Positions 1 through 57,236 of a stretch of DNA of 57,236 bases are shown here, piece after piece. A program made the position numbers and the translations under genes. The stretch is from positions 1 through 57,236 of the forward strand of contig CAZTTU010000004.1 in the NCBI GenBank assembly GCA_964616045.1. Reading direction: 5' to 3'. Below the pieces are notes generated by a model. That model was not told where the DNA came from and made no database searches. It worked only from the letters and a program-made list of their open reading frames with translations. Positions within the stretch are counted from its first letter, which is position 1; every line of letters begins with the position of its first letter. Origin of the DNA: an uncultured Verrucomicrobiota bacterium (GTDB lineage Bacteria; Verrucomicrobiota; Verrucomicrobiia; Limisphaerales; UBA1100).

Positions 1-1
1 C

Positions 2-3000
2 CTGGCGCTGAACGCGCAGGGACAGATTTATATTGGCGGCACCTTCACCACGGTGGACGGGCAGACCCATAACCGCATTGCCCGCCTCCAGAACGACCCG
101 GCCATTGACCGGGTGGAGGTCGATGACAACGGCACCTGGGTGCGCTGGAACCGGGATTGGACAACACCCGAGGCGCGGGAGGTGACCTTTGAAGAGGATG
201 TCAACGGCACCTGGACCCTCCTGGGATCAGGCAGCCGCATTGAGGGGGGCTGGGAGCTGACCGGGCTCTCACTGACGGGGAGCGGCAGGATCCGGGCCCG
301 CGCCCGGGTGCGAACCGGTAGTTATCACGGCTCCATGAGCCTGGTCGAAAACATTGCCGACTTCCCGACCATCCCCGCGCCACTCATTACCCGCCAGCCC
401 TCGGCCATCAATACCGTCACCGGGGACAACGTCACCTTCTCGGTGGACGCCAATGGCACGGCTCCCCTGACCTACCAGTGGCAGCGAAACAACATCGACA
501 TCGCCGGAGCCAACGGAAGCAGTTACACCGCCTATAACGTCGGGCTGGAGGACAACGCCACCATCTACCGGGTGATCGTCTCCAACCCGGGAGGAACCGC
601 AACCAGTTACGGCGCGTACATGGAGGTCGACCTGCCCACCAGCCTGGCCGGGTTCGTGCACGGCATGGTTGCCTTCTATCCCTTCAACGGGAATGCCAAT
701 GATGAAAGCGGCAACGGGCTGGATTTATCCATCTTCGGCGGCGCCACACTGACCAGTGACCGCAACGGCACCACCAACCGCGCCTATCACTTTGATGGCA
801 GCTCCGGCTATCTGAAACATATCGGCAGCGCTTCTCTCCCGGACATGAACAACACAACCGTCAGTGCCTGGGTCCACACCACCCAGGCCGGGCTGGGAAC
901 CGTTTTCCATGATGGCTGGAATGGTGGCCCCGGAAAAGACACCCTGTTGATGGTAACCGATTCCAAGGTGGGTGTCCGGGCAGACAAGAACGGGGCCGTG
1001 CTCGGTGACGGCGTACCGGCCAACCCGATTGATCCTGGCTTTGTGGACGTGGGCAATATCCGGGACAGCTGGAATCATGTCATCTGGAGAATGACCGGCG
1101 AAAAATCCGAAATCTACCTGAACGGCGAGCTGTCAGCCACCATCAATGAGGGAGGCAGTATGGTCGGCTCCCATGATCCCCTGATGATCGGGGCCTGGCT
1201 CAATATTTCAACCCCGACGCATCTTTTTGGCGGAAGCATTGACGAGGTGCGCATCTACGAACGCGCCCTGAGTCCGCTTGAGATTGCCCGATTGAGCCTT
1301 CTGGAAACACCACCACCAGCGCCTCCAACCATTATCACCCAGCCGCAAAGTGTCACCACCACCACCGGGGCCAACGTCACCTTCAGTGTCGATGCCAATG
1401 GAACGAAGCTCTCCTACCAGTGGCAGAAGAACGGGGTGAATATACCTGATGCCAACAGCTCCAGCTACAGCGTGTACAATGTGCAACCCGATGACAACGC
1501 GACCTTCCGGGTCAAGATCTACAATCGTGGCGGGGCAATAACCAGCAATGACGCAACCTTGGGTGTTCTCCTGCCTGACTCGCTCTCGGGATTCAACCAT
1601 GGCCTGGTTGCCTATTACCCCTTCACCGGCAACACGATTGATGCAAGTGGAAACGGAAATGACGCCGCGGTCGGCGGGGCCACCATCAGCGCGAGCCGTG
1701 ACGGAACCCTCAACAGCGCCTATGAATTCGACGGGTCAACCTCGAAGATAACCCGGACCAGCGCCATTCAGGGAGGCTTTAACAGCTTCGACGCCCTGAC
1801 CTACAGCGCCTGGATTTACGCCCAGCCCCGGAGCGGCAACAACCTGGTGACCATCCTGGATATCGGGCCGGAAACGGACAACCAACGAGCCGCCATGATG
1901 TTGAGCAAGGACAACAAGCTTCATTATGTGGGCCAAAACAACAACCTGGCTTTTGACCACGTGATCACCGAGCGATTGTGGATCCATGTGGTAATGGTCA
2001 AGTCAGGCAAGCAGGTCACCCTGTTTATCGATGGGGTATCCAAACAAACCGGGACACTTGGCGATGGCAACATCTTCACCGGCGGGCCCCTGACAATCGG
2101 CTGGAACGGTTCAAGCGGCGACCTGTTCAAGGGCACAATTGATGAGGTTCGGGTATACAATCGCGACTTGAAAGTTGATGAAGTCACCCGGTTACACCTG
2201 CTTGAGGCGCCCCCGATCATTATCACGCCGCCGTCGAGCCAGAACGTTACCGTCGGCCAAAACGTGACCCTGTCTTCACTGGGAGGCGGTCCCGGCCTGA
2301 AATATCAGTGGCTCTACAACGGCGTGGCCATCCCGGGAGCCACCAACTCCACGTTCACAATCAATAATGCACACAATGACCAGCCGTTTATCGGCAGCGC
2401 TGCCGGTCACTCCGAATTCATGAAGGGCAAGCTCGACGGCATGCGGGTCTACAACCGCACCTTGACTGGAGGGGAAGTTTTCCAGCTTTCGAGGGTCAAT
2501 TCCATCCTTGCCAAGGGCTACACCCCGGGCCAAAAGATCTTGGAATTTGCGGCGGGTGGTAAAGTGGGTTCATCACCGGCAATTGGTGCCGATGGCTGTA
2601 TTTACTTTGGGTCACAGGATAACAAGGTTTACGCTTATTACCCCAACGGATACAAGAAATGGGAGTTTGTAACGGGGGATAGCATTTATGAAAGCTCCCC
2701 GTCAATTGGCTCGGACGGAACCATCTACATCGGGTCCACGGACGACAAGCTTTATGCCATAAACCCCAATGGCTCCAAGAAATGGGAGTTCCCCACCGGA
2801 GGGGATGTAAGATCCACCCCGGCCATTGGAGCTGATGGCACCCTCTACATCGGGTCTGGCGACAAGAAGGTTTATGCCGTTAACCCGGATGGAACCAAGA
2901 AATGGGAGTTTGTGACCGGAGACTCTATTCAAGCGCCGGCATCAATCGGAGCCGATGGCACCATCTATATCGGATCGGCGGACAAAAAGATCTATGCCAT

Positions 3001-6000
3001 CAATCCCGACGGCTCCAAGAAATGGGAGTTCCTCACCGGAGGGGACATCGATCATTCCCCGGCAATAGGCAGTGATGGAACAATCTATGTTGGATCCGAT
3101 GACTACAAGATCTATGCCCTAAATCCCGATGGCACCAAGAAGTGGGACTTCCTGACGGAAAATGAAGTGGCCGCTTCCCCGGCGATCGGCCCTGATGGCA
3201 CAATCTATCTCACCTCTTGTTGGTTCTACGAAGACCGGAACATGGCAGACAAGGTCTATGCCTTACATGAAAATAACGGAACCAAGAAATGGGAATTCAC
3301 CGTGGGTGAGAAATTCGCTGAATCCTCTCCCGCTGTCGGGGCTGACGGCACCGTTTACGTTGGAGCAAGGAACAACAAGGTCTACGCCTTAAATGGCCAA
3401 ACCGGAGCCAAGATTTGGGAATTTGCCGCCGGAGATATAGTGGATTCTTCACCCGCAATCGGGGCCGATGGCACCATTTACATTGGATCTGATGACAATA
3501 AAGTCTACGCCCTCGCCAGTAGCAGCATGGGCTTGGCCAATAGCTCGTGGCCGAAATTCGGACGTAACAACCAGAATATCCACCGCCTTGACGGAGGTGG
3601 CAGTAGCTCAATCAACAACGGGCTCGTGGCCTATTATCCCTTTACCGGTCATGCCAATGATGAAAGTGGCTTTGAAAATAACGGCACGGTCAGTGGAGCC
3701 ACCCTCACCACCGATGCGAACGGTACTGCAGACAGCGCATATCAATTTGACGGGCTGGATGACAACATCAACATCACCAGCATTGGTTTCCCACTGGGTA
3801 ACGATGCCAGGACTGTTGCCGGTTGGTTCAAGATGGACGGTGCCGGTAGCGACCGGAACTCAACTCTCCTCTTTTACGGCCAGAAAGCCGCCGGCAAGGG
3901 ACTAGGCATCAGGCTCAACCGGATCGGGAGGCTTGAAGCCAGCGACTACGGGACGGTCTCCGTTGAGGCACCCACGGTGGTCAACGATACCAAGTGGCAC
4001 CATTTCGCCTTTATCGGCGATGGCAACAACACCGCCTACCTGTATGTGGATGGCGCTCTTTCTGCAACCAAGTCCGGCTGGAACAGCAACACCACACCCC
4101 CGGTTTCCGGCAACTACCAGATCGTGGTCACCAACCCCACCGGCAGCATCACGAGCGCTCCGGCGGCCCTGACCACTCCACCCACCATTGTCATGCATCC
4201 GCAGGACATGAACGCCTCAACCGGGGCAACCGTCATCCTCTCCTCCATGGCTAGGAGCACGGCGGCTCTGAGTTATCAGTGGCAGAAAAACGCCGTGGAC
4301 ATCAGCGGAGCCACTGCTGCCAATTACACGATCAACAATGCCAAGCTGGGTGATACGGACACCTACCGGGTTGTCATCAGCAACAGTGCAGGAAGCGTGA
4401 TCAGCAGCAGTGGACAGCTTAACATTTCCCTGCCGAAAAACCTGGATGAATTCTCCCATGGACTTCTCGCCTACTATCCGTTCACCGGAAACACCAATGA
4501 CGAAAGCGGCAATGAAAACAACGGCACCCTCAACGGGGCCTCCCCCGCCGCCGACAGCTATGGAACTCCTGGGCGGGCGTATTCCTTTGATGGAGATGAC
4601 CACATCCAGCTGCCCAACATTCTCCCTCAATTCTGGAACGGCACCCTGTCGGCCTGGATCCAAACGACCAACACGGTAACCGGGGCCAACGGCAAGGCCA
4701 TCATTACCAAACCCAAGAATGCCACGGCGCACGGGTTTGCGATGAAACACAACAATGAAGGCCAACCCATTGCGGACCTGGCTGGCGTGGCAATATCCCG
4801 TCAGGATGGTGTGGTAAATAATGGAAAATGGAACCACGTGGTGGCCGTGGCAGACGGCAATGCCACCAAGGTATACCTCAACGGCGTTCTGGTTGGAAAT
4901 GCAATTGATTTGGCCAATACAACCCATACGTCAAGCAATGAACTGATGTTTATCGGCAAAACCAAAGCCGACGACTCAAATGGATTTGTGGGCACCATTG
5001 ATGAAGTCCGTATATACGACCGGGTTCTCAGTCCTGAAGAAATCACCCAGCTGCATCTACTGGAGTCGCCGGACTCGGACGGGGATGGATTAACCGACGC
5101 CTACGAAAAGGGAGTGAGTCGGTACCAGATTATTCTAGCCAACTACACCTGGACCGAAGCCCGGGACAATGCCATCTCCCGGGGCGGACACTTGGGGACA
5201 ATTACCAGTGCAGCTGAGTGGACTGCCATTCAGGATGTGTTGGGTACTTCATTGCCGGGGGTTCGAATGTGGCTGGGTGGCTCTGATGCTACTGCTGAAG
5301 GCACCTGGACCTGGGTGACCGGCGAACCCTTCACCTATACACGATGGAATACCAACGAACCTGGTGCTCAAACCGCAGATGATGATTACGTAATCATTGG
5401 CTCTGGAGCCGAGGACCCCAACACAAAGAGCTGGGCAGACGTGCGCAATGCGGACAAGCAGGCTGCGTACCTACTGGAGGTTGGTTACTACACTGATCCG
5501 TACAATGCCGACAGCGATGGAGACGGAGTTAGTGACGGGGATGAGGTCACCAATGGAACCAATCCAAACCTGGTGGACAATGCCCCGGTGATCAGCATTC
5601 ACCCGACGGACATCAACGCCACGACCGGGGCAACGCTCACCTTTGGAGTCATTGCAAAGGGAGCCTTTAGTTACCAATGGCAAAGGAACGGGGTGGACAT
5701 CGCTGATGCCAACGCTTCAACATATGTGATTACCAATGCCCAAGGAGAAGACAATGCTACTTACCGTGCAGTTGCCATTAACGCCGCAGGCGCAGCCACA
5801 AGCAATGGAGCAATCCTGACCGTTTCCCTCCCCGGTGATCTGGGGGGCTTCAATCACGGATTGGCCGCTTACTATCCCTTCAACGGCAACGCAAATGACC
5901 TCAGCGGCAATAATCATCACGGATCAGTGACAAGTGCCAGCCTGACGACCGACCGGAACGGCACCGCTTCAAGGGCCTATTCTTTCAACGGCGCAGACAG

Positions 6001-9000
6001 CATGATTCAGGTTGCCGAGGCTGCCTCCTTCGAGGCAAACAGCCATTCAATCCTCCTGTGGATGAAGCCGAGGAACCAAACCGCACCCGAACACATCATT
6101 TCAAAGGATGAAGGTCAGGGTGCCAACAGACAATGGTTGCTGGAAAGCCGACTCGACAGGACTATTCTTGGCATCGTCTGGACCGATGAAGGGGAGAAAC
6201 AAAGTGTCTCCTCGGCAAAATTGAACCCCAACACCTGGAACCATGTTGCGCAGGTGTGGAACGGGAACACGCTTGATATTTATATCAACGGGGTAAAAGC
6301 CAGCAGTGTTGCCGCTTCAGGCAACCTGGCGACCGGCGCAGAGCCCGTCCGGATGGGCACCGTGTCCATCAACAATCGCCCCTATGGAGGAATGCTGGAC
6401 GATGTGCGAATATATAACCGTGCCCTGAGCGCGAGTGAAATTTTAAAGCTGCACGACCTGGAGAAACTTGGCGCCACGGTGGACTATTCAATCGCCTTCA
6501 CGGAACACCCAGCTGATTGCAACGCAACCACTGGCAGCGATATCACCCTCACTGCGAATGCCACCGCCTTGAGTCCTGTTAGTTATCAATGGCAGAAGGA
6601 CGGAGTAGATCTAAACGGCTCCAGCTCCGCCAGCCTTGTCATCACAAATGTCAAGGCAGACGACTCCGGAACATACCGTGTCATCGCCAGCAACCAGTCC
6701 GGATCAAAGGCCAGCAACCCGGCTGCCGTTACCATTGGCGATGCACCAACCATTACCGTCCACCCAGCTGATACGATTGGTGCCATTGACAGCAATGCCT
6801 CCTTCACCTTTGAGGCGAATGGAACCGGACCACTCGCCTATCAATGGCAAAAAGAAGGAGTAGATCTGAACGGTTCCAATGCTTCCAACCTTTTGATCTC
6901 AAACCTGTCAACGGAAGATAACGGAACCTATCGGGTTGTCGTAACCAATCCATTTGGGATGGCTACCAGTAATGGAGCCGGTCTCACCATCGGAGCTTCC
7001 CCCGTTTTCACCAAGCAACCAGTGGATACAAATGCAACTACCGGAGGCAACATTACGCTGTCTTCAACAGCAATTGGCACCGGGGCCATTTCCTATCAAT
7101 GGCAAAAGAACGGTGTGGACCTGAATGGTTCAAATTCACCCAGCCTGTCATTCACAAATATTTCCGCCAGTGATTCGGGGGTGTATCAAGTGGTTGCCAA
7201 CAACCTGTTCGGATCAAAAACCAGCAACCCGATCACCTTGGGGGCTTTTGACCCCCCAACCATCAACACCCAACCGATACACAAGAATGTTACCCTCGGG
7301 GGAAATATTACCCTCGGGGTGGATGCAAATGGATCAGGTCTGACCTACCAGTGGCAACGCAACGGAGTGGATATTAACGGTGCCACCAACTCTACTTATA
7401 CGATCACCAATGCCCACATAGACAGCCCGAGCATTGGCAGTATTGCCGGTGCGGCCAGTTTTTGGAAAGGATCACTGGACAGTTTAACGGTTTACGACCG
7501 CGAGCTGAATGCAACCGAAATCCTCCAATTGGCCGGCAGATCTCATCTCAATGTAATTACCGTGGGAGGCAAGCCCGGCCAAACTGGAAATGTAAATGGC
7601 ACACCAGGAAACTCGCTCTTTTCCGATCCGTACAGCATTGCAATCGACAACCAAGGCAACGGATACGTAAGCGAATATTTGAATCATTGCATCAGGAAAA
7701 TCTCCCCGCCCGATCATAATGCCACCACCTTTTCCACAGGACTGACTAATCCAACAGGCATTTGTATCGCTCCTGATGGCAATCTTTATGTCACCAAATT
7801 CTACGAGGGCAATGTGACACGCATTACTCCGGCAGGAGCCAAGACCGTTGTCCAATCAGGATTCAATCGACCTTGTGCCGTAGCCGTTGATGGAACCGGC
7901 ACAATGTGGGTGGCCAACACATATTCTTCCCAGATAATACGGATCGGCCAGGATCAAGTACGCCATACGTGGTGGAATATACAGGCCAACCATATTGCGC
8001 TCGGGCCCAATGGAGATCTGTATGTCGCCAATCAGGCGGACCAAACTATCCGTAGAATTGGAGCAAATGATCCGGTTAGTCCAATCGGGCAGGTAGTAGT
8101 TGTGGCTGGCAATCCCTTGCAAAAAGGCTACCGGGATGGTCTGGCAAACCAGTCTCTCTTGGAGGATATAAGCGGCATTGCCGTAAGTCCAACAGGAAAC
8201 GTGTATGTGGCTGACAATGGGATGATTCGACTCATCTCCTCCGAAGGAATTGTTTCAACGATCGCCGGAAAATCCGGAGAATTCGGGTTTATTGATGGCC
8301 AGGTCAAGAAATCCCGGTTCCAGAACATTGGCGGTCTGGCCTTGGATCAAAACGGGAACTTGTGGCTGGCACAGCGAGATAAGTCTGTTCGCCTGATAAC
8401 GAACGTGGAGCCGACCAAGGGTGTCGTGGCTTATTATCCCTTCAATGGCAATGCTAATGATGAAAGCGGAAATAACCTCAACGGAATCGTGCAGGGTGCC
8501 ACTCTCGTTGAGGACCGCTTTGGTAATCCCAACAGAGCCTATCTATTCGATGGCAGCAACGACCATATCGAGGTTAATGCAACAGTGGTGGGAACGAATG
8601 ACTTTGCCATTTCATTTTGGACTAAGGTTGACATCTCTGAGACCAAGGGTGCACTGATAAGTCAAGGTGGATATGCGCATCAAAAAGGATTTCTGGTTGA
8701 TTTTTGGGATGGCCTTGGTGCAGGAGACCGATATCGACTGGAAACTTCAGATGGCGGCAGCACACCACTGGTAAATTTTGCAGATATTAATGGCGGCAAT
8801 AACGGGCGAGCCGAACGCGGTAAATGGCAGCATGTTGCCGTTTCGGTTTATCGCTCCAAGACAGGAAACAGAAGTGGGCTGTACGTAGACGGCCAACTGG
8901 TAGCCTCCGGGAATATTCCTGACATTAACCTTTCCCGCTCCCCATTGAGAATCGGGGCCAATGTGGTTGGTGAGAATGCTCATTTTAACGGAGCAATTGA

Positions 9001-12000
9001 CGATGTCCGCATTTACAACCGGGCATTAACAAACAGCGAAATCACCGCCCTGGCAGAGGTAAGCCTGGCCAGAGGATTGGTGGCACATTATCCGTTTAAT
9101 GGAAACGCAAATGACGAGAGTGCCCAAGACCACAACGGAACTCCAATCGGAGCGACACTTGTCCCCGATCGGAGCGGGGTACTTGACCGAACTTATTCAT
9201 ATGATGGAACAGACGACGCCATCAACATCACCGCCGATGCCTTCCCTTATGGAAACAGTAGCTTGTCCGTTACAGGCTGGATTAAAACCGATGGGAATGC
9301 CTCCGATGGGAACACGACCATTCTTTTCTACGGTGGAAAAACACATAATGAGGGATTTGTGTTGGGGCTCAACAAGCTCGGCCGACTGGAGGCAAGCGCC
9401 ATGGGAGCCAATACCTTTGATGCCAATGCCTCAATAGACGATGGAACATGGCATCACGTAGCCTTCACCAGCGACGGAAATAATACCGCTTTGCTGTATA
9501 TTGATGGTGAGCAAGCCGGCACCACAAATGGATGGAACATCAACACCTCCGCTCGTGCTTGGGGAACCTATCAAGTGACCATTTCCAACCCTTCAGGTGC
9601 CAGTGTCGTCAGTGATGGAGCAATTGTGTCCACGGCCCCAACGATTACCCGTCATCCCCAGGGTTGCAACGCGACAACAGGCCAATCAGCTCTCTTTGAG
9701 GTAAGTGCTGTTGGCTCACCTCCATTGCTATTCCAGTGGCAAAAAAATGGAGTCAGTATTGAAGGCGCAAATGGACCGACCTACACGCTGTCAAATATAC
9801 AGGCTGAAGACAATGGAACTTACAATGTGGTTGTGAGCAATAATAGCGGCGGAGCCGCCAGCATTGGTGCAGATTTGATTGTTTCTTTACCATCAACCCT
9901 TGCGGAATTCAATATAGGCTTGGTTGCTTACTATCCCTTTAACGGCAATGCCAATGATGAGAGCAGCTACGACAACAACGGCTCTATCGATGGCGCCACG
10001 TTGACACACGATCGGAACGGCACCCCTGGATCCGCTTACAGCTTTGACGGGATCAATGACAAGATCAACGTGAACTTTGTTAACGCCCCGCTGGGCAATT
10101 CACCTCGGACTCTTTCATTGTGGCTCAAAGCGAATCCCTTGGAGGCTTCCGACAAACATGCCGTCAACTGGGGCACAATGGCGCCCTCCGAAGCCTTTGG
10201 CATAACCAAACTTAACTCTAACCATAATTTGAGCTTTTATGGCCATGGAGCAAACCTAGATAGCAACGCCTCACTCGACACAAAATGGCATCACGTGGTC
10301 GTGACCTATGATTCAACTTTTATCAAGGTGTACATTGACGGAACCTTAAGGCGGAGTGGGGCCGTCGATCTCAATACGACTGACACCACGTTATTGATGG
10401 GTGCAGCGCTGAATAGCAGCAATTACTGGAAAGGCAAACTAGACGAAATTCGAATCTACGATCGTTCCCTTAGTGCCACTGAGTTGTCACAGCTAAACCT
10501 TCTGGAAACCCCGCCCCCACCAGTCATTACCGTACATCCTGTAGATGTAAATGCCACCACGGGGACTAATATTACAATGAGTGTTACAGCAACTGGAGGT
10601 GCTACCTATCAATGGCAAAGAAATGGTGCAGACATCCTCGGGGCCAACTCAAGCAGTCTCCTGATCCCAAATGTTCAGGGCGATGATAATGCCACTTTCC
10701 GCGTAATCGTGAGCAACTCAAGCGGAAATGTGATGAGCAATGAATCAACCCTTGCTGTGTCCTTGCCTGCAAACCTCTCAGAATTTAACAACGGTCTACT
10801 GGCCTACTATCCTTTCAACAGGAATGCAGATGATGCCACCGGAAATGGCCATCACGGACTTGTCCAAGGCCCCGTACTTGAAACGGACCGTAATGGAACC
10901 CTGCAAGATGCATATAGATTTGACGGTGTTGATGACAATATCGAAGTCTTAGACCACGCAGACTTTGATTTTGGAAGCGGCGACCTCTCACTTTCGTTTT
11001 GGCTAAAATTTAATGGAGCGCAACAGCAAAGCCAAATTCTCGGCCAATCAAATGGCTTGGGAGAAAATAATAAGTGGTATGTTGATTATCTTCAAATATA
11101 TGGCGGCTATAAAATGGCTCTCCACTTCAATACAGACGCCAACGCATCAATCTGGCTGGCTCCTTTGGCTGCAAATTATGATACGGCTTGGCATTTGGTG
11201 AACTTTGTGAAGAGGGGAACAAACTATCTTGCTTATCTAGACGGAAAGGAACTGTCCTTCAGTATCGGACCTGCCGCTATCCCTAACACCAATGCAAAAC
11301 TTAAGCTGGGCACCGGAGAAGGCTCCCATTTCCTCAATGGCGACCTGGATGAAGTCCGCATTTATGGTCGCGCCCTAAGCACAGCTGAAATCGACTTGTT
11401 GTACCAACTTGAAAAACCGGGGCCACCAAGCATTCGCACACAACCAACAGATGCCAATGCCACGACAGGCGAAAACATAACCTTTAGCGCGGAAGCTCTT
11501 GGCCTCAACCCCATCACCTACCAATGGCAAAAAAATGGGATCAATATAACAGGCGCCAACGACTCCAGTTATACAATCGAAAATGTACAGGCTGATGATG
11601 ATGGTTCCTATCGACTGATCGTAACCAATCCCGCAGGCAGTGCCAACAGCAGCCCTGCAACACTCAAGGTAACCCTGCCTGACAAGCTATCTGGTTTTGG
11701 AAATGGCTTGCTCGCATATTATCCGTTTAACGGGAACGCGAATGATGCTAGTGGCAATGGCCACCATGGCTCCGTTTCCGGGGCTACACTGGCTGCCGAT
11801 CAGAACGGAACAATCGCACAAGCCTATCAATTTGATGGCAGCGACCACATCCAGCTACCAAGCATATTGACAAATTTTGAGAGGGTTACTTTCTCGGCCT
11901 GGATCAAAACAAACACAAAACACGCGCCGAATCCAGGGGCCGTCATTGCCAAACCAAAAACATCCGGAACCAATTCTCCAGGTGTAAGTCTTCGTATTCA

Positions 12001-15000
12001 TGGAAGCCCGTCAAACTTGGCACAAATGGCCCTGGATAATGGAAATGCCTATATATCCGGGCAAACAGGAGCCAGCCTCACCGACAATCAATGGCACCAT
12101 ATTGCAGGCACCGCTGATGGCAACATGACGCGGATTTATGTGGATGGGGTCTTGGCAGACGAAGATGCTTACAATGTCGTCGGGGCAACAAGTACACAGA
12201 CCATGTCCATTGGACGTGATAACGGTGCCGGTGGCGTGGGGTACCATTATTTCACCGGGGTTATTGATAATGTCCGCATTTATGATAGGGCCTTAAGTTC
12301 CGAAGAGTTAGGCAAACTAAAGAGTCTCGAAACGCCTCCGCTACCGATTATCAGCCAACAACCTCAAGATCAACATTTGGCCATAGGTGGAAACACCACA
12401 CTACATGTCACCGCCTACGGAGCTACTCATTACCAATGGCAGAAAAATGGAGCTGACATCATTGACGCAAACTCATCAACGCTTTCGGTAAATAATGCCA
12501 CGTCTGACGATAATGGTAGTTATAGCGTTATCGTTGGCAATGGTGCCGGAAGTATATTGAGCGAGCCAGCAACAGTAACAACCGGCTATGCTCCAAGCAT
12601 CATACTACACCCCTCAGACACTAACGCCTCCTACGGAGATAGAGTAGACTTTGTTGCAGATGCGAATGGCTCGCCGCCATTGACTTATCAATGGCAGAAA
12701 AATAACTTCAACATTGGAGGCCCGGCTGCCACCAAATCCACCTATACCATCAATAGTCTCCAGATAGGGGATAATGGAACCTATCGGGTCATCGCCACCA
12801 ATCCATTTGGTACAAGCACCAGTAATATTGCTGTTCTAAACACCGGATCGAAACCAACCTTCTCTTTGCAGCCGATTGATGTGAATGCCACGTATGGCAG
12901 CAACATCACGTTAAACACAACAGCTGATGGCCCTGGGCCAATAGCATATCAATGGCAGAAAAATGGAGCTGACATTAATGGTAGCAACACTCAAAGCCAT
13001 ACCATCACTGGAGCCGCCGTCAATGACGCAGGTATATATCGCGCAACAGCCACCAATCTCTATGGAGTTGCAACAAGCCGCTCCAGCACAATTAATATCG
13101 GCTATGCTCCAAGTATTATATCACACCCAACTGATAGCAACGCCACCGCTGGATCGAACTTGACCCTATCAGTCGACGTGAATGGGACCGGCCCATACAG
13201 TTATCAATGGCAAAAAGGTGATGTTAATATTCCTGACGGCACCAACCGGACCTATAGTTTAGCAAACATTCAAGCTGCCGATGCGGGAGAATACCGAGTT
13301 ATTGTAAATAGCCCATTTGGGGTGAAGACGAGCAATCGTGCTTTGCTCAATGTAGGTAATGCCCCGACAATCACATACCACCCTGAGGATGTTTATGCAG
13401 TTAGAGGGGAAGATGTAACCCTCTATTCCTCTTCGTCCGGCACCGGGCCACTTATTTATCAATGGGAAAAGAATGGAACTCTCATTCCCGGAGCAACCAA
13501 GTCATTCTATAAAATCATCAACACACAACAAATTGATGCTGATTCTTATGATGTCACCATTTCGAATTCATTTGGATCAGCCAAAAGTAATGCCGCTGTA
13601 GTCAATGTGGGAGACAAACCAGCCATTTTGACAAATCCTCTGGATGTATATACCACCCCGGGGAAATCGATCTCATTATCGACACTCGGATCGGGCTCCG
13701 AACCCTTGTCATATCAATGGCAGAAAGGCGGCAAGCCCATACCGGGAGCTAATAGCCCCACATACACAATAAATAATGCCTTGTCAGGTCACGCGGATAC
13801 CTATCGCGTGGTTCTAAGTAATAATTACGGAACGACTTTCAGTACAGCTGCCTTAGTCAATGTTGGTCACGCACCTCACTTCATCGCCCATCCATTTGAT
13901 ATCAACGCGACTGTGGGCACTACCATCACCTTCTCCTCCGACTTAAATGGCACCAACCCTATAAGTTACCAATGGCAGAGGAATGGGCAGAATATTGTTG
14001 AAGCGACGAATGGAAACCTCTCCATACCCAATCTTCCTTTGGATTATAACGGCACAATCACAACCATTACCGGCCAGGATGTCGGAGGATATAATGGAGA
14101 CAACATTCCAGCTTCCGACTCATACTTAAATGACCCGCATGCTCTCTTCAGTGATACCAACGGAAATATTTTTGTCGCAGATTCAAAAAACAATCGGATC
14201 CGAAGAATATCGCACGACGGGACTATTACCACATCTGCCGGCAGAACAGGGCATGGGTATTCGGGCGATGGCGGACCAGCGACTAGTGCCCGATTAAATA
14301 AACCACGCGGTTTTGCCATCGACCGCTCAGGCAATATATTTATCGCCGACACAGAAAATCATTTGATCCGAAAAGTGGATGCAAATGGATCCATAACCAC
14401 CGTAGCCGGCTCCGGAATTCCCGGCTTCTCTGGAGATGGTGGTTCGGCATTATTGGCAAACCTTAAATTCCCGAATGCTATTGATATAGATGATCTAGGA
14501 CATATGTACATCGCAGATTCCGATAATCACAGAATTAGGAAAGTGGACATCAACGGCACCATTACAACCATTGCAGGATCAGGAATTGTCGGATTTTCCG
14601 GAGATGGAGGGCTGGCTAAATACTCACAACTTGATAGCCCGAAGGATATCAAGATAGATACAGCTGGCAGAATTTTCATTGCTGATAGTGGCAACCATAG
14701 AGTTCGAATTATCGATTTGAATGGATCTATTGCAACCATTGCAGGCAGTGGAGCTGTTGGCACCGGTAATGGCAATATGTCCGGAGATGGGGGATTGGCC
14801 ACAATCGCAAGACTTGACACCCCACTCGGATTAACTGTGGACGGCCAAGGAAATCTATACGTTGCCGACTCTAACAACCACCGTATCCGCCGAGTTGATA
14901 TTAATGGGACAATAACAACAATCGCCGGCAGCAGCACGGCAGGGGATGGCAATGGCGACTTTGCGGGAGATGGCGGACTCTCTGGTAACGCACGATTGAA

Positions 15001-18000
15001 CCAACCAACAAGTGTAACTGTGGATGGTAAGGGCCGATTGTATATTGCTGACGGAGGCAATAATCGAATCAGGCTGGTTGCCCCTGATACTGGCACCTAT
15101 CGTGTCTTAGCTAATAACGCATATGGCAACGCCACCAGCAATGATTCAAAACTGGTTGTAGGTTATGCCCCGACTCAGATCTTTCAAACACCAGACATCA
15201 ACTCCACACTTGGGAGCACCATCACTCTCAAATCACATTTCTTGGGATCCCATCCCCTGAATTATCAATGGCAAAAGAATGGCCAAGATATCCCAGGGGC
15301 TGCCTCGCCCAGCTTAACCATAAGCGATCTGAATCAAACAGATGATGGCAATTACAGAGTAATTGTTTCCAATCCCTATGACAGCCTCACAGGGAATGAT
15401 GCTCTTGTAACCACCCTGCTTCCACCAACGATCGCGCAACAGCCCGAAAATTTATTTTTGATAGCCGGGTCTACCGCCTCTTTCACAGTCGAAGCAAATG
15501 GTACCGCCCCGCTTGCCTACCAATGGATGAAGAATGGCACCAATATTGTTGGAGCCACAGAAAAGGTTCTCCAACTTTCTGCGGTTGCTGGAGGGGATGC
15601 TGGTCATTATTCAGTTCAAATCAACAGCCCATATGGCAGTGCAACAAGTGATTCTGCGAGCCTGAGCGTGGGGATGCCTCCGACTCTTACGTCAGAGCCC
15701 ATGGATAAAAATGCTTCGGTGGGCGAAAGTGTTTCCTTTGATTCAAACGCGACAGGTAGCACACCAATGTCCTATCAATGGCAATACAAGGGGGCCAACA
15801 TTACGGGGGCAGTTTCGCCAACCTACAATATTCCGATGGTGAAAGGTGATCACAACGGCACTTATCGAGTGGTCGTCAAAAATGATTTCGGCACAGTAAT
15901 CAGTCGGGCCGCAAAATTAACCCCAATTTTCCCGCCATTCATCACCTCGCAGCCATCTGATTATAACGCAACCATCGGAACAAACATCAATTTCACTGTA
16001 GTTGCCGACAGCATTACACCCCTCACATACCAATGGCAGAAAGATGGGGAAGACATTATCGACGCTAATTCATCAACCCATGTAATTAATAACGCCCAAG
16101 TTGAGTCCAACGGCACTTACAGCGTGATTGTCTCCAATTCCGCCGGAAGCGTCACCAGCAGAAACGGAACTTTAAACATTGTCTATCATCCTTCAATTGA
16201 GGCCCACCCCAAGGATATAAACGCTTCTGAAGGAAGTAATATCACTTTCATTGTCGATGCGAATGGCAGCCCTACTCTTACTTACCAATGGCAAAAGGAC
16301 GGAGTTGATATTCCGAATGCAAACAACACAAGCTATCACTTGACCAACACACAGAGTGACGCCAACGGAACGTACCGGGTCGTTGTCACTAACCCCTTTG
16401 GCTCTACCACTTCCGACGATGCGAAGCTGGCTGTCGGAAAAGCTCCAGTTTTCACTTCGCATCCATCCACTATTGACAATGCAGCGGTAGGCAGCGCCGT
16501 GTCCTTCTCAGTTGTCGCAACCGGATCCGGAATAATTTCTTATCAATGGCAAAAGGATAATCAAAACCTTGGTGCTGCAAATGCATCTACTTATGTAATT
16601 TCAAATAGCTCCGTTAACAGTGGAGGTGAATACCGAGCCATCGCCTCCAACCCATTTGGATCGACCATCAGTCAAACAGCACAATTAACAGTAGGCTATA
16701 AACCAGAGATCTTTTCCTCACCTGTGGACACCAATGCTACAGAAGGGGGCGATGTAACATTTACGGTAGATTCAAATGGCAGTGGGTTGATCTCTTACCA
16801 ATGGCAAAAGGATAGTATCGATATTCCCGGGGCAACTTTCAAGACGCTATCTCTACAGAACATCAACACCTCCGATTCAGGATCCTACCGAGTAGTCGCG
16901 AATAATAAGTTCGGTTCTACCAATAGTGATGAAGCATCGTTAATCATCCTAGGAGCGCCAACAATTACATCGCACCCCCAAAGCGGCAGCACTCCCCTGG
17001 GGGCCAATGTCACTCTCTCAGTGGAAGCATCCGGCACCCCACCCCTTTCATACCAGTGGGTTAAAAACGATGTAGTCATAAACGGAGCCACAAATGCAGA
17101 TTATACTATCAACAACATCGAGGCAAACGATGAGGGATCATATCATGTTATTGTAACCAACCCTTACGGGTCTGAATCAAGTAGTGAGGCAGTCGTGTTG
17201 GTTGGCTTGGGTCCAATCATCACCGTTCAACCAATTGATCAAAACAGCACAGGAAATAAGAATATCTATTTTAGGATCGGGGCTAATGGAACCAGGCCCA
17301 TGACCTTCCAATGGAAAAAAGATGGGGAGAATGTCGATGGACTAGACGTCTTCACGATCTCCGAATATATGTCATACTACAGTACGGGAAGCCGAAAATG
17401 GTATAAGGATTCGAACGGCAGTTGGTGTTATTTGACAGCAGACGGCTCGCTTTATCGACGGGGTGCCGCAAGCCGTATCGACTCAATTTTCTGGGCCAAT
17501 CCTGCAGAGTTGGTGGGGAGCAATTTCCTGATGATCAAGAGAGCCGGCGCCGCTTCGGCCGGCTCATTCCGGTGCATAGTAAGCAATAAGTTCGGCTCGG
17601 AAAATAGTCAGGAGGCGGAATTGTTGCTGGTTTCCCCGCCGGAAATTACAGCTCACCCCGAAAACACCACTCTGTCCATTGGTGCAAACGCCACATTGAG
17701 TGTTGAGGCAAGCGGCGACGGTCTATCTTATCAATGGACAAGGAATGGCATCAATATTGTTGGAGCCAGCAATGATTCTTACACCTTCAATAATGCCCAG
17801 GCGAACAATGCTGGCTCTTATGTCTGTGTCGTGACTAATCCTCATGGTTCAGTTTCCAGCCATGAAGCCAAGGTGACTGTGATGGCGCCCCCTGTGATCA
17901 TCACCCACCCAGTCAGTCAATCGGTTAAGCCCTCAGCCAATGTTACTTTCTTTATTGAAGCCGAAAGCGCTTCATCGCTGAGTTATCAATGGAAGAAGAA

Positions 18001-19672
18001 CGGTGTTGATGTCACAGGAGCAGTTGGGTTCATGATTGTTGAACACTTGTCGCGTTACGACAGTAGCAGCAGAAAATGGTTTAGGGACACAGAGGATAGA
18101 TGGTGTTACCTAACCCCTCAAGGTAAGTTGTATCACAATAGAGTAGCCAGCGATTTAAACTCAAGCTACTGGAATGATCCTTCCCTGTTGTTTGGCCTCA
18201 ACTTCTTCACGCTGTCAAAAGTAGATTCCGCCGATACGGGGACATACAACTGTGTAGTAAGCAACAATCTGGGTCACTCAACAAGTAATGGAGCGATAAT
18301 ACAAATAGCAGCACCGCCAGTTATTACCCAGCAACCAACCAATCTTTCCGTAGAGAATAATGCAAGCACAACCCTGAGCATCACAGCCAGCGGAGTCAGC
18401 TTGACCTACCAATGGCAAAAGGACGGGGTTGATATTCCCTCAAGCACAACTGCCAGTCACATTATCTCCAATGTGCAGGGCGAGGATGCCGGGGCATATC
18501 GTTGTGTGGTCTCAAACCTCCATGGGTCAGCAACCAGCCAAACAGCTAATTTAACGGTCAAGATTCCACCAGTAATTTCGGTCCATCCGATTGACGATAA
18601 CGCATCTGCAAGCTCCAACGTCACGCTCAGTATCATTGCCAGTGGCGCTGGAACTTTGACTTATCAATGGCGAAAAAATGGCGGCAATATCAATGGCGGC
18701 ACAGGATTCTCAATAATCGAACATCTTGCAACCTACGATTCCAATAAGCGAAAATGGTTAAGGGATGGTGATGGAAGGTGGTGTTACATTAATCCGCAAG
18801 GCGTTCTACATCACCGCGGCAAACAGCATAACTTCGGGAATAATTATTGGACGAACCCATCACTCCTGTTTGGTCCAAACTACTTTACGCTACATGGGAT
18901 ACAAGCCACCGATGAAGGCGCGTATAGCTGTGTGGTGAGCACAGAATTCGGCAGCACACTAAGTTCCGCCGCCGTTCTCACGATCGCAGCTCCACCCGCA
19001 TTCACAATCCAGCCATCTAGCCAATCGGGCCCAATAGGTGCAAATATCACCCTGAACGTGGAAGCTGTCGGCAAAGACGTAACTTACCAATGGCAAAAAG
19101 ACAGCATTAATATTGGAGGTGCCACTAATCCCACACTTTTACTGACGAGCGTTCAAGCCTCCGACTCCGGGATTTATCGCTGCGTGGCAAGCAATGCCCA
19201 AGGTTCGATAATCAGTAGCACTGCCACCGTCACGGTAATGTCACCTCCGGTCATTACAACTCAGCCCGCCGGCATCTCCACAACCAAGGGCAATTCCGTC
19301 ACCTTTATCGTCTCTGCCACAGGCCCTGGAACACTTTCTTATCAATGGCAAAAGAATAATGTAAACATCAACAATGAGGCTGGCTTTCAAATTGTTGAAC
19401 ACATTTCAAAATACGATTCTCCCAAGAAAAAATGGCTCAAAGATTCTCAAGGCAATTGGTGTTATATAAGACCCACCGGCGAATTGTATCGTGAAGGAAC
19501 AAGAAGCAACCTGGGTGTCGCCTATTGGAATAACCCAACACTGCTATTCAACCTGAATTTACTTACCCTACCTAGAATTCAAAGTTCAGAGGCTGGAATT
19601 TACCGCTGCATTATTTCAAACGCAGGCGGCAACGTTACCAGTCAAGCCGCAACCCTAACGGTCAATAACTGA
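2..19672 (+). CDS. giant repetitive cell-surface/adhesin-like protein (5'-truncated by window; >6,550 aa): Ig-like + LamG/ConA-like lectin + beta-propeller + C-type-lectin modules
   Basis: One uninterrupted ORF in frame 2. It is open from nt 2: the first 'M' in the ORF track at 53 is a GTG, and upstream codons read LALNAQGQIYIGGTFTTVDG with no stop. It ends at TGA 19670-19672. About three dozen ~85-aa Ig-like modules carry the recurring pattern YQWQ(K/R)NG...D.G.YRV...N..G..TS. Ten LamG/ConA-like modules carry LVAYYPFNGNANDESGNG...IDEVRIYNRALS. Propellers and the lectin module are listed separately. Confidence 0.9.
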   Translation: MALNAQGQIYIGGTFTTVDGQTHNRIARLQNDPAIDRVEVDDNGTWVRWNRDWTTPEAREVTFEEDVNGTWTLLGSGSRIEGGWELTGLSLTGSGRIRARARVRTGSYHGSMSLVENIADFPTIPAPLITRQPSAINTVTGDNVTFSVDANGTAPLTYQWQRNNIDIAGANGSSYTAYNVGLEDNATIYRVIVSNPGGTATSYGAYMEVDLPTSLAGFVHGMVAFYPFNGNANDESGNGLDLSIFGGATLTSDRNGTTNRAYHFDGSSGYLKHIGSASLPDMNNTTVSAWVHTTQAGLGTVFHDGWNGGPGKDTLLMVTDSKVGVRADKNGAVLGDGVPANPIDPGFVDVGNIRDSWNHVIWRMTGEKSEIYLNGELSATINEGGSMVGSHDPLMIGAWLNISTPTHLFGGSIDEVRIYERALSPLEIARLSLLETPPPAPPTIITQPQSVTTTTGANVTFSVDANGTKLSYQWQKNGVNIPDANSSSYSVYNVQPDDNATFRVKIYNRGGAITSNDATLGVLLPDSLSGFNHGLVAYYPFTGNTIDASGNGNDAAVGGATISASRDGTLNSAYEFDGSTSKITRTSAIQGGFNSFDALTYSAWIYAQPRSGNNLVTILDIGPETDNQRAAMMLSKDNKLHYVGQNNNLAFDHVITERLWIHVVMVKSGKQVTLFIDGVSKQTGTLGDGNIFTGGPLTIGWNGSSGDLFKGTIDEVRVYNRDLKVDEVTRLHLLEAPPIIITPPSSQNVTVGQNVTLSSLGGGPGLKYQWLYNGVAIPGATNSTFTINNAHNDQPFIGSAAGHSEFMKGKLDGMRVYNRTLTGGEVFQLSRVNSILAKGYTPGQKILEFAAGGKVGSSPAIGADGCIYFGSQDNKVYAYYPNGYKKWEFVTGDSIYESSPSIGSDGTIYIGSTDDKLYAINPNGSKKWEFPTGGDVRSTPAIGADGTLYIGSGDKKVYAVNPDGTKKWEFVTGDSIQAPASIGADGTIYIGSADKKIYAINPDGSKKWEFLTGGDIDHSPAIGSDGTIYVGSDDYKIYALNPDGTKKWDFLTENEVAASPAIGPDGTIYLTSCWFYEDRNMADKVYALHENNGTKKWEFTVGEKFAESSPAVGADGTVYVGARNNKVYALNGQTGAKIWEFAAGDIVDSSPAIGADGTIYIGSDDNKVYALASSSMGLANSSWPKFGRNNQNIHRLDGGGSSSINNGLVAYYPFTGHANDESGFENNGTVSGATLTTDANGTADSAYQFDGLDDNINITSIGFPLGNDARTVAGWFKMDGAGSDRNSTLLFYGQKAAGKGLGIRLNRIGRLEASDYGTVSVEAPTVVNDTKWHHFAFIGDGNNTAYLYVDGALSATKSGWNSNTTPPVSGNYQIVVTNPTGSITSAPAALTTPPTIVMHPQDMNASTGATVILSSMARSTAALSYQWQKNAVDISGATAANYTINNAKLGDTDTYRVVISNSAGSVISSSGQLNISLPKNLDEFSHGLLAYYPFTGNTNDESGNENNGTLNGASPAADSYGTPGRAYSFDGDDHIQLPNILPQFWNGTLSAWIQTTNTVTGANGKAIITKPKNATAHGFAMKHNNEGQPIADLAGVAISRQDGVVNNGKWNHVVAVADGNATKVYLNGVLVGNAIDLANTTHTSSNELMFIGKTKADDSNGFVGTIDEVRIYDRVLSPEEITQLHLLESPDSDGDGLTDAYEKGVSRYQIILANYTWTEARDNAISRGGHLGTITSAAEWTAIQDVLGTSLPGVRMWLGGSDATAEGTWTWVTGEPFTYTRWNTNEPGAQTADDDYVIIGSGAEDPNTKSWADVRNADKQAAYLLEVGYYTDPYNADSDGDGVSDGDEVTNGTNPNLVDNAPVISIHPTDINATTGATLTFGVIAKGAFSYQWQRNGVDIADANASTYVITNAQGEDNATYRAVAINAAGAATSNGAILTVSLPGDLGGFNHGLAAYYPFNGNANDLSGNNHHGSVTSASLTTDRNGTASRAYSFNGADSMIQVAEAASFEANSHSILLWMKPRNQTAPEHIISKDEGQGANRQWLLESRLDRTILGIVWTDEGEKQSVSSAKLNPNTWNHVAQVWNGNTLDIYINGVKASSVAASGNLATGAEPVRMGTVSINNRPYGGMLDDVRIYNRALSASEILKLHDLEKLGATVDYSIAFTEHPADCNATTGSDITLTANATALSPVSYQWQKDGVDLNGSSSASLVITNVKADDSGTYRVIASNQSGSKASNPAAVTIGDAPTITVHPADTIGAIDSNASFTFEANGTGPLAYQWQKEGVDLNGSNASNLLISNLSTEDNGTYRVVVTNPFGMATSNGAGLTIGASPVFTKQPVDTNATTGGNITLSSTAIGTGAISYQWQKNGVDLNGSNSPSLSFTNISASDSGVYQVVANNLFGSKTSNPITLGAFDPPTINTQPIHKNVTLGGNITLGVDANGSGLTYQWQRNGVDINGATNSTYTITNAHIDSPSIGSIAGAASFWKGSLDSLTVYDRELNATEILQLAGRSHLNVITVGGKPGQTGNVNGTPGNSLFSDPYSIAIDNQGNGYVSEYLNHCIRKISPPDHNATTFSTGLTNPTGICIAPDGNLYVTKFYEGNVTRITPAGAKTVVQSGFNRPCAVAVDGTGTMWVANTYSSQIIRIGQDQVRHTWWNIQANHIALGPNGDLYVANQADQTIRRIGANDPVSPIGQVVVVAGNPLQKGYRDGLANQSLLEDISGIAVSPTGNVYVADNGMIRLISSEGIVSTIAGKSGEFGFIDGQVKKSRFQNIGGLALDQNGNLWLAQRDKSVRLITNVEPTKGVVAYYPFNGNANDESGNNLNGIVQGATLVEDRFGNPNRAYLFDGSNDHIEVNATVVGTNDFAISFWTKVDISETKGALISQGGYAHQKGFLVDFWDGLGAGDRYRLETSDGGSTPLVNFADINGGNNGRAERGKWQHVAVSVYRSKTGNRSGLYVDGQLVASGNIPDINLSRSPLRIGANVVGENAHFNGAIDDVRIYNRALTNSEITALAEVSLARGLVAHYPFNGNANDESAQDHNGTPIGATLVPDRSGVLDRTYSYDGTDDAINITADAFPYGNSSLSVTGWIKTDGNASDGNTTILFYGGKTHNEGFVLGLNKLGRLEASAMGANTFDANASIDDGTWHHVAFTSDGNNTALLYIDGEQAGTTNGWNINTSARAWGTYQVTISNPSGASVVSDGAIVSTAPTITRHPQGCNATTGQSALFEVSAVGSPPLLFQWQKNGVSIEGANGPTYTLSNIQAEDNGTYNVVVSNNSGGAASIGADLIVSLPSTLAEFNIGLVAYYPFNGNANDESSYDNNGSIDGATLTHDRNGTPGSAYSFDGINDKINVNFVNAPLGNSPRTLSLWLKANPLEASDKHAVNWGTMAPSEAFGITKLNSNHNLSFYGHGANLDSNASLDTKWHHVVVTYDSTFIKVYIDGTLRRSGAVDLNTTDTTLLMGAALNSSNYWKGKLDEIRIYDRSLSATELSQLNLLETPPPPVITVHPVDVNATTGTNITMSVTATGGATYQWQRNGADILGANSSSLLIPNVQGDDNATFRVIVSNSSGNVMSNESTLAVSLPANLSEFNNGLLAYYPFNRNADDATGNGHHGLVQGPVLETDRNGTLQDAYRFDGVDDNIEVLDHADFDFGSGDLSLSFWLKFNGAQQQSQILGQSNGLGENNKWYVDYLQIYGGYKMALHFNTDANASIWLAPLAANYDTAWHLVNFVKRGTNYLAYLDGKELSFSIGPAAIPNTNAKLKLGTGEGSHFLNGDLDEVRIYGRALSTAEIDLLYQLEKPGPPSIRTQPTDANATTGENITFSAEALGLNPITYQWQKNGINITGANDSSYTIENVQADDDGSYRLIVTNPAGSANSSPATLKVTLPDKLSGFGNGLLAYYPFNGNANDASGNGHHGSVSGATLAADQNGTIAQAYQFDGSDHIQLPSILTNFERVTFSAWIKTNTKHAPNPGAVIAKPKTSGTNSPGVSLRIHGSPSNLAQMALDNGNAYISGQTGASLTDNQWHHIAGTADGNMTRIYVDGVLADEDAYNVVGATSTQTMSIGRDNGAGGVGYHYFTGVIDNVRIYDRALSSEELGKLKSLETPPLPIISQQPQDQHLAIGGNTTLHVTAYGATHYQWQKNGADIIDANSSTLSVNNATSDDNGSYSVIVGNGAGSILSEPATVTTGYAPSIILHPSDTNASYGDRVDFVADANGSPPLTYQWQKNNFNIGGPAATKSTYTINSLQIGDNGTYRVIATNPFGTSTSNIAVLNTGSKPTFSLQPIDVNATYGSNITLNTTADGPGPIAYQWQKNGADINGSNTQSHTITGAAVNDAGIYRATATNLYGVATSRSSTINIGYAPSIISHPTDSNATAGSNLTLSVDVNGTGPYSYQWQKGDVNIPDGTNRTYSLANIQAADAGEYRVIVNSPFGVKTSNRALLNVGNAPTITYHPEDVYAVRGEDVTLYSSSSGTGPLIYQWEKNGTLIPGATKSFYKIINTQQIDADSYDVTISNSFGSAKSNAAVVNVGDKPAILTNPLDVYTTPGKSISLSTLGSGSEPLSYQWQKGGKPIPGANSPTYTINNALSGHADTYRVVLSNNYGTTFSTAALVNVGHAPHFIAHPFDINATVGTTITFSSDLNGTNPISYQWQRNGQNIVEATNGNLSIPNLPLDYNGTITTITGQDVGGYNGDNIPASDSYLNDPHALFSDTNGNIFVADSKNNRIRRISHDGTITTSAGRTGHGYSGDGGPATSARLNKPRGFAIDRSGNIFIADTENHLIRKVDANGSITTVAGSGIPGFSGDGGSALLANLKFPNAIDIDDLGHMYIADSDNHRIRKVDINGTITTIAGSGIVGFSGDGGLAKYSQLDSPKDIKIDTAGRIFIADSGNHRVRIIDLNGSIATIAGSGAVGTGNGNMSGDGGLATIARLDTPLGLTVDGQGNLYVADSNNHRIRRVDINGTITTIAGSSTAGDGNGDFAGDGGLSGNARLNQPTSVTVDGKGRLYIADGGNNRIRLVAPDTGTYRVLANNAYGNATSNDSKLVVGYAPTQIFQTPDINSTLGSTITLKSHFLGSHPLNYQWQKNGQDIPGAASPSLTISDLNQTDDGNYRVIVSNPYDSLTGNDALVTTLLPPTIAQQPENLFLIAGSTASFTVEANGTAPLAYQWMKNGTNIVGATEKVLQLSAVAGGDAGHYSVQINSPYGSATSDSASLSVGMPPTLTSEPMDKNASVGESVSFDSNATGSTPMSYQWQYKGANITGAVSPTYNIPMVKGDHNGTYRVVVKNDFGTVISRAAKLTPIFPPFITSQPSDYNATIGTNINFTVVADSITPLTYQWQKDGEDIIDANSSTHVINNAQVESNGTYSVIVSNSAGSVTSRNGTLNIVYHPSIEAHPKDINASEGSNITFIVDANGSPTLTYQWQKDGVDIPNANNTSYHLTNTQSDANGTYRVVVTNPFGSTTSDDAKLAVGKAPVFTSHPSTIDNAAVGSAVSFSVVATGSGIISYQWQKDNQNLGAANASTYVISNSSVNSGGEYRAIASNPFGSTISQTAQLTVGYKPEIFSSPVDTNATEGGDVTFTVDSNGSGLISYQWQKDSIDIPGATFKTLSLQNINTSDSGSYRVVANNKFGSTNSDEASLIILGAPTITSHPQSGSTPLGANVTLSVEASGTPPLSYQWVKNDVVINGATNADYTINNIEANDEGSYHVIVTNPYGSESSSEAVVLVGLGPIITVQPIDQNSTGNKNIYFRIGANGTRPMTFQWKKDGENVDGLDVFTISEYMSYYSTGSRKWYKDSNGSWCYLTADGSLYRRGAASRIDSIFWANPAELVGSNFLMIKRAGAASAGSFRCIVSNKFGSENSQEAELLLVSPPEITAHPENTTLSIGANATLSVEASGDGLSYQWTRNGINIVGASNDSYTFNNAQANNAGSYVCVVTNPHGSVSSHEAKVTVMAPPVIITHPVSQSVKPSANVTFFIEAESASSLSYQWKKNGVDVTGAVGFMIVEHLSRYDSSSRKWFRDTEDRWCYLTPQGKLYHNRVASDLNSSYWNDPSLLFGLNFFTLSKVDSADTGTYNCVVSNNLGHSTSNGAIIQIAAPPVITQQPTNLSVENNASTTLSITASGVSLTYQWQKDGVDIPSSTTASHIISNVQGEDAGAYRCVVSNLHGSATSQTANLTVKIPPVISVHPIDDNASASSNVTLSIIASGAGTLTYQWRKNGGNINGGTGFSIIEHLATYDSNKRKWLRDGDGRWCYINPQGVLHHRGKQHNFGNNYWTNPSLLFGPNYFTLHGIQATDEGAYSCVVSTEFGSTLSSAAVLTIAAPPAFTIQPSSQSGPIGANITLNVEAVGKDVTYQWQKDSINIGGATNPTLLLTSVQASDSGIYRCVASNAQGSIISSTATVTVMSPPVITTQPAGISTTKGNSVTFIVSATGPGTLSYQWQKNNVNINNEAGFQIVEHISKYDSPKKKWLKDSQGNWCYIRPTGELYREGTRSNLGVAYWNNPTLLFNLNLLTLPRIQSSEAGIYRCIISNAGGNVTSQAATLTVNN
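2536..3590 (+). repeat. 8-bladed PQQ/BamB-like beta-propeller module inside the giant CDS
   Basis: Eight consecutive ~34-43-aa units of the form SSPAIGADGTIYIGS.DNKVYA.NPDGTKKWEF. Confidence 0.75.
5065..5550 (+). other. C-type-lectin-like domain flanked by two DSDGDG (thrombospondin-type-3-like Ca-binding) motifs, inside the giant CDS
   Basis: DSDGDGLTDAYE ... YTWTEARDNAISRGGHLGTITSAAEWTAIQDVL ... WLGGSDATAEGTWTWVTGEPFTYTRWNTNEPG ... DSDGDGVSDGDE. The WLGG...W.W..GEP..Y..W...EP pattern is typical of CTLD folds. Confidence 0.6.
7549..8405 (+). repeat. NHL-like beta-propeller module 1 inside the giant CDS
   Basis: Repeated blades such as FSDPYSIAIDNQGNGYVSEYLNHCIRKI, LTNPTGICIAPDGNLYVTKFYEGNVTRI, FNRPCAVAVDGTGTMWVANTYSSQIIRI and ISGIAVSPTGNVYVADNGMIRLI. 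Confidence 0.6.
12345..14046 (+). repeat. tandem array of 7 Ig-like modules (~255-260 nt period), the last one interrupted by the NHL propeller
   Basis: Module starts read PIISQQPQD, APSIILHPSD, KPTFSLQPID, APSIISHPTD, APTITYHPED, KPAILTNPLD and APHFIAHPFD. Each has YQWQK(N/G)G and a G.YRV...N.FG..TS tail. There are stretches of nt identity between units, e.g. caatggcagaaaaatggagctgacat at ~12431 and ~12951. Confidence 0.85.
14050..15090 (+). repeat. 6-bladed NHL-like beta-propeller module 2, inserted within an Ig-like module
   Basis: Six units of the form L..P.G...D..GN.(F/Y)(I/V)AD..NH.IR.VD.NG.ITT.AGSG..G.SGDGG.A. Confidence 0.7.
15090..17214 (+). repeat. tandem array of ~8 Ig-like modules
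   Basis: The array resumes with GTYRVLANNAYGNATS (the C-terminal strands of the interrupted module). Eight complete units follow, each with YQW(Q/M/V)K.G. Confidence 0.85.
17215..19669 (+). repeat. 3.6 copies of a 678-nt (226-aa) super-repeat: Ig module carrying a 59-aa unknown insert + plain Ig module
   Basis: Inserts lie at 17342-17518, 18020-18196, 18698-18874 and 19376-19552. Their starts are exactly 678 nt apart. Insert consensus: GF.IVEH(L/I)S.YDS..(R/K)KW..D..G.WCY(L/I).P.G.LY..G......YW(N/T)(N/D)P.LLF. Confidence 0.8.
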
Positions 19673-19736
19673 TTTGCAACGGAGGTCAGAATTATTTCCG
19701 CTAAAGACTGCTTCCACTCACTGGCAATCGAATAGT

Positions 19737-20813
19737 TTATCCGCTCAGCACGAGATAAAGCGTCACCGCGGCGATAACGAGCATGACGGCCAGAGTGGCC
19801 AAGACGATATAGAACTCAACGGAGAACCGGCGCCGAGATAACGGGGCGGTTTGAGCGCCGGTGGGCCGACCCGTTCGAGTGGGAGGTGGCGTAATGAACA
19901 GTGGCTGAACGACGGCGCGGGCATCAATGATGTGCGCGATGGCACGGATGGATTCGGGCCGAACCCCCGGATCTTTATCGAGACAATTCATGATCATTTG
20001 CGCAATGTTAGGTGGCACATCGCTTTCAATATTTTTTTCACGCAACCGCGCTTCAATGGGTTGCGGCGGAACAACCTGGAGCTGATGTGAAATATCTCCG
20101 GTGTGAAAAGGCGGCACGCCACACAGTAGTTCGTAGAGTGTGGCACCCAAGGCATATATATCATCGCTTACTTGCGGAGGCTCTCCTTCCATTTGTTGCG
20201 GGCTCATGAAGGTCATTGTGCCGCGGTTATCGCGCAGCCCAAGCAATTCTGTGTAGCCGTCGTTGAGCATAGCAGAGATTCCCAGGTCGGCGAGTTTCAC
20301 GCGGCCCTTGGCGTCGATCATGATATTGGCAGGCTTTAAATCACGATGAATGAGTTGCTCAGTATGGGCGTGATCCAGCGCGCTACAGAGTTGCAGAACC
20401 ACAGGCTTGAGATCAGCCCATGAGAATATGTCGTTCACGCGATCAAATCGCAATGTGTGCAGGCTTGCTCCTTCCACATATTCCATCACTAGGAATGGCG
20501 CTTCGTGTTGGGATTCGAAAATATCGTAGAGTTTCACGATGTTCTGGTGAGTGAGGCGGTGATTTTGGACGGCCTCCTTTCGCAGTTCTTGCTGCATATG
20601 TGGATCCTGCGCCAGTTGTTGCTGCAGAAATTTGAGCGCCACGGTGCCGCCAAGGCGTTCATCGCGCGCCAGCCAAATCACGCAACTGCCCCCGGCGGCC
20701 AGCATCCACAAAAGTGTGTAACGGCCTGCACCTACCAGTTGATCGGAAATCAATTCTGAGGGCGCAGGAACCCCCGCCTTTGGCCCAGGCGTTTGTGGAG
20801 TATTGGAGTTCAC
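19737..20813 (-). CDS. Hanks-type Ser/Thr protein kinase with a C-terminal membrane anchor
   Basis: VALKFL (catalytic Lys), HRDLKPANIMI catalytic loop, KLADLGIS (DFG-like), TMTFMSPQQMEG (APE-like). The extreme C-terminus is hydrophobic (FYIVLATLAVMLVIAAVTLYLVL), with no visible extracytoplasmic domain. Confidence 0.85.
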   Translation of the reverse strand: MNSNTPQTPGPKAGVPAPSELISDQLVGAGRYTLLWMLAAGGSCVIWLARDERLGGTVALKFLQQQLAQDPHMQQELRKEAVQNHRLTHQNIVKLYDIFESQHEAPFLVMEYVEGASLHTLRFDRVNDIFSWADLKPVVLQLCSALDHAHTEQLIHRDLKPANIMIDAKGRVKLADLGISAMLNDGYTELLGLRDNRGTMTFMSPQQMEGEPPQVSDDIYALGATLYELLCGVPPFHTGDISHQLQVVPPQPIEARLREKNIESDVPPNIAQMIMNCLDKDPGVRPESIRAIAHIIDARAVVQPLFITPPPTRTGRPTGAQTAPLSRRRFSVEFYIVLATLAVMLVIAAVTLYLVLSG

Positions 20814-20879
20814 GGAAAAGGTTTTATTTTAAGGATTGCCTATTTGCCAATGTTTTTGCGAAATAAACGGCTCCGTTCA

Positions 20880-21185
20880 ATGCAGATCAGCTACCAATAT
20901 CAAGGCAAATGGCACCTCAAATCGCTTTCCGAGGCGATAGTGGTGGTCGGCCGACCCAATGCCCAGGAGGAGATTGGCATTGACCTGAGCCCGGACACCA
21001 CTGTGAGCCGAATACACGCCAAGATTTGGCTGGCGAACGGTCTGTGTTGGATAGAAGACTTGGGCAGCCGCTACGGGACCACGATCAATGGTACCCGCAT
21101 CACAGCTCGTCAACAGCTTCAAGAGGGCGATTCCATCGGCATTGGAGAAACCACTCTCCGGGTGGACGCCGATAACGGGCAATAA
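20880..21185 (+). CDS. small stand-alone FHA-domain protein
   Basis: VVVGRPNAQ...DTTVSRIHAKIWL...IEDLGSRYGTTINGTRI matches the G-R...S..H...NG FHA signature. I chose the ATG at 20880. The track start at 20793 would overlap the divergent kinase start at 20813. Confidence 0.75.
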   Translation: MQISYQYQGKWHLKSLSEAIVVVGRPNAQEEIGIDLSPDTTVSRIHAKIWLANGLCWIEDLGSRYGTTINGTRITARQQLQEGDSIGIGETTLRVDADNGQ

Positions 21186-21327
21186 GTACCCAGCCTCCCT
21201 TTATCATATTCACCAAATAAACAAGATTATCTATAATTAAGCCATTTTTAGCCTATATGTTTGGCTATAAATATCTTTTTTTTGATTAAATGCGATTTTT
21301 AATCCATTTTCATGGATTATTCACAGT

Positions 21328-21343
21328 TGGCATGCGCCCTGCT
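21328..21343 (+). promoter_or_regulatory. sigma54-type (-24/-12) promoter candidate upstream of fliW-csrA-flagellin
   Basis: TGGCAT-GCGCC-CTGCT against consensus TGGCAC-N5-TTGCW. GG and GC are at the canonical spacing. It lies 27 nt upstream of the fliW ATG, preceded by an AT-rich 140-nt region. Confidence 0.45.
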
Positions 21344-21369
21344 TTGTTCATCGGTGAACAGTAGTCGCT

Positions 21370-21810
21370 ATGTTGACGATTGAAAATAAACGTACAGAAA
21401 CCAGCCCCCCCGCGGAAGCCAAAGCCGTGGAAACAGGGACTGAGTTGTACTTCCCTTCTGGTTTGCTGGGGTTCGAGATGAACAAGCAGTTTGAATTGAT
21501 CACCGATCCCGAGCTATCCCCTTACCAGTGGCTAAAGGGCACGGATGCCGACCAAAGCTTTCTCGTCATCCCCCCCAGCTACGTGGTGGAAAATTACAGC
21601 ATCGATTTGGCCGATGAAGATGTAGCCCTGCTGGGGCTAGAAAACCCCGATGATGCCGTGGTGCTTAATATCGCCACCTATCATGCGGATGAAACCGTGA
21701 CCGTAAACCTGAAGGGCCCACTCGTGTACAACACAACCACGAAAGCCGCCCGCCAGATCGTGCCACGTAACGCAGCCGACCTCTCACTCGCCCACCCGAT
21801 GGGCAATTGA
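21370..21810 (+). CDS. fliW: flagellar assembly factor FliW
   Basis: 146 aa. LYFPSGLLGFEMNKQFELI...PYQWLKGTD...SFLVIPP...NLKGPLVYN is typical FliW. It sits immediately upstream of csrA and flagellin. Confidence 0.85.
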   Translation: MLTIENKRTETSPPAEAKAVETGTELYFPSGLLGFEMNKQFELITDPELSPYQWLKGTDADQSFLVIPPSYVVENYSIDLADEDVALLGLENPDDAVVLNIATYHADETVTVNLKGPLVYNTTTKAARQIVPRNAADLSLAHPMGN

Positions 21811-21843
21811 TGAGGCCTAAAGCCGTGAAAGGAAGAATATCCC

Positions 21844-22062
21844 ATGCTGGTTCTATCAAGAAAAACGAACGAGAGCATTGTCATCGATGGGAATGTGACG
21901 GTGAGCGTGTTGCGAGTGGACAATGATAATGTCCGGATCGGAATTGATGCCCCGTTGGAAATCCCAGTGTTACGCAAGGAAATTTACGAGGAAATCAAGA
22001 CAAACAATGAAGTGGCCGCTGGATCGGCCAAACGAAAAGTAAGGCAACTGGTAAACAATTAA
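21844..22062 (+). CDS. csrA: carbon storage regulator CsrA (flagellar FliW-partner type)
   Basis: 72 aa. MLVLSRKTNESIVIDGNVTVSVLRVDNDNVRIGIDAPLEIPVLRKEIYEEI. Confidence 0.95.
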   Translation: MLVLSRKTNESIVIDGNVTVSVLRVDNDNVRIGIDAPLEIPVLRKEIYEEIKTNNEVAAGSAKRKVRQLVNN

Positions 22063-22117
22063 GGTTGAAGAAGAATTTTAACCCAAAACTAACAACAACC
22101 AATAGAAGGAACGAACC

Positions 22118-23242
22118 ATGGTTATTAATACCAATGTTGAGGCCCAAAGGACGGCCAACAACCTAAATGTAAGCCAGACCAATCTGGCCAAATCACTGAG
22201 CCGACTCAGTTCGGGCTCACGCATTGTTAACCCGTCTGACGACGCCGCCGGCTTGGCGGTGAGCTCACGATTGAGGGCGCAGATTAAGCGTCTTGATTCC
22301 GCGCTCTCCAATGTCGTCAACGCCGTCTCGTTTACCCAAACCCAGGACGGTTTTATGAAGACGGTGGATAAAGCCTTTCGTCGTATGGGCGAGCTGGCGA
22401 TGCTTGCACGGGATGAAACCAAATCCACCCAGGATCGCGCGCTTTATGACCAGGAGTTTCAGCAACTCAAGGACTATATCGTTGACACTACGGGGAAGGA
22501 GTTTAACTCCGTGCCTCTCTTTGATGGTTCAGACATTGCGGTGACCATTGATTCCGAAGGCGATACCTTTGAGATGGCCGGGATCGATATGGCCCACGCG
22601 AAATATACAGATGCGATGCTCAAGTCAGATCAACTTTTGACAGGAGTGTCCGTCGCTTTAGCGAACGACACATTCACCACACAGACAGCTCATGGGTACT
22701 CCACAGGTGAAATAATCCAGATTGATGGTGCTAACATACCGGCACCCACAGTTGGGTCTGATGACGACACTCAGACAGAATATTATGTGACTGTCGTGAG
22801 CCCAACCACCTTCACAATCCATACTGCAACTCCTCCGGTTGCCGGCAATAAGGTGGCTATTACTGAGGATATGACTGATATTAGTATCCTCGGTCCTTCC
22901 GCTGATACTCCCACTACCCTGGGCACCATTACACGAGGTGTGCATATCAAGACAGCCCTTCAGGCCGATGATGCGCTCACCAAGGTGAAGACAGCTATTT
23001 CTCAGGTGGCGCAAGACCGTGCGGCGCTGGGTGCTGTTCAATCCCGTTTGAACTTCACCAACGAGCAGCTCTCGGTGACGAAGGAGAACTTGAGTTCTGC
23101 CATTAGCCGTATTGCTGATGTGGATGTGGCCGAAGAGGCTACTCAATACGCCCGCTACCAGATTCTGGTACAATCGGGCACACAAATGCTTACACAAGCC
23201 AACCAACTGCCGAATGCGGCACTGCAACTCCTCCGCGGATAA
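22118..23242 (+). CDS. fliC: flagellin
   Basis: N-terminal MVINTNVEAQRTANNLNVSQTNLAKSLSRLSSGSRIVNPSDDAAGLAVS and C-terminal ILVQSGTQMLTQANQLPNAALQLLRG conserved segments. The variable centre is Thr/Ser-rich. RBS AAGGA lies 7-11 nt upstream. Confidence 0.95.
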   Translation: MVINTNVEAQRTANNLNVSQTNLAKSLSRLSSGSRIVNPSDDAAGLAVSSRLRAQIKRLDSALSNVVNAVSFTQTQDGFMKTVDKAFRRMGELAMLARDETKSTQDRALYDQEFQQLKDYIVDTTGKEFNSVPLFDGSDIAVTIDSEGDTFEMAGIDMAHAKYTDAMLKSDQLLTGVSVALANDTFTTQTAHGYSTGEIIQIDGANIPAPTVGSDDDTQTEYYVTVVSPTTFTIHTATPPVAGNKVAITEDMTDISILGPSADTPTTLGTITRGVHIKTALQADDALTKVKTAISQVAQDRAALGAVQSRLNFTNEQLSVTKENLSSAISRIADVDVAEEATQYARYQILVQSGTQMLTQANQLPNAALQLLRG

Positions 23243-23270
23243 ACAACGGGGGAAACCTGAAGACACCGCC

Positions 23271-24605
23271 ATGGACGGCACCGTCAACCAAGGAAACTAT
23301 TGGAAGTTGTTGGGTTTTACCGCTGGCCGCGGGGTCCAAAAAGGGACCCCCGGCCAGTCGGCCTTTTCAAAACTCCCCCACTCTGCTAGCCTCCGCTCAA
23401 GGAGGCATAAGCTGAGCACCCCATCCAGTCTCATCATTGGCGGCGGCATCGTGGGTCTGGCCACCGCACGACAGCTGCTGCGAAAAAATCCCGGCGCGCA
23501 AGTCACCGTGCTGGAAAAAGAATCCGCCCCCGGCCAGCACCAGACTGGCAACAATAGCGGTGTGCTCCACTGCGGTCTCTACTATACCCCTGGCTCACTC
23601 AAGGCCCGCCTCGCCGTGGAGGGCATCCGTGAGATGGTTGAATTTTGTGCAAAACACAATGTGCCGCACGAGGTCTGCGGCAAACTCGTCGTGGCCACCA
23701 ACGACGCGGAAGTAGCCCGCATGGAAAAACTGCGAGAGCGAGGCACCGCCAACGGTCTCAAGGGTTTGGAGAAATTTTCAAAGGAACAAATGCGCGAGAT
23801 TGAGCCACACGTCGGCGGCATTGCTGCGCTCAAGGTTCCGCAGGAAGGCATTGTCGATTACCACGCCGTAGTCACCGCAATGGTGGATGATATCGAGAAA
23901 ATGGGCGCGCAAGTCATTACAGGAGCTAGGGTTACGAAACTCCACGAAGGCATCGAATGGACCGCCGAAACCACCGCGGGCGACTTCTCCGCCGACTGGA
24001 TAATCAACTGCGCCGGTCTTTATTGCGATCGAGTAAGCCAACTGGCCGGCCAAAAACGCGACCTGCGCATCGTCCCCTTCCGGGGCGAATATTACAAAAT
24101 CAAGCCCGGGTCACAGCACTTGGTGAAGCATTTAATTTATCCCGTGCCTGATCCACAGTTCCCTTTTCTTGGGGTACACTTCACCCGCCTAATTGGCGGT
24201 GGAATCGAAGCCGGCCCCAACGCCGTGCTCGCCTTTGCCCGCGAAGGCTATTCCAAAACAAACCTCAATCTGTGCGACCTCTTCGACGCCCTCACCTACT
24301 CCGGCCTCTGGCGGTTTGCATTCAAGTATCCGAAAATGTGCGTACAGGAGTTACGCGGATCCTTCAGTAAAAAATATTTCTGCAAACAATTGCAGAAACT
24401 CGTCCCCGAGATACAACCCAGCGATCTGGAAACCGGCGGTACCGGCGTCCGCGCCCAAGCCATGTCCCCGGAAGGAGGACTGGTTCAGGATTTTCATTTT
24501 GCCCGCGGCCAACGAGCACTTCACGTGCTCAATGCACCCAGTCCAGCCGCCACTGCCTCGCTGGCAATTGGCAGCGAGATTGTAAATCAACTGAAATTTA
24601 ACTGA
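23271..24605 (+). CDS. lhgO: L-2-hydroxyglutarate oxidase-like FAD-dependent oxidoreductase
   Basis: IIGGGIVGLATA...LEKESAPGQHQTGNNSGVLHCGLYYTPGSLKA...PFRGEYYK...HLIYPVPDPQFPFLGVHFTR...GPNAVLAF.REGY...GVRAQAMSPEG...VLNAPSPAATASL closely parallels E. coli LhgO/YgaF as I remember it. The start is uncertain. The first ATG after the flagellin stop is 23271. A CTG at 23412 has a perfect AGGAGG 6 nt upstream. Confidence 0.85.
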   Translation: MDGTVNQGNYWKLLGFTAGRGVQKGTPGQSAFSKLPHSASLRSRRHKLSTPSSLIIGGGIVGLATARQLLRKNPGAQVTVLEKESAPGQHQTGNNSGVLHCGLYYTPGSLKARLAVEGIREMVEFCAKHNVPHEVCGKLVVATNDAEVARMEKLRERGTANGLKGLEKFSKEQMREIEPHVGGIAALKVPQEGIVDYHAVVTAMVDDIEKMGAQVITGARVTKLHEGIEWTAETTAGDFSADWIINCAGLYCDRVSQLAGQKRDLRIVPFRGEYYKIKPGSQHLVKHLIYPVPDPQFPFLGVHFTRLIGGGIEAGPNAVLAFAREGYSKTNLNLCDLFDALTYSGLWRFAFKYPKMCVQELRGSFSKKYFCKQLQKLVPEIQPSDLETGGTGVRAQAMSPEGGLVQDFHFARGQRALHVLNAPSPAATASLAIGSEIVNQLKFN

Positions 24606-24627
24606 TCGAATAAAGGAAACAACACAA

Positions 24628-25560
24628 ATGAAAATCCTAATTACTGGCGGCGCAGGCTACCTCGGCTCCATCATGACTCCCTATCTTCTCGGCAAAGGCC
24701 ACGAGGTGACAGTCCTCGACAATTTTCTTTTCCGCCAAAACAGCCTGGCTGACTGTTGCCAATACGACACTTTTGGTATTGTGCGTGGCGACTGTCGTGA
24801 TGCAGATAACATCAAGCCGCTTTTGAAACAGGCAGATGTCATTATTCCGCTCGCTGCACTCGTTGGGGCACCATTGTGTAATGATGACAAACTCGCCGCC
24901 GAAAGCGTGAATCACGGCGCAGTGCAACTGCTCTGCGACCTTGCCAGCACCGATCAACGGATCATCATGCCCATCACCAACAGTGGTTACGGCGTGGGTG
25001 AAGAAGGTAAATTTTGCACCGAGGAAACACCGCTACGTCCCATTACTCTATACGGCCGCACCAAAGTAGCGGCGGAAGAATCGGTGCTTGCGCGCGACAA
25101 CAGCATCAGCTTCCGCCTCGCCACTGTCTTTGGCATGGCTCCACGCATGCGATTGGACTTGTTGGTGAACGATTTTGTATACCGCGCCGTAAATGATCGG
25201 GCTCTTCTGATTTTTGAAGGACATTTTAAACGCAACTACATTCACGTGCGCGACATTGCCCGCGTATTCGAACATGCCATCGACAACTTTGACGCCATGA
25301 AGGGAAATCCATACAACGCCGGTCTTGAGGAAGCCAACCTCTCCAAGCTCGAGTTATGTGCAAAGATCAAGAATCACTTGCCGAATTTTGTCTATGTGGA
25401 AGCCGAAGTGGGTGAAGACCCCGACAAACGGGATTACATTGTTTCCAATCAACGGCTGCTTGAATCAGGTTTTAATACCCAATGGGATCTTGACCGAGGC
25501 ATTCGTGAATTGATCAAGGGGTACACAATCATCCGTAACACGATTTATTCAAACGCATGA
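24628..25560 (+). CDS. NAD-dependent epimerase/dehydratase (extended SDR) acting on a nucleotide sugar
   Basis: MKILITGGAGYLGS Rossmann motif and YGRTK catalytic Y...K. 310 aa. Its stop overlaps the next start (ATGA at 25557-25560). Confidence 0.8.
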   Translation: MKILITGGAGYLGSIMTPYLLGKGHEVTVLDNFLFRQNSLADCCQYDTFGIVRGDCRDADNIKPLLKQADVIIPLAALVGAPLCNDDKLAAESVNHGAVQLLCDLASTDQRIIMPITNSGYGVGEEGKFCTEETPLRPITLYGRTKVAAEESVLARDNSISFRLATVFGMAPRMRLDLLVNDFVYRAVNDRALLIFEGHFKRNYIHVRDIARVFEHAIDNFDAMKGNPYNAGLEEANLSKLELCAKIKNHLPNFVYVEAEVGEDPDKRDYIVSNQRLLESGFNTQWDLDRGIRELIKGYTIIRNTIYSNA

Positions 25561-26288
25561 TGCCCGTCCCACGCGACATCACGGCGTTGATTCTGGCCGG
25601 TGGTTTCGGCACGCGAGTGAAGGATTTACTCGGTGACCTTCCCAAGCCCATGGCACCAGTTAAGGGTCGGCCGTTTGTGGAGTGGATTGTCCGCTGGTTA
25701 AAGGCACAGGACGTACGTGAGGTGATCATCTCCACCGGCTATCGCGCGGAAGTGGTGGAGAATCACTTTGAATCGACGCCCGTTTCAGAAATGAATGTGT
25801 GCTGCATCGCGGAACCGGAGCCGTTGGGCACCGGCGGAGGGCTTGCCTATGCCGCGGCCAAATGTGACACGACGCCGACGGCTTGGCTGGTGTTGAACGG
25901 AGATTCGATCATCTTTGCCAATGTGATGGCGATCACTGAATCGCTCGGGCAAGCCGATGGCGTAATGGTTACCCGCACGGTGCCAGACACTTCGCGTTAC
26001 GGCAGTGTGTGTGCTGATGAATCCGGCCGCATCACGGCCTTCAAGGAGAAACACCCCGGCAGCGGCGAAATAAATGCCGGTGTCTACCTGCTGCGACCCG
26101 AGGTGCTCGCGAATTTTCCGGAAGCTCGACCACTTAGCTTGGAACAGGATATATTTCCAAGTTTGCTGGGTCAACCGGGAGGCGTGAAGGCGCATCGGAT
26201 TGAAACCGCTTTTCTCGACATCGGCACCCCAGAAACTTTGCCCAAAGCAGAGGCGTTTATACGGGAAAATCAGGCTGAATTCGCCTGA
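25557..26288 (+). CDS. hddC: sugar-1-phosphate nucleotidyltransferase, HddC-like (D-glycero-alpha-D-manno-heptose-1-P guanylyltransferase-like)
   Basis: ALILAGGFGTRVKDLLGDLPKPMAPVKGRPFVEWIV NTP-transferase signature. 243 aa. Paired with an HddA-like kinase. Confidence 0.6.
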   Translation: MMPVPRDITALILAGGFGTRVKDLLGDLPKPMAPVKGRPFVEWIVRWLKAQDVREVIISTGYRAEVVENHFESTPVSEMNVCCIAEPEPLGTGGGLAYAAAKCDTTPTAWLVLNGDSIIFANVMAITESLGQADGVMVTRTVPDTSRYGSVCADESGRITAFKEKHPGSGEINAGVYLLRPEVLANFPEARPLSLEQDIFPSLLGQPGGVKAHRIETAFLDIGTPETLPKAEAFIRENQAEFA

Positions 26289-26362
26289 TATTTCACCTAT
26301 TTTAGCCATCAAAAAGGCCTTTATAGGCCGTTTATCCCTAAAAAAAGCCTTTTACCATCAAG

Positions 26363-26378
26363 TGGCACGCCATGTGCT
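26363..26378 (+). promoter_or_regulatory. sigma54-type promoter candidate inside the sugar operon (upstream of the GHMP kinase)
   Basis: TGGCAC-GCCAT-GTGCT lies 69 nt upstream of the ATG at 26447, in a 158-nt intergenic gap. It is 17/18 identical to the candidate upstream of fliO (55322-55339, - strand). Confidence 0.5.
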
Positions 26379-26446
26379 GCTCCCACGACGGGCAGGTTGT
26401 ATTTTCCTGCCTAATTTAGGTCCAAAAACGACGAAACACGCAGTTT

Positions 26447-27538
26447 ATGATTATCACACGTACACCGTTTCGCGTCTCCATGTTTGGAGGCGGTACAGAC
26501 TATCCAGGGTGGTATCGGGAACACGGCGGAGCCGTATTATCCACGACCATCGACAAGTACTGCTACATTACAGCGCGACACCTGCCGCCATTTTTTGAAC
26601 ACCGCTTTCGCGTGGTGTATTCGCAAATCGAGAGTGCCAACACCATAGAAGAAATAGAGCATCCCTCGGTGCGCGCCACGCTGAATTATATGAACCTCAA
26701 TCGCGGGATTGAGATTCATCACGACGGCGACCTGCCTGCCCGCAGCGGTATGGGCAGCAGTTCGTCCTTCACAGTCGGTTTGTTGAACGCCCTGCACGCG
26801 TTGAAGGGCCATATGGCCACTAAGGAACAGTTGGCCAATGAAAGTATTCTGGTTGAGCAGGACATTCTCAAGGAAACGGTCGGCTCACAGGACCAAGTAA
26901 ATGCTGCCTACGGTGGTTTTAACCATATTACATTTCATCAATCCGGTGAAATCTCCGTGCGTCCCGTGATCATTCCTCCGGATCGATTGGAAGAACTCAC
27001 TTCCCACTTGATGCTCTTTTACACAGGCATTAAGCGCACCGCCGACAAGGTGGCCGGCTGCTATGTGCCCTCGCTCGAGGCAAAGCGCCGCCAGTTGCGC
27101 ATCCTGCGTGACATGGTGGAGGAGGCACTCTCCATTCTTTGTGGCCATGGGCCGATCAAAGAGTACGGAGAATTGCTGCACGAAGGATGGCTCGCCAAGC
27201 AGGCCATCAGCGACAAGATTTCCAATGCCGCCATCGCCGAGCTTTATGACGCTGCTAGAAGTGCCGGCGCCATCGGCGGCAAGATCACCGGCGCCGGCGG
27301 TGGTGGATTCATGCTTCTCTTTGTGCCACCACAGCATCAACCCGAAGTGCGCGAGAAACTCAATACGCTTCTCCACGTGCCGTTCAACTTTGAGAAGGCT
27401 GGCAGTCAGGTCATTTTTTATGACCGAGACCAGGATTACTCCGCAGCCGAAGCTGACAACAAATCCCGTAATCTCGCTGAGTTTCGTGAGCTGGACGATG
27501 TGGAAGCGACTGCCAGAGCCGTTGCCAACTTTGTTTAA
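26447..27538 (+). CDS. hddA: GHMP-family sugar kinase, HddA-like (D-glycero-D-manno-heptose-7-P kinase-like)
   Basis: MIITRTPFRVSMFGGGTDYPGWY...LPARSGMGSSSSF (GHMP motif II)...TGAGGGGF (motif III). 363 aa. Confidence 0.65.
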   Translation: MIITRTPFRVSMFGGGTDYPGWYREHGGAVLSTTIDKYCYITARHLPPFFEHRFRVVYSQIESANTIEEIEHPSVRATLNYMNLNRGIEIHHDGDLPARSGMGSSSSFTVGLLNALHALKGHMATKEQLANESILVEQDILKETVGSQDQVNAAYGGFNHITFHQSGEISVRPVIIPPDRLEELTSHLMLFYTGIKRTADKVAGCYVPSLEAKRRQLRILRDMVEEALSILCGHGPIKEYGELLHEGWLAKQAISDKISNAAIAELYDAARSAGAIGGKITGAGGGGFMLLFVPPQHQPEVREKLNTLLHVPFNFEKAGSQVIFYDRDQDYSAAEADNKSRNLAEFRELDDVEATARAVANFV

Positions 27539-27541
27539 ACT

Positions 27542-28213
27542 ATGAGACCCCCATTAATTTGTGAACCCACAGTAGCCGACTCCGCAAAACCAATGGCGAA
27601 CAACTTGCCTCATTGGACCCCGGAAAGGCTGATGGCATTTGAAGAGGATATCGCAGAGGAATTTAACGCCTCCAAAATTAAGGCCCCAGTACATCTCTAT
27701 CACGGCAATGAAAGTAAAATAATCGATGTCTTTAAAGAAGTGCAAGCCGGGGACTGGGTGCTGTGTTCTTGGCGTAGTCATTACCAATGTCTGCTAAAGG
27801 GCGTACCCGCCGAGGACGTAAAGGCAGAGATTATGGATGGCCGCTCCATCACACTTAACTTCCCAAAGTACCGTGTGCTGAGCTCAGCGATTGTGACCGG
27901 GGTACTACCCATTGCCGTTGGCCTCGGCCTTGGTATTCAGCGCGATGGCGGCAGCGACCGGGTATGGTGTTTCCTTGGAGACATGACCTCGGAAACCGGC
28001 TCCGCGCACGAGTGCATCAAATATGTGCGCAACCACCAGCTTCCGGTGCATTTTGTAATCGAGGACAACGGTAAAAGTGTATGCACCGACACGCGAGAAA
28101 CGTGGGGCACCGACACGCTCACTTACGAGAACGTGGATGATCCGTATATCACCTACTACCAATACGAAACCAAATATCCGCACGCTGGCGCTGGTCAGCG
28201 CGTTCAATTCTAA
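27542..28213 (+). CDS. short TPP-dependent E1 alpha-like subunit
   Basis: WRSHYQCLLKG (YR.H-like) and GDMTSETGSAHECIKYVRNHQLPVHFVIEDNGKSV (GDG...E..N.A....LPV.F..ENN TPP-binding motif). Only 223 aa. Confidence 0.65.
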   Translation: MRPPLICEPTVADSAKPMANNLPHWTPERLMAFEEDIAEEFNASKIKAPVHLYHGNESKIIDVFKEVQAGDWVLCSWRSHYQCLLKGVPAEDVKAEIMDGRSITLNFPKYRVLSSAIVTGVLPIAVGLGLGIQRDGGSDRVWCFLGDMTSETGSAHECIKYVRNHQLPVHFVIEDNGKSVCTDTRETWGTDTLTYENVDDPYITYYQYETKYPHAGAGQRVQF

Positions 28214-28225
28214 AGGCATGGTTGC

Positions 28226-28771
28226 ATGAAATTGCTGAAATATTTTGATGAGCTAAAGCGCTCGATGGAATACCTGGCCGAGGATCCGAACGCGGTGTTT
28301 CTCGGCCAAGCTGTCGCCTGCCCGGGCACGGCCATGAGCAATACGCTTAAGGAAATTTCCAATGACCGCAAAGTGGAATTGCCCGTGGATGAGGATATGC
28401 AAATGGGCATGACCAACGGCCTCGCCCTGCATGGCAAACTTCCGGTGAGCATTTTCCCGCGTTGGAACTTCCTGCTACTGGCAACCAATCAGCTGGTGAA
28501 TCACCTCGACAAGTTTAGTGACATGTCTGGTGGCGGATATCAACCCAAGGCCATCATCCGTACCAGCATAGGTTCGGAGCGACCGCTGCACCCTGGACAT
28601 CAGCACATTGGCGATTACACCGAGGCGTATCGTCGCATGTTGCACAGCGTCGAGGTCATACGATTGGAGGAACCAGAGGAAGTTTACCCCGCCTATAAAA
28701 AAGCTCACACCCGCAACGACAACAAGAGCACCATTCTAGTGGAATACGGTGATTATTATAATGAAAAATAG
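28226..28771 (+). CDS. short E1 beta/transketolase pyrimidine-binding-like subunit
   Basis: AVFLGQAVACPGTAMSNTLKEI...ELPVDEDMQMGMTNGLALHGKLPVSIFPRWNFLLLATNQLVNHLDK parallels the N-terminal half of E1 beta. 181 aa, with no C-terminal transketolase domain. Confidence 0.6.
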   Translation: MKLLKYFDELKRSMEYLAEDPNAVFLGQAVACPGTAMSNTLKEISNDRKVELPVDEDMQMGMTNGLALHGKLPVSIFPRWNFLLLATNQLVNHLDKFSDMSGGGYQPKAIIRTSIGSERPLHPGHQHIGDYTEAYRRMLHSVEVIRLEEPEEVYPAYKKAHTRNDNKSTILVEYGDYYNEK

Positions 28772-29966
28772 CGCTCACACCATAGATCCGCAGACTGCCA
28801 TCGGCCCGTGGCCGTTAATGCGGAATAACATCACCCGTGAAGATCTTGATTGCCTAGTGGAATTCCTACAACAGGACGATCCCATTCTCACACAGTCGGC
28901 AAATGTGCGTGAACTCGAGTGTGAATGGAGCCATTGGTTAGGGGTAAAACACAGTGTGTTTGTACATTCCGGGTCAGCCGCCAACCTTGTGACCATGGCA
29001 GCACTTCGCCAACTCAAGGGAGGTGGCGAAGTGATTGTACCCACTCTCACGTGGGTGAGCGACATCGCCTCCGTGTTACACTCTGGCATGAAGCCAGTAT
29101 TTGTGGACATCAACCCGCGCACGCTCGGCATGGACATCAGTCAAGTGCTGGATAAAGTGAACGACAACACCAAGGCTGTCTTCCTTACACACGTGCTCGG
29201 TTACAATGGACTCGACCAACGGTTGCTCGATGAATTGAAGCAACTCAACGTTCCTCTAATCGAGGATTGCTGCGAGGCGCACGGTGCGACATATGTCGAC
29301 CAACGTGTGGGCAGCATGGGTTGGGCTTCGAATTTTTCTTTTTATTACGCGCACCATCTCAGCACCGTTGAGGGAGGCATGGTTTGCACGAATGATGATG
29401 AGCTTTATGAGGCCATCCGCATTTACCGTTCGCACGGAATGGTAAGGGAAGCTGCTGAACAGGAAACGAAAGACCGTTATCAGTCCAAGCATCCGGATTT
29501 GAATCCCGATTTCATCTTCGCCTATCCCGCGTACAACGTGCGTGGCACGGAACTCAACGCAGTGATTGGCCGCAATCAACTCAAGCGCTTGGACGACAAC
29601 AACGCCATTCGGACACGCAACTTAAAGCTCTTTTTGGGCGGACTGGATTCGGCGAAGTACCAAACCGATTTTGCCGTGGAGGGCAGTAGCAATTACGCCT
29701 TTACGCTCATTCTGCGCAGCCCGGATGACACATTACGCGATCGGGTGGAGCACACTTTGCGCGGGTTAAATGTGGAATTTCGCCGTGGAACGGCCGGAGG
29801 TGGCAATCAGCTTCGACAGCCTTATGCCCGAGAGCGGTTTGGGGATGAATATCAGAACTATCCCTTCACCAACCACGTACACTTTTACGGTTGGTATATC
29901 GGGAATTATCCCGACCTCGAACCCGAGCGCATCATCGCACTGACTGAACTGCTAAACACAATATAA
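28749..29966 (+). CDS. DegT/DnrJ/EryC1-family enzyme with Lys->His active site: ColD/E1-type PMP-dependent nucleotide-sugar 3-dehydratase
   Basis: SGSAANLVTMAAL and NFSFYYAHHLSTVEGGMVCTND. The Schiff-base Lys position of aminotransferases (SF...K....GEGG) is His (codons 29352-29357). There is no C-terminal Cys cluster. It overlaps the previous gene by 23 nt. Confidence 0.7.
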   Translation: MIIIMKNSAHTIDPQTAIGPWPLMRNNITREDLDCLVEFLQQDDPILTQSANVRELECEWSHWLGVKHSVFVHSGSAANLVTMAALRQLKGGGEVIVPTLTWVSDIASVLHSGMKPVFVDINPRTLGMDISQVLDKVNDNTKAVFLTHVLGYNGLDQRLLDELKQLNVPLIEDCCEAHGATYVDQRVGSMGWASNFSFYYAHHLSTVEGGMVCTNDDELYEAIRIYRSHGMVREAAEQETKDRYQSKHPDLNPDFIFAYPAYNVRGTELNAVIGRNQLKRLDDNNAIRTRNLKLFLGGLDSAKYQTDFAVEGSSNYAFTLILRSPDDTLRDRVEHTLRGLNVEFRRGTAGGGNQLRQPYARERFGDEYQNYPFTNHVHFYGWYIGNYPDLEPERIIALTELLNTI

Positions 29967-29968
29967 CG

Positions 29969-31528
29969 ATGATTAAACCTTTGAACAAGCAACTCGACGT
30001 GCTGTTTGTCTCGCCTGATTCCTCGACGAAGGCGTATCAGGAATTGGCCAAGAAATACGCAGCCATCGAAACGCCCACGTGGGCGCTTCTACTCGCACAG
30101 GCTTGCCGGAGTAATGGATTTGAATCAGCCATTCTGGATACCGGGGCAGAAAGATTAACTTTAGAACAATCCGTACGACGAATTGATGAAGCCAACCCTC
30201 GATTGGTGTGCCTAACGGTGTATGGTCAGAACCCGAATTCCGGCACCACTAATATGATTGGTGCCATCGCTTTATCCAGAGCACTCAAGGAATCTTATCC
30301 CGAATATAAAATCGCTATCGTAGGGTCCCATGTTAGCGCCCTGCCCCATGAAGTACTGGGGGAGGATTCCATTGATTATGTGCTACTCAATGAGGGCGTG
30401 TATGCGATTCAGAATCTCTTGCGAAGCAATCTGGATGACGAAATAAAAAAAGTAAACGGCATTGGCCACAAATTAAACGGTCAGCCATGGCTAAATCCGC
30501 CTGAGAATGTAGTGCCTCAGGAGCGCATGGATATAGATCTACCCGGGTACGCCTGGGATTTGCTGCCATATGATAAACGACCGTTGGACCTATATCGGGC
30601 GCACTTCTGGCATGCGGAATTCGACCATGCCAAGCGGACACCGTTTGCAGCCATTTACACGTCACTGGGTTGTCGATTTGCCTGCAATTTTTGTATGATC
30701 AATATCGTCAACCGTGATGATAATGAGGATCACATCAACTCCTCACATTCACGTAAAATGCGGTTCTGGTCGCCAAACTTTATTACCAAGGAATTTGAGA
30801 AACTCTCCGATCTCGGCGTTGAAACATTACGCATTTCAGACGAGATGTTCTTCTTGGATAAACGCTATTTTAACCCGTTGTTGAACAATCTCATTGATCG
30901 GAATCTGCCCCTACGCATGTGGGCGTACTCGCGCATCGATACCGTACGGCCAAAGTATCTCGATCTCTTTAAGCGGGCAGGGATCAACTGGCTTGCACTA
31001 GGAGTAGAAGCAGGCAACCAGAAAGTGCGCCGTGAAGTGTCAAAGGGCTCATTCAAGGATATCAATATTCGTGAAGTCACACGCGAAATCCGTGAAGCCG
31101 ACCTGAATATCATTTCGAATTACATCTATGGGTTTCCAGATGACACCCATGAAACTATGCAACAGACACTAGACCTAGCGTTGGAACTCAATACCGAGAT
31201 GGCCAACATGTACCCGTGCCAAGCACTCCCGGGTAGTCCACTGCATCATGAGGCCAGACAAAAAGGATGGTCACTACCCGATAGCTATGAAGGTTATGCC
31301 TTTTTATCCTACGAAAGTCAGCCGCTGCCCACCAAACATCTAAGCGCTGCCGAAGTAATGCGCTTCCGTGACGAAGCGTGGCAGACTTATTTCACCAATC
31401 CCAATTACCTTGACCTTGTTGAAAATAATTTTGGACGAGCCCAGAGATTAAACGTGGAAGATATGAGCAGTGTTCCAATTTCCCGAAAACTGCTGGAGAA
31501 AAAAAACCCGGAGACCTGTTTAACTTGA
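29969..31528 (+). CDS. B12-binding-domain radical SAM enzyme (class B-like)
   Basis: An N-terminal B12-binding-like region (LDVLFVSPDSS...LTVYGQNPNSG), then YTSLGCRFACNFCMI (canonical CX3CX2C at ~30670-30695). 519 aa. Confidence 0.75.
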   Translation: MIKPLNKQLDVLFVSPDSSTKAYQELAKKYAAIETPTWALLLAQACRSNGFESAILDTGAERLTLEQSVRRIDEANPRLVCLTVYGQNPNSGTTNMIGAIALSRALKESYPEYKIAIVGSHVSALPHEVLGEDSIDYVLLNEGVYAIQNLLRSNLDDEIKKVNGIGHKLNGQPWLNPPENVVPQERMDIDLPGYAWDLLPYDKRPLDLYRAHFWHAEFDHAKRTPFAAIYTSLGCRFACNFCMINIVNRDDNEDHINSSHSRKMRFWSPNFITKEFEKLSDLGVETLRISDEMFFLDKRYFNPLLNNLIDRNLPLRMWAYSRIDTVRPKYLDLFKRAGINWLALGVEAGNQKVRREVSKGSFKDINIREVTREIREADLNIISNYIYGFPDDTHETMQQTLDLALELNTEMANMYPCQALPGSPLHHEARQKGWSLPDSYEGYAFLSYESQPLPTKHLSAAEVMRFRDEAWQTYFTNPNYLDLVENNFGRAQRLNVEDMSSVPISRKLLEKKNPETCLT

Positions 31529-31572
31529 TGGCTATGAGCAAAACCCAACATGGACCCTGAACAGCGAGATAA

Positions 31573-34500
31573 TTGATTATGAGCACAAGCAACACTCACA
31601 CATTAGTTGATCCGAAAAAATGGAAGAAACATCTCTTTGGTTTTCCAAGGGATCGATGGATCTCATTCGAAGGACAAAGTTATTGGGTCACCGGTGCGGG
31701 AACAGGCTATGGTCGCTCCATGGCTGTAGCCCTAGCTGCTGCTGGAGCGCGAGTATTCATTACGGGACGCCGACCCGAAAAATTACAGGATACCATTAAA
31801 ACAATAAACTCCCTGGGGATTCCAACCGACAAGTGCCACACGATCGTGGCGGATATTACGAATGGGGAACAGATACAGCAGGCATGTCAGGAGATTGAAA
31901 GTCTCTGCCCAAGTTTAGACGGTATCATTAACAATGCTGCTTTGCCCAATCGCCCGGGGAGCACGAGTCCTTTACAGAATGATCCCATGGACTACTGGAA
32001 AAAGCTCGTTGCAACGAATGTTTCCGGAGCTTGGAATCTAACCCGCACCATTTTCAAACACCTGCTTAAAAGTGGCCGCCCGAGGGTGCTTTTCATCGGA
32101 TCAGGCGCAGGCTGGGCTGCCACTCCAGGCGTAGGCCCTTACAATATCTCTAAAGCCGCGCAAAACGCCTTGAGCCACAGCATGGCACAGGAATATTCGC
32201 ATGATTTTCCATATGAGGATATCCAAATCAACACCTTGGTGGCCGGGGAAGCCCATACAGAAATGAATCAAGGATCAGATGTGAGTCCTTACGTAATTGT
32301 CCGCATGGCCCTATTGCTACTCTCTCAGGAAAAAAACGGTCCCAACGGTTGCTTTTTCTCTGCGGAGGGGGACCACCTGAGTTTTGGCGAAACTGAGCCA
32401 TTCTCAAGACCGTTGATGGAAGTAAACGAGCAGTTCAAAGATCAGGCAACCTCGCGACCTGAAGCGCAACAACCCAAGCAAGCCTGCCTGCATCAATTTC
32501 TCGCTTATGATGAGGGTCCAGAAGACATCAAATATCTCGCTGCGTTTGCCCGCTGCTTTCCAGAACTACATCGCCATCTTTCCTCTAGCACTAACAGCAA
32601 ATTAGCCTTTTACGGTGCCGGCAAACTCACAAAATACTTTTTGGATCGGCATCCAGAAACAGTTAGCTTGGTGGAATGCATAATTGATGACGACCCTGCA
32701 AAGCAAAAAAAACAAATCCACGGAATTCCAATCATCAGCTTGGAAGATTTGCCGGAAAGCGTGGAAAATGTATTTCTTGCCAGCTCAAGGGCAGAGGGCA
32801 TGTTTGCAATGCAAAAAGCACTAGATCGAAGGCGTGAAAAAACGAATTACTTTGATTTTTCCGTGGCAGGGCAATTGATCCCAGGGGTCATTCCGGTTAG
32901 AGCATGGCGCAATTACGAGAATAACATATATCCAATCGAAATCCCCAAGGTGGAGTTTGAAAAGAACAAGGATATGTTGCTGCTCGAAATGCCACCACGA
33001 TATATGCCCTTCATGCCTTATGGAATCGGATGCGTTCACAACATTCTTAAAGGAACCGGGCTCAACTTCCAGACCATGGACCTGAATATCATTTGGTACC
33101 ACCGCTATCATATGGCTAGGCTACTAGATGGAGTTGAGAATGCCGCCTGGCTCAAAGGTGACCAATTGGATCCTTGGGATTCAACTGTAGCTGAAACTTG
33201 GGACAATTCTGAAATCCCCACCGAATACCAAATCAATGAAGATGAAGCTCCGAAGAGTAGAAATCTCGCGATTGAGTATTTCAGGGATCAAGTTGATGAG
33301 GTGATTGATGAAATAGTGAAAGCCAAGCCAAGGATGCTTGGTTTTTCCTTAAATCTGAACAACACCTGCATGGTGCACGAAGTGATCAAGGGAGTGAAAA
33401 AGCGCCTTCCTGATGTACTGATACTTGTAGGAGGATACGCCTTCTACAGTCACCAATTATCATTGGCTAGAAGCTCGGATCTTTACGACTACGTGATAGT
33501 CGGAGAGGCAGAATATAGCCTGCCTCCGTTGATCAAGAAACTTAAAGAGAGCTTCAAAACAGGAGATTATCCCAAGGATTTGCCGGGAATTCTTTCAAAG
33601 TTTGATACACCGGATCGGAAGTTTGGCAAAATGCCTAACGTGTCGGATCTCAGCAACCAACCCTTTCCTCGATACGAATGGTTGCCATACAAATTTTATG
33701 CGACCTATGACAACAACCACACTGTGCCCACCTGCACCAGTCGGGGTTGCTCCTGGAGTCGATGCAAATTTTGCTGTGAAACGGCCAAATACTATTATCG
33801 TGACCCTGTAGAATTTGTGGATGAACTGGAATGGCACGTAAATCAAGGAGCTTTCACGTTTAATCTCTTTGAAAGCGACATCAACGGAAACCACGAAAAT
33901 CTTCAGAAAATAATGAAGGAAATTGTCAAGCGAGGATTGAAGGTAAATCTGTATGGACAATTCCGCATTGACCGACGCAACACCCCTGAATTTTTCCGGG
34001 ATCTAAAGGCTGCTGGTTTTAGCATGGTGCGCTTCGGCGTAGACGGATGGTGCGACAACGTTCTGAAGAATCAGTTAAAGAGTGCCAACATGAAGATCAC
34101 TGAGCGAAACCTGAAAGATGCCACCGAGGCTGGTCTACTCTGTAATGTTAACATGGTTTTGGGTGTGCCCGGCGAAACTGAGGAAGACATAGAGGAGAGC
34201 TATCAAAATATTGTACGTTTGAAACCCTACATCAATATGTTTGAAACCCTTAACATGCTGCGAGTCGCCGCGGGAAGCCAATACTATGAAGATCCGGATA
34301 AATATAAAATCCGATTTCGAGGGGATCGCGATGAAATTTATCGTAAGAACAAGACTATGCTACCGGAGAATCTCTGGTATAGTGAAGATCCCTATATCGA
34401 TGATGCTGTACGCGTACAACGATTCCGAAAAATTGTCCGTGGTTGCCACGAAGGAGGGGTGACACTTGGCGATTACATCAAGTGGTCGGTCGTTCAGGAA

Positions 34501-35256
34501 GTCAACCGAATAGAAGGAGGAGACGAAACGGACTTTGAGAAGGTAATCTATGCAGAACCTGCCAATAGCCAAAGTAGTGAGCATGTCGCAGCACCCTCCA
34601 CTATCAATAATTTTGGACTGCAGGGAGAAGAACTGGAAGCCACTGCCGAGGAATCCTCAACCCCAGTTGAGCAAGCCAACCCAGAGACAGAATCGGCGGA
34701 GGTATTCAAACAAGAAACCGGAAAAAATTCGTCATGCGGAAAGAATGATTGCTGCCAAGATGAGCCTGAAAAACATGAATTAAATGAGAGCATCATTACT
34801 GATGAAAACCAAACCAAATGCGAGGTCGAATTGGAAGTAATGGCCCAACGCGAGAATGGCATATGGTACGCTAACGGTGATAAGGATGCCTTCTCGGGCA
34901 AGGCACTTAGTTACTATGCTCCCAACCGCAAACAGACAGAATTTAATTTCAAGGACGGCGTCATGGACGGGCCACACCTAACTTGGCACAAAAATGGGGC
35001 AACTGAAATTCAAACCACTTATATCAATGGAGTAGAAAATGGCTGCCATACGGAGTGGTATGAGAACAATCAGATAAAGTGGGAGTCAATTTATGAAGAT
35101 GGGCAAATTGTTTCACTAAAGGGATGGAGTGAGAATGGTGAGCGCAAAGACCTGCAGGATTGGACTCTTGATGGTAAACCCAAGCCAACACGCGCTTTGG
35201 CTAACAAGAACACAGGTACGCTCGAACTATTAAGCCACACAGAAACCTCTAATTAA
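31573..35256 (+). CDS. 1,227-aa fusion: SDR oxidoreductase + Rossmann-like domain + B12-type radical SAM domain + acidic Cys-containing linker + MORN/YwqK-like repeats
   Basis: SDR: VTGAGTGYGRSMA...NNAAL...YNISKAA (31680-32370). Rossmann-like: KLAFYGAGKLTKYF...IIDDDPAKQ (32598-32860). rSAM: RGCSWSRCKFCCE (33748-33777), with B12-like VLILVGGY upstream. Linker: SSCGKNDCCQDE. MORN-like: GIWYANGDKDAFSGKALSYYAPNRKQTEFNFKDGVMDGPHLTWHKNGATEIQTTYINGVENGCHTEWYENNQIKWESIYEDGQI (34855-35150). Confidence 0.75.
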   Translation: MIMSTSNTHTLVDPKKWKKHLFGFPRDRWISFEGQSYWVTGAGTGYGRSMAVALAAAGARVFITGRRPEKLQDTIKTINSLGIPTDKCHTIVADITNGEQIQQACQEIESLCPSLDGIINNAALPNRPGSTSPLQNDPMDYWKKLVATNVSGAWNLTRTIFKHLLKSGRPRVLFIGSGAGWAATPGVGPYNISKAAQNALSHSMAQEYSHDFPYEDIQINTLVAGEAHTEMNQGSDVSPYVIVRMALLLLSQEKNGPNGCFFSAEGDHLSFGETEPFSRPLMEVNEQFKDQATSRPEAQQPKQACLHQFLAYDEGPEDIKYLAAFARCFPELHRHLSSSTNSKLAFYGAGKLTKYFLDRHPETVSLVECIIDDDPAKQKKQIHGIPIISLEDLPESVENVFLASSRAEGMFAMQKALDRRREKTNYFDFSVAGQLIPGVIPVRAWRNYENNIYPIEIPKVEFEKNKDMLLLEMPPRYMPFMPYGIGCVHNILKGTGLNFQTMDLNIIWYHRYHMARLLDGVENAAWLKGDQLDPWDSTVAETWDNSEIPTEYQINEDEAPKSRNLAIEYFRDQVDEVIDEIVKAKPRMLGFSLNLNNTCMVHEVIKGVKKRLPDVLILVGGYAFYSHQLSLARSSDLYDYVIVGEAEYSLPPLIKKLKESFKTGDYPKDLPGILSKFDTPDRKFGKMPNVSDLSNQPFPRYEWLPYKFYATYDNNHTVPTCTSRGCSWSRCKFCCETAKYYYRDPVEFVDELEWHVNQGAFTFNLFESDINGNHENLQKIMKEIVKRGLKVNLYGQFRIDRRNTPEFFRDLKAAGFSMVRFGVDGWCDNVLKNQLKSANMKITERNLKDATEAGLLCNVNMVLGVPGETEEDIEESYQNIVRLKPYINMFETLNMLRVAAGSQYYEDPDKYKIRFRGDRDEIYRKNKTMLPENLWYSEDPYIDDAVRVQRFRKIVRGCHEGGVTLGDYIKWSVVQEVNRIEGGDETDFEKVIYAEPANSQSSEHVAAPSTINNFGLQGEELEATAEESSTPVEQANPETESAEVFKQETGKNSSCGKNDCCQDEPEKHELNESIITDENQTKCEVELEVMAQRENGIWYANGDKDAFSGKALSYYAPNRKQTEFNFKDGVMDGPHLTWHKNGATEIQTTYINGVENGCHTEWYENNQIKWESIYEDGQIVSLKGWSENGERKDLQDWTLDGKPKPTRALANKNTGTLELLSHTETSN

Positions 35257-35317
35257 TCTACTGCCTCATGATCTTCGTCCGATTAAAAGCATTTCAATGC
35301 AATATCTTTTTTGCTGA

Positions 35318-36019
35318 ATGAGCCGCAAACTCGTCAACGGTGAATTGAAATTCGATACGGTTGCCCGGCGTCTCGATGACTGGGTGGATCATCATCCTTG
35401 GGCCCGTGGCGGCTGGGTGCCCGCGGATCAGGAATGGCATGAGTTTATGGCCAGCCATCGCTATCGCCCGAAGGACAATGACGGCGTGACGCCAATTCAG
35501 CAGGTGCGGTCAGAGATTATTGGCTTGGTCGAGGTGTTGCTGGATTCGGTCCCGCGCAGGACCGCGGTCGAGATCGGCATGGGAACTTGCGGTGGATCAC
35601 ATTTTCTTTGGTCGTTGATGTTCGATCGGGTCATCACCATTGACGCCGATCGCAAACCCATCGAGCGGTTCATCGACGAGCATTCGCCGCACGACGATCA
35701 AAGCACATTCATTTTTGGCAAATCCTATGATTCGGAAATTGTCAATGAAGCCGGGCGCATTATCCGGAGCTGCAATTTTTTGCTGATTGATGGTGACCAC
35801 ACGCGCGACGCTGTGGAGGCAGATTGGCGGATGTATTCCCACTTGGTTGAACCTGGGGGCATCATCGCCTTCCATGACACCCTGATGGAAGTGCCCGGCG
35901 AACTGGAAGTGGCCAGTTTCGTAAATGACCTCGAAACAGGCAATTTAACCGGCACACCTCTCCCCATCCAGCACATCCGATATTCCAAATTTGTCGGCAT
36001 TTCTTATTATCAAGTTTGA
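35318..36019 (+). CDS. class I SAM-dependent methyltransferase (CmcI/cephalosporin-hydroxylase-like family)
   Basis: AVEIGMGTCGGSHFLWS (SAM motif I-like) ... VITIDAD ... LLIDGDHTRDAVEADWRMYSHLVEPGGIIAFHD. 233 aa. Confidence 0.65.
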   Translation: MSRKLVNGELKFDTVARRLDDWVDHHPWARGGWVPADQEWHEFMASHRYRPKDNDGVTPIQQVRSEIIGLVEVLLDSVPRRTAVEIGMGTCGGSHFLWSLMFDRVITIDADRKPIERFIDEHSPHDDQSTFIFGKSYDSEIVNEAGRIIRSCNFLLIDGDHTRDAVEADWRMYSHLVEPGGIIAFHDTLMEVPGELEVASFVNDLETGNLTGTPLPIQHIRYSKFVGISYYQV

Positions 36020-36128
36020 AAACCAGCCAAAAATAGCTTAATTCAGCTTTTTTTGTAAAAACACGAGGTTTTCTGAGTTGATCAACATTCTTCAAAAAAC
36101 CACTTTTCAGCATTTTCCCCCGAAAAGT

Positions 36129-36144
36129 TGGCCCAATAGTTGCT
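36129..36144 (+). promoter_or_regulatory. sigma54-type promoter candidate upstream of the giant TPR-glycosyltransferase gene
   Basis: TGGCCC-AATAG-TTGCT (GG/GC spacing canonical, perfect TTGCT -12 element) at the end of the 120-nt gap after the methyltransferase. It overlaps the TTG start at 36140 given in the ORF track. Confidence 0.4.
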
Positions 36145-36157
36145 TTGTTTGGAGGAC

Positions 36158-39100
36158 ATGGATGTGCAAAATCCAATTCCGGACAGGGAATTTGAGGAAT
36201 ATGCCCCCCCGGCTATCGCGCTCGGCAAGCCGTCTGAATGGTTTACCTCTGGAAATTTCTGTGGCTCGGCCCGCTCCCCGGACGTTGAGGGCTGGCAGTC
36301 CTCCGCCGCACTCGGCTTGATTGGTAATGCCCCCCTCGCCATCGCCGGACTGGAAAAAACCGATTCGCCCGAGGCCCGGTTTTACCTAGGGGCGGCACTG
36401 TGGATTGAGGGCAACGAAACCGAAGCAACCGATGTGCTGGCGCGAGTGAATCTACCCGAGGCACGGCGGCTGTTGGCGTTGATACAAAAACCTCGTATTA
36501 ACGTTCTCGCCCAGACGGTTTGGGAAGACGCGGCGTTTGAAGATGAAAAATTTCATGTACACCGCACCGGCATCAAGCGTACACGGCTCAATGAGGAGAC
36601 TGTGCTCGAAGCGGACAACCGCGTTCTGGATGAACCGTTCCTAAGCATACGCAAGGGTTTGGATTTCAAGCCTGACTTTTATTTTGCCCACATGATTGAG
36701 TGGCAATACCTACCCTATGATCTAACTGAACTTAGCTGCCCCACTTTTGGCGCAACCTCTGACTTGGACCTGCACATCCAAAATAATGCACCGTGGCTTT
36801 CGGCGTTTGATGAGGTAATCACCGTGGGGCCCGAGGAATGGGCAAAAGCGCGCGCCTTGCGGCCGGGCCCTACCTGCATATTTCCAAAGCTCTTCGGCAT
36901 CAACCTGGATCATCAATTGAAACTGGATGACCGCAAGCGTGACGTGGATGTTTTCATCTCGGGCACCATGATCAGCCCCTATCACCCGGACAAGGCGCAG
37001 TTGCTCCAGCAGTTGCTCAGTGATGGGTCGCTGAACATTCGATACATGAACGGGTTTCTGCCACCCTGGAGTTATGTGTCTGAGATGATGCGCTCAAAGG
37101 TGTCCTTCACCTACGTGCGCCATCCGGGAAGTATGCCTTCGCGCGGGGTGGAAGCGTTGGCGGCCGGCTGCGCGGTGCTCACGCAGACAGGCAGTGCGTT
37201 GGGGTTGTATGTAGCCGAAAATGAGGGCGTGTTTACTTACGAACCTAATCAACTGGCCGGACGCATCCGGGAGTTGGCCGGCAACTGGGACACCATTGCC
37301 CCTCAAGCACGACGAGGCGCGGAAATTATGCGCAGGGAATTTACTGGCAGTAGATGCATTTCGCAGTTCCTGCGATTTCTCACTGTGCGCACCGCGATCA
37401 CGGGAAAGAACCGGCCTCGCGTGGCTCCACCCGTTCCGCACCAGAAACGGGTGATCACCAAGCGTGGTTGGTTGTACCCGGGCACGGTGAATTATTGCCT
37501 GTTGAACCACACGATGGAGGAATCCCGGCAGCGCGAGGCAAAGCAACCACAGTCGCATCATTCAATCGATGCAGCACGCGAACTGGATTTGTACCTGGCC
37601 TGCGATTTGCCACAAGTGAGCAAAAAAATTCATGGTTATCAAAATATGACCCAAGATGCGAAGCGAGCGGGCGACGGCGCCGCAGTTAAAAAATTGGCTG
37701 ATGAAATGCGGGCAAACGCCAAGCGCATTTACGAGCATGGGATCAGAAAACATCCTAACTCACTGGTGCTTCGGTTCAACAGCATCCGGCACGATCTGCA
37801 TTTGGGATCACCGGGACAGGTGGCCGAGGCGCTGGACCAGATTCAGGTCATTCTGGATCAATCTACATTGCACGGCACCATCGATCCGCAAGAGGATATC
37901 ATGCCATGGGATTATTTTGGATCACTGTTCAATTACCGAGGTTACCTCGACACACTAACAGTGGGCTTGACCTCGGGCACAGTAGATACGGAGAAACTGG
38001 CTCAAATGATCCTCGCTTCACTTGCGCATTATCTGGGGCAATACACCGCGCAGGTGGCCCCGCTGGAACGAGCGGTACGATGGGACCCGGAATTTGGGCA
38101 TTACCACTTTTCGTTGGCGCGCGCACTACTGCTGCGCAATGAACCAGGCGATGACCGACGAGCTGGAACGCTGCTAGAGGGATTATTTGAAAAGGGCATT
38201 TTGATCGAGCCGACCTTTCGTTTGTTGGCCAAACTCCGTGAATACCGAGGGGTGGAAGTGGCGAAGTGGGAAGATTATGAGCAGCGCTTTAGGCGACTGC
38301 AGCGAATGATCTTTGCCTCCGGCCAGGCCTATGAGCAGTTTGAAGATGACACGTTGATCCTGCCCCCAGATGTGAAAAATCTGCCGCTTTTGGCTGATCC
38401 TTTTGTCGATAAAAATCTGCCGATGGCGGGAACTGAGTCTTCAACCCATTTGGCGAGTCCTGCGGGGCGGCGTGACACACCAAAAAAAGTGCTACTCATC
38501 TCCTTTGAGTGCGGCAACTGGGAAAATGCGAAGGCGTGGTCATACAACGGATTTTATGCGCTGGAGGAGGCGCTGGGAGCGCAAGGCGTAAGACATCTCA
38601 CTCTGCCAACAATCGCGGGAATGCCCTCCAGTCATCGCGGTTCTTGGCTGCGGCAGGCCGAACTATTCACCAAGGGCGAAAAATTTGACCAAGCATGGAT
38701 TTGGGTCACTCACAACGACTACGAGCCGGAGTTTTTGAATTGGTTCGAAAAAATCGCGCCTGTGCGGGTTGGTCTGATTATGGAATCGCTGGAGCACACG
38801 GCGGAGGAATCAAAGCGCTTTCCAAACCTTGCCGTACGCCGTAAAAAAGTGCTGGATCACTTGAGGCACTGCACCCATGCGCTAACGTTTGATGAAAAGG
38901 ATGCGGAAACTCTACCGATAGACTTACCCATACATGCGTTGTGGTGCCCGCCGGTGGTTGGCTGGCGCGATGTTTGCGCGCAAATCGATCTGCCCGCACC
39001 CGGACCGGCCTGTTTCCAAGGCACCCTGTATAACCCGGAGCGACAAGCGTTTTTTGAGTTGGCTGAATTGCGTAAATTATTGCACCAGCCCGAATTGCCC

Positions 39101-42100
39101 GAAGCAACTTCGGAATTGCCTTCAGATTTTGACAAGACACAGGCTCTCTCCATCAAGCAATTGATGCGGTACGACGTGGCCGCGTTGGAGTGGCTAGATG
39201 AATACCTCACGCAACTGCGGCGCATTCGGCGGCAGCTGAATGACTTATGGCAAAAAGGGCTCCGCCAGAGTTACTTGCAAGTAAATCTGCCATCCATTTT
39301 TAAATCCTATGCTGGACGCGTGGTGGAAAGTATGGCTGCGGGCAGACCAATCATTTCTTGGGAACCTCCTAGAGAACGAACACGGGCATTATTCACTCCT
39401 GGCAAGGAAATCCTTTGGTTCAATCGTGACAAGCCGGAGCAGTTGGCCGAACAAATACAATGGCTACAAAAAAACCCACACAAAGCTGCTGCAATCGCTG
39501 AAAACGCTCGAGCCAAGGTTCTGCGTTATCACACCGCTGAAATCCGTGTAAGGCAAATCTTGGACTGGATAGAACACGGATTGGAGCCAGATTTTGGAGA
39601 AAATATAAATTCATCGACTGAAACAGAACAAACCGAATTGGATATGAATACAAACACCCTACCACCGGAAACCCTTGAAGAGGCTTTAGACCAGGCTGAA
39701 GTTTGTAACAACCACGAGGATCACGAGGGAGCCGTCCAGGCGTTGGAAAACGCTCTCGAACTCGGAGACCGCCACCCTGTAATCCTGCGCGCCTTGGCCA
39801 CTCAACAGTTTCTCCAATCCCGTTACGACAAGGCCCGAGTACTGTTCAAGGAGTTTACTACCGTCTGCCCGGATGATGCAACGGGCCATGTACAGTACGG
39901 ATTGGCCGCCTTTCACGACAAAGACGAGGAAATGTGCATCTCTGCCTTACAACAAGCCCTTGTTCTGGAACCGGATCACCTTGAGGCACTCAAATTATTG
40001 GCCGATTTAGATGTGCGTGCCGAACACTACGCCGAGGCGAGGCGTAAATATGATCAAGTCGCCGAACAAGGCGGAATTACAGCAGAAGCCTTACAGGCTT
40101 TGGCATTTTGTCAGTTCAAAACTGGAGATATAGAACGCTCCCAAGATACATACAAACAGTTGCTGGCCTTCAATCCCAAGGATGAGTTGGCTACTCACAA
40201 CTTGAGTGTTGTCGAAGCCACTTTGCGGGACAACCCACCTGCTTCCACCAAAATGACATCCAATTTGGAAACAGAATCCGTGAATGAGTTCCTGGAGCAG
40301 GCTGATTTCTTTCAACAAGCCGGCAACTCGGAAGCGGCTTTGGCTGAACTGCAACGGGCGGTGGAGCTAGAGCCCAAGAATCCACGGCTAATTGAGGCCT
40401 TGGGATCAGCACTGTTTCAACAGGAACGATTTGAGGAAGCACGCAGTCACTTCCGCCACTTCATTGAGTTACAACCCCGCAATGCCATGGCGTACACCCG
40501 CTTGGCGATGACCAGCTACGCCACAGATCGTTATGATGAATTTGAATGTGCCTTGGGACTGGCCATGGAAATTGATCCGGAATCGCCGGAAATGCTCCAT
40601 TTCATGGGAAAGGTGAACCTGGATCAACAGCGTCACTACGATGCCGGGCGGATCTTTGGTAAACTGGTGGAACTGGAACCCGAGAATGTACAAAATCTGT
40701 TGGCTCTGGGCATGTGCCTCCATCAGGGCGGCCAAACGGAAGCCGCGCAGGATACTTACAAGCGCACCCTGCAGCTGGATCCTGAAAATCAAATTGCCCA
40801 AACCAATCTCATTGCGATCGAACAGAATGCCTTACCTGCCGAGACGAAAACCGATATTCATGAGTCAACAACTCAATCACAATCGCTGGACACCTCGTTG
40901 GAGAAAGCACAAGCGGCCTTGGAACAGGGCGAATCGCAACGCGCGATAGCGTTATTGGAAAACGTGCTGGCGCAGCACCCCAGTGAAGTAGCCTTACTCA
41001 GGGCTTTGGGGAACTTGTACTTCAGTGAGGGGCAGCTGAAGGAATCGATGGAATACTTCCACCGAATCTCCGATTTGCTACCCGGGGAAATCGACGCACA
41101 ATTGCAGGCAGCCACTACGGCGTTGCTCGCCGAAAATTACGAAACCTTTGAAATCTATATGGAACGCTCCCTCGAGTTGGAGCCGGAAAATCCGCATGGG
41201 TTAAAGCTGTTGGCAACAGCGAATTTCAAGGCACAAAAATACAAGGAGGCCGCTGATCTTTATTGCCAAGCTTTAACCGGCTTGACGGAGGATATCGAGA
41301 TCGTTCTCGCGCTGGGCGTTTGTTTTCACAATCTGGAAGATAAGGACACTGCTGAATCATGCTTCAAACGAGCCTTGGAGATTGATCCGTATAACCCCGT
41401 GGCCGCCGAAAACTTAAAGTCACTCGCAAACACAACCGCTCCCCCTGAGACGACAATCCAATCGAACAGTCATATCAGCGCCACCGTGCTGAATGATATC
41501 TGCAGCCATGTCCAAAATAAAGCAACCGATGAATCTGCAAATTTGCCCACCGCAGCATTGGTTGGAAATCTGGATCACGCGCAGGAACTGCTTAGCCAGG
41601 GGCTGCATATCGAATCCTGGAATGAAACCCTTAAAGCAATCGAACAACGCCCTTTCCATCCGGAGGCTTACTTGCACCTAGCCGAAGTGGCATTGGATTG
41701 CGATGACACGCTTCAGGCAGCGAAATGTTTAGTAACAATAAGCTCTCTCACCCCAAGTTGGGAGATTCCAAAGCAAGCCCTCGATACGATCAACAAACAG
41801 CCCCACACGCAATCAACTGAAATCAATTGGCCCACATTACCCCAGCCCGCAGCAAGTCCGCGCCTGAGTGTTTGCTTCATTACCAAGGACGAAGAGCGAT
41901 TCCTAGACGACGCTCTGCAATCTGTAAGAAACATTGCCCATCAAATCGTTGTGGTAGATACCGGTTCCACTGATCATACGGTGGCAATTGCTGAAAAACA
42001 TGGCGCTGAAGTCCATCACTTTGAATGGTGCGATGATTTCTCAGCTGCACGAAACTTTGCACTGGAACACGCCCGAGGAGACTGGGTGCTCGTGCTGGAC

Positions 42101-43480
42101 GCCGATGAAATTCTGCCCACTGATGAAATCGAGCACCTTCGTGCGGATTTGACCCAAGCCAATTATCTCGGCTTTCGACTCCCACTAGTAAATAAGATTC
42201 TAGCCAAAAATGACGAGGAGGAAACTGCCGACGGCATTTGCTACGTGCCGAGGCTGTTTCGTAATGCCCCTGGCCTGCATTTCGTGGGCCGCGTGCATGA
42301 GCAGATATATTGCTCCGTGCTAGTGCGTCAGGCCGATTGGCAAATGGACTCAGGCATTGGCACCACCTGCCTGCATCACTTTGGCTACACGCCGGAAGTG
42401 AAGAAGGAACGTAACAAGGTGAAGCGCAACCTGAAGCTCCTAGAGATGGCCGTTGAAGAACAGCCAGCAGAACCTGCACTCCTGATGAATTACGCGCTGG
42501 ACTTGTTCAATGATGGCCAGTTTGAGGCGGCGCTCGAAAAAGACCGCGAGGCTTTCACCCTGCTTTCCAAACACAAGCGGGGAAACGTCCTGCCGGAGGT
42601 GCGGGAACGACTAGTCAGCGTGTACTGCTACCATTTGCTGCAAGCAGAGCTTTACGATGAGCTAATGAAGGTCGCGGCCAGCCCGATGGCTGTTGACTGC
42701 GGCCCGACCTCATCAATTCATTACGTGCACGGTTTGGCATTGTTGAAGCTGGATCGATTTGAGGAGGCGATTGAGCCTTTCCGTGACTGTATTGCAAAAC
42801 GGGATGAACCCACTTTTACTGCACGCTTCAAGGGCGTGGAAGGGCACGGACCACATCATTTGCTGGCCGATTGTTTGGCAAAATCCGGCCAATCCGAGAC
42901 GGCCATCGCAGAGTACAAACTCGCTCTGAACATTGCCCCGAAAGCCACTAGCGTTCGCCATGGTTACGCCCATTACTTGACAGAACTAGGGCAACCGGAA
43001 AAGGCGGTGAAACTCCTGTTCGACGCTATTGAAAACGAGTCCATTGACGCACGCCTCTGGTCGCTCGGCTGTCATATTGTCAATGGTCACTTGAACGATT
43101 CCGATGTTGCCCTTCACTGGACCGATTGCGCCATTGACGAATTCCCGGAACACCCCGAGATACGTAAGCAACGTGGCATCGCGCTGCTTACTGTGGGAAA
43201 TTTCAAGGACGCACTGACATTTTTCGAAAAGGCCCCGCAACATCCGCTGAATGAGGGCGCTCGAATCCTGTGTCGAATTGCCACCGGACAAACAGCACAG
43301 CTCAGTGATCCTGACAAAGAACAACTTATCAGCACCGCTTTTATGGAATGGTACCGCCGCCTGCTAGAGCGAGGACAGGGAGAATCAGCAAAACGATTGG
43401 CTAAAAATATTGACACCCTAGAAGCCGTACTGCCCACGGCAGTCACGATGTTGCGCGAAGCGGTGTCGGCCGAAAATTAA
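36158..43480 (+). CDS. ~2,440-aa multidomain protein: two GT-B (GT1/GT4, CgeB-like) domains + long TPR array + GT2 domain + C-terminal TPR array
   Basis: GT-B C-terminal motifs are SRGVEALAAGCAVLT (~37150) and GRVVESMAAGRPIISWEP...ENARAKVLRYHT (~39310-39540). About 700 aa of TPR-like repeats (39650-41400) include e.g. AEALQALAFCQFKTGDIERSQDTYKQLLAFNPKD. GT2: LSVCFITKDEERFLDDALQSV...VVVDTGSTDHTV...FSAARNFALEHARGDWVLVLDADE (41860-42480). More TPR follows to the end. The start is uncertain (TTG 36140, ATG 36158 or GTG 36164). Confidence 0.8.
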   Translation: MDVQNPIPDREFEEYAPPAIALGKPSEWFTSGNFCGSARSPDVEGWQSSAALGLIGNAPLAIAGLEKTDSPEARFYLGAALWIEGNETEATDVLARVNLPEARRLLALIQKPRINVLAQTVWEDAAFEDEKFHVHRTGIKRTRLNEETVLEADNRVLDEPFLSIRKGLDFKPDFYFAHMIEWQYLPYDLTELSCPTFGATSDLDLHIQNNAPWLSAFDEVITVGPEEWAKARALRPGPTCIFPKLFGINLDHQLKLDDRKRDVDVFISGTMISPYHPDKAQLLQQLLSDGSLNIRYMNGFLPPWSYVSEMMRSKVSFTYVRHPGSMPSRGVEALAAGCAVLTQTGSALGLYVAENEGVFTYEPNQLAGRIRELAGNWDTIAPQARRGAEIMRREFTGSRCISQFLRFLTVRTAITGKNRPRVAPPVPHQKRVITKRGWLYPGTVNYCLLNHTMEESRQREAKQPQSHHSIDAARELDLYLACDLPQVSKKIHGYQNMTQDAKRAGDGAAVKKLADEMRANAKRIYEHGIRKHPNSLVLRFNSIRHDLHLGSPGQVAEALDQIQVILDQSTLHGTIDPQEDIMPWDYFGSLFNYRGYLDTLTVGLTSGTVDTEKLAQMILASLAHYLGQYTAQVAPLERAVRWDPEFGHYHFSLARALLLRNEPGDDRRAGTLLEGLFEKGILIEPTFRLLAKLREYRGVEVAKWEDYEQRFRRLQRMIFASGQAYEQFEDDTLILPPDVKNLPLLADPFVDKNLPMAGTESSTHLASPAGRRDTPKKVLLISFECGNWENAKAWSYNGFYALEEALGAQGVRHLTLPTIAGMPSSHRGSWLRQAELFTKGEKFDQAWIWVTHNDYEPEFLNWFEKIAPVRVGLIMESLEHTAEESKRFPNLAVRRKKVLDHLRHCTHALTFDEKDAETLPIDLPIHALWCPPVVGWRDVCAQIDLPAPGPACFQGTLYNPERQAFFELAELRKLLHQPELPEATSELPSDFDKTQALSIKQLMRYDVAALEWLDEYLTQLRRIRRQLNDLWQKGLRQSYLQVNLPSIFKSYAGRVVESMAAGRPIISWEPPRERTRALFTPGKEILWFNRDKPEQLAEQIQWLQKNPHKAAAIAENARAKVLRYHTAEIRVRQILDWIEHGLEPDFGENINSSTETEQTELDMNTNTLPPETLEEALDQAEVCNNHEDHEGAVQALENALELGDRHPVILRALATQQFLQSRYDKARVLFKEFTTVCPDDATGHVQYGLAAFHDKDEEMCISALQQALVLEPDHLEALKLLADLDVRAEHYAEARRKYDQVAEQGGITAEALQALAFCQFKTGDIERSQDTYKQLLAFNPKDELATHNLSVVEATLRDNPPASTKMTSNLETESVNEFLEQADFFQQAGNSEAALAELQRAVELEPKNPRLIEALGSALFQQERFEEARSHFRHFIELQPRNAMAYTRLAMTSYATDRYDEFECALGLAMEIDPESPEMLHFMGKVNLDQQRHYDAGRIFGKLVELEPENVQNLLALGMCLHQGGQTEAAQDTYKRTLQLDPENQIAQTNLIAIEQNALPAETKTDIHESTTQSQSLDTSLEKAQAALEQGESQRAIALLENVLAQHPSEVALLRALGNLYFSEGQLKESMEYFHRISDLLPGEIDAQLQAATTALLAENYETFEIYMERSLELEPENPHGLKLLATANFKAQKYKEAADLYCQALTGLTEDIEIVLALGVCFHNLEDKDTAESCFKRALEIDPYNPVAAENLKSLANTTAPPETTIQSNSHISATVLNDICSHVQNKATDESANLPTAALVGNLDHAQELLSQGLHIESWNETLKAIEQRPFHPEAYLHLAEVALDCDDTLQAAKCLVTISSLTPSWEIPKQALDTINKQPHTQSTEINWPTLPQPAASPRLSVCFITKDEERFLDDALQSVRNIAHQIVVVDTGSTDHTVAIAEKHGAEVHHFEWCDDFSAARNFALEHARGDWVLVLDADEILPTDEIEHLRADLTQANYLGFRLPLVNKILAKNDEEETADGICYVPRLFRNAPGLHFVGRVHEQIYCSVLVRQADWQMDSGIGTTCLHHFGYTPEVKKERNKVKRNLKLLEMAVEEQPAEPALLMNYALDLFNDGQFEAALEKDREAFTLLSKHKRGNVLPEVRERLVSVYCYHLLQAELYDELMKVAASPMAVDCGPTSSIHYVHGLALLKLDRFEEAIEPFRDCIAKRDEPTFTARFKGVEGHGPHHLLADCLAKSGQSETAIAEYKLALNIAPKATSVRHGYAHYLTELGQPEKAVKLLFDAIENESIDARLWSLGCHIVNGHLNDSDVALHWTDCAIDEFPEHPEIRKQRGIALLTVGNFKDALTFFEKAPQHPLNEGARILCRIATGQTAQLSDPDKEQLISTAFMEWYRRLLERGQGESAKRLAKNIDTLEAVLPTAVTMLREAVSAEN

Positions 43481-43491
43481 GCACGTATTTA

Positions 43492-44532
43492 TTATTCGGC
43501 TTTGCCTTGAAACTGGCTCTCGCCTGAACCGGTCGCGGTGATACCGGTCGCGTTTTGCACTTCAAAGGTCCAGGAACGCTTCTCGGAATTAAGGAGCCGT
43601 TCACGAAGCTCGATGACCAGTCCCGGCCGTATACAGTGCCAGGTAATCAACTGCTTGGCGGCATCCCAGTAGCCCGTGAAATGGTCGACCGGACCGTCTT
43701 GAAAAAAATAAGCCCACCTATACACTCCGTCCACTGTATCCCACGTCTTCACCCACATAAAATATTCCGTACTGCCCTCAGGATCTACAACACCTTCGTT
43801 GATAAGAAATTTCCCGCCGCGCGACCAACGCATACGACTCAATAATTCCAGATTCTTGGTGCTTCCTCCCTCAGAAACCGTTTGTGTCTCTTTCCAAATT
43901 CCGCCTCGACCCAGTCTTTCGAGTTCTTTGCCCAATGGCATAGGATCTACCGTCGGTCGGGTATGCGGACCAGTGCGCTTGGCCTCGGATCGACCGTCCA
44001 CACTAACTCTTCCTTTTTCAGTAATTTGGAAGTGGAGTTGCTTTGCTCTCGGATCAGTGAAAATTTCAGTGATTCGAAAATCCAGTCCCTCCGGGGCACT
44101 GGGAAGATAAATCGGTTTCCATTCCATGAACGCTTGTTTCGGATACCATCGACCCGCAAAACCGCGCACCAAGCCATCATTCTGGAACCAGGTACTTCGA
44201 AAACGATTGGTGCTGGCGCCACTGTCGAAATGTTTTACCACCAACTCATGTGCCTTTTGTTCGCCAACATTAATCTCGGTCTCCAACAAAAGACAATGCC
44301 CGTTGAGAGCCCAGCTAGCGTACATCGTCGCGGAGTTGTGATTTGTCTGGCCATCAGGCCCGATCACCGTGTTTTGCACCTGCCATAACCCCGGTTCTTC
44401 CAGAACCCTCAACTCGGCCCTAGCTGACTTTGTTGCATCCAAGGGTGACTGGGCCGGCATCTCGGCAACTGGAGATTTGCCACATCCCCATGCCATTACC
44501 AGCATCGTGATCAATAGCCAACGCATCCCCAA
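43492..44532 (-). CDS. secreted/lipoprotein-like hypothetical protein with an internal two-domain duplication
   Basis: Signal peptide MGMRWLLITMLVMAWGCGKS. There are two similar ~140-aa halves: (E)PGLWQVQNTV...TWFQNDGLVRGFAGRWYPK and GGIWKETQTV...AYFFQDGPVDHFTGYWDAA. Confidence 0.6.
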   Translation of the reverse strand: MGMRWLLITMLVMAWGCGKSPVAEMPAQSPLDATKSARAELRVLEEPGLWQVQNTVIGPDGQTNHNSATMYASWALNGHCLLLETEINVGEQKAHELVVKHFDSGASTNRFRSTWFQNDGLVRGFAGRWYPKQAFMEWKPIYLPSAPEGLDFRITEIFTDPRAKQLHFQITEKGRVSVDGRSEAKRTGPHTRPTVDPMPLGKELERLGRGGIWKETQTVSEGGSTKNLELLSRMRWSRGGKFLINEGVVDPEGSTEYFMWVKTWDTVDGVYRWAYFFQDGPVDHFTGYWDAAKQLITWHCIRPGLVIELRERLLNSEKRSWTFEVQNATGITATGSGESQFQGKAE

Positions 44533-44626
44533 AGTCTACCATCTCATTGGCTATGGGAAAGCCGTATGACACTTTTTTGTCAAAAAAAGCTGGCTGAAAA
44601 ATAATACTCATGTCCATACTCTCCCC

Positions 44627-46579
44627 ATGCAAGTTCCACGCTTATTCAAGACTGGGCGCCCTCCCCGTGCATTTTTTTGGTGGCTTCCGGTTGCCATGCT
44701 TACAGCCGTTCTCTGGATGGGCTGCAATAAAGCTGCCGACGAGAAAAAGTCTGCAGCTGGAGAATCTACAACCCCAAGCACTGCCCAGCCCATCGTCGTA
44801 GACAATAAAGAAGCGACGGGAGATGAAAAACTCGCTGGCCTCGTAGCCAATGTGGAAGAGACGTCCACTCCTCGTGCGCCTGAGCAGCCCGTGGACGTTC
44901 CTGTCGTGGCAACTCCTGTTGCGGCGGTAACTCCGGCGGCCAAGACAACGCCAGCAGGACCCCTGCCCGCAAACGCCAAATACCTGCCTTCAAACGCCAC
45001 GGCAATTGTCTCATTTAACTTGGGTCAATTACTGAAAAAAGGCGGCTATGATGATTTTATTAAATCGCCCATGGTGGCAGCAATTACAGGAGAGCTGGAA
45101 AACGAGTTGGGAGAAGAACTGGCAACTTTGCTGCAAAAGATCATCAAGGACCCAGCCGCCAGCGGCATCGACACCGCTCAGCCAATCCATATTTTCCTGG
45201 ATGTTTCTGCCCCGGAAAAAGATGACCCTTTTGCCGAACCAATGATGAATGGCGGTTTGGTAGCCTCGGTAAAAAATGCCGATGCAGTTGAGACCACTTT
45301 GAATAAGTTATTCGCATTGGGAGGTGATAATGTGAAGCGCGGCAAGGGCGAAGGGTACAAGAGTATGATGCCTCCGGATGGTGAAGGCGTTGCCGCGGCA
45401 ATGGGTTATTCGAAGGACGCCTTCATCTTTGTTGGCAGCAGTAATCCTGAGGATGTCGCCAAGATTCCCGGCCAATTGGCAGATCGTTTTGCCGGCAAAA
45501 AATCGTTGGCAAAAAACTCCAAGGCTGCGGTGTTGCTGCAGGAGAAATACGATATTGCTGCCTGGATGGACTATACAAAAATCATGAACATGGCCTTCGA
45601 TGCGGCCGGCGGGCTCCCGGAAGGCGACCCTCTAGCCGCATTGACCAAAGACATGGAGTACGCCGTTGCCGTGCGTTTTGAGGCAGGTAGCGTAGATGTG
45701 GACATGATCTCCTATACCGATAGCGAGCTCTACAAGGGCTTCAGCAAAGGCGGAATGGATAAAGGCTTGGTAAACCTCGTTCCCAACAACGCGATCCTAG
45801 CCGGCGCGGAGGCGTTCAACATGAAGCCGATCCGAGATATGATGATCAAACAGGTGCTGCCGTTGTTAAAAAATGGAGAAAATGCCGAGATGACTCAGGA
45901 GATTGAAAACATGCTTGGAATGACGATTGAAGATGTACTCACCATTCCAAAGGGCGATTTCCTCGCTGTGTTTGATGGCCTGCAAGAATCCGATGAGCTT
46001 GGAATGATGCCACAGTTCCTGCTCGGCCTTACCATCGATAACAAGGCAAATTTCAACAAGCTCTTAAGCAATCCGGCCATACAGGGCTTTCTGCCCAGCC
46101 TGAATGCATTCGGAATGCAGATCGCGCAGAACGAGAATGCCTTCTTTATTTGTAGCCAAAACCACGGACCGGCTGTCAACGGAGGCAAGGCGCAAAAACC
46201 GGCCAACAAGCGACACCAGAAATTGCTGAGTGGTGATATGGGAGGTTATGTACAATTCGATGCGGTGGGAGCATTAATCCAAAAACTCGGGGCAGGCGTT
46301 GCTGAAGCCCAGATGATAGGACAATTACTGGGTACATTAGATGAGGCAACCTTTCAGGGCTCCTTTGGAGACGGAGAGCAGTCAGTTCTCGCCCGACTAA
46401 CCTTCAAGGACAAAAAAGCTAACGGCCTAAAGCAACTCATCGATCTATCCACACAAATCGCTTCCATGACTGGAGAATTGGACGCATCGTTTCCTCCCGG
46501 CGAAGCACCTGAACCTGATGAAATTGAGGTAGAACCAGTAGATCCCAAGCTGGATCAGGCCCTGGATCAGGACAAATAA
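44627..46579 (+). CDS. large lipoprotein-like hypothetical protein
   Basis: Signal and lipobox-like FFWWLPVAMLTAVLWMGCNK, then a Pro/Ala/Thr/Val-rich linker, a ~500-aa domain with no motif I recognise, and an acidic tail (EAPEPDEIEVEPVDPKLDQALDQDK). Confidence 0.6.
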   Translation: MQVPRLFKTGRPPRAFFWWLPVAMLTAVLWMGCNKAADEKKSAAGESTTPSTAQPIVVDNKEATGDEKLAGLVANVEETSTPRAPEQPVDVPVVATPVAAVTPAAKTTPAGPLPANAKYLPSNATAIVSFNLGQLLKKGGYDDFIKSPMVAAITGELENELGEELATLLQKIIKDPAASGIDTAQPIHIFLDVSAPEKDDPFAEPMMNGGLVASVKNADAVETTLNKLFALGGDNVKRGKGEGYKSMMPPDGEGVAAAMGYSKDAFIFVGSSNPEDVAKIPGQLADRFAGKKSLAKNSKAAVLLQEKYDIAAWMDYTKIMNMAFDAAGGLPEGDPLAALTKDMEYAVAVRFEAGSVDVDMISYTDSELYKGFSKGGMDKGLVNLVPNNAILAGAEAFNMKPIRDMMIKQVLPLLKNGENAEMTQEIENMLGMTIEDVLTIPKGDFLAVFDGLQESDELGMMPQFLLGLTIDNKANFNKLLSNPAIQGFLPSLNAFGMQIAQNENAFFICSQNHGPAVNGGKAQKPANKRHQKLLSGDMGGYVQFDAVGALIQKLGAGVAEAQMIGQLLGTLDEATFQGSFGDGEQSVLARLTFKDKKANGLKQLIDLSTQIASMTGELDASFPPGEAPEPDEIEVEPVDPKLDQALDQDK

Positions 46580-46634
46580 TAGGCCTCAAAGGCTATTCTC
46601 ACATAAATGGCGTTGAATTAGCGGGTTTATGCCT

Positions 46635-46667
46635 GCCATTTTAATGGCCGTTTTTTTTCTTTTTTTG
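46635..46667 (+). terminator. weak intrinsic terminator candidate after the lipoprotein gene
   Basis: GCCATT-tt-AATGGC short stem followed by CGTTTTTTTTCTTTTTTT. Confidence 0.35.
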
Positions 46668-46797
46668 TCAGTTTTGGCTAAAGCCACCTGCCGAAACTGC
46701 CGACTAATACTCGGAACATACTAGCCAGAAATGGCAGTGGCGATACCGCGCCCAAGGATGGATCAAAAACGGTGGAAACACCGGAGAAAGCGGTAAA

Positions 46798-48231
46798 ATG
46801 ATGAGAATCAACACGGATGTTGAATCCAGCCACTCAGCTCAGGACTTGTCCAAGGCTGAAACGCTGCAGAAGTTTGGACTTTTCTTCCAGAAAATGGGGG
46901 AACTGGACTTGGCGGTTTCCGTGTATCAGCGCCTCCTTGACCTAGGCGCCGATTCCCCCGATTTGCGGTTCAACTTTGGCGCTGCACGCCTCAAACAAAT
47001 ACGTCCCACAGAAGCACTCGATCACTTCAAAGCTGCTGCCCGCCGCCAGCCCGACGAACCTGGTATCCACTTGGGCATGGCCAATTCCCACCAGCTATTG
47101 GGTGACATTGCCTCTGCTGAGGCATGTTTGGAAAAGGAACTTCTGGTGAGTCCAGAATCCGCGCAAGCCTCCGTGAATCTGGGCTGGATTCTTGAGGAAC
47201 AAAACCGCGTGCCCGAAGCCCTTATGCAATATCGCAAGGCACTTTACCACAATCCCAATCATCCTGATTTGCGCTGGAACCATGGCCTTGCCTGCTTGAT
47301 GCTGGGTGACCATGCCCGTGGCTGGCGCGACTACGAATTCCGTTGGAAGGCACGCAAAAAACTAAAACCCACCTATGACAAACCTGAATGGAAAGGCGAA
47401 CCGCTCAAGAACCGCTCTCTGCTCCTGCACACAGAACAGGGCTTTGGCGACACAATCATGTTCCTACGTTTTGCTCAGCAAATGGGTCAGGCCAACAACC
47501 GCATCTCCCTGCAGTGCCAACCACAACTGAAACGCCTCTTTGGCGCCCAACCTGAATTGGAACATGTAGTGGCAAACGGTGAAAAACTGCCAAGCTATGA
47601 CCTGCAGGCTCCACTTATGAGCCTGCCCCATTTACTCAAGCTCTCACGCGAAAACGATTTTCATTCTCATGCTTATCTTTCGACTAATGACCTTTCAATC
47701 GCGCCCATTCCGGAAGCGCAACCGGGCCACAAAAAAGTAGCCGTCACTTGGGCCAGTGCGCCGCACAGTGAGGATAAAGATAAAAAAACAGTGCCCTATT
47801 CGAAATTTTGCACACTTTTCGACATCCCTAACTGCACGTTCTATTCGGTACAGATCAACGCGGATGCCACAGCAGTAGCCGACATGAACCGACGCTCAAA
47901 CGTGCACGACTTGCGGGATTCCATCAGCGACTTTGCCAACACCGCCGGAATCATCAACCAAACCGACCTGGTGATCACCGTGGATACCGCCACCGCCCAT
48001 CTTGCTGGAGCTCTTGGTAAACCCGTTTGGACACTGCTTCCCTACGCCGCCGACTGGCGGTGGCGCCTGCATCGCACAGACACACCTTGGTACCCTTCCA
48101 TGCGCCTCTTTCGCCAAAATAAATCCGGACATTGGGATGACTTGATGGAAGAAATAAACCACTGTCTCTTCAACCACTGTGCGCAATTTTCCACCTCGCG
48201 TCTCGCAGGCGGCGTGGTGGCTTCCTGCTAA
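46798..48231 (+). CDS. TPR-repeat protein with a C-terminal glycosyltransferase family 9 (heptosyltransferase-like) domain
   Basis: N-terminal TPRs (e.g. FGLFFQKMGELDLAVSVYQRLLDLGADSPD). C-terminal GFGDTIMFLRFAQQM...DLVITVDTATAHLAGALGKPVWTLLPYAADWRWRLHRTDTPWYPSMRLFRQ is typical of GT9-like TPR proteins. Confidence 0.7.
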   Translation: MMRINTDVESSHSAQDLSKAETLQKFGLFFQKMGELDLAVSVYQRLLDLGADSPDLRFNFGAARLKQIRPTEALDHFKAAARRQPDEPGIHLGMANSHQLLGDIASAEACLEKELLVSPESAQASVNLGWILEEQNRVPEALMQYRKALYHNPNHPDLRWNHGLACLMLGDHARGWRDYEFRWKARKKLKPTYDKPEWKGEPLKNRSLLLHTEQGFGDTIMFLRFAQQMGQANNRISLQCQPQLKRLFGAQPELEHVVANGEKLPSYDLQAPLMSLPHLLKLSRENDFHSHAYLSTNDLSIAPIPEAQPGHKKVAVTWASAPHSEDKDKKTVPYSKFCTLFDIPNCTFYSVQINADATAVADMNRRSNVHDLRDSISDFANTAGIINQTDLVITVDTATAHLAGALGKPVWTLLPYAADWRWRLHRTDTPWYPSMRLFRQNKSGHWDDLMEEINHCLFNHCAQFSTSRLAGGVVASC

Positions 48232-48235
48232 TATT

Positions 48236-49366
48236 TCAATCCTGCTGCATCGCAGAAGAAATCCAAGTGTCAAAAAGGGATTCCGGTATGGCCGGATGAA
48301 AATCTCCAGGGATGTCTTGCCCGCCGGAGAGATAGGTGATTGGCAATTGTGTGGCAAGCATGATGTTCCACACCTTACTCCAGCGCTCATCTTCATCGAC
48401 GTGAGTAAGGATCACGCCGGACAGTCTTAACCGTGAAAACGCCTTGGCCTGCCGAAGCAACAGGCCCAAATCGTAGGCGGCATTGAGCACAAGGTGGATT
48501 TCAGTTGCACCGAGATCTTTCACCTGTCGGTCCAATGCCTTAAGTGAATCTGGCTGATCTATCGGCACTCCGGGATAATCCACCAGACGCATTGTATCTT
48601 CCGGTGGCTGCTCATCCGGATTCCACAGACGCTCCACTGGCACTTGCAGCAATTCTCCATGGAGACTCAAAAATTCCGCCGTGTTTGGGCGATCGGTGTC
48701 CAGCCGCCAGATACGTGAAGGACGCTGACGGAGAAAGGTTTCCAGCGTGGCCCACTTGGCCAGCACTGTGGTCTTGCCGGTCCCAGGCGTCCCCACAAGC
48801 ACGCGCACGGGATTGCCGGGCTTTTCCACACGCCGTGCCAGTTGATGCCAATATTCAGAAAGCACCTCGCGCAGAAGTTCCATTTCTTCAAGCAGATTAC
48901 GGGGCTTAGTGGCACCTAGAAAATTTCTTGATTGCGCGGAAAGCCATCGGGCATGTGAAGGCAGAAGCCCGATCTGCTCAAGCACTCGCACCGCCGGCAA
49001 CAGCACTTCCTCCATCTCGTCACCTTGTGCAGCGCGGATCATCTGCATCACCTTAGGCGGCAGCCGATCATCCGGGCTGGACTGGGGCTCCACCGAGACA
49101 ACGCCGCGAGCTTGGAGTTCATCCTCAAGCTGCTGCACCTTGACGGTAAGCTGCTGAAACGATTCCTGTTCACTAGGCTCTGGCTCCGGTGTCGTGGCAA
49201 GCACCTCAACCTGCGGCTTAGCCCACAGTTTTTTCATGCCATCAGCGGGGAGCTTTCGCACGTTGAGAATAACTGCGTCTGGGCCAACTTGAGCCTGCAC
49301 TTTTTCGAGAGCTTCCTGTGTGGAGGAGGCTATGATCTTGACGGCGTTCATGCGTTGAAAATGCAC
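48236..49366 (-). CDS. flhF: flagellar biosynthesis GTPase FlhF (SRP-type)
   Basis: VLVGTPGTGKTTVLAKWA (P-loop), RLDTDR, ILTHVDE...YLSGGQDIPGDF. It sits directly downstream of flhA. Confidence 0.85.
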   Translation of the reverse strand: MHFQRMNAVKIIASSTQEALEKVQAQVGPDAVILNVRKLPADGMKKLWAKPQVEVLATTPEPEPSEQESFQQLTVKVQQLEDELQARGVVSVEPQSSPDDRLPPKVMQMIRAAQGDEMEEVLLPAVRVLEQIGLLPSHARWLSAQSRNFLGATKPRNLLEEMELLREVLSEYWHQLARRVEKPGNPVRVLVGTPGTGKTTVLAKWATLETFLRQRPSRIWRLDTDRPNTAEFLSLHGELLQVPVERLWNPDEQPPEDTMRLVDYPGVPIDQPDSLKALDRQVKDLGATEIHLVLNAAYDLGLLLRQAKAFSRLRLSGVILTHVDEDERWSKVWNIMLATQLPITYLSGGQDIPGDFHPAIPESLFDTWISSAMQQD

Positions 49367-49384
49367 CGGCCACGGCGGCCCGGA

Positions 49385-51502
49385 TTATTGCATGGACGGT
49401 ACGGTGGCAACCGGCTCAATTTCAATCTTGGGCGGCAATTCCTCATAGCTGAGAAATGCCAGCTCGGGGAATTTCGCCGCAAAGAATCGGCGCAGTCCAG
49501 CCCGAATCATTGACGAACAAATCACAGCAGGCGTACGACCCTCAGCTATCATCGGCTGGATAGATTGATGCAGGTGATGTGACAGGTGCTCGGCAATCTT
49601 TGGATCAATCAGCAGAACCGTCTCGTTCTGCGACGGGCGAATGCCTTTCACCATCTCCTCCTCCAGCCATGGATCAAGGGTGATTGCAGGAAGATTGTCG
49701 TTGTCATCGAGATATGGTTTTACCACCTGCGCACCGATGGCTTTGCGGGCTTGCTCGGAAAGCTCATCGGGATTTTTCGTCGTAGCCGCATAATCGGCCA
49801 CACGCTCTAGAATACTCACTAGATTGCGAATGGAAACTCCCTCAGAAAGGAGATTCTGCAAAACGCGCTGCACCTGCCCCACGCTGAGAAGAGTCGGCAC
49901 TAGCTCATTCACGAGGGCTGGATTGTTTTCCTTGAGATTATCCAGCAACACCTGTACGTCCTGTCGGCTGAGAATCTGGTGACAATGACGCTTGATGGTT
50001 TCACTGAAATGCGTAACGAGCACGTCTGCCGGATTCACTACGGTGTAGCCAACCACCTCGGCATTCTTACGTTCGACCTCAGTGATCCATACAGCCGGCA
50101 AGCCAAAACAAGGCTCGGTAGTCTGCACACCGGGCAACACATCGGTGCTGTTGTTGGTGTTCATTGCGAGCCAGTAGCCAGGCATTACTTCGCCGGTGGC
50201 AATGAGTTGGCCGCGAAACACAAAGCGATATTCGTTGGGTTGCAGCTCAAGATTATCGCGTAGCCGCACAGCGGGGATGATGAAGCCCATCTGCTCTACA
50301 AAATTACGACGCACACCGGTCACTCGCTCCAAAACCTCCCCACCCTTCTTTGGGTCTGCCAGCGAAAGCAGGCCATATCCCAACTCAATTTGCAGCGTAT
50401 CGAGATTCAGCAATTCCTCCATTTTCTCCGGACTACCAGATTTGTCGTCCTTGGGATCGCCCCCTCCATCGGGGCCATCGTCCGGAAGAGCCCCATCATC
50501 AAAATCTGGTCCCTCCGGTTGCTCTATCAACAGGCCGCGTTCCTGAAAATTACGATACATGAGGCCAAACAGCACTCCCATACACATGAACGGGAACCAT
50601 GGCAGGACCCCCGCTAGTAACGAGAAGAGGGAAAGTAAAAGCATAGACATTGAAAGCACCTTTAACACTTTCGGCTGCAAAAAAAGCTGCTCGGTTAGAG
50701 TGGTTCCGAGGCTCTGTTTTTCCGCAGATCGCGTTACCAGAATACCAGCCGCCGTGGAGATCACGAGCGCCGGAATCTGGGATACGAGACCATCACCAAT
50801 ACTCAGGATGGTGTAGGTTTGTAGTGCCCCACCAACTTCCATGCCGCGCTGCATCACTCCAATGCCAATGCCGCCAATGATGTTCACCAGCGTGATGATG
50901 ATGCCAGCGATAGCATCACCGCGCACAAACTTGCTGGCACCATCCATCGAGCCGTAGAAATCCGCCTCCTTGGAGAGATCATCACGCCGTTTGCGAGCCT
51001 GTTCTTCCTTAATGAGGCCTGCGTTGAGCTCGGCATCTATCGCCATTTGTTTGCCGGGCATAGCGTCCAGGGTAAATCGCGCGGCCACTTCCGCAATGCG
51101 CCCGGCACCCTTGGTAATCACTACGAAGTTGATAACGGTGAGTATGACAAACACCACAAAACCAACCACATAGTTATTTTGCACCACCACTTCACCAAAC
51201 TTCTGAATAATCTGGCCAGCCTGCGCCTCGCCCAGAATTAGCCGGGTGGTAGCTATGTTGAGTCCCAATCTAAACAATGTGACGATGAGCAGGAGCGTCG
51301 GGAAGCTAGTGAACCCCGAGGGATCACGTAGATAAATGATCACCAGCATCACGAGCAGGCCAGTGGAGATACTTAGTGCCAGCAAAATGTCCAGCATCCA
51401 TGGCCGCATTGGCAGGATCATGCACATCAACACACCAAACACGAAGGCCACGAGACCTAGCTCGGACCACCGTGATTCCAGTTTTGCAGGAGCAGCACTC
51501 AT
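49385..51502 (-). CDS. flhA: flagellar type III export apparatus protein FlhA
   Basis: 705 aa. FVVITKGAGRIAEVAARFTLDAMPGKQMAIDAELNAGLI and the conserved C-terminal cytoplasmic domain. Confidence 0.95.
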   Translation of the reverse strand: MSAAPAKLESRWSELGLVAFVFGVLMCMILPMRPWMLDILLALSISTGLLVMLVIIYLRDPSGFTSFPTLLLIVTLFRLGLNIATTRLILGEAQAGQIIQKFGEVVVQNNYVVGFVVFVILTVINFVVITKGAGRIAEVAARFTLDAMPGKQMAIDAELNAGLIKEEQARKRRDDLSKEADFYGSMDGASKFVRGDAIAGIIITLVNIIGGIGIGVMQRGMEVGGALQTYTILSIGDGLVSQIPALVISTAAGILVTRSAEKQSLGTTLTEQLFLQPKVLKVLSMSMLLLSLFSLLAGVLPWFPFMCMGVLFGLMYRNFQERGLLIEQPEGPDFDDGALPDDGPDGGGDPKDDKSGSPEKMEELLNLDTLQIELGYGLLSLADPKKGGEVLERVTGVRRNFVEQMGFIIPAVRLRDNLELQPNEYRFVFRGQLIATGEVMPGYWLAMNTNNSTDVLPGVQTTEPCFGLPAVWITEVERKNAEVVGYTVVNPADVLVTHFSETIKRHCHQILSRQDVQVLLDNLKENNPALVNELVPTLLSVGQVQRVLQNLLSEGVSIRNLVSILERVADYAATTKNPDELSEQARKAIGAQVVKPYLDDNDNLPAITLDPWLEEEMVKGIRPSQNETVLLIDPKIAEHLSHHLHQSIQPMIAEGRTPAVICSSMIRAGLRRFFAAKFPELAFLSYEELPPKIEIEPVATVPSMQ

Positions 51503-51601
51503 GCAAGCAATCTCACTCTTCGTCTTATGCCAGATGGCTGGTGAAAGCTCATTGTTTGGATATCCAACTCAGCACGCATCCATGCATGCCATATACTTCA
51601 C

Positions 51602-51617
51602 AGCATTTTGAATGCCA
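51602..51617 (-). promoter_or_regulatory. sigma54-type promoter candidate upstream of flhA-flhF
   Basis: The minus strand reads TGGCAT-TCAAA-ATGCT, ~100 nt upstream of the flhA ATG, within the 168-nt flhB-flhA gap. Confidence 0.3.
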
Positions 51618-51670
51618 GCAAAGCGTTTAAATGGATGTTTATTAGCATTTTTTGGCAAAAATATGCATTA

Positions 51671-52768
51671 TTAAGCCGTCACTCGATGGCCTTTCATGTA
51701 ATATTTGTAGCGATTGGTGCGGTAGACATAGGCCAATATTTCTGCCACTGCGGCAAATAAGTCGGGGATGATTTCCTGCCCGACTTTGCAATTCTTGAAC
51801 AACAACCTTGCCACTGGCTTGTTTTCCACAATGGGCACTTCATGTTTTTTGGCGATCTCTCGAATTCGAAGCGCATTGTACCGAGCACCCTTGGCCACCA
51901 CACGCGGGGCACTCATTTGGCCACGTTCGTACTTGAGCGCAATTGCAAGGTGCGTCGGGTTGGTCACAATCACATCCGCCTTGGGCACTTCCTGATTCAG
52001 CGTGTCCATTAGCATTTGGCGGCGGCGGCGGCGCATCTCCCCCTTTTGTTGCATGTTGCCTTCCGCCTGCTTGCTTTCATCTTTCACTTCCTGCTTGGTC
52101 ATCATGCTGTCCTGCTCATTCTTCCAGTGCTGGTAGGCATAATCGGCTCCGGCAATCACCACCATGCCAGCAATCACGCGAAGCGCAACCCCCAGGGTGG
52201 TATTCCCCATGAAGGCAAGCAGATGCTGGATATCCGTGGAGGTATAAAAAATGGGATCATTCAACACTTCCTTGATAACCGGATAACTAAACCCGAAGAT
52301 CACCATAAACTTCAGTAAACTGACCGCCAATTTGGCAAACGACTGGCTGCTGAACATTCGTTTGAAGCCGGACAACGGACTGAGCTTGCTTATTTTAGGC
52401 TCAATCGCCTTTGGTGAAACTCGCATCCCACTTTGGGCCCCGGAGGATAGGAGCCCGGCAAACATTGCCATGATCATCACCGGTAATATTAGTGTGCCCG
52501 CTGTCAACATGAAATGCCCGAAGTGGCCAATGAATGATTCTGGCGTCATATTAAGGGTCCCCAGTTGTTGATAGACACTGGTCATGAACGACCGGAAAGT
52601 GTCGACCATTTTGGGAGCCATTATGGTCAGGACCAACATGGCACCAATCATGAGTACCAGAGTGTTGACTTCCCTACTGCGCGCAAACTGACCGGATTCC
52701 ATCAGCTGCTGCAGCTTTTTTGGCGTTGGCTGTTCGGTTTTCTCCTGACCTGATTCGTTTTCAGCCAT
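51671..52768 (-). CDS. flhB: flagellar export apparatus protein FlhB
   Basis: MAENESGQEKTEQPTPKKLQQLMESGQFARSREV N-terminus and the NPTHLAIALKY autocleavage motif. Confidence 0.95.
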   Translation of the reverse strand: MAENESGQEKTEQPTPKKLQQLMESGQFARSREVNTLVLMIGAMLVLTIMAPKMVDTFRSFMTSVYQQLGTLNMTPESFIGHFGHFMLTAGTLILPVMIMAMFAGLLSSGAQSGMRVSPKAIEPKISKLSPLSGFKRMFSSQSFAKLAVSLLKFMVIFGFSYPVIKEVLNDPIFYTSTDIQHLLAFMGNTTLGVALRVIAGMVVIAGADYAYQHWKNEQDSMMTKQEVKDESKQAEGNMQQKGEMRRRRRQMLMDTLNQEVPKADVIVTNPTHLAIALKYERGQMSAPRVVAKGARYNALRIREIAKKHEVPIVENKPVARLLFKNCKVGQEIIPDLFAAVAEILAYVYRTNRYKYYMKGHRVTA

Positions 52769-52771
52769 AGG

Positions 52772-53539
52772 TTATCCTCCGGCAAGCAAACGAGTGACCG
52801 CCACAAAGTCATTCGGCAATTGGCCCAAATAGTTTGAGATTTCGCGAGCAGCCAGCGATAGGGTAAACCCGAAAAGAAAAATCCCCACCAAAATGCGGAT
52901 TGAGAAGCTCAAAATAAAAACGTTCACTTCCGGAATCGTGCGACCTAATACCATCATCAAGAGGTTCACCACGACGCCCACTGCTATGAGTGGTGCAGCG
53001 ATGCGTAACGCCACAATAAATGTCCTAGCACACAGGCTTGTGATTTCGTCAAATAACTCATTGGAAAGCTGACCACCTCCAATAGCCAACACGTTGTAGG
53101 ATTGCTGGAAGCCCATCAATAGCTCAAAATGGATATCCAGTGAAAACATCAGCATCACCGTGATCATCTGGAGCATCACCGCTGGAGTTTGCGCGGGCGT
53201 TGTTTCACCCGGAGCGATGAGGCTGGAAAGTTGCAATCCCAACTGTCCGCCAATGTAGTGGCCCGCCAACCCCACCGCGAAGAGGATAAGACGACATATA
53301 AATCCAAGCAGCAATCCGAAAGCTACTTCCTTGGCTATGAGACCCACGAAACTGATCGAATCACTCTGCAAAAACCCCTCAGGCAAACTCACACCCGGCA
53401 TGGACAGCATGGCGAGAAAACCCGCTAAAGCAATCCGAATGCGCATCGGCATGGCGGCTGCCGAAAAGATTGGAAAAATGGAAAGCATGGCACCCGCACG
53501 AACGAACACCATAAACCAAGTGAGGAAAAACTCCTGCAT
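52772..53539 (-). CDS. fliR: flagellar export apparatus protein FliR
   Basis: 255-aa polytopic membrane protein. FMVFVRAGAMLSIFPIFS... It lies between fliQ and flhB. Confidence 0.9.
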   Translation of the reverse strand: MQEFFLTWFMVFVRAGAMLSIFPIFSAAAMPMRIRIALAGFLAMLSMPGVSLPEGFLQSDSISFVGLIAKEVAFGLLLGFICRLILFAVGLAGHYIGGQLGLQLSSLIAPGETTPAQTPAVMLQMITVMLMFSLDIHFELLMGFQQSYNVLAIGGGQLSNELFDEITSLCARTFIVALRIAAPLIAVGVVVNLLMMVLGRTIPEVNVFILSFSIRILVGIFLFGFTLSLAAREISNYLGQLPNDFVAVTRLLAGG

Positions 53540-53548
53540 AAGTTTTTC

Positions 53549-53818
53549 CTACATCACCATCGAGGGCATCTTGTCGAAGATATTGGTGGTGTAGTCCATC
53601 AATGTCCGCACCATCCAAGGCATAATTAAAAAGAGCAATAATGCCACTGCCAGTGCCTTGGGGACAAAGGTCAGTGTCTGCTCCTGCAACGAGGTAACGG
53701 CCTGGAAGAGACTCACCAATAAACCGACTGCCATGCCGGTGAGAAGCAACGGCATGGCGATCATCATGATGTGAGTCATCAATCCTTTCATTAGTTCAAC
53801 TACATAATCAGGACTCAT
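53549..53818 (-). CDS. fliQ: flagellar export apparatus protein FliQ
   Basis: MSPDYVVELMKGLMTHIMMIAMPLLLTGMAVGLLVSLFQAVTSLQEQTLTFVPK. I prefer the ATG at 53818 (GGGAAG RBS; 89 aa) over the track start at 53842, which overlaps fliP. Confidence 0.9.
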   Translation of the reverse strand: MSPDYVVELMKGLMTHIMMIAMPLLLTGMAVGLLVSLFQAVTSLQEQTLTFVPKALAVALLLFLIMPWMVRTLMDYTTNIFDKMPSMVM

Positions 53819-53831
53819 AATCTTCCCTTTG

Positions 53832-54638
53832 TCAGACTCCAAAACTTAAGGCTAACGACCGAACCACCAGAGTCCAGCCATCCACAAGTACAAACAGGAG
53901 AATCTTGAGCGGCATGGAGATGGTCACCGGCGGCAGGAACAGCAGACCGAGACTCATCAAGACAATCGCCACTACAAAATCAACCAAAATAAACGGAATA
54001 AACAACAAGAACCCCATCTGGAAGCCGGTTCTCAATTCGCTAAGGATGAAGCCCGGAATCACCACACTCATGGGCAAATCCTCCACCTTAGTCGGCCCCA
54101 TCTTGGCAAGGCCCACAAAAAATTCCACATCCTTGGGTCGAGCCTGACGTAGCATGAAATCTTTCACATGCCCTTTGGCCTCATCCAGCGCCTGTCCTCC
54201 GGTAATAGCACCGGCAGAGTATGGCTGAATCGCATCCGCATCAATGCGCTGATAAACCGGCTGCATGATGAAAAAAGTCATAAACAAGGAAAATCCAATC
54301 AAGATCTGGTTGGCAGGCACTCCCTGCAACGAAAGTGCGTTGCGCAAAAAAGAGAACACGATGATGATTCGAGTAAAACTCGTCATCAACATCACCAGTG
54401 AGGGTGCCACGGTAAGCAACGTGATGAGAAACACAATGCGAATGGCAACATCCACCTTTTTTGGCTCTTCCGGCAGATTCATGCCAATGTTGAAATTGAA
54501 GGCGTTGGTCGTGGACCCCCCAGTCGCCTGTGCAAAAAGCCCTTCGGCGGTGATGATCAACAAAATCAGCACCAACCATCCCCATCGACGCGCATATGAA
54601 CGGGTTTGAATTGTTTGAGTTGCAACTGTGGAGCTCAT
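53832..54638 (-). CDS. fliP: flagellar export apparatus protein FliP
   Basis: N-terminal signal-like segment, then TLLTVAPSLVMLMTSFTRIIIVFSFLRNALSLQGVPANQILIGFSLFMTFFIMQPV and FLLFIPFILVDFVVAIVLMSLGL. Confidence 0.95.
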   Translation of the reverse strand: MSSTVATQTIQTRSYARRWGWLVLILLIITAEGLFAQATGGSTTNAFNFNIGMNLPEEPKKVDVAIRIVFLITLLTVAPSLVMLMTSFTRIIIVFSFLRNALSLQGVPANQILIGFSLFMTFFIMQPVYQRIDADAIQPYSAGAITGGQALDEAKGHVKDFMLRQARPKDVEFFVGLAKMGPTKVEDLPMSVVIPGFILSELRTGFQMGFLLFIPFILVDFVVAIVLMSLGLLFLPPVTISMPLKILLFVLVDGWTLVVRSLALSFGV

Positions 54639-55207
54639 GATTTTCTATTGAGAAAAGATTTTAGTTTTGCAGCGAAAGAGCCTGATTCCAGCTCTGAGGG
54701 TTCCTCGCCCTCCAACATTTCATCAGCAAGACCATCGAGGTTAGTGAGGAAATTTGTTCCTGCGGGCGAATCTGCGATCAGAAAACGTTTCTCGCCATAT
54801 TCCACCACGTGCAAGGCGTGGCGTGAGCCGAGTGATTTTGTTTCAACAATTATCAGGTTTGACTGACTTGCTGGCAATAAGCCGAATAATCGAGATTTTC
54901 GAAACCACCAAGCCCCTCCCAACAAGATGGCCAACACCACCAGCAGTGCACCAAAAATTCTGAGCACCACAGCCATAAGATTCACCGGCTTGGATTCATA
55001 TTTCTCGCCGGGCGTGGAAAGACCATACACCCTCTGTGAAGCAGCAGATTCAAATTTTGACTTGGAGACCTTGGCTACCGTAGCATTGGTATCCCCGGTC
55101 GCGTTGAAATCCGGAGCTTTCGGCTCGGCGGCAGCTCCCGATTCCGCGAACAGCCAACCAACCGTCAGGCCAATCAGCCACAATCTGCATGTGCGATTTT
55201 TCATCAT
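54635..55207 (-). CDS. fliO: FliO-like flagellar biosynthesis protein
   Basis: Single TM region LVVLAILLGGAWWFRK followed by SLGSRHALHVVEYGEKRFLIADSPAGTNFL. Its stop overlaps the fliP start. I prefer the ATG at 55207. The track start at 55330 lies inside the sigma54 motif, and its first 41 aa look non-native. Confidence 0.65.
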   Translation of the reverse strand: MMKNRTCRLWLIGLTVGWLFAESGAAAEPKAPDFNATGDTNATVAKVSKSKFESAASQRVYGLSTPGEKYESKPVNLMAVVLRIFGALLVVLAILLGGAWWFRKSRLFGLLPASQSNLIIVETKSLGSRHALHVVEYGEKRFLIADSPAGTNFLTNLDGLADEMLEGEEPSELESGSFAAKLKSFLNRKS

Positions 55208-55323
55208 GTTCAACCTTGTAGGTTGGTGCACTCCGTTGCGGTTGGCTCCCTCCGACCCCGCCCTCCTTGGCGGCTCCTCGCACCCGAGTGGCCCGGAAAA
55301 AGATACCAACACTCCCTTTGTGC

Positions 55324-55339
55324 AGCACATGACGTGCCA
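55324..55339 (-). promoter_or_regulatory. sigma54-type promoter candidate upstream of fliOPQR-flhB
   Basis: The minus strand reads TGGCAC-GTCAT-GTGCT (extended TGGCACGTCATGTGCTGC, 55339->55322). It is 17/18 identical to 26363-26380 and lies in the gap after fliN. Confidence 0.5.
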
Positions 55340-55449
55340 TTTTATGAAAAATTGGATTTATTCAACAAATTCCAAATAAATCAGAATTTATGGGAGGATA
55401 TGAGTGTTTTAGCCTTTTAATTCTTTTAAAGGCTAATTTACTAGCTGAT

Positions 55450-55830
55450 CTATTTGGCCACAATCTCCTTGATCCGAATCCCAAAATTGTCTTCAGCCAC
55501 CACCACTTCGCCGCGGGCAACAAGTTTTTGATTCACAAACACATCTACACTGGCATTAGCAGGCTTGTCGAGTTGTACGACTGATCCAAGTTCCAAATCC
55601 AGCAACTCTTGCATGGTCATTTGGCAGTTGCCGAGTTCGGCTGTGAGTCTCACGGGCACATCAAGCAAAAAATCGAGGTTGGTATGCTGATCGGTCTCAG
55701 CACCTGCAGAACCAGACGCTGTCTCTGCAGCAGTCGCCTCTTTAGTTTTAGCCTCGGTTGCCTCGGTTGCCTCGGTTGCCTCGGTTGCCTCGGTTGCCTC
55801 GGTTGCTTCGGTTGCTTCGGTATCACTCAT
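55450..55830 (-). CDS. fliN: flagellar motor switch protein FliN
   Basis: C-terminal SpoA domain LDFLLDVPVRLTAELGNCQMTMQELLDLELGSVVQLDKPANASVDVFVNQKLVARGEVVVAEDNFGIRIKEIV. The N-terminus is (TEA)x8. Confidence 0.9.
   Translation of the reverse strand: MSDTEATEATEATEATEATEATEATEAKTKEATAAETASGSAGAETDQHTNLDFLLDVPVRLTAELGNCQMTMQELLDLELGSVVQLDKPANASVDVFVNQKLVARGEVVVAEDNFGIRIKEIVAK
55750..55821 (-). repeat. in-frame 9-bp tandem repeat x8 encoding (Thr-Glu-Ala)8 at the FliN N-terminus
   Basis: Plus strand: (gcctcggtt)n then (gcttcggtt)2. Coding strand: 2x ACCGAAGCA, 5x ACCGAGGCA, 1x ACCGAGGCT. Confidence 0.95.
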
Positions 55831-55845
55831 GGTTCGGTCCCCTGT

Positions 55846-56928
55846 TTAAGGTTTAAATCGTTCGTTAATTTGCACAGCAGCCTTTTGATCCCTATTGCCC
55901 AAGCGGCCAATATATTTGGTTTGCCCGGCCAGGATCACTTCCACCTGATCCAACCGCTTAGGATCCAGAGGAATAATGTCGCCTGTCTTCAGTTCCAACA
56001 ACTCTCTGGCTAAAATCCTCAGATCGGACCATTGCGCTACCAATGGCATTTTCACCTTGTCGTAAGCAGAGTTCCACTCCTGTTTCGCTTGATGCCAATG
56101 GTCTTCTTCATCATCAACCACACTTTCTGATTGGTGAGCCAGATTGTGAACCAAGGGCTCCAGTCCTCGCACAGGAAAGAGCATCTGCATTTGATCCATG
56201 CAGTCTCCTATCTCAGCCTCAATGGAAATATGATAAAAGGTCTCATCCATACCGGACGAGGGAATGTGGCTGGGATCAGATTCATGTCCCAACATGCTCA
56301 CACGCAGGGGTTCCTCAAACTTCCAGAAATTAGCCCATTCCCGCAGGGCAATCTGGCCAATCTGATCGATCATTGCCGTCTCCACCTCACGGATAGAGCG
56401 ATCAGGATTCACGGCAAACCCTTTACCTCCCAGCATACGGTCGGCAATCGTGAGTCCCAACGGTTTGGAAATATCCAAGGCTCCAATGGCTTCAAATGGC
56501 TGGACCTTGAACAGTATCATGTGTCGTTCATGCGGAAATTGAGCGGCATATTTTGACAGGTCCACCACTTCAAGAGAGGCTTGCTCCATCAGTAGCTCAG
56601 TCCTCAAGAACAACGACAAACGAGCACCCAATGACCGAATAAGCGTTGAGTTATGTTGCTTAAATCGGTGAACCTCTGTGGAGGAAAGGGCGGCTTGTTT
56701 TCCAACGGTGAAGGTCCGTATCAAGCTGGCCGGCACATCCTCCTGCACCCCCGTCGGGCGATGTACTTGAATGCTTTCTTCGGGCGAACCGCCCTCAGGC
56801 GCATCCGTGCCCTCCTCGGCCATAGGATCATCGGCAAAACCCAGTACCGTATTGGGCATCCCTCCAACAGGGGAGGTCATATCCCGAAAAAGCCGTACTT
56901 CTGAATTTGGGTCAGGGCGCCAAGCCAT
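55846..56928 (-). CDS. fliM: flagellar motor switch protein FliM
   Basis: 360 aa. Middle domain with ...FKVQPFEAIGALDISKPLGLTIADRMLGGKG (GG.G motif) and a C-terminal SpoA-like VKMPLVAQWSDLRILARELLELKTGDIIPLD. Position is between fliL and fliN. Confidence 0.85.
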   Translation of the reverse strand: MAWRPDPNSEVRLFRDMTSPVGGMPNTVLGFADDPMAEEGTDAPEGGSPEESIQVHRPTGVQEDVPASLIRTFTVGKQAALSSTEVHRFKQHNSTLIRSLGARLSLFLRTELLMEQASLEVVDLSKYAAQFPHERHMILFKVQPFEAIGALDISKPLGLTIADRMLGGKGFAVNPDRSIREVETAMIDQIGQIALREWANFWKFEEPLRVSMLGHESDPSHIPSSGMDETFYHISIEAEIGDCMDQMQMLFPVRGLEPLVHNLAHQSESVVDDEEDHWHQAKQEWNSAYDKVKMPLVAQWSDLRILARELLELKTGDIIPLDPKRLDQVEVILAGQTKYIGRLGNRDQKAAVQINERFKP

Positions 56929-56937
56929 AATTTTCCT

Positions 56938-57236
56938 CTATTGCATGATCCATTTGGCCACAACTATTTCATCAATGGGATGATGCGCGCCAAGGATGCG
57001 TTGATATTGATTCTTCAAATCATTCTCGATTTGCTTGCGAACAATCGGGTTGGACAATTCCTTAATATCGCGTTCTGCTAATCTATCCATGGTCAATGAC
57101 TGTAATTTTTTAGAATTTTCATCGATTGCTCCCTTGAAACCCTTGTCCTTGTCATTTTTACGAGTGAGATAGATGTCCACGAGCAGATAACGCGAGCCAC
57201 CGGAGTTGGCAGGATTGACGACGATGGATTCACCCT
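56938..57236 (-). CDS. fliL: flagellar basal-body-associated protein FliL (3' part; 5' end outside window)
   Basis: The frame stays open to the window edge (the 'M' at 57180 is GTG). It reads GESIVVNPANSGGSRYLLVDIYLTRK...LKNQYQRILGAHHPIDEIVVAKWIMQ, the typical FliL C-terminal half. Confidence 0.75.
   Translation of the reverse strand, partial: GESIVVNPANSGGSRYLLVDIYLTRKNDKDKGFKGAIDENSKKLQSLTMDRLAERDIKELSNPIVRKQIENDLKNQYQRILGAHHPIDEIVVAKWIMQ

What the first reader, a model, noticed from the sequence alone, without database searches (positions are those of the whole stretch)
2208..4175. Reciprocally split domains: Ig(N-half) - LamG(C-part) - 8-blade propeller - LamG(N-part) - Ig(C-half)
An Ig module runs normally through strand E (…YQWLYNGVAIPGATNSTFTINNAHNDQ, junction ~2380-2390). 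It then switches directly into the last three strands of a LamG module (PFIGSAAGHSEFMKGKLDGMRVYNRTLTGGEVFQL). After the PQQ-like propeller, a LamG module starts normally (LVAYYPFTGHANDESG…AYLYVDGALSATKSGWN) but stops exactly where the missing strands would begin. It then switches (~4095-4115) into the missing Ig strands F-G (SGNYQIVVTNPTGSITS). The break points in both folds are precisely complementary. The simplest reading is an Ig domain whose E-F loop hosts a circularly permuted LamG domain, whose new termini are in turn bridged by a propeller. That would be a three-level nested architecture.
Basis: seen in the sequence. Interest (0 to 1): 0.65.

Follow-up and report, generated by a model that had tools for sequence, protein, structure and literature searches.

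The report
Nested Ig, permuted LamG, propeller module
Inside a 6,539-residue marine bacterial surface-type protein, a small Ig domain is split by a circularly permuted LamG lectin-like domain, which is itself split by an eight-bladed propeller; this three-level nest is real, conserved and reused with other guest domains, and it is an unusual variant of known domain-insertion architectures rather than a new kind of biology.

Summary
The region lies in one ORF (window 53-19672, 6,539 aa).

Profiles built from the protein's own intact modules give these matches:
- Ig positions 1-57 at aa 721-776.
- LamG positions 163-204 at aa 773-814.
- A PQQ-type 8-blade propeller at about aa 826-1156.
- LamG positions 1-159 at aa 1190-1344.
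- Ig positions 53-82 at aa 1346-1375.

The break points are complementary in both folds.

The same frame occurs a second time in this protein (aa 2402-3193). There it holds an NHL propeller plus a whole LamG. It also occurs in independent marine metagenome and Verrucomicrobiota MAG proteins. Two of these (P0263, P0392) are complete nests with a LamG as guest.

MAFFT on its own splits all 27 intact Ig modules across the 570-residue insert.

AlphaFold2 of aa 715-1380 gives mean pLDDT 85.4. The two Ig parts score 86-96 and the propeller 88-98. I could not read coordinates or PAE, and a truncation control discriminated only weakly. Physical reassembly is therefore strongly inferred, not shown.

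Topologically this is a natural counterpart of the engineered "megabody". I rate it a new variant of a known kind, of moderate interest.

The parts
53..19672 (+). Giant ORF (6,539 aa) of Ig, LamG, C-type lectin, TSP3 and propeller modules that contains the nest
2213..2380 (+). Ig N-part, strands A-E (aa 721-776), outer host, first half
   Evidence: Own Ig HMM positions 1-57/83, E 7e-17. Pfam Ig_3 1-65/78. AF2 pLDDT 86-95.
2381..2494 (+). LamG C-part (aa 777-814): last two strands plus C-terminal helix of a circularly permuted LamG
   Evidence: Own LamG HMM positions 163-204/206, E 8.5e-8. The motif F.KG.LD..RVY.R.L is conserved in 7 homologues.
2528..3520 (+). Eight-bladed PQQ-like beta-propeller (aa ~826-1156), innermost guest, joining the native C- and N-termini of the LamG
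   Evidence: Pfam PQQ_2 and Beta-prop_ACSF4. AF2 pLDDT 88-98. Foldseek Cake8 6tjg TM 0.97, then YxaL and BamB.
3521..3619 (+). Low-confidence linker (aa ~1157-1189) between the propeller and the LamG N-part
   Evidence: AF2 pLDDT 29-54
3620..4084 (+). LamG N-part (aa 1190-1344), from strand 1 up to the break loop
   Evidence: Own LamG HMM positions 1-159/206, E 2e-36. Pfam Laminin_G_3 2-112/151. LG/LNS fold matches.
4088..4177 (+). Ig C-part, strands F-G (aa 1346-1375), outer host, second half
   Evidence: Own Ig HMM positions 53-82/83, E 2.5e-6. The C-halves of 27/27 intact Ig modules align here. AF2 pLDDT 95-96.
7256..9631 (+). Second copy of the same frame (aa 2402-3193): Ig N-part, LamG C-part, NHL propeller, whole LamG, LamG N-part, Ig C-part
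   Evidence: The frames are 50% identical with no gap at the junctions.

Best explanation
The segment encodes one compact three-level module.
- An I-set-like Ig domain is interrupted in its E-F turn, inside the D-x-G-x-Y motif.
- The interrupting unit is a LamG (Laminin_G_3, concanavalin-like jelly roll) domain entered at an internal loop. Its last two strands and helix come first, and its first ~155 residues come last. It is therefore circularly permuted relative to the ten intact LamG modules of the same protein.
- The native C- and N-termini of that LamG are adjacent in LG/LNS folds. They are joined not by a short linker but by a whole 8-bladed propeller, whose own termini are also adjacent.

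Shown:
- The sequence topology and the complementarity of the break points.
- The recurrence and conservation of the frame, with different guests: PQQ propeller, NHL propeller plus LamG, or LamG alone.
- Its presence in independent assemblies and in RNA.

Inferred:
- The parts reassemble into one Ig and one LamG.
- Folding must proceed from the inside out: propeller, then LamG, then Ig.
- The functional point is to hang ligand-binding modules (lectin-like LamG, propeller) rigidly, by two-point attachment, on the side of an Ig rod without breaking the rod. This would be in a giant extracellular adhesin- or glycan-binding-type protein of a flagellated marine bacterium. The closest named relatives of the frame are from Verrucomicrobiota MAGs.
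- The simplest origin of two exactly complementary breaks is one event. A circular or tandem LamG(-guest) unit, opened at one point, recombined into one point of an Ig module. The frame was later duplicated and its guest exchanged.
For: - Profile coordinates of the four fragments and of the second instance, with Pfam agreeing.
- The frames of instances 1 and 2 are 50% identical and gap-free at the junctions.
- The IgN->LamC junction is found in P0121, P0123, P0132, P0149, P0388, P0263 and P0392. The LamN->IgC junction is found in P0040, P0088, P0122, P0136, P0260, P0267, P0278 and P0392, and in P0263 from the profile stretch reaching the Ig C-part.
- Complete nests with a LamG guest: P0263 and P0392.
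- In P0260, from a Verrucomicrobiota MAG, a propeller end is followed by LamN-IgC.
- Core motifs of the short fragments are retained in all homologues: G.Y.V.. .N..GS and F.KG.LD..RVY.R.L...EI..L.
- MAFFT splits 27 of 27 intact Ig modules into 56 aa plus 25 aa across the insert.
- AF2 of aa 715-1380 gives mean pLDDT 85.4 and pTM 0.66. By part: IgN 86-95, IgC 95-96, LamC 71-85, LamN mostly 71-92 (59-73 over its first ~30 residues).
- Without LamC, the first LamG strand drops from 69/59 to 44/44. Without IgN, the G-strand block of IgC drops from 95 to 82.
- Contigs of two seawater runs span both junctions with 0 differences. A vent-metagenome contig and a metatranscriptome contig span junction 2 with variants.
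- Feasibility of the topology: engineered megabodies are built as Ig strand A, scaffold C-part, linker, scaffold N-part, Ig strands B-G, and they fold (bioRxiv 10.1101/812230).
Against: - No coordinates, contact map or PAE could be read, so the pairing of Ig halves and of LamG parts is not directly seen.
- In the truncation control the Ig F-G hairpin kept pLDDT 91/82 without its N-half. High pLDDT alone therefore does not prove pairing.
- MSA depth was only about 5 for the LamG C-part and about 2 for the propeller.
- Function, localisation and organism are inferred. I noticed no signal peptide or sorting signal when reading the ORF ends, and ran no prediction.
- The scans of 159 genome and metagenome loci found no further junctions, but they used generic LamG motifs.
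Confidence: 0.8

Rival explanations
1. Decayed remnants. Two independent internal deletions in an ordinary Ig-LamG-propeller-LamG-Ig array left non-folding stubs, and the complementarity is fortuitous.
For: The protein is a long array of near-repeats in which deletions are expected. The junction blocks have lower pLDDT, 56 and 73.
Against: The same two break points recur in a paralogous copy at 50% identity and in more than ten independent proteins. The fold-specific core motifs are preserved in the short stubs. All 9 split modules in the protein have properly nested complements. The stubs are predicted as confident strands.
Confidence: 0.05
2. Assembly artefact. A metagenome assembler mis-joined repeats of a repetitive gene and so created chimeric junctions.
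For: The gene is highly repetitive. Many spurious 'joints' appear inside the propeller repeats when contigs are laid on it.
Against: The junctions join non-homologous sequence (an Ig loop to a LamG loop), which is not where repeat-driven mis-assembly occurs. Identical 8.3-kb contigs from two runs span both junctions. Divergent contigs from a vent metagenome and a metatranscriptome span junction 2. Divergent homologues from other projects carry the same junctions.
Confidence: 0.02
3. The fragments fold, but not as an intramolecular nest. The halves might be complemented in trans (domain swapping between copies or between molecules), or the Ig N-half and LamG C-part might form a hybrid sandwich.
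For: The protein carries two copies of the frame whose halves are 50% identical. The F-G hairpin stayed fairly confident even without its own N-half. No contact map was available.
Against: The strict nesting order of every pair favours the closest partner. So do adjacent-termini guests (propeller, LamG) that bring the halves together. So do single-copy nests in P0263 and P0392.
Confidence: 0.1

Closest known systems
Megabodies: engineered nanobody or monobody with a circularly permuted scaffold (HopQ, YgjK) grafted into a beta-turn (bioRxiv 10.1101/812230)
   Same: The chain topology is identical: Ig-fold strand(s), then the C-terminal part of the partner, then a connection of the partner's native C- and N-termini, then the N-terminal part of the partner, then the remaining Ig strands. 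There is a two-point rigid attachment, and the insert is much larger than the Ig host.
   Different: Megabodies are man-made. They use the A-B turn, not the E-F turn. They use a Gly-Ser linker or a direct fusion instead of a whole propeller or LamG as the bridge. Their scaffolds are unrelated to LamG.
Nested domain insertions (A1-B1-C-B2-A2), for example integrin beta subunits (betaI in hybrid in PSI; from my own knowledge) and the cases surveyed in Protein Sci 2026, PMC13114784
   Same: Three or more levels of domain-in-domain. In integrins the host of the middle level is an Ig-like sandwich. Co-occurrence of insertion and circular permutation is noted for RNAP insertional domains.
   Different: Here the middle domain is not interrupted in a loop by the guest. 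It is permuted, so the order is A1-B2-C-B1-A2. The insert is about 7 times larger than its 82-residue host, whereas inserts are smaller than hosts in 77% of surveyed events (median 115 vs 199 residues).
Natural circular permutations of the concanavalin-like jelly roll: concanavalin A versus other legume lectins, and Fibrobacter succinogenes 1,3-1,4-beta-glucanase versus the Bacillus enzymes (from my own knowledge)
   Same: The same fold class tolerates relocation of its termini because the native N- and C-terminal strands are neighbours.
   Different: Those are free-standing permuted domains. Here the permuted domain is inserted in another domain and its old termini are bridged by a third domain.
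Ordinary bacterial giant Ig/LamG repeat proteins (Laminin_G_3 + Ig_3 arrays of Verrucomicrobiota, Bacteroidota and others)
   Same: The same module families and the same beads-on-a-string context. 45,037 library proteins match the LamG/Ig profile at E<=0.001.
   Different: In those proteins the modules are contiguous. None of 159 fetched loci had the split junctions. Only 4 of the 147 top representatives that were scanned had them.

Membership tests
Immunoglobulin-like domain (Pfam Ig_3 / I-set) | Full seven-strand sandwich profile match, including the Trp of strand C and the D-x-G-x-Y-x-V/C of strands E-F | tested here: met
   The match is met only by adding two separated pieces: profile 1-57 at aa 721-776 (contains YQW) and profile 53-82 at aa 1346-1375 (contains GNYQIVV).
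Laminin_G_3 (PF13385, concanavalin A-like lectin/glucanase superfamily) | Full-length profile match from the YYPF strand to the IDEVRIYNRALS strand and helix | tested here: met
   Met in permuted order: positions 163-204 at aa 773-814 and positions 1-159 at aa 1190-1344. The model of the N-part matches LG/LNS domains only weakly (E ~6e-4, TM 0.35-0.47).
PQQ-like / BamB-like eight-bladed beta-propeller | Eight blade repeats closing into a ring | tested here: met
   Pfam PQQ_2 E 2e-43. Eight repeats in the sequence. The AF2 model superposes on 8-blade Cake8 with TM 0.97 and rmsd 1.5 A, and on YxaL and BamB.
Circularly permuted domain | C-terminal segment of the fold encoded before the N-terminal segment, with a single complementary break point, and both segments forming one domain | tested here: inconclusive
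   Order and complementarity are met (159|163). Formation of one domain is inferred from pLDDT and from the drop of the first strand's confidence when the C-part is removed. No contacts could be read.
Nested domain insertion (domain within domain within domain) | Host sequence continues on both sides of the insert at each level, and the host refolds | tested here: inconclusive
   The sequence criterion is met at both levels, twice in this protein, and in P0263 and P0392. Refolding is not directly observable with these tools.
Megabody-like graft | Ig-fold host, circularly permuted partner, two peptide connections at one beta-turn | tested here: met
   The chain order is identical to the published construct description. 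This is a resemblance of topology only; the present protein is natural and unrelated in sequence.

The most novel reading that the evidence does not exclude
The split Ig plus permuted LamG is a naturally evolved, reusable docking frame. It would be an ancient unit that accepts arbitrary guest domains with adjacent termini (PQQ propeller, NHL propeller, LamG, combinations) between LamG's native termini. It would display them rigidly from an Ig stalk, making it a natural counterpart of the megabody design that could be copied for protein engineering. Its two complementary breaks would be the scar of a single recombination of a circular or tandem LamG unit into an Ig module.
Probability: 0.35. 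Interest if true: 0.65.

Novelty: new variant of a known kind. Interest (0 to 1): 0.5.

Why it matters
This is a clear natural case in which three things coincide in one module: domain insertion, circular permutation, and a second level of nesting. An 82-residue host carries a 570-700-residue insert, which runs against the usual rule that inserts are smaller than hosts.

The case bears on four questions:
- How far discontinuous domains can be pushed.
- How such proteins fold. The Ig N-half must wait for about 570 downstream residues.
- How domain annotation pipelines mis-read such proteins. Pfam reports only truncated Ig and LamG hits here.
- How rigid two-point grafts could be designed from natural parts.

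It does not reveal a new biochemical function. The biological role of the giant protein remains inferred.

Tried and rejected
1. **Chimeric MSA for AlphaFold.** I built permuted intact modules plus trimmed propellers.
2. **MAFFT on mixed fragments.** It stacked unrelated pieces on top of each other. A natural-row set that aligns correctly was found by trial and was used as A3. The cost was almost no depth over the propeller.
3. **Structure search with the full model.** It was swamped by the propeller and said nothing about the Ig or LamG.
4. **Truncation control.** This was AF2 of aa 1186-1380 alone. I expected the Ig F-G hairpin to collapse. It fell only from 96/95 to 91/82, so pLDDT is not a decisive read-out. 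A first version of its alignment was discarded because LamG tails spilled onto the Ig part.
5. **Scans for other loci.** The genome contigs and metagenome-contig scans chose generic LamG motifs. None of the 159 loci had the junctions.
6. **Naming the organism.** The look-up of the window's FlhA gave only an unnamed assembly of a seawater run.
7. **Considered and rejected.** The fragments as chance similarity was rejected because of the E-values and the 27/27 alignment. Mis-assembly was rejected on the evidence.
Full report
**What is there**

The finding sits inside a single ORF, window 53..19672 on the + strand, 6,539 aa. Amino acid n starts at nucleotide 53+3(n-1).

Pfam on aa 671-1424 reports the following:
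- An Ig_3 match that stops at profile position 65 of 78.
- A Laminin_G_3 match whose best stretch stops at position 112 of 151.
- A strong PQQ_2 / Beta-prop_ACSF4 propeller.

To locate the breaks precisely I built profile HMMs from the protein's own 7 intact LamG and 27 intact Ig modules and searched the protein with them.

| Module part | Profile positions | Protein aa |
|---|---|---|
| Ig N-part | 1-57 | 721-776 |
| LamG C-part | 163-204 | 773-814 |
| Propeller | n/a | ~826-1156 |
| LamG N-part | 1-159 | 1190-1344 |
| Ig C-part | 53-82 | 1346-1375 |

- The two LamG pieces abut at profile positions 159|163.
- The two Ig pieces abut inside the E-F turn. The N-part ends with ...TINNAHNDQ and the C-part starts with SGNYQIVV, so the break falls within the D-x-G-x-Y motif.

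**The pattern is not unique in the protein**

The same search shows a second copy of the frame at aa 2402-3193:
- Ig 1-57, then LamG 147/163-202.
- An NHL-type propeller, then a whole LamG (aa 2790-3002).
- LamG 1-157, then Ig 53-81.

With the guests removed, the two frames align at 50% identity with no gap at either junction.

A third Ig (aa 4608-5036) carries an NHL propeller directly between its two parts. Four more Ig modules (from aa 5721) carry an insert of about 60 residues after profile position 43-46. In total 7 of 7 split Ig modules and 2 of 2 split LamG modules have their complement downstream, and the pairs are always properly nested. This protein evidently uses Ig loops as insertion sites as a habit.

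**Conservation elsewhere**

Protein searches were followed by scans with my HMMs. They found the same junctions in independent marine metagenome fragments and MAG proteins:
- The Ig N-part to LamG C-part junction is in P0121, P0123, P0132, P0149, P0388, P0263 and P0392.
- The LamG N-part to Ig C-part junction is in P0040, P0088, P0122, P0136, P0260, P0267, P0278 and P0392. For P0263 it is inferred from the profile stretch 1-170 at aa 432-599; the HMM scan did not call its Ig C-part.
- P0040 and P0260 are labelled Verrucomicrobiota MAGs.

An alignment of six right-hand junctions has essentially no indel across the junction; one sequence has one extra residue.

The short fragments keep the fold-specific core motifs in every homologue:
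- G.Y.V...N..GS for Ig strands F-G.
- F.KG.LD..RVY.R.L...EI..L for the LamG C-part.

P0263 (773 aa) and P0392 (706 aa, 43% identical to P0263) are complete nests in which the guest is a whole LamG rather than a propeller. In P0260 a propeller end precedes the LamG N-part, as in the window.

The frame is thus an established unit that carries different guests. It is also uncommon:
- None of 159 loci fetched with generic LamG motifs had the junctions.
- Only 4 of the 147 top library representatives that were scanned had them.

**Not an artefact**

Contigs of 8.3 kb from two seawater runs cover window 2100-4300 with no difference. A hydrothermal-vent metagenome contig (3348-4167, 13 differences) and a metatranscriptome contig (3880-4151, 11 differences) span the second junction. 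The junction therefore exists in related strains and is transcribed. The many 'joints' listed inside 2630-3460 are cross-matches between propeller blades.

**Structure prediction**

I therefore assembled an alignment of natural rows only (A3).
- In it MAFFT, unprompted, split each of the 27 intact Ig modules. It placed 54-56 residues on aa 721-776 and 23-26 residues on the Ig C-part region (within aa 1346-1380), across a 570-residue gap. That is an independent confirmation of the Ig complementarity.
- AlphaFold2 on aa 715-1380 gave mean pLDDT 85.4 and pTM 0.66.

| Region of the model | pLDDT |
|---|---|
| Ig N-part | 86-95 |
| First junction | 56 |
| LamG C-part | 71-85 |
| Propeller | 88-98 |
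| Linker after the propeller | 29-54 |
| LamG N-part | 59-92 |
| Second junction | 73 |
| Ig F-G hairpin | 95-96 |

- The DSSP strands match the expected A, B, C, (C'), E | F, G pattern.
- The propeller superposes on the designed 8-blade Cake8 (TM 0.97, rmsd 1.5 A), and on YxaL and BamB.

Limits:
- The tools return no coordinates or PAE, so I could not read the contacts between the halves.
- As a control I predicted aa 1186-1380 alone with the same rows for that region (A6).
- The first LamG strand fell from 69/59 to 44/44 without the LamG C-part, as expected if they pair.
- The Ig hairpin fell only from 96/95 to 91/82, so pLDDT is not decisive.
- The truncated model matches LG/LNS domains of laminin, neurexin and SHBG weakly.

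**How it most likely works**

- *Established knowledge of the folds.* LG/LNS domains have neighbouring N- and C-terminal strands. Propellers close with neighbouring termini. An Ig E-F turn and a LamG inter-strand loop each present two chain ends side by side. Each level of the nest therefore connects two adjacent points, which makes the topology feasible.
- *Engineering precedent.* Megabodies have exactly this chain order: Ig strand A, scaffold C-part, linker joining the native termini, scaffold N-part, Ig strands B-G. They fold and crystallise.
- *Inference on folding.* Folding runs from the inside out. The result is a rigid, two-point lateral display of lectin-like and propeller modules on an Ig stalk.
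- *Inference on origin.* Two exactly complementary breaks are what a single recombination between a circular (or tandemly repeated) LamG unit and an Ig module would produce. The shared junctions of all copies then point to one old event, followed by duplication and guest exchange.

**Context**

- The rest of the protein has about 36 Ig, 10 LamG, a C-type lectin, TSP3 repeats and two NHL propellers.
- The neighbouring genes are a Ser/Thr kinase, flagellin, a block of sugar-modification genes and flagellar export genes.
- The source is a seawater metagenome.

**Comparison and verdict**

- Nested insertions are known, up to six levels, and inserted domains can be circularly permuted (PMC13114784).
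- Circular permutation of the concanavalin-like fold is classical (from my own knowledge).
- What is unusual here is the combination A1-B2-C-B1-A2, an 82-residue host carrying 570-700 residues, and the reuse of the frame with several guests. [quoted passage not shown]
- I rate it a new variant of a known kind. My confidence is about 0.8 that the parts reassemble as proposed. Interest is moderate (0.5).

Noticed in passing
window 7256-9631 (aa 2402-3193): A second copy of the same split Ig / permuted LamG frame. Here it encloses an NHL-type propeller plus a complete LamG. Its frame is 50% identical to the first with gap-free junctions.
   Followed up: yes
window 13874-15160 (aa 4608-5036): An Ig module split by a six-repeat NHL propeller inserted directly, with no LamG layer. 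The Ig profile matches 1-71 before the propeller and 56-82 after it.
   Followed up: partly
window 17213-19663 (aa 5721-5857, 5947-6085, 6173-6311, 6399-6537): Four Ig modules alternate with intact ones. Each carries an insert of about 60 residues after profile position 43-46, with a conserved motif (..RKW.KD..G.WCY....G.LY..). The one copy scanned (aa 5721-5861) matched no Pfam family in the insert.
   Followed up: partly
window 5100-5600 (aa ~1690-1840): A C-type lectin domain and bacterial TSP3 (calcium-binding) repeats are embedded in the Ig/LamG array. This is consistent with an extracellular carbohydrate-binding role.
   Followed up: no
window 1-60: The giant ORF starts at a GTG only 52 bases from the window edge. 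On reading, its first residues do not look like a signal peptide, and no C-terminal sorting signal is evident at 19672; no prediction was run. The true start may lie upstream or in another frame.
   Followed up: no
window 19737-36019: Next to the giant gene lie a Ser/Thr protein kinase (minus strand), a flagellin gene and a run of sugar-nucleotide and modification genes: epimerase, nucleotidyl transferase, GHMP kinase, DegT aminotransferase, B12-radical SAM enzymes and a methyltransferase. The run looks like a flagellin-glycosylation island.
   Followed up: no
window 36140-43480: A 2,446-aa protein combines many TPR repeats with glycosyltransferase family 1 and family 2 domains.
   Followed up: no
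window 48236-56928 (minus strand): A flagellar export and motor cluster: FlhF-like SRP54 GTPase, FlhA (FHIPEP), FlhB and FliM. The host is therefore a flagellated bacterium.
   Followed up: no
window 3880-4151: A metatranscriptome contig from a hydrothermal-vent study covers the LamG-to-Ig junction with 11 differences. A related strain therefore transcribes this gene.
   Followed up: partly

Follow-up and report, generated by a model that had tools for sequence, protein, structure and literature searches.

What sugar is made by a block of carbohydrate genes lodged within a flagellar gene cluster, and is flagellin the molecule that receives it? The question is raised by a 57,236-nt stretch of DNA (hereafter the window) from an uncultured marine Limisphaerales (Verrucomicrobiota) bacterium, in which the region from ~23.4 to 48.2 kb is a glycosylation island within the flagellar locus. 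Genes are on the plus strand unless otherwise stated. The island is flanked on one side by fliW (21370–21810; Pfam FliW, 97 bits), csrA (21844–22062; from its translation and a CsrA (PF02599) call in the identical loci L001–L003) and fliC, encoding a 374-aa flagellin with Flagellin_N and Flagellin_C domains (22118–23242), after which a GC-rich, terminator-like stem-loop was read off the sequence (23325–23355, plus strand). On the other side the convergent flhF (48236–49366, minus strand; profile matches) forms the right border, and beyond it lie flhA, flhB, fliR, fliQ, fliP, fliO, fliN, fliM and then a fliL-like gene. A gene for a giant 6,539-aa secreted-type or surface protein is found 2.4 kb upstream of flagellin.

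The original prediction for this locus described a co-oriented block of sugar genes between flagellin and flhF. Both border genes lie where it placed them, and comparisons with Pfam, NCBIfam and the PDB recovered every listed gene at its position with the domains assigned to it, but the outline needed amendment. Its start at 24628 missed a gene for an L-2-hydroxyglutarate oxidase immediately upstream (~23412–24605), which is part of the island, and its gene list lacked both hyp346 (43492–44532), which runs on the minus strand and breaks the co-orientation, and a DUF4836 protein gene (44627–46579; Pfam DUF4836, 119 bits). These two genes, which break up the island, encode proteins with lipoprotein-like N-termini, are kept in one relative (L089) and have no sugar link; hyp346, with no family match, is probably a passenger, as is, probably, the DUF4836 protein.

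A variable block of sugar and glycosyltransferase genes between flagellin and other flagellar genes is also seen in the islands of Pseudomonas, Campylobacter, Aeromonas and Caulobacter, and as in those classical islands the gene content varies among close relatives (L012, L014, L087 and the window). Unlike them, the present island has no nonulosonic-acid, viosamine, rhamnose or Maf genes, and its sugar module is common to non-flagellar loci of many phyla. The reading that we favour, to which we give a probability of roughly 0.55, is that a cassette for a branched 3-deoxy sugar derived from GDP-heptose is combined with tailoring enzymes and with TPR-glycosyltransferases that transfer the product onto flagellin. 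The island would then comprise three layers, viz. a conserved nucleotide-sugar cassette, a set of lineage-variable tailoring enzymes, and cytoplasmic TPR-bearing glycosyltransferases. The analysis establishes the gene content, the homologies, the conservation of the cassette and the synteny; all of the catalytic steps are inferred from these, as are the source of the branch, the part played by the radical SAM enzymes and the identity of the acceptor.

Two glycosyltransferases bear on the acceptor. The last gene of the island (46798–48231) encodes a protein with TPRs at ~aa 15–180 and a GT-B domain of GT9-like, i.e. heptosyltransferase-like, type (Pfam GT9, 24.6 bits, cutoff 22), and its AF2 model (pLDDT 90.8) gave OGT, SPINDLY and XcOGT as the top Foldseek matches. 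The protein is a candidate flagellin O-glycosyltransferase with FlmG/OGT-like architecture. Bipartite TPR-glycosyltransferases of this kind include FlmG (TPR plus GT-B), GmaR/FgtA (GT2 plus TPR) and OGT/SPINDLY, and FlmG- and GmaR/FgtA-type genes likewise adjoin flagellin. The likeness to FlmG is one of architecture, as the GT-B domain is GT9-like and not the known FlmG or GT41 domain; in addition, the known donors of FlmG are CMP-pseudaminic and CMP-legionaminic acid, whereas the island donor would be a GDP-sugar. Inspection by eye revealed neither a signal peptide nor a transmembrane segment, a FlmG-like trait that would fit a cytoplasmic enzyme. Unlike in FlmG-type systems, the partner here is a 2,446-aa protein with three glycosyltransferase domains (36140–43480, probable ATG at 36158; domain searches), for which we know of no described counterpart. 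It carries Glyco_trans_1_2 domains at ~aa 300–411 and ~aa 1043–1142 on its N-terminal side, followed by TPR arrays at ~aa 1185–1760, a GT2 domain with an LDADE motif at ~aa 1905–2010 and C-terminal TPRs; an ortholog is present in L089. The TPR arrays of the two proteins may bind flagellin, as the TPR domain of FlmG does (PMC7591256), with the glycan being built on Ser/Thr residues before export. Flagellin is the presumed acceptor, and its central domain (residues 141–290) is 23% Ser/Thr.

The adjacency of TPR-glycosyltransferases to flagellin, on which the original prediction relied, holds, and synteny with flagellin is kept in Limisphaerales relatives and in Nibricoccus. The order fliW–csrA–fliC–LhgO–SDR is repeated in six relatives (L009, L012, L015, L016, L087 and L088), L014 begins at fliC and has otherwise the same fliC–LhgO–SDR order, and in L089 the large glycosyltransferase gene leads into TPR-GT9 and then flhF, as in the window. 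Away from these relatives the picture is different. The core, consisting of HddA-like, HddC-like, Cj1427-like, ColD-type and minimal E1 alpha/beta genes, with or without B12-radical SAM and LhgO genes, recurs in 243 GTDB species from many phyla (52–91% identity for SDR4 and E1 alpha/beta, lower for the other core genes); its loci span at least eight phyla and for the most part do not adjoin flagellin. In Nitrospira it has Wzm/Wzt alongside instead of flagellin, so the sugar cassette is modular and not flagellum-specific. Judged from this distribution, the biosynthetic core is a horizontally mobile cassette, and the whole 24 kb should not be regarded as one flagellum-specific unit. The original prediction had held that a setting in LPS or capsule loci of non-flagellated strains would tell against it; for the sugar genes the distribution goes part of the way towards such a setting, but not for this locus.

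The same distribution supports the leading alternative, which we nevertheless consider unlikely, namely that the sugar is as proposed but goes to an acceptor other than flagellin, either another protein (for example the 6,539-aa surface protein or a substrate of type I secretion) or a glycan of the cell envelope; on this view the flagellar locus would be a neutral insertion site. Apart from the position of the core, which in most phyla is away from flagellin and in Nitrospira adjoins Wzm/Wzt, the proximity of the giant secreted-type gene to flagellin favours this, as does the wider TPR-GT9 family, which is not flagellum-specific: a Maridesulfovibrio homologue (L090) lies within a type I secretion operon, and in Massilia a locus that carries both the cassette and TPR-GT9 lacks flagellin for 10 kb around. 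However, relatives keep flagellin, and not the giant gene, beside the island (L012, L015 and L087), and Nibricoccus provides an independent case, in which four fliC genes are followed by a TPR-GT41 gene, the cassette and a double Glyco_trans_1_2 glycosyltransferase gene. Domain homologues of the 2,446-aa protein adjoin the cassette in Nibricoccus, Massilia and Herbaspirillum. The island also has no lipid-carrier, flippase or polymerase genes, as profile searches of it returned neither Wzx, Wzy, Wzm or Wzt nor an initiating transferase, and sigma54-like motifs are common to the island and the flagellar export operons. On this last point, the shared sigma54-type promoters of the original prediction are borne out to the extent that GG-N10-GC motifs precede flhA and fliO, while there is no overall enrichment in the window (14 found against 9.6 ± 3.1 expected). 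Intergenic DNA makes up 3.2% of the window and holds five of the 14, all of them oriented towards the downstream gene; besides the two before flhA and fliO, these precede fliW (21328–21343, by motif scan), the GHMP kinase gene (TGGCACGCCATGTGCT, a −24/−12 motif at 26363–26378, plus strand, within the 158-nt gap before the gene) and the large glycosyltransferase gene (TGGCCCAATAGTTGCT, 36129–36144, plus strand, just upstream of the probable ATG).

With flagellin as the favoured acceptor, the nature of the sugar turns first on its activated precursor. The island encodes an HddC-like sugar-1-phosphate guanylyltransferase (25557–26288), which scored 158 bits with the NCBIfam mannose-1-phosphate guanylyltransferase model and 141 bits with HddC, both under cutoff, and whose best PDB match was Yersinia HddC (5xhw/6jq8, E 1e-34), and an HddA-like GHMP kinase of heptose-7-phosphate kinase type (26447–27538; NCBIfam HddA 132 bits, under cutoff), whose top four PDB matches (4usk, 4usm, 3k85 and 4n3o) are all heptose kinases. 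None of the island proteins reached the NCBIfam equivalog cutoffs for HddA, HddC or RfbH. Profile searches found neither gmhA nor gmhB anywhere in the window, as originally noted, and GmhA and GmhB must lie elsewhere in this genome; GmhA-like and GmhB genes are each present within the cassette at nine other loci. The recurrence of the cassette, at some loci with these genes, strongly supports the predicted GDP-heptose origin, together with the HddA and HddC relationships and the 6vo6 homologue discussed below.

Downstream of activation, a ColD-type PMP-dependent sugar 3-dehydratase of the DegT family (28749–29966; PDB ColD 2gms, E 4.8e-48) carries His-His in place of the Schiff-base Lys, its AHH aligning with the SHH of ColD so that the His falls at ColD His188. 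Both columns are invariant in 73 of 73 aligned sequences, upholding the C3-dehydratase assignment. The enzyme would remove the C3 hydroxyl to give GDP-3-deoxy-4-keto-heptose, a product formed in vitro by Cj1427 and the HS:5 C3-dehydratase (PMC10680097). Between kinase and dehydratase lie genes for a minimal ThDP E1 alpha-like protein of 223 aa (27542–28213; Pfam E1_dh, 46.7 bits), with a G-D-M...E-D-N diphosphate-binding motif in which G146, M148, E174, D175 and N176 are invariant in the alignment, and an E1 beta-like protein of 181 aa (28226–28771; Pfam Transket_pyr, 49 bits), which consists of the pyrimidine-binding domain only and has no Transketolase_C domain. Counted only over loci with full flanks (n = 39), E1 beta occurs in all 39, always paired with E1 alpha, and the ColD-type gene in 38, GHMP kinase in 37, SDR in 36, NTP transferase in 32 and radical SAM in 29; GHMP, E1 alpha, E1 beta and ColD form a contiguous, almost invariant sub-block. 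The E1 heterodimer would join an acyl unit to the ketone at C4, by default a two-carbon one derived from pyruvate. Such two-carbon branching at C4 of 4-keto sugars has been linked to E1 alpha/beta pairs elsewhere, by proposal for Plm8/9 and by genetics for AviB1/B2 (PMC4802897), and the usual acceptors for ThDP branching are 3-deoxy-4-keto sugars (PMC9306805); by this analogy the pair stands as a candidate two-carbon brancher, as first suggested. The logic, i.e. C4 carboligation of a (3-)deoxy 4-keto nucleotide sugar followed by ketoreduction, is shared with YerE/YerF (yersiniose), ErwE/ErwF (erwiniose), AviB1/B2 and Plm8/Plm9, and the Avi and Plm systems likewise rely on a split E1 alpha/beta enzyme. 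YerE and ErwE, by contrast, come from another ThDP fold family, and the known branchers act on CDP- or dTDP-hexoses for O-antigens or antibiotics, whereas the island pair would take GDP-heptose.

Next in rank, and likewise doubtful, is the alternative that GDP-3-deoxy-4-keto-heptose is made but the E1 pair is not a C4 brancher, and that it might instead supply an acyl or aldehyde unit, modify the side chain of the heptose in transketolase fashion, or cooperate with the radical SAM enzyme at another carbon. The subunits, which form their own highly conserved family, are ~60% of normal size, truncated by comparison with every characterised E1 enzyme, and have almost no sequence similarity to solved ones (at most 24 bits for E1 alpha against any solved E1 alpha in the PDB); no ketoreductase dedicated to the branch is encoded in the core, and the SDR fusion described below is limited to some lineages; and in L087 the pair is replaced by full-length E1 alpha/beta with an enolase-superfamily protein, DJ-1 and HAD, hinting at more elaborate 2-oxo-acid chemistry. 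Against this stand the almost invariant sub-block, the match to the known acceptor type and the antibiotic-sugar precedents cited above.

In the tailoring layer, the SDR of an SDR/B12-radical SAM fusion (31573–35256; domain searches) would reduce a keto group. The fusion has a classical SDR at ~aa 35–240, a middle part without an assigned domain, B12-binding/radical SAM domains at ~aa 570–930 with a CSWSRCKFC motif, and an acidic tail in which MORN-variant repeats are weakly matched; L014 has an ortholog, and a Nitrospira cassette (L072) has a partial homologue next to it. The other B12-binding-domain radical SAM enzyme, first in gene order (29969–31528; Pfam B12-binding and Radical_SAM, cluster motif CRFACNFC) scored best with HpnJ in NCBIfam (121 bits; AprD4 65 bits) and had AprD4 6fd2 as its best PDB match; C-methylation and a radical dehydration or rearrangement are both conceivable roles for it. 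Tailoring beyond GDP-3-deoxy-4-keto-heptose, towards the 'heavily tailored deoxysugar' of the original prediction, would fall to these two enzymes and a CmcI/rhamnosyl O-methyltransferase-like SAM methyltransferase (35318–36019; Pfam RMNT_CmcI, 44 bits).

The entry to this pathway lies with the extended SDR at 24628–25560, which matches PDB 6vo6 over residues 2–307 (E 3.3e-106, ~60% identity, full length) and shares its TNSGYG motif. We take 6vo6 to be Cj1427, an alpha-ketoglutarate-dependent GDP-heptose C4-dehydrogenase. The earlier assignment of this SDR as a GDP-heptose 4,6-dehydratase, with a route via 6-deoxy-4-keto-heptose like that of DmhA and colitose, could draw on weak dehydratase scores (GDP_Man_Dehyd, 64.7 bits in Pfam; dTDP-glucose 4,6-dehydratase, 72 bits against an NCBIfam cutoff of 365) and on ColD acting naturally on a 6-deoxy-4-keto sugar, but is rejected as highly improbable, given matches of at most 48 bits to solved 4,6-dehydratases, no Asp/Glu acid-base pair found in the active-site stretch, and a co-encoded L-2-hydroxyglutarate oxidase. 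Nor is a 6-deoxy substrate needed, as the C. jejuni C3-dehydratase takes a 6-hydroxy 4-keto-heptose (PMC10680097). Cj1427 converts GDP-heptose to GDP-4-keto-heptose with reduction of alpha-ketoglutarate to L-2-hydroxyglutarate (PMC10680097), and the SDR would likewise oxidise C4 with alpha-ketoglutarate as hydride sink; as it is of Cj1427 type and has no dehydratase pair, the predicted intermediate retains its C6 hydroxyl. LhgO (NCBIfam NF008726, 531.7 bits, cutoff 299), with a likely CTG start six nt past a Shine-Dalgarno-like AAGGAGG, would recycle the by-product to alpha-ketoglutarate. Equivalogs are tied to the cassette also in Planctomycetota, Bacteroidota, Nitrospirota and other Verrucomicrobiota, a linkage that only makes sense with an alpha-ketoglutarate-dependent dehydrogenase.

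The closest known parallel is the C. jejuni capsular heptose pathway (HddA, GmhB, HddC, Cj1427 and the HS:5 C3-dehydratase), which shares the first four enzyme types and their logical order with the island and uses a PMP/His dehydratase of the same type. Campylobacter then employs cupin epimerases and C4-reductases to make plain heptoses for its capsule, whereas the island has no epimerases and adds the ThDP E1 pair, B12-radical SAM enzymes, a linked LhgO and TPR-glycosyltransferases in a flagellar locus. The sugar cassette is widespread and undescribed and probably makes a 3-deoxy, carbon-branched sugar out of GDP-heptose, and in this bacterium the resulting glycan is most likely attached to flagellin.

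The sugar-making cassette within this island is more interesting than its flagellar address. It consists of an HddA-like GHMP kinase, an HddC-like nucleotidyltransferase, a Cj1427-like SDR, a ColD-type DegT-family enzyme and a miniature E1 alpha/beta pair, with or without a B12/radical SAM enzyme and L-2-hydroxyglutarate oxidase (LhgO), and full-text literature searches did not bring up any account of such a set of genes. Homologues of the miniature E1 alpha form about 7,000 clusters in public data, and the protein matched at least 243 GTDB species; 80 loci (numbered with the prefix L) were taken from the matches in 243 species and viewed with 10 kb on either side, and ORFs in the high-GC loci were picked with GC3 filtering, as greedy picking gave shadow ORFs. 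Co-occurrence was counted where both flanks reached at least 8 kb, in 39 loci: E1 alpha is paired with E1 beta in all 39, and the ColD-type gene is present in 38, the kinase in 37, the Cj1427-type SDR in 36, the nucleotidyltransferase in 32, a B12/radical SAM enzyme in 29 and LhgO in 13, usually in the order SDR–NTP-transferase–GHMP–E1 alpha–E1 beta–ColD–radical SAM or a rotation thereof. Identity between phyla is 52–72% for the SDR and both E1 subunits and mostly 53–72% for the ColD-type protein, and falls to about 30–40% in some loci for the kinase, nucleotidyltransferase and radical SAM enzyme. The carriers comprise Verrucomicrobiota, Planctomycetota (one anammox MAG among them), Nitrospirota, Acidobacteriota, Gemmatimonadota, Bacteroidota, Saccharibacteria, Burkholderiales, Pseudohongiella and a Pelagibacteraceae single-cell genome; the cassette is both conserved and mobile.

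Some of these carriers are genome-reduced, namely four Saccharibacteria loci (L028, L037, L059, L063) and that of the Pelagibacteraceae single-cell genome (L070), with E1 alpha and beta at 62–70% identity to those in the window; ColD-type and SDR homologues accompany them in L028, L059, L063 and L070, and neither is found in L037. Finding the E1 pair in these lineages is surprising, given how small their genomes are; horizontal transfer is one possible explanation and contamination of the bins another. Within the window itself, GC composition was considered as a mark of recent transfer and set aside as uninformative, since the 0.46–0.48 found at 30–35 kb is similar to that of the giant gene upstream.

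The extended SDR (24628-25560) is the enzyme whose reading changes most. The original prediction had taken it for a 4,6-dehydratase, and this can no longer be maintained: the protein matches PDB 6vo6/6vo8 at E 3.3e-106 over residues 2–307 of 310 with about 60% identity over its full length, the solved 4,6-dehydratases score at most 48 bits each, and alignment to 6vo6 reveals no Asp/Glu acid–base pair of the dehydratase kind after the catalytic Thr/Ser. The motifs ITNSGYG and YGRTK align with NTNSGYG and YGIDK of 6vo6, the Tyr-x3-Lys is present, and TNSGYG recurs in 44 cassette-linked SDRs. We take 6vo6 to be Cj1427 of Campylobacter jejuni, with which the depositor name agrees, and on this homology the SDR is a putative GDP-heptose C4-dehydrogenase. 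A homologue search with the SDR returned close marine relatives only, with no informative names, and an AlphaFold model built on a shallow alignment (pLDDT 51) was discarded as too poor. As the SDR is of the Cj1427 type and not a dehydratase, the predicted intermediate would be a GDP-4-keto-heptose that retains its C6 hydroxyl, and not a 6-deoxy sugar.

A companion gene is consistent with this assignment. Directly upstream of the SDR lies a gene for LhgO, overlooked at first, which scores 531.7 bits on the equivalog model against a cutoff of 299. Translation probably begins at a CTG at 23412, the point at which likeness to L-2-hydroxyglutarate oxidase sets in; this codon follows both an AAGGAGG and a stem-loop 3' of fliC (GGGGTCC-AAAAA-GGGACCCC, within 23325-23355 of the region 23243-23430); automatic calls of this gene in relatives run back across the hairpin into fliC. 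Equivalog-level LhgO genes are also joined to the cassette in Kuenenia, Chitinophagaceae, Opitutaceae, other Verrucomicrobiae and Nitrospira. In Cj1427, tightly bound NADH is re-oxidised by α-ketoglutarate, yielding L-2-hydroxyglutarate (PMC10680097). The linkage of LhgO to the cassette makes biochemical sense only if the SDR releases this same compound, and we therefore read the two as a putative cofactor-recycling pair.

The GDP-heptose substrate would be supplied by the kinase and nucleotidyltransferase. The best solved relatives of the former are all heptose-7-phosphate kinases (4usk, 4usm, 3k85, 4n3o), and those of the latter are Yersinia HddC followed by GDP-mannose pyrophosphorylases; both fall short of the NCBIfam equivalog cutoffs (HddA 132 bits versus 600, HddC 141 versus 300). 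As had been noted from the sequence, gmhA and gmhB are absent from the 57 kb of the window. A GmhA-like SIS protein and a GmhB phosphatase are each encoded inside the homologous cassette in nine related loci, with examples from Massilia, Herbaspirillum, Planctomycetaceae, Saccharibacteria, Pseudohongiella and Nitrospirales; the in-cassette GmhB, at 181 bits, just passes its cutoff of 178, and the GmhA-like protein, whose top match is a phosphoheptose isomerase, reaches 187 bits against 276.

The ColD-type protein aligns with ColD (2gms) at E 4.8e-48, nearer than to the CDP-type E1 (E 9e-32), and scores 185 bits on the RfbH equivalog NF011936, under its cutoff of 423. Its AHH lies opposite SHH of ColD, in which the mutant chains H188N and H188K identify the Lys-replacing His, and both histidines are present in 73 of the 73 cassette-linked homologues aligned at those columns, so that the claim of a Lys-to-His enzyme of the ColD type is borne out. 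Work from the Raushel laboratory established that Cj1427 and the HS:5 C3-dehydratase of Campylobacter turn GDP-heptose into GDP-3-deoxy-4-keto-heptose, reported there at m/z 616.08 [M-H]- (PMC10680097), and the same two enzyme types are encoded together in the window.

Directly before the ColD-like gene are the E1_dh and Transket_pyr genes (27542-28771). Full-length E1 enzymes have an alpha subunit of about 320–370 aa and a beta subunit with a Transketolase_C domain. The subunits here are of 223 aa and 181 aa, possess no Transketolase_C domain, depart from that full-length architecture and are barely similar to any solved E1. The alpha subunit nonetheless keeps the G-D-M...E-D-N diphosphate-binding motif, with G146, M148, E174, D175 and N176 invariant. 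ThDP-dependent branching at C4, as carried out by YerE and ErwE, classically takes a 3-deoxy-4-keto nucleotide sugar as its acceptor (PMC9306805), and split PDH-E1 alpha/beta pairs are implicated in the transfer of two carbons of pyruvate to antibiotic sugars, as a proposal for Plm8/9 and on genetic grounds for AviB1/B2 (PMC4802897). In gene arrangement and architecture, the cassette has in common with those systems an E1 alpha-like gene next to an E1 beta-like one within a deoxysugar cluster, beside the maker of a 4-keto acceptor, and differs in that its subunits are below the size of full-length E1. By this analogy C4 acyl branching is the most likely role of the pair, to which we give a little better than an even chance; given the shortness of the subunits, the missing beta C-terminal domain and the slight likeness to solved E1s, we grade it as likely and not as shown. 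A higher sugar of the erwiniose or caryophyllose type, built up from heptose, is rejected in view of the known origin of those sugars, which YerE-type enzymes make from CDP-3,6-dideoxy-4-ketohexose and long 2-oxo acids (PMC9306805).

Further tailoring is suggested by the enzymes that follow. Cobalamin-dependent (class B) radical SAM enzymes combine an N-terminal B12-binding domain with a radical SAM core and a Cys cluster motif. Both radical SAM proteins here have the two domains above Pfam cutoffs, and their cluster motifs are CX3CX2C in the first and, as read from the sequence, CX4CX2C in the SDR–B12/radical SAM fusion (31573-35256, plus strand), where CSWSRCKFC departs from the canonical CX3CX2C. 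The C-terminal 230 aa or so of the fusion comprise an acidic low-complexity stretch and then weak MORN-variant repeats, and a homologue of its middle and radical SAM part comes after the cassette in the Nitrospira locus L072. The best radical SAM matches overall are HpnJ, BchE, PhpK, AprD4 and TsrM, all far below cutoff (HpnJ 121 bits versus 578 and AprD4 65 versus 500 in NCBIfam; AprD4 48 bits and TsrM 24 bits in the PDB). These enzymes may methylate carbon, or dehydrate or rearrange the heptose side chain by radical chemistry; the fused classical SDR might reduce the branch ketone, like YerF, or partner a radical dehydratase, like AprD3, and the CmcI-like enzyme would be expected to O-methylate.

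This tailoring layer differs among close relatives. L012 carries instead a PEP-utilising enzyme, a second nucleotidyltransferase, a sulfotransferase and another methyltransferase, and L014 retains the fusion in the absence of the first radical SAM gene. In a Verrucomicrobiales MAG (L087, 12953-17862), the same frame of flagellin–LhgO–SDR–NTP-transferase–GHMP kinase at one end and DegT–radical SAM at the other has, in place of the miniature E1 pair, an enolase-superfamily protein, a DJ-1/PfpI protein, an unknown protein, a full-length E1 alpha/beta and a HAD hydrolase, a swap which suggests a different 2-oxo-acid donor.

The island truly sits inside the flagellar locus, as the gene order from fliC to flhF attests and as the original prediction had proposed. 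On the left are a 6,539-aa ORF, a Ser/Thr kinase gene (minus strand), an FHA-protein gene, fliW, csrA and fliC (22118-23242); then follow the FAD oxidase (LhgO), extended SDR, NTP-transferase, GHMP kinase, E1 alpha, E1 beta and DegT-family enzyme; the B12/radical SAM enzyme, SDR–B12/radical SAM fusion and CmcI-like methyltransferase; and the 2,446-aa multi-GT protein, hyp346 (minus strand), a DUF4836 protein and a TPR-GT9 protein. The right border is on the minus strand throughout and consists of flhF (48236-49366), flhA, flhB, fliR, fliQ, fliP, fliO, fliN, fliM and a fliL-like gene. Profile search recovered all the domains first named for the island. Its start had been placed at 24628, to which the LhgO gene between flagellin and that position has to be added, and the description of the block as co-oriented does not extend to hyp346. 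Of the genomes matched, that of a marine Limisphaerales MAG (Verrucomicrobiota) is the closest, with 80–96% protein identity over the sugar genes.

The family-less hyp346 (43492-44532, minus strand) and the DUF4836 gene (44627-46579, plus strand) form a divergent pair inside an otherwise cytoplasmic glycosylation island; both products are lipoprotein-like and have no sugar connection, and the pair is kept at the same site in a relative of about 78% identity (L089, 6796-9795). The 6,539-aa ORF (53-19672, plus strand), which takes up the first third of the window and is not retained beside the island in relatives, resembles a very large surface protein or adhesin; its copy in the identical locus L001 bears annotations of Laminin_G_3, PQQ beta-propeller and DUF5122 repeats. 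The kinase and small FHA-domain protein genes (19737-21185) lie directly upstream of fliW-csrA-fliC and are kept there in several relatives (L087, L088, L012, L015), a hint that phospho-signalling feeds into the FliW/CsrA checkpoint on flagellin.

Co-regulation of island and flagellar genes by sigma54 had also been put forward, and this stands in part. Enrichment of sigma54-type motifs across the whole window is not significant, but their intergenic placement is: five of the 14 good matches lie in the 3.2% of the window that is intergenic and face the next gene (fliW, the kinase gene, the 2,446-aa GT gene, flhA and fliO), which supports co-regulation at the motif level only.

Two proteins are candidates for attaching the sugar. 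The 2,446-aa protein (36140..43480, plus strand) has two Glyco_trans_1_2 domains (about aa 300–411 and 1043–1142), a GT2 domain (about aa 1905–2010) with LDADE, and long TPR arrays. The TPR-GT9 protein, encoded between DUF4836 and flhF both here and in L089, has TPRs at about aa 15–180 and a C-terminal GT-B domain (GT9 Pfam 24.6 bits versus 22), and its AF2 model (pLDDT 90.8) has two Rossmann-like halves and, as its top Foldseek matches, OGT, SPINDLY and XcOGT. The TPR domain of FlmG binds flagellin (PMC7591256); in architecture and gene context the TPR-GT9 protein resembles FlmG, the two sharing an N-terminal TPR domain, a C-terminal GT-B domain and a gene located in a flagellar cluster. TPR-GT9 proteins are not generally flagellar: a 39%-identical homologue is the last gene of an outer-membrane factor/ABC/HlyD-type type I secretion operon in Maridesulfovibrio sp. 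(L090, 3411-9398), which suggests that this homologue glycosylates a type I secretion substrate.

Considering the question of the acceptor, the rival to flagellin is that the cassette sugar goes elsewhere, onto another protein or a cell-envelope glycan. In other phyla, flagellin is missing from the 10 kb on either side of most cassette loci; Massilia combines the cassette with a Glyco_trans_1_2 GT and a TPR-GT9 homologue and has no flagellin nearby, and the wider TPR-GT9 family reaches into type I secretion. Nitrospira loci encode Wzm and a Wzt that bears a carbohydrate-binding domain, a combination characteristic of O-antigen export; in L066, L072, L076, L079, L081 and L083 (Nitrospira/Nitrospirales), Wzm and then Wzt, its carbohydrate-binding domain C-terminal, come after the cassette, an arrangement in keeping with an O-polysaccharide that depends on an ABC transporter and contains this same sugar, perhaps as the terminal residue. 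Among the relatives of the window, however, the order fliW-csrA-fliC-LhgO-SDR is kept in L009, L012, L015, L016, L087 and L088 (L014 starts at fliC), and the right half, from the 2,446-aa GT through flhF to fliL, in L089. Nibricoccus (Opitutales) combines four flagellin genes, a TPR-GT41, the cassette and a double Glyco_trans_1_2 protein with 35% identity to the N-terminal 600 aa of the 2,446-aa protein, an independent arrangement that favours a flagellin acceptor. To the question, raised from the sequence, of whether the block always travels with flagellin, the answer is that the cassette does so in these relatives and in Nibricoccus and does not in most loci of other phyla. A profile search of the island found no flippase, polymerase, ABC exporter or initiating transferase, and this exporter-free content, the kept fliC/flhF synteny and the TPR and GT architecture together favour flagellin, which is probably the acceptor in the lineage of the window. 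Our reading is that the sugar module is shared and that the acceptor is determined by local transferases.

The whole system resembles a hybrid of the Campylobacter heptose-modification pathway, yersiniose-type ThDP branching and an FlmG/OGT-style flagellin glycosylation island, and strictly belongs to none of the three, as the HddA, HddC and RfbH equivalog thresholds are missed and the E1 pair lacks full-length architecture. We infer catalytic roles throughout from homology and gene context. Taken jointly, and with a probability of roughly one in three, the cassette would make previously unknown GDP-activated, C4-carbon-branched 3-deoxy-heptoses of at least nine carbons, serving as a surface ‘signature’ sugar in many environmental phyla and placed on flagellin in marine Verrucomicrobiota instead of nonulosonic acids. 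HddA, HddC, the Cj1427-like dehydrogenase with its LhgO recycling partner and the ColD-type dehydratase, with or without B12-radical SAM enzymes, would build the sugar; a new family of miniature heterodimeric ThDP carboligases would branch it; and the 2,446-aa protein, as a three-GT assembly-line enzyme, and a GT9-type protein heptosyltransferase would install it. Cultured Massilia (sp. LXY-6 and 2TAF26) and Herbaspirillum (H. lusitanum RL21-008-BIB-A) carry the cassette, making this chemistry directly testable.

If correct, this would extend the heptose chemistry of bacteria by a new branch and introduce a new family of ThDP enzymes, split and very small, that work on nucleotide sugars, with a reach beyond one genome to Nitrospira, anammox Planctomycetes, Saccharibacteria and abundant marine Verrucomicrobia. 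The LhgO linkage suggests how cells handle the odd α-ketoglutarate-consuming chemistry of Cj1427-type dehydrogenases, and the flagellin glycan would be one built from heptose, as opposed to nonulosonic acids or 6-deoxyhexoses.

Follow-up and report, generated by a model that had tools for sequence, protein, structure and literature searches.

OxsB and AlsB are cobalamin-dependent radical SAM enzymes that catalyze ring contractions for oxetanocin A and albucidin (PDB 5UL2-5UL4). The structure of OxsB, solved with a [4Fe-4S] cluster, SAM and cobalamin, has a CX4CX2C cluster motif (PMC9204698), and the aldehyde produced in this pathway requires a dehydrogenase (PMC13331322). A related division of labor is found in C3′ deoxygenation of aminoglycosides, which involves AprD4, a radical SAM diol dehydratase, and the NADPH-dependent reductase AprD3 (PDB 6FD2), two separate proteins with a pseudodisaccharide substrate. 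AprD4 has the fold discussed here with a canonical cluster motif and is not known to use cobalamin. The keto-sugar made by AprD4 is reduced by AprD3, which is dedicated to this step (PMC5461906). TsrM, TokK, CysS and MgmA are class-1 cobalamin radical SAM methyltransferases, for which the reviews consulted describe no fused reductase. The N-terminal domain of OxsB is missing in TsrM and TokK, and the residue under the cobalt is a hydrophobic Trp76 in TokK and Arg69 in TsrM. TokK does not share the CX4CX2C departure of OxsB and has a Trp, Trp215, in its Cys loop (PMC9204698); this residue sits between cobalamin and the cluster, and radical methylases have Trp or Leu at the lower-axial position (PMC12931638).

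The flagellin glycosylation islands of Campylobacter, Pseudomonas and Geobacillus, like the locus described below, contain sugar-nucleotide genes and glycosyltransferases between flagellin and flagellar genes. Flagellin islands are not known to make sugars other than nonulosonic acids or those of the viosamine type, and literature searches yielded no description of such an island with a cobalamin-type radical SAM enzyme.

Results

The DNA analyzed here, termed the window, is a 57,236-nucleotide stretch from an uncultured Verrucomicrobiota bacterium (contig CAZTTU010000004.1), and all features described lie on its forward (+) strand. A first-pass annotation had noted two consecutive genes for B12-type radical SAM enzymes, and both open reading frames, the motifs quoted for them and the order of their domains were all found to be present. 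Gene 1 (29969..31528) encodes a B12-binding and radical SAM protein of 519 aa from an ATG, with Pfam matches to B12-binding (aa 29-150, 53.5 bits) and Radical_SAM (aa 230-404, 63.8 bits). Its cluster motif, C235-RFA-C239-NF-C242 (30671..30694), has the canonical CX3CX2C spacing, which is conserved in the family. This family is distinct from that of gene 2, anchors the nucleotide-sugar cassette described below and is uncharacterized; it is also very large and conserved, with at least 7,967 members at an E value of ≤1e-20 among 8,000 candidates scored and with matches that are ∼70% identical across phyla. The best solved sequence match of gene 1 was AprD4 (5.6e-12), and the NF033070 model gave 65.5 bits for gene 1 and 19.7 bits for the core of gene 2, relative to a cut-off of 500. 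Gene 1 is a separate B12-type radical SAM enzyme with a canonical motif and probably acts in the conserved core pathway.

Gene 2 (31579..35256) encodes 1,225 aa from an ATG at 31579 and combines a short-chain-dehydrogenase-type (SDR) domain with a cobalamin-type radical SAM unit and a C-terminal repeat tail. An alternative start in the open reading frame list, a TTG at 31573, would yield 1,227 aa (31573..35256). The ATG is the more likely start, because the NCBI record of the protein (P0392) has 1,225 aa, the homologue P0001 starts with the equivalent Met and a G-to-A change at 31575 abolishes the TTG in related strains. The length of this frame, its listed TTG start, the low-complexity linker inside it and a 40-base gap in the Logan unitigs of runs X1 and X2 (34325-34364, the sole gap in gene 2) would fit a decaying pseudogene or, as the first-pass annotation had considered, separate genes joined by an assembly or frameshift error. 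However, Logan contigs from two seawater runs exhibited 0 differences across the domain junctions, the gap was bridged, solely by contigs of related strains (X3), and indels within gene 2 in related-strain contigs preserved the reading frame. The 1,225/1,227-aa frame was also found on independent metagenome contigs, and its structural model is confident. Moreover, the SDR-radical SAM fusion was retained in at least 19 homologue clusters of 40 to 91% identity (P0001-15, P0163, P0230, P0259 and P0273), and the catalytic residues of every domain were invariant across these clusters, which came from unrelated samples. The fusion in gene 2 of an OxsB-like radical enzyme to the reductase usually encoded beside it is real and conserved, and the reading as an artefact or pseudogene is effectively already refuted.

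The SDR domain (31579..32427) is classical and, as had been claimed, complete (adh_short, aa 39-234, 129.5 bits in Pfam), with TGAGTGYG at aa 40-47, YNISK at aa 190-194 and the tetrad N149/S177/Y190/K194. An invariant R66-R67 follows β2, from which the standard SDR rule predicts use of NADP(H). A 35-aa N-terminal extension carrying W17, H20 and W29 is also conserved. An SDR of ≥40% identity was present at 8 of 13 species-level loci having a radical SAM core of ≥35% identity, and this partner was absent in 67/67 distant relatives. Two loci (L012 and L020) encode the SDR in a frame of its own (290 aa) that has a 4-base overlap with the radical SAM stop codon, and at L092 it forms the C terminus of a sulfotransferase encoded directly upstream of the radical SAM protein. 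SDR/radical SAM gene pairs without a fusion occur in Nitrospira and Deltaproteobacteria. The SDR is a dedicated partner of the radical SAM protein, either fused or adjacent. The architecture had not been recognized in the first-pass annotation and is indeed rare, yet it is not unique, given the fused clusters and these unfused pairs.

Gene 2 had been divided into four independent parts, one being a second Rossmann-like segment (FYGAGKLTKYF...IIDDDP, about aa 345-378). This division did not hold, as ∼70 SDR-less relatives bear the segment as the usual N-terminal domain of their radical SAM subfamily, indicating that gene 2 consists of the SDR, a single unit (N-domain, cobalamin domain, radical SAM domain and helical cap) and the tail. 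The N-domain (32470..32907; pLDDT, ∼95) resembled Methyltransf_14, the NeuD N-domain and Rex only weakly. The cobalamin-binding-type Rossmann domain (32974..33564) matched B12-binding over aa 573-651 (37.7 bits; cut-off, 32.1) and carries an insertion particular to its lineage at about aa 545-565. Its Gly-Gly motif (G620 G621) was invariant in 88/88 relatives and its GE motif nearly so (G644 in 74/88 and E645 in 83/88). The lower-axial loop residue, N594, is polar and aligned with Asn186 of OxsB; this column was polar throughout (N45, H26, Q10, S5, R1 and D1; n = 88), the rule for a polar lower-axial residue being drawn from a handful of structures and this one alignment column. Gene 2 would use cobalamin, although sequence is no proof of cobalamin binding. 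The radical SAM core, a partial TIM barrel (33724..34272; Radical_SAM, aa 722-878, 48.5 bits; cut-off, 29.5), is followed by a C-terminal helical region (34273..34554) with a conserved LWYSEDPYID and helices at model residues 645-694 (pLDDT, >90); this region is probably a cap or substrate-binding element.

The cluster motif of gene 2, C726-SWSR-C731-KF-C734 (33748..33774), had been singled out for its noncanonical CX4CX2C spacing. CxWxxCxFC was present in 129/129 relatives checked, the signature of the family being RGCxW[SG][RK]CxFC, and C726, W728, C731, F733, C734 and E736 were invariant in 16/16 fusion proteins and 88/88 wider relatives. In these alignments, the triad is a hallmark of the subfamily. 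The spacing itself was already known from OxsB (PMC9204698), whose motif aligns residue for residue with that of gene 2 in a nearly identical loop context (TSRGCDYSRCTFC in OxsB versus TSRGCSWSRCKFC in gene 2); together with the OxsB structure, this alignment provides a structural precedent for a CX4CX2C loop holding a cluster.

An AlphaFold model of aa 300-1010 had a pLDDT of 92.5 and a pTM of 0.91, and its best 17 Foldseek matches were B12-type radical SAM structures, including AprD4, all ranking above MiaB. TsrM, TokK, CysS, AprD4, OxsB and MgmA were detected at E values of 3e-17 to 1e-12 (TsrM, 3e-17; AprD4, about 1e-14; OxsB, 1.5e-14 over 611 columns). The class-1 methyltransferases in this group were the best overall fold matches and have the Gly-Gly and GE cobalamin-tail motifs in common with gene 2; TsrM differs in its CX3CX2C motif, as seen by motif alignment, and AprD4 in being named a radical SAM diol dehydratase, not a cobalamin enzyme. 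A profile of the core matched TsrM over the radical SAM region only (2.4e-15), and its match to OxsB (1.1e-14) ran through the cobalamin domain as well as the radical SAM domain and brought the two CX4CX2C motifs into alignment. The best NCBIfam model was that of a RiPP C-methyltransferase, TIGR03975 (105 bits versus a cut-off of 282). The core, a class-1 radical SAM unit of the cobalamin type, falls in an uncharacterized subfamily that is closest to OxsB and TsrM among solved structures and on which no paper was found in the literature. As in gene 2, the cobalamin Rossmann domain of OxsB is N-terminal to its radical SAM domain, and the protein has an additional domain at its N terminus and a helical region at its C terminus. 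In contrast, identity between OxsB and the gene 2 core is only 12 to 13%, TsrM scores slightly better and the two N-domains do not align by sequence.

An acidic, low-complexity linker (34555..34821), predicted to be disordered (pLDDT, <50), precedes the tail and is not conserved. The CGKNDCC noted in it is present at about aa 1059-1065 but absent from P0001 and P0002; the linker sequence is variable and tolerates indels, as 18 nucleotides are deleted in frame at 34719 in one related strain. The tail (34822..35157; pLDDT of its strands, 70 to 83) consists of β-hairpin repeats (WYANG / TWHKNG / EWYENN / GWSENG) with a period of ∼23 aa. While the repeats are real, their description as MORN-like was the least secure point, with MORN_2 scores (15.4 to 20.9 bits) that fell short of the gathering score (29.6) and with no significant structural match for the tail. 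The tail was common only to P0001-3 and one fragment, being confined to the clade of the window; other relatives have TPR repeats in its place, and many lack any protein-binding tail. The β-hairpin repeats, and the TPR repeats of relatives, may constitute an exchangeable protein-docking module; no support was obtained for the suggestion that they tether the enzyme to the flagellar export machinery.

A flagellin gene (22118..23242) lies directly upstream of the island, and a nucleotide-sugar cassette (24628..29966) of conserved context precedes gene 1. This cassette encodes an epimerase/dehydratase, an HddC/ManC-like nucleotidyltransferase, an HddA-like GHMP kinase, a short thiamine-diphosphate E1 α/β pair and a DegT/RfbH-like PLP enzyme. 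It recurs at six loci (L003, L006, L007, L012, L014 and L018), and at L088 it follows FliW, CsrA and flagellin genes; Spirulina and Sulfuricaulis have the same cassette too, in places apart from flagellar genes. Other contexts are unlike that of the window, with an ABC transporter and methyltransferases at L001/L002 and NeuB and a formyltransferase at L005. Gene 2 shares a variable module with a CmcI/rhamnosyl-O-methyltransferase-like methyltransferase gene (35318..36019). In an 88 to 90%-identical relative (L088 and L089), gene 1 is followed by a different module, indicating that gene 2 occupies a swappable tailoring slot, and the methyltransferase gene is missing. A 2,446-aa protein with TPR, GT1-like and GT2 parts (36140..43480) is the candidate glycosyltransferase for the sugar of the island; similar giant GT/TPR genes lie downstream of the module at L003, L006, L007 and L092.

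Discussion

Our preferred reading, to which we assign a probability of about 45%, is that gene 2 encodes a bifunctional enzyme with a tailoring role in a surface-glycan pathway, in which a radical step generates a carbonyl that is reduced by the fused SDR. This pathway is probably flagellin glycosylation here. Beyond the observed domains, motif conservation, pattern of fusion or adjacency and gene context, we infer a substrate, a type of reaction, the use of cobalamin and a flagellin target as follows. The kinase, nucleotidyltransferase, epimerase/dehydratase, PLP enzyme and thiamine-diphosphate enzyme of the cassette, with gene 1, would produce a modified NDP-sugar. From this NDP-sugar, the radical SAM part of gene 2 would abstract a hydrogen atom, leading by rearrangement or dehydration to an aldehyde or ketone, in a manner resembling ring contraction by OxsB or diol dehydration by AprD4, and the fused SDR would at once reduce this carbonyl with NADPH. 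The CmcI-like methyltransferase and the giant TPR-glycosyltransferase would then finish and transfer the sugar. Coupling of the two activities through a keto intermediate, proposed in the first-pass annotation as channelling, is plausible, being supported by the conserved pairing and by the precedents of AprD4/AprD3 and of OxsB with its dehydrogenase, although the chemistry is deduced. AprD4/AprD3 and gene 2 share a logic in which a reductase acts after a radical SAM enzyme, and a nucleotide-linked sugar, proposed as substrate for gene 2, is also that of OxsB. The reductase of gene 2 is, however, fused in cis and its context is that of a surface glycan, as opposed to the nucleoside-antibiotic biosynthesis of OxsB; the genes scanned included no OxsA-like HD phosphohydrolase.

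Alternatively, gene 2 could be a methylcobalamin-dependent radical C-methyltransferase (class B; compare GenK, GenD1, Fom3 and TokK) with a ketoreductase, so that an unactivated carbon of an NDP-keto-sugar is methylated and the SDR acts on the keto group, reducing it either before methylation or afterwards. C-methylation followed by 4-ketoreduction is the standard logic for branched deoxysugars. Methylases make up most of the characterized class-1 cobalamin radical SAM enzymes, the top structural matches include TokK, CysS and MgmA, the best NCBIfam models are those of C- or P-methyltransferases (TIGR03975, PhpK and HpnR), the cobalamin-binding markers are conserved, and a Trp in the Cys loop (W728) is invariant, TokK having Trp215 in its own Cys loop. 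Nevertheless, every family score was far under its cut-off, the lower-axial column was never hydrophobic (n = 88), unlike that of radical methylases, and the CX4CX2C motif and extra N-domain are those of OxsB, which does not methylate. The tight and repeatedly reinvented link to a reductase is also more directly explained by a carbonyl-making radical step, and we regard methylation as somewhat unlikely.

Modification of a protein or peptide, in the manner of a RiPP C-methylase or epimerase acting on flagellin or on a protein recruited by the repeat or TPR module, has the attraction that the top NCBIfam model describes a C-methyltransferase of RiPP maturation, that both types of C-terminal module are protein-binding and that a flagellin gene is adjacent. 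That model, however, reached well under half of its cut-off, the SDR partner and nucleotide-sugar cassette fit a protein substrate badly, tails of this kind are lacking in many relatives and no gene for a precursor peptide turned up among the larger open reading frames. Such an activity is improbable, and the artefact considered above has a negligible probability. Under the preferred reading of a radical step coupled to carbonyl reduction, gene 2 points to uncharacterized sugar chemistry rather than to a new kind of enzyme.

Structure and integrity of gene 2

Two consecutive ORFs on the + strand were predicted to encode radical SAM proteins: gene 1 (29969..31528; 519 aa) and gene 2 (31573..35256; 1,227 aa when read from a TTG). 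The motifs quoted for both genes in the first-pass annotation were all found where they had been placed. Gene 1 contains a Pfam B12-binding domain (aa 29-150) and a Radical_SAM domain (PF04055; aa 230-404, 63.8 bits against a cut-off of 29.5), with the cluster motif C235-RFA-C239-NF-C242, i.e., CX3CX2C. Gene 2 matched adh_short (aa 39-234; 129.5 bits, above the gathering score), the B12-binding domain PF02310 (aa 573-651; 37.7 bits against 32.1) and Radical_SAM (PF04055; aa 722-878, 48.5 bits against 29.5), and it carries the motifs TGAGTGYG, YNISK, FYGAGKLTKYF...IIDDDP, C726-SWSR-C731-KF-C734 and CGKNDCC and the repeats WYANG/TWHKNG/EWYENN. The true start of gene 2 is probably an ATG at 31579, giving a protein of 1,225 aa. 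The NCBI copy of this protein is also 1,225 aa, the N terminus of the homologous cluster P0001 is a Met equivalent to this ATG and, in related strains, a G>A change at 31575 abolishes the TTG. An origin of the two genes by recent duplication was rejected, as gene 1 and the gene 2 core exhibited 21% identity.

The unusual length of gene 2 had raised the possibility that an assembly or frameshift error had joined separate genes. A query against 5.8 billion protein clusters recovered the same fusion of the domains SDR, B12-binding and radical SAM in 15 clusters with 40 to 91% identity, and four further fusion clusters were detected (P0163, P0230, P0259 and P0273). Catalytic residues were invariant in every domain of gene 2 in a 16-sequence alignment. 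This stretch of DNA was present in seawater metagenomes, the sources being seawater or Tara mesopelagic samples, and Logan contigs from two runs covered 29900-32148, 32119-34324 and 34365-35400 with zero differences, the 40-base gap between contigs being bridged by contigs of related strains. Indels in gene 2 of related strains preserved the reading frame, namely, a linker deletion of 18 nt at 34719 and an insertion at 34460 that was offset by a deletion at 34464. The conserved fusion, the in-frame indels and the contigs without differences leave an artefact with a negligible probability, and we judge conservation of the fusion to be more decisive on this point than coverage by contigs. The closest match to gene 2 among GTDB species representatives was 43% identical.

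The core is a cobalamin-type radical SAM unit

An AlphaFold model of aa 300-1010, derived from 88 sequences, had a pLDDT of 92.5 and a pTM of 0.91. The 17 best Foldseek matches of this core model in the PDB were B12-type radical SAM structures, all ranked above MiaB. E values were 3e-17 for TsrM, 3e-15 for TokK, 9e-15 for CysS, 1e-14 for AprD4, 1.5e-14 for OxsB (611-616 columns; TMq 0.49) and 1e-12 for MgmA, with the OxsB alignment being longer than those of TokK, CysS, AprD4 and MgmA. Profile searches of the PDB utilized a core-only alignment; results with a full-length profile were dominated by SDR matches. Five solved proteins were matched in all: TsrM (2.4e-15), confined to the radical SAM region; OxsB (1.1e-14), colinear across the cobalamin and radical SAM domains; and AprD4, TokK and MgmA, each at ~1e-5.

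A Rossmann-type B12-binding domain lies directly N-terminal of the radical SAM barrel in gene 2. Markers for the cobalamin tail are a Gly-Gly in beta4 and a Gly-Glu where alpha5 begins (PMC9204698). The corresponding residues of gene 2 were highly conserved (G620 and G621 in 88/88 sequences, G644 in 74/88 and E645 in 83/88), while gene 1 departs from these markers (VGSH, NEG). The fold alone is no proof of cobalamin use, since it is shared by AprD4, which has been named as a plain radical SAM dehydratase.

A second Rossmann-like segment (aa 300-445) had been described as an independent fusion partner. Searches with phmmer detected this segment at the N terminus of ~70 relatives that lack the SDR; it is, therefore, the radical SAM unit's own N-domain, and the ancestral unit consisted of this N-domain, the cobalamin and radical SAM domains and a helical C terminus. 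The N-domain exhibited weak resemblance to Methyltransf_14, the NeuD N-domain and Rex (E values of 0.006-0.07). The same core was also observed within larger proteins (850-1,400 aa) with further C-terminal extensions, as in the loci L012 of Nitrospira (9917-13396) and L020 of a deltaproteobacterium (9908-13351), some of these large proteins also carrying PF22674. Other proteins of 1,000-2,300 aa matched the core in 3-7 separate stretches with ~27% identity, suggesting the presence of several tandem radical SAM units.

CX4CX2C is the hallmark of a populated subfamily

Residues C726, W728, C731, F733, C734 and E736 were invariant in the 16-sequence alignment, and CxWxxCxFC was present in 129/129 relatives retrieved with the core and in all 88 rows of the larger alignment. 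A back-translated scan of species-representative genomes for GCxW[SG][RK]CxFC together with an SDR pattern detected at least 600 stretches. Confirmed relatives accounted for 548 of these, including members of Nitrospira, Nitrospina, Omnitrophota, Planctomycetota and Deltaproteobacteria. Of the 80 that were retained, most could be aligned across the radical SAM region. An exhaustive search of cluster representatives yielded 239 proteins at E<=1e-30 and 6,006 at E<=1e-10. The motif was kept across all of the relatives checked, indicating that CX4CX2C is a hallmark of a populated subfamily rather than an oddity of a single gene.

The triad is conserved and, as the first-pass annotation had described, non-canonical, but the variant was already known, having been documented in OxsB, whose crystal structure contains a [4Fe-4S] cluster, cobalamin and SAM (PMC9204698). 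The OxsB sequence TSRGCDYSRCTFC was aligned onto the family consensus asRGCkWsrCrFC by the core profile, and this solved structure provides a precedent for ligation of a cluster by such a loop. The three-Cys motif is an accepted variant for membership of the radical SAM enzymes, and binding of a [4Fe-4S] cluster with reductive cleavage of SAM is predicted for gene 2.

Likeness to OxsB extends beyond the loop. Residue N594 of gene 2 aligns to OxsB Asn186, at a column occupied by N, H, Q or S in 86/88 sequences with one R and one D, and gene 2 would have the layout of four-domain OxsB, with an N-domain in the same position. The profile alignment begins only at OxsB residue 153-164, leaving the N-domains unaligned, and the likeness of these two domains is therefore one of position. 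An orthologue of OxsB/AlsB would be expected to have OxsA (an HD phosphohydrolase) or AlsA as a partner and to act on a 2'-deoxyadenosine nucleotide. Among the large ORFs scanned, there was no HD-domain gene, and genes 1 and 2 were the sole radical SAM genes. The setting is a sugar cassette; the gene 2 enzyme may act like OxsB, but it is not an orthologue of OxsB/AlsB.

The SDR domain is a partner of the core

The SDR domain is complete and classical, as initially described, with an invariant TGxxxGxG motif (T40-G47) and an invariant N149/S177/Y190/K194 tetrad in addition to the adh_short match. A preference for NADP(H) is predicted, by standard SDR classification, from the invariant R66-R67 following beta2. 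This SDR was present, with 42-53% identity, in 8 of the 13 species-level loci having a core of >=35% identity (three of the five loci without it being short or truncated contigs) and in 0/67 more distant relatives. The Nitrospira and deltaproteobacterial loci L012 and L020 encode the SDR as a separate ORF of 290-291 aa that overlaps the stop codon of the radical SAM gene (1,147-1,159 aa) by 4 bases, and in another locus (L092) the SDR makes up the C-terminal half of a sulfotransferase, the gene for which lies directly upstream of the N-domain/radical SAM gene. Occurrence of the SDR fused in front of the core, separate behind it or fused to a neighbour points to two activities acting on consecutive steps, and the SDR is a dedicated partner of the radical SAM core.

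The linker and C-terminal tail are variable

Residues 995-1083 form an acidic, variable linker that is predicted to be disordered and contains CGKNDCC. This motif was rejected as a metal site due to its absence from clusters P0001 and P0002, its location in a region predicted to be disordered and the nearby 18-nt deletion in a related strain. Residues 1084-1195 were modelled as consecutive beta-hairpins with a period of ~23 residues (pLDDT 70-83) in a model of low to medium confidence (mean pLDDT, 60.5). Matches of the tail to MORN_2 (PF07661) reached 15.4-20.9 bits against a cut-off of 29.6, and no YwqK model matched the gene 2 tail. Foldseek returned nothing significant for the tail (best E value, 0.017), the weak matches including SET7/9 and axonemal radial-spoke structures, which we take to be MORN-repeat proteins. 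The tail described previously as MORN/YwqK-like is retained here as beta-hairpin repeats of weak MORN likeness. The hairpin tail was confined to the clade of the window (P0001-3). TPR repeats occupied the tail position in P0006-9 and P0011, a TPR block was inserted behind the SDR in P0010 and many relatives had no tail module whatever.

Genes 1 and 2 adjoin a nucleotide-sugar cassette and flagellar genes

The genes upstream encode, in order, flagellin, an FAD oxidase, an epimerase/dehydratase, an HddC/ManC-like nucleotidyltransferase, an HddA-like GHMP kinase, a short thiamine-diphosphate E1 alpha/beta pair and a DegT/RfbH-like PLP enzyme. Downstream are a CmcI-like methyltransferase, a 2,446-aa TPR/GT1/GT2 protein and, farther away, flhF, flhA, flhB, fliR, fliP and fliM. 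This adjacency of sugar-biosynthesis and glycosyltransferase genes to flagellin and flagellar genes is the layout of a flagellin glycosylation island, and a glycan on flagellin is predicted. Upstream of the flagellin gene, 1.3 kb of sequence (20814-22117) contains no large ORF, and across the whole window no Rfam family, the cobalamin riboswitch included, reached its gathering score. The window also contains a 346-aa ORF without a Pfam match (43492-44532, − strand) and a 6,539-aa ORF (53-19672, + strand) of Laminin_G_3, immunoglobulin, NHL and PQQ/beta-propeller repeats that looks like a giant surface adhesin.

The FAD oxidase (23112-24605, + strand) matched the NCBIfam L-2-hydroxyglutarate oxidase model with 532 bits against a cut-off of 299. 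The listed start overlaps the flagellin gene, and translation probably begins close to 23247, which would yield 452 aa, the length found in L088. Recurrence of this oxidase in the cassettes of L088, L091, L009 and L019 suggests a role in the pathway other than oxidation of L-2-hydroxyglutarate. The E1 alpha (27542-28213, + strand; 223 aa) and E1 beta (28226-28771, + strand; 181 aa, no Transketolase_C domain) genes are short. These sizes were kept in the related loci L088/L089 (81-90% identity) and in L090 of Spirulina (214 and 178 aa); with the short sizes conserved across phyla, a pair of pseudogenes was rejected, and the two genes seem to encode a minimal split enzyme that has been conserved. 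Homologues with 68-72% identity were present in Nitrospira loci L012 and L014, and full-length versions were found at L003, L006, L007 and L091. The TPR/GT1-like/GT2 protein (36140-43480, + strand), which has many TPR repeats, is a candidate for the glycosyltransferase acting on flagellin or the surface, and giant GT/TPR proteins of a similar kind are encoded after the radical SAM module in L003, L006, L007 and L092.

Gene 1 belongs to a very large family (of 8,000 scored candidates, 7,967 reached E<=1e-20) that is accompanied by the same cassette and keeps the canonical CX3CX2C. It was ~70% identical across Verrucomicrobia, Cyanobacteria and Gammaproteobacteria, with a homologue of 81% identity in named Verrucomicrobiales. 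Scores against named families fell below the cut-offs (HpnJ, 121.1 against 577.6 bits; BchE, 88.6 against 481.35 bits; AprD4, 65.5 against 500 bits). Loci L088 and L089, relatives whose cassette proteins are 88-90% identical to those encoded here, have the same cassette following FliW, CsrA and flagellin, with a PEP-utilising enzyme after gene 1 in place of gene 2; L089 has, in addition, a glutamine amidotransferase, a nucleotidyltransferase, an APS kinase/sulfotransferase and a methyltransferase. The presence of another module in these loci indicates that gene 2 and the CmcI methyltransferase occupy a variable tailoring slot, and tailoring modules appear to be swapped among closely related strains. 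Relatives of gene 2 accompanied by the cassette were found in L003 (next to FlgK), L006, L007, L012, L014 and L018. Other relatives had other sugar contexts, with NeuB and a formyltransferase in L005 and an ABC transporter and methyltransferases in L001.

Predicted reaction and significance

Gene 2 is likely to encode a bifunctional enzyme that tailors nucleotide sugars in a pathway for surface or flagellar glycans. From the domains, cofactor motifs, SDR/radical SAM linkage and nucleotide-sugar context observed here, we infer a reaction on an NDP-sugar. The radical SAM module would act on the NDP-sugar of the cassette to produce a carbonyl, and reduction of this carbonyl by the fused, NADPH-dependent SDR would follow. 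Such a succession of radical SAM enzyme and reductase has precedents, as the diol dehydratase AprD4 acts with the NADPH reductase AprD3 (PMC5461906) and the ring-contracted aldehyde of OxsB requires a dehydrogenase (PMC13331322). We would give a carbonyl-forming rearrangement or dehydration plus reduction a probability of about 0.45.

The main competitor is methylcobalamin-dependent C-methylation plus ketoreduction. Methylases make up the majority of the characterised enzymes in this class, and the best NCBIfam model for the gene 2 core is a C-methyltransferase family, the RiPP maturation radical SAM C-methyltransferase TIGR03975, which was far under its cut-off (102-105 against 281.85 bits). 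Radical methylases have a Trp or Leu at the lower-axial position (PMC12931638), while the CX4CX2C loop, the extra N-domain and the polar lower-axial position (88/88) of gene 2 resemble non-methylating OxsB. This opposing rule for polar residues is based on few structures, and methylation, although doubtful, retains a substantial share of the probability. The same three features lean towards an OxsB-like role and allow a narrower proposal, which we advance as a speculation: that the CX4CX2C/SDR subfamily may be a non-methylating, OxsB-like cobalamin system that contracts the ring of a nucleotide sugar or branches it, thereby rearranging its carbon skeleton, with reduction of the aldehyde in cis. 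A protein substrate for the radical SAM module, in place of an NDP-sugar of the adjoining cassette, is considered improbable, and the remaining probability falls to something else.

The gene 2 core represents a subfamily of class-1 cobalamin-type radical SAM enzymes and not a new kind of enzyme; the subfamily carries the known OxsB-type cluster loop and, in this lineage, is joined to its usual SDR partner and an exchangeable repeat tail. Among cobalamin-dependent radical SAM enzymes, the reaction types assigned so far are few, and those that do not methylate (OxsB, BchE and ThnL) are the least understood. In a literature search that covered a minority of subscription-journal papers, no paper was found on this subfamily, the fusion or the cassette or on radical SAM enzymes in flagellin glycosylation.

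The subfamily, with 239 proteins at E<=1e-30 and >500 relatives from the genome scan, is a second setting, far larger, in which the OxsB-type loop occurs. A clue to the reaction comes from the conserved reductase partner, and the nucleotide-sugar cassette could provide a substrate for reconstitution. The finding is a good enzymology lead, of moderate overall interest, and a testable entry to new sugar chemistry in the surface glycans of bacteria that are environmentally abundant yet uncultured. The differing modules in the same slot of relatives with 88-90% identity are a lead on variation in strain glycans. If the OxsB-like proposal is true, then the subfamily would constitute a new class of sugar-modifying reaction for surface and flagellar glycans, with Verrucomicrobia-like marine bacteria, Nitrospira, Deltaproteobacteria and others as hosts.

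Follow-up and report, generated by a model that had tools for sequence, protein, structure and literature searches.

A gene in a flagellar locus (36158..43480, + strand) encodes a 2,440-aa protein that carries three glycosyltransferase (GT) domains of two folds, together with long tetratricopeptide repeat (TPR) arrays, on one polypeptide. The protein is real and conserved, and it is not an assembly artefact. Its best reading, which we consider on balance probable, is a fused glycosyltransferase that modifies flagellin in several steps in the cytoplasm. Glycosylation of flagellin is widespread; it influences filament assembly, motility and surface chemistry, as well as host and phage recognition. 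To our knowledge, the enzymes studied to date are either single-GT proteins (Maf, FlmG and GmaR) or sets of separate GTs, and our literature search found nothing on flagellin glycosylation in Verrucomicrobiota or on fused multi-GT flagellin glycosyltransferases.

An intact reading frame with three glycosyltransferase domains

We analysed a window of 57,236 nt of DNA from a marine Verrucomicrobiota bacterium; all features below lie on its + strand. The giant GT gene is a single unbroken reading frame that ends with TAA at 43478-43480 and could start at TTG 36140 or ATG 36158. The ATG was favoured because a GGAGGA ribosome-binding site, read directly in the sequence, precedes it at 36151..36156. 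An earlier note on this DNA had assigned 2,446 aa to 36158-43480; the ORF is indeed intact, and its length from that ATG is 2,440 aa, the figure of 2,446 aa belonging to the TTG start. The four motifs quoted there were all found, namely EALAAG (aa 332), ESMAAG (aa 1057), VVDTGSTD (aa 1932) and DADE (aa 1981).

The window was derived from a metagenome, and in a related metagenome-assembled genome (L011) two ORFs, of 445 and 1,908 aa, stand in place of the one gene. Both facts would suit an assembly or sequencing artefact that fused separate genes, an outcome the earlier note had itself named as one that would refute its view. Against this, full-length homologues formed ~17 independent clusters (2,285-2,470 aa, 43-94% identity), several GTDB genomes carried intact full-length ORFs of 2,400-2,470 aa, and conservation was unbroken across every domain junction. 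Identical contigs were found in seawater runs X1 and X2, which are possibly the same data. A ~94% strain variant from a separate study (X3) showed ~400 substitutions and zero indels within the ORF; its sole indel, of 4 nt at 43486, lies past the stop codon. On the strength of the homologue clusters, the intact GTDB ORFs and the strain variant, we rejected the artefact hypothesis, to which we give practically no chance.

From the N-terminus to the C-terminus, the protein consists of a short helical domain, GT-B1, a ~280-aa helical domain, GT-B2, three ~180-aa TPR blocks, GT2 and a C-terminal TPR domain. HMM annotation thus agreed with the earlier claim of three separate GT domains (two PF13524/CgeB-like GT-B domains and one GT2) set on TPR/helical domains. 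The mean identity of the three GT domains was 0.55, 0.61 and 0.66, versus 0.29 for a linker; all three were conserved at least as well as the remaining protein, and their nucleotide-sugar-site motifs were invariant in the family. No hydrophobic segment long enough to span a membrane was found anywhere in the 2,440 aa, which fits glycosylation in the cytoplasm ahead of export.

The GT2 (GT-A) catalytic domain of GmaR/SunS type lies at aa ~1898-2100 (41849..42457). It matched PF00535 at 76-78 bits over aa 1904-2002 (cut-off 23.3), and its DxD motif, D1981-A-D1983, was invariant in 21-29 homologues. The closest solved relative was GmaR (22ao, E 6.6e-29), followed by SunS (7e-17) and 7msk (7e-16); structures of polysaccharide GT2 enzymes came next, at only ~1e-3. 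The motifs VDTGSTD, W.DDFSAARN, DADE, R.F(R/K)N, HE, H.GY and K..RN are common to this domain and GmaR/SunS and are invariant in the family. Since the domain scored 75.1 bits against the SunS NCBIfam model TIGR04195, below the equivalog cut-off of 350, we regard it as a relative of SunS and not an ortholog. As in GmaR and SunS, a helical/TPR domain directly follows GT2; this C-terminal TPR domain (aa ~2101-2440, 42458..43477) has Pfam TPR matches over aa ~2090-2440, is covered by the alignment with the SunS helical domain as far as aa ~2165, and is a putative acceptor-binding domain. GmaR is described in PMC7591256 and its references as the flagellin O-GlcNAc transferase of Listeria, and GT2-plus-TPR proteins serve as flagellin GT predictors in Clostridium (PMC13317340).

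The two GT-B domains both exceeded the PF13524 (Glyco_trans_1_2, a CgeB-like family) gathering cut-off of 25 bits. GT-B1 (aa ~113-420, 36494..37417; motif RGVEALAAG with R329, G330 and E332) scored 34.6 bits over aa 296-405, and GT-B2 (aa ~776-1145, 38483..39592; motif KSYAGRVVESMAAGRP with K1049, R1054 and E1057) scored 62 bits over aa ~1037-1136. The earlier note had called them CgeB-like GT-B halves. The family assignment held, but AlphaFold2 models of both domains and Foldseek matches of GT-B1 indicated complete, two-lobed GT-B domains. In the GT-B2 model (pLDDT ~90), strands and helices ran through 777-1140, with alternating strand/helix lobes at 777-929 and 1041-1140. We remodelled GT-B1 alone (pLDDT 88.7, pTM 0.88) because, when the 1,175-aa model was searched as a whole with Foldseek, the GT4 matches could not be assigned to one domain. 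Its top matches were TreT, MshA, sucrose-phosphate synthase, GlgM, BshA, SdgB and PglA (E ~1e-8, TMq 0.5-0.59), and the alignments to full-length GT4 structures spanned 300-400 columns. By sequence, the two domains showed only remote kinship to each other (hhalign 76%, 86 columns), and single-sequence searches of either against PDB sequences gave no match at E<1. Their family profiles reached solved GT4 enzymes marginally (E 0.002 to 0.5) over the C-terminal GT4 motif, the GT-B2 profile giving a weak match to sucrose-phosphate synthase and PglA over the nucleotide-sugar-binding motif. We therefore based the fold assignment on Pfam and AlphaFold2/Foldseek. A sequence search found no solved, biochemically defined member of PF13524.

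The first Glu of the GT4 EX7E motif is replaced by G in GT-B1 and K in GT-B2, and thus the chemistry of these domains cannot be read from GT4 enzymes. This replacement, the marginal profile matches and the modest Pfam score of GT-B1 would all agree with a protein in which GT2 alone is catalytic and one or both GT-B domains are degenerate, serving to bind sugar nucleotides, to regulate or to support the structure; GmaR, too, is bifunctional, with a regulatory second role (PMC9638930). However, the nucleotide-sugar-binding lobe retains invariant Arg/Lys/Glu residues in 29-36 sequences down to 35% identity. In GT-B1, R329, G330, G337 and Q343 were invariant across 29-36 homologues, and K244 and E332 were conserved in at least 90% of them. 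Both domains also modelled confidently as complete GT-B folds, and stand-alone GT-B homologues of ~390-440 aa exist, which would be pointless if inactive. We consider loss of catalysis in the GT-B domains improbable and expect all three GT domains to be active.

Beyond the domains named in the earlier note, two further helical domains were found. The N-terminal one is TPR-like (aa ~25-112, 36230..36493; AlphaFold2 helices 34-109, pLDDT ~90). The middle one is all-helical and TPR-like (aa ~440-720, 37475..38317; model helices 442-717, weak TPR Pfam matches) and forms one travelling module with GT-B1, seen in many stand-alone proteins of 680-800 aa and in other fusions. TPR Pfam matches were dense at aa 1170-1880 and in the C-terminal domain. 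The first of these regions includes the blocks T1 (aa 1170-1352, 39665..40213, ~5 TPRs), T2 (aa 1372-1556, 40271..40825) and T3 (aa 1576-1758, 40883..41431), with T2 set off from T1 and T3 by polar linkers of ~20 aa. A self-BLAST of the protein found no internal repeats at E 1e-3; phmmer did reveal that the three blocks are paralogous (E 1e-16 to 1e-28). A conserved helical segment follows (RPFHPEAYLHLAE..., aa ~1800-1890, 41555..41827), with invariant R1831, P1832, F1833, H1834 and P1835. It begins the constant C-terminal module, whose boundary in distant relatives falls at ~aa 1750-1796.

Flagellar locus and modular relatives

The locus has the order fliW-csrA-flagellin, sugar cassette, giant GT gene, a conserved gene trio and flhF-flhA-flhB-fliR-fliP. 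The presumed substrate gene and its regulators occupy 21370..23242 (fliW 21370-21810, csrA 21844-22062, flagellin 22118-23242). A 13-kb sugar activation and tailoring cassette (23430..36019), the presumed donor supply, encodes an LhgO-like FAD oxidase, an epimerase/dehydratase, a nucleotidyltransferase, a GHMP kinase, TPP E1 alpha and beta subunits, a DegT aminotransferase, a B12-radical-SAM enzyme, an SDR and B12-radical-SAM fusion, and a CmcI-type methyltransferase. The giant GT gene directly follows these sugar-tailoring genes, as had been noted before, and it does so within a flagellar locus. In homologous loci, the downstream synteny was kept and the upstream cassette varied, giving mosaic versions: one locus (L001) had a NeuB/CMP-sugar cassette, and three (L002, L015 and L033) had a GHMP/E1/DegT/radical-SAM cassette.

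A sigma-54-type -24/-12 motif (TGGCCCAATAGTTGCT, 36129..36144) lies 14 nt upstream of the ATG and is a putative promoter. Its distance to the ATG is very short. Such motifs precede the giant GT gene, fliW (21328-21343), the GHMP kinase gene, flhA and fliO. Their total in the window was not above chance (9 vs 6.65±2.4; with the strict pattern, 1 vs 2); the information lies solely in their positions and in their conservation from locus to locus. In 15 of 18 loci, homologous GT genes had the motif at the equivalent upstream site, with diverged flanks.

A separate 477-aa ORF (46798-48228), 3.3 kb downstream, is a conserved neighbour with FlmG-like architecture (TPR, then GT-B) and a second candidate flagellin GT; hence, the giant GT need not be the sole or main one. 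In a PDB sequence search, this ORF was matched through its TPRs only, and a conserved neighbouring ORF of 346 aa had no significant match. The neighbourhood also includes a 6,539-aa Ig/LamG protein resembling a surface adhesin. MAF_flag10/DUF115 (Maf) was absent among the best 25 Pfam families listed for the giant GT and its segments, and from the scanned neighbours. Pfam scans of ORFs across the 57-kb window detected no ABC or Wzx/Wzy exporter, polyprenyl-phosphate priming GT, ligase or chain-length regulator.

The earlier note had judged the size and combination of domains unusual; within Verrucomicrobiota, the design proved to be common. The GT2-TPR end is the constant core of proteins of 728 to 4,609 aa, usually encoded beside flagellin, and relatives with this ending contain up to ~8 GT domains. 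The N-terminal GT modules vary among relatives and co-occur with sugar cassettes. That note had also suggested looking for the domains as separate genes, and each module does occur in stand-alone form elsewhere, which identifies the giant GT as a fusion. Relatives of 1,289-1,306 aa (L018-L021) consist of the TPR array, GT2 and the C-terminal TPR only; their genes directly follow flagellin, with no sugar cassette. Versions that carry N-terminal module A have a sugar cassette alongside. Because relatives with GT2 as their sole GT contain the same TPR array, we assign this array to the GT2 core. The ~700-aa array described earlier is present between GT-B2 and GT2, but it is not a scaffold divided into one TPR block for each GT, an idea that was rejected for the same reason.

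Flagellar genes were present within 10 kb in 48 of 84 related loci, typically as fliW-csrA-flagellin immediately upstream of the GT gene, and many of the loci that have none are short contigs. Among one-module distant relatives, P0037 (3,421 aa) sits between fliD and fliS, and P0035, with two other GT2-TPR genes, just precedes flagellin-flaG-fliD-fliS. In L005/L006, the homologous modules are unfused and form three adjacent GT genes (915, 1,342 and 595 aa) before flagellin. The cultured relative Limisphaera sp. VF-2 (L059) encodes a 2,180-aa protein of this kind, with the layout HAD, GT4, GT2-TPR, next to fliW-csrA-flagellin. The ~1,940-aa Verrucomicrobiales relatives (e.g. P0024 and L003), L029, L030 and L033 had no flagellar genes within 10 kb. 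P0200, a homologue of GT-B2 that stands alone, has single-domain GT and methyltransferase genes as its neighbours, and this array resembles a polysaccharide cluster.

Proposed function and alternatives

We propose that the protein is a soluble cytoplasmic flagellin O-glycosyltransferase assembled by module fusion. Its constant C-terminal unit (three TPR blocks, GmaR/SunS-type GT2 and C-terminal TPR) would dock flagellin monomers before export and place the first sugar on Ser/Thr residues of flagellin's variable central part. The N-terminal add-on (GT-B1, helical domain and GT-B2, with GT4-like folds) would then extend this sugar by one or two residues, most likely unusual amino, methylated and perhaps branched sugars supplied by the adjacent cassette, and the product would be a short oligosaccharide on a tethered substrate. 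The earlier note had suggested that the three GT domains could build an oligosaccharide processively, which is conceivable; the data are compatible with sequential action, and the suggested order and donors follow from comparative logic. Flagellin is the best-supported candidate target, on the basis of the GmaR-nearest GT2, the flagellar context and the sigma-54-type motif.

A different mode of action on flagellin would be parallel: the three catalytic domains could add different single sugars to different Ser/Thr sites, or make alternative glycoforms, with no oligosaccharide formed. The evidence from flagellar context applies equally to this arrangement, every GT domain has a helical/TPR domain of its own ahead of it, as in the stand-alone protein GTs FlmG or OGT/SPY, and flagellins with heterogeneous single-sugar decoration are known (PMC7591256). 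However, the minimal versions beside flagellin lack the GT-B modules, which are seen only together with cassettes, a pattern that add-on elongation fits better than independent priming. In addition, nothing links the helical domains before GT-B1 and GT-B2 to flagellin recognition, and stand-alone homologues of the GT-B modules occur among chain-building GT arrays. Parallel action is thus rather unlikely in our view. We give still less weight, only a little above that for inactive GT-B domains, to an acceptor other than flagellin. Candidates would be a different protein, for example a hook or cap protein or an adhesin of the cell surface such as the Ig/LamG neighbour, or a lipid-linked or free glycan of EPS/LPS type, with the TPRs serving oligomerization as in multi-enzyme capsule polymerases. 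The relatives without flagellar context, the polysaccharide-like array around P0200 and a match of the whole N-terminal model to the TPR-containing capsule multienzyme 8qoy speak for it, and ABC-transporter-dependent O-antigen and capsule synthesis offers classic examples of multi-GT polypeptides (PMC11231755). It is opposed by the lack of Pfam-detectable export, priming, ligase and chain-length genes in the window, by nearest solved GT2 relatives that act on proteins or peptides and not on polysaccharides, by the recurrent and tight placement of the gene just after flagellin in dozens of species, and by the sigma-54-type motif common to the giant GT gene and flagellar genes.

The flagellin reading may extend to the whole family, a suggestion that we make tentatively. 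Verrucomicrobiota would possess modular 'assembly-line' flagellin glycan synthases, in which a constant C-terminal unit (TPR, GmaR-like GT2, TPR) docks and primes flagellin, and swappable N-terminal GT, methyltransferase or hydrolase modules, co-inherited with matching cassettes, set glycan length and composition. If so, the structure of the flagellar glycan would be written in the order of domains along a single polypeptide of 0.7-4.6 thousand residues, much as the modules of NRPS/PKS specify their product. If the proposal for the present protein is correct, it would provide a natural system with docking, priming and elongation fused on one polypeptide, with natural variants from one catalytic module to ~8. 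It would also offer a convenient model of how protein O-glycans are specified when no lipid carrier is involved, and a set of parts with which proteins could be given defined glycans in the cytoplasm. Hundreds of giant environmental Verrucomicrobiota proteins labelled only 'tetratricopeptide repeat protein' or 'glycosyltransferase' would gain a testable annotation.

Comparison with known systems

The catalytic modules and TPR-like repeats on one polypeptide, and the shuffling of modules, recall multi-domain polysaccharide synthases (8qoy and O-antigen multi-GT enzymes; PMC11231755). Those synthases make lipid-linked glycans and are encoded with exporters, whereas here no exporter or priming genes were found and the context is flagellar. 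GT-B1 superposes on complete structures of GT4-fold enzymes (TreT, MshA, BshA, PglA and SdgB); nevertheless, the sequence similarity of GT-B1 and GT-B2 to any solved GT4 enzyme is marginal, and the first EX7E Glu is missing. GmaR of Listeria monocytogenes (PDB 22ao) and the peptide S-glycosyltransferases SunS/ThuS (PDB 7msn, 7msp and 7msk) are clear homologues of the GT2 domain and, like it, have a helical/TPR domain next to the catalytic domain. They act on protein or peptide acceptors, a role that is predicted here. They are single-GT proteins of ~420-640 aa, whereas the present GT2 module is the C-terminal quarter of 2,440 aa and is preceded by ~15 extra TPRs and two GT-B domains. No MogR-type partner is evident here.

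FlmG of Caulobacter and Brevundimonas, a flagellin pseudaminic/legionaminic acid transferase, is likewise a modular, soluble cytoplasmic TPR and GT-B protein of a flagellar locus. In FlmG, flagellin binding falls to the TPR domain and the choice of donor to the GT-B domain (PMC7591256; bioRxiv 10.1101/2022.03.25.485807). The likeness is one of architecture: FlmG has 596 aa with one TPR and one GT-B domain, whereas the present protein has three catalytic domains of two folds. The FlmG-class layout (N-terminal TPR, then C-terminal GT-B, ~600 aa) does not describe the protein as a whole, and helical-then-GT-B units occur inside its 2,440 aa. Parallels to the proposed pathway are those of Clostridium difficile type B flagellin, to which three separate enzymes, GT1, GT2 and GT3, attach sugars one after another (PMC5207246), and of Pseudomonas syringae (Fgt1/Fgt2/VioT; PMC3927599). 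In both, GTs encoded near flagellin and sugar-tailoring genes build a short O-linked oligosaccharide stepwise. Their GTs are separate polypeptides, whereas here three GT domains are fused into one.

Start and integrity of the giant glycosyltransferase gene

The giant glycosyltransferase (GT) is encoded by a single ORF on the + strand, running from 36140 (TTG) or 36158 (ATG) to a TAA at 43478-43480. The earlier note gave the product 2,446 aa from 36158; that length holds from the upstream TTG, and translation from 36158 yields 2,440 aa. We favour the ATG, because GGAGGA lies ahead of it at 36151-36156 and homologues have a similar N-terminus, MD(V). The four sequence motifs previously quoted were all found, at aa 332, 1057, 1932 and 1981.

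A word index of 5.8 billion proteins was searched and yielded 17 clusters matching 95-100% of the giant GT (43-94% identity, 2,285-2,470 aa), whose named members belong to Verrucomicrobia subdivision 3. Scanning GTDB species genomes identified 192 relatives, nearly all from Verrucomicrobiota (Limisphaerales, Pedosphaera, Verrucomicrobiales), several of them intact ORFs of 2,406-2,472 aa. Contigs identical to window positions 35900-43700 were present in two seawater metagenome runs, which may be the same data because their depths are equal. A ~94% variant from another study's run carried roughly 400 substitutions and no indel inside the ORF; its sole indel (4 nt at 43486) lies past the stop. 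Conservation was also unbroken across the domain junctions. The full-length clusters, the intact GTDB ORFs and the variant without an indel in the ORF thus removed the concern that sequencing errors had created the fusion, and we regard an assembly artefact as extremely improbable.

Two irregularities were observed among the related loci. In one MAG (L011, 9968-17380), the homologue was broken into two ORFs (445 and 1,908 aa) and aa ~420-572 went unmatched; the cause may be a frameshift, an assembly error or pseudogene formation. Loci L018, L027, L030, L064 and L078 bore titles naming a Methanobacteriota archaeon, Akkermansia muciniphila, Bifidobacteriaceae or Bifidobacterium; they are typical Verrucomicrobiota flagellar/GT loci, most likely on mis-binned MAG contigs.

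Domain anatomy and modular relatives

Pfam annotation recovered the claimed domain set: two copies of PF13524 (Glyco_trans_1_2, CgeB-like GT-B family; aa 296-405, 34.6 bits, and aa ~1037-1136, 62 bits), PF00535 (GT2; aa 1904-2002) and dense TPR families at aa 1170-1880 and ~2090-2440. The protein is soluble, and none of its 19-residue windows reached the hydrophobicity of a membrane-spanning segment. Drawing on 29 homologues, an AlphaFold2 model of aa 1-1175 (mean pLDDT 84.8, pTM 0.83) contained a helical bundle (aa 34-109), a two-lobed alpha/beta domain, GT-B1 (aa 114-415), a TPR-like all-helical domain (aa 442-717) and a second two-lobed alpha/beta domain, GT-B2 (aa 777-1140). GT-B1 modelled alone (pLDDT 88.7) superposed on whole GT-B enzymes of the GT4 type (TreT, MshA, sucrose-phosphate synthase, GlgM, BshA, SdgB and PglA) with E about 1e-8 and TM 0.5-0.59 over 300-400 columns. 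The GT-B units are therefore whole domains and not the halves described in the earlier note. The N-terminal model as a whole also resembled SPINDLY and OGT, which are TPR-plus-GT-B protein glycosyltransferases. GT-B1 and GT-B2 themselves share only a remote relationship.

Three paralogous blocks of ~180 aa (aa 1170-1352, 1372-1556 and 1576-1758), each of about five TPRs and separated by ~20-aa polar linkers, make up the central TPR array. Among solved structures, GmaR was closest to the GT2 domain (E 6.6e-29), ahead of the peptide S-glycosyltransferases SunS and 7msk. All motifs common to this domain and GmaR/SunS are present and invariant in the giant GT family; the domain scored below the SunS equivalog threshold.

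BLAST mapping, together with an HMMER search run exhaustively over 1.84 billion representatives, established that the protein is a fusion and that each of its modules also exists alone. Module A (GT-B1, helical domain and GT-B2; aa ~29-1150) occurs as stand-alone proteins of 1,215-1,285 aa, GT-B1 plus the helical domain (aa ~29-720) as many 680-800-aa proteins and in other fusions, GT-B1 (aa ~26-446) as 391-440-aa proteins, and GT-B2 (aa ~776-1148) as 384-400-aa proteins. In dozens of Verrucomicrobiota species, the C-terminal GT2-TPR module (aa ~1796-2437) ends ORFs that range from 728 to 4,609 aa, so that the architecture, previously judged unusual, is not so within this lineage. One 4,576-aa relative combines two FkbM methyltransferases, PF13524, five GT2 domains and a GT4 with the terminal GT2-TPR; another of 1,947 aa has two GT4 domains, and the isolate Limisphaera sp. 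VF-2 encodes a 2,180-aa relative with HAD, GT4 and GT2-TPR. In L005/L006, homologous modules lie on three adjacent GT genes right upstream of flagellin, an arrangement that represents the unfused state.

The flagellar locus and its sugar cassette

The window opens with a giant 6,539-aa protein of surface or adhesin type (53-19672, +), built from about 10 LamG domains, over 25 Ig-like domains, and NHL and beta-propeller domains. Next come a Ser/Thr kinase carrying a hydrophobic tail at its C-terminus (19737-20813, -), a small FHA-domain protein (20793-21185, +), fliW, csrA and a 374-aa flagellin gene. Upstream of fliW, L020 has two large ORFs, of 1,183 aa (+) and 352 aa (-), at positions matching the giant protein and kinase, which suggest that the arrangement may be the same.

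A ~12.6-kb sugar cassette of unusual content (23430-36019, +) directly follows the flagellin gene. It encodes an LhgO-like FAD oxidase, an epimerase/dehydratase, an HddC/ManC-like nucleotidyltransferase and an HddA-like GHMP kinase (the latter two both under equivalog cut-offs), a split TPP-dependent E1 alpha/beta pair, a DegT aminotransferase, a B12-radical-SAM enzyme, a 1,227-aa SDR plus B12-radical-SAM fusion and a CmcI-type methyltransferase. An E1 pair of this kind might add a two-carbon branch, as in branched-sugar pathways. The kinase, nucleotidyltransferase, E1 pair, aminotransferase, two B12-radical-SAM enzymes and methyltransferase imply a heavily tailored amino sugar, possibly C-methylated or branched. 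The L-2-hydroxyglutarate oxidase gene (23112-24605, +; NCBIfam equivalog, 532 bits versus a cut-off of 299) lies immediately 3' of flagellin, and its real start is probably near 23430, because the listed TTG overlaps the flagellin 3' end. L023 and L024 each have a 66-70% identical copy placed between flagellin and the GT gene; on the short contig L025 the copy is present and flagellin is not visible.

Downstream of the giant GT are a 346-aa protein without a Pfam or PDB match (43492-44532, -) and a divergently transcribed DUF4836 gene (44627-46579, +). Both keep their place, with the giant GT on one side and the flagellar export genes on the other, in many Verrucomicrobiota loci and may have a flagellum-related role. 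Next, ahead of flhF, flhA, flhB, fliR, fliP, fliO and fliM, comes a 477-aa protein (46798-48228, +) that begins with TPRs and ends in a GT9-like (GT-B) domain; every close homologous locus keeps its gene between the giant GT and flhF. Its FlmG-like architecture and conserved position make it probable that two flagellin GT systems are encoded at the locus.

In full-length homologues, the 346-aa gene, DUF4836, TPR/GT9-like gene, flhF-A-B and fliR synteny was kept and the upstream cassette replaced. The cassette beside a 71%-identical homologue (L001/L007, 1-9700) is entirely different, with NeuB, a CMP-sugar synthetase, an aminotransferase and a methyltransferase; L002 has a GHMP/E1/DegT/radical-SAM set. 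The GHMP, DegT and radical-SAM genes were 68-92% identical in some loci and missing in others. The locus is a hypervariable island for flagellar glycosylation, with mosaic cassettes.

Sigma-54-type -24/-12 motifs (TGGC-N8-TGCW) precede fliW (21328-21343, +), the cassette GHMP kinase gene (26363-26378, +), the giant GT gene (36129-36144, +), flhA (51602-51617, -) and fliO (55324-55339, -). The number of such motifs across the window did not exceed chance; what is informative is only where they lie and how they are conserved. The giant GT motif ends 14 nt before the ATG, an oddly short gap, and was kept in 15 of 18 homologous loci with diverged flanks. The five placements suggest one RpoN-dependent flagellar regulon that would include the glycosylation genes.

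Proposed function and comparison with known systems

The giant GT is a conserved multi-domain protein with three intact GT domains and, at its core, a GmaR-type GT2 with TPRs. We consider it a probable flagellin glycosyltransferase. The TPR array and C-terminal TPRs would dock cytoplasmic flagellin monomers, an analogy drawn from the FlmG N-terminal domain (PMC7591256) and the Maf-1 TPR (as cited in PMC13317340). The GT2 domain would prime Ser/Thr residues of the flagellin variable region from a common UDP-sugar, and GT-B2 and GT-B1 would add cassette-derived sugars, building a short oligosaccharide on tethered flagellin ahead of export via FlhA/FlhB. Confidence in this full sequence of docking, priming and extension is modest. 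The most informative comparison is with L018-L021, whose 1,289-1,306-aa relatives (50% identity over aa 1162-2437) comprise only TPR array, GT2 and TPR, directly after flagellin in the same synteny. The sugar cassette is absent from these loci; the window has, in addition, the cassette and a 5' GT-gene extension encoding both GT-B domains, and across loci this add-on and sugar cassettes co-occur.

The three domains might instead make parallel single-sugar transfers, a reading we find rather unlikely. Still less probable is an acceptor other than flagellin: flagellar genes lay within 10 kb in 48 of 84 loci of relatives (many others being short contigs), typically in the order fliW-csrA-flagellin and then giant GT, single-module relatives were also flagellar in context, and Pfam revealed no polysaccharide exporter or lipid-priming enzyme among the ORFs scanned across the window. 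It is likewise improbable, slightly more so, that the GT-B domains are non-catalytic. Their sequence similarity to solved GT-B enzymes was marginal, with matches only over the nucleotide-sugar-binding motif. Conservation of all three catalytic domains at least equals that of the rest of the protein (mean identity 0.55, 0.61 and 0.66, versus 0.29 for the aa 721-775 linker).

A stand-alone GT-B2 homologue (P0200) lies in a 17-kb array (L086) of about 10 single-domain GT2/PF13524 genes and about six interleaved methyltransferase genes, with no flagellar genes among those called. This array is an unfused counterpart that may serve a methylated polysaccharide.

The genomic hallmarks of polysaccharide synthases are missing at the giant GT locus. 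As a flagellin GT, the protein would resemble GmaR and FlmG, which are TPR-guided and cytoplasmic, and the stepwise multi-GT pathways for C. difficile type B and P. syringae flagellin (PMC5207246, PMC3927599). It is related to GmaR and SunS through its GT2 domain and orthologous to neither, it is not a Maf protein, and it lacks the FlmG architecture, which is present in the neighbouring 477-aa protein. A literature search found no paper on the wider family of giant modular flagellin-adjacent GTs ending in a constant GmaR-like module, whose members are annotated only as 'tetratricopeptide repeat protein' or 'glycosyltransferase'. The ingredients and logic of the giant GT are already known, whereas its fused three-GT architecture and the wider family are uncharacterised, making it a good entry point into an unstudied enzyme class.
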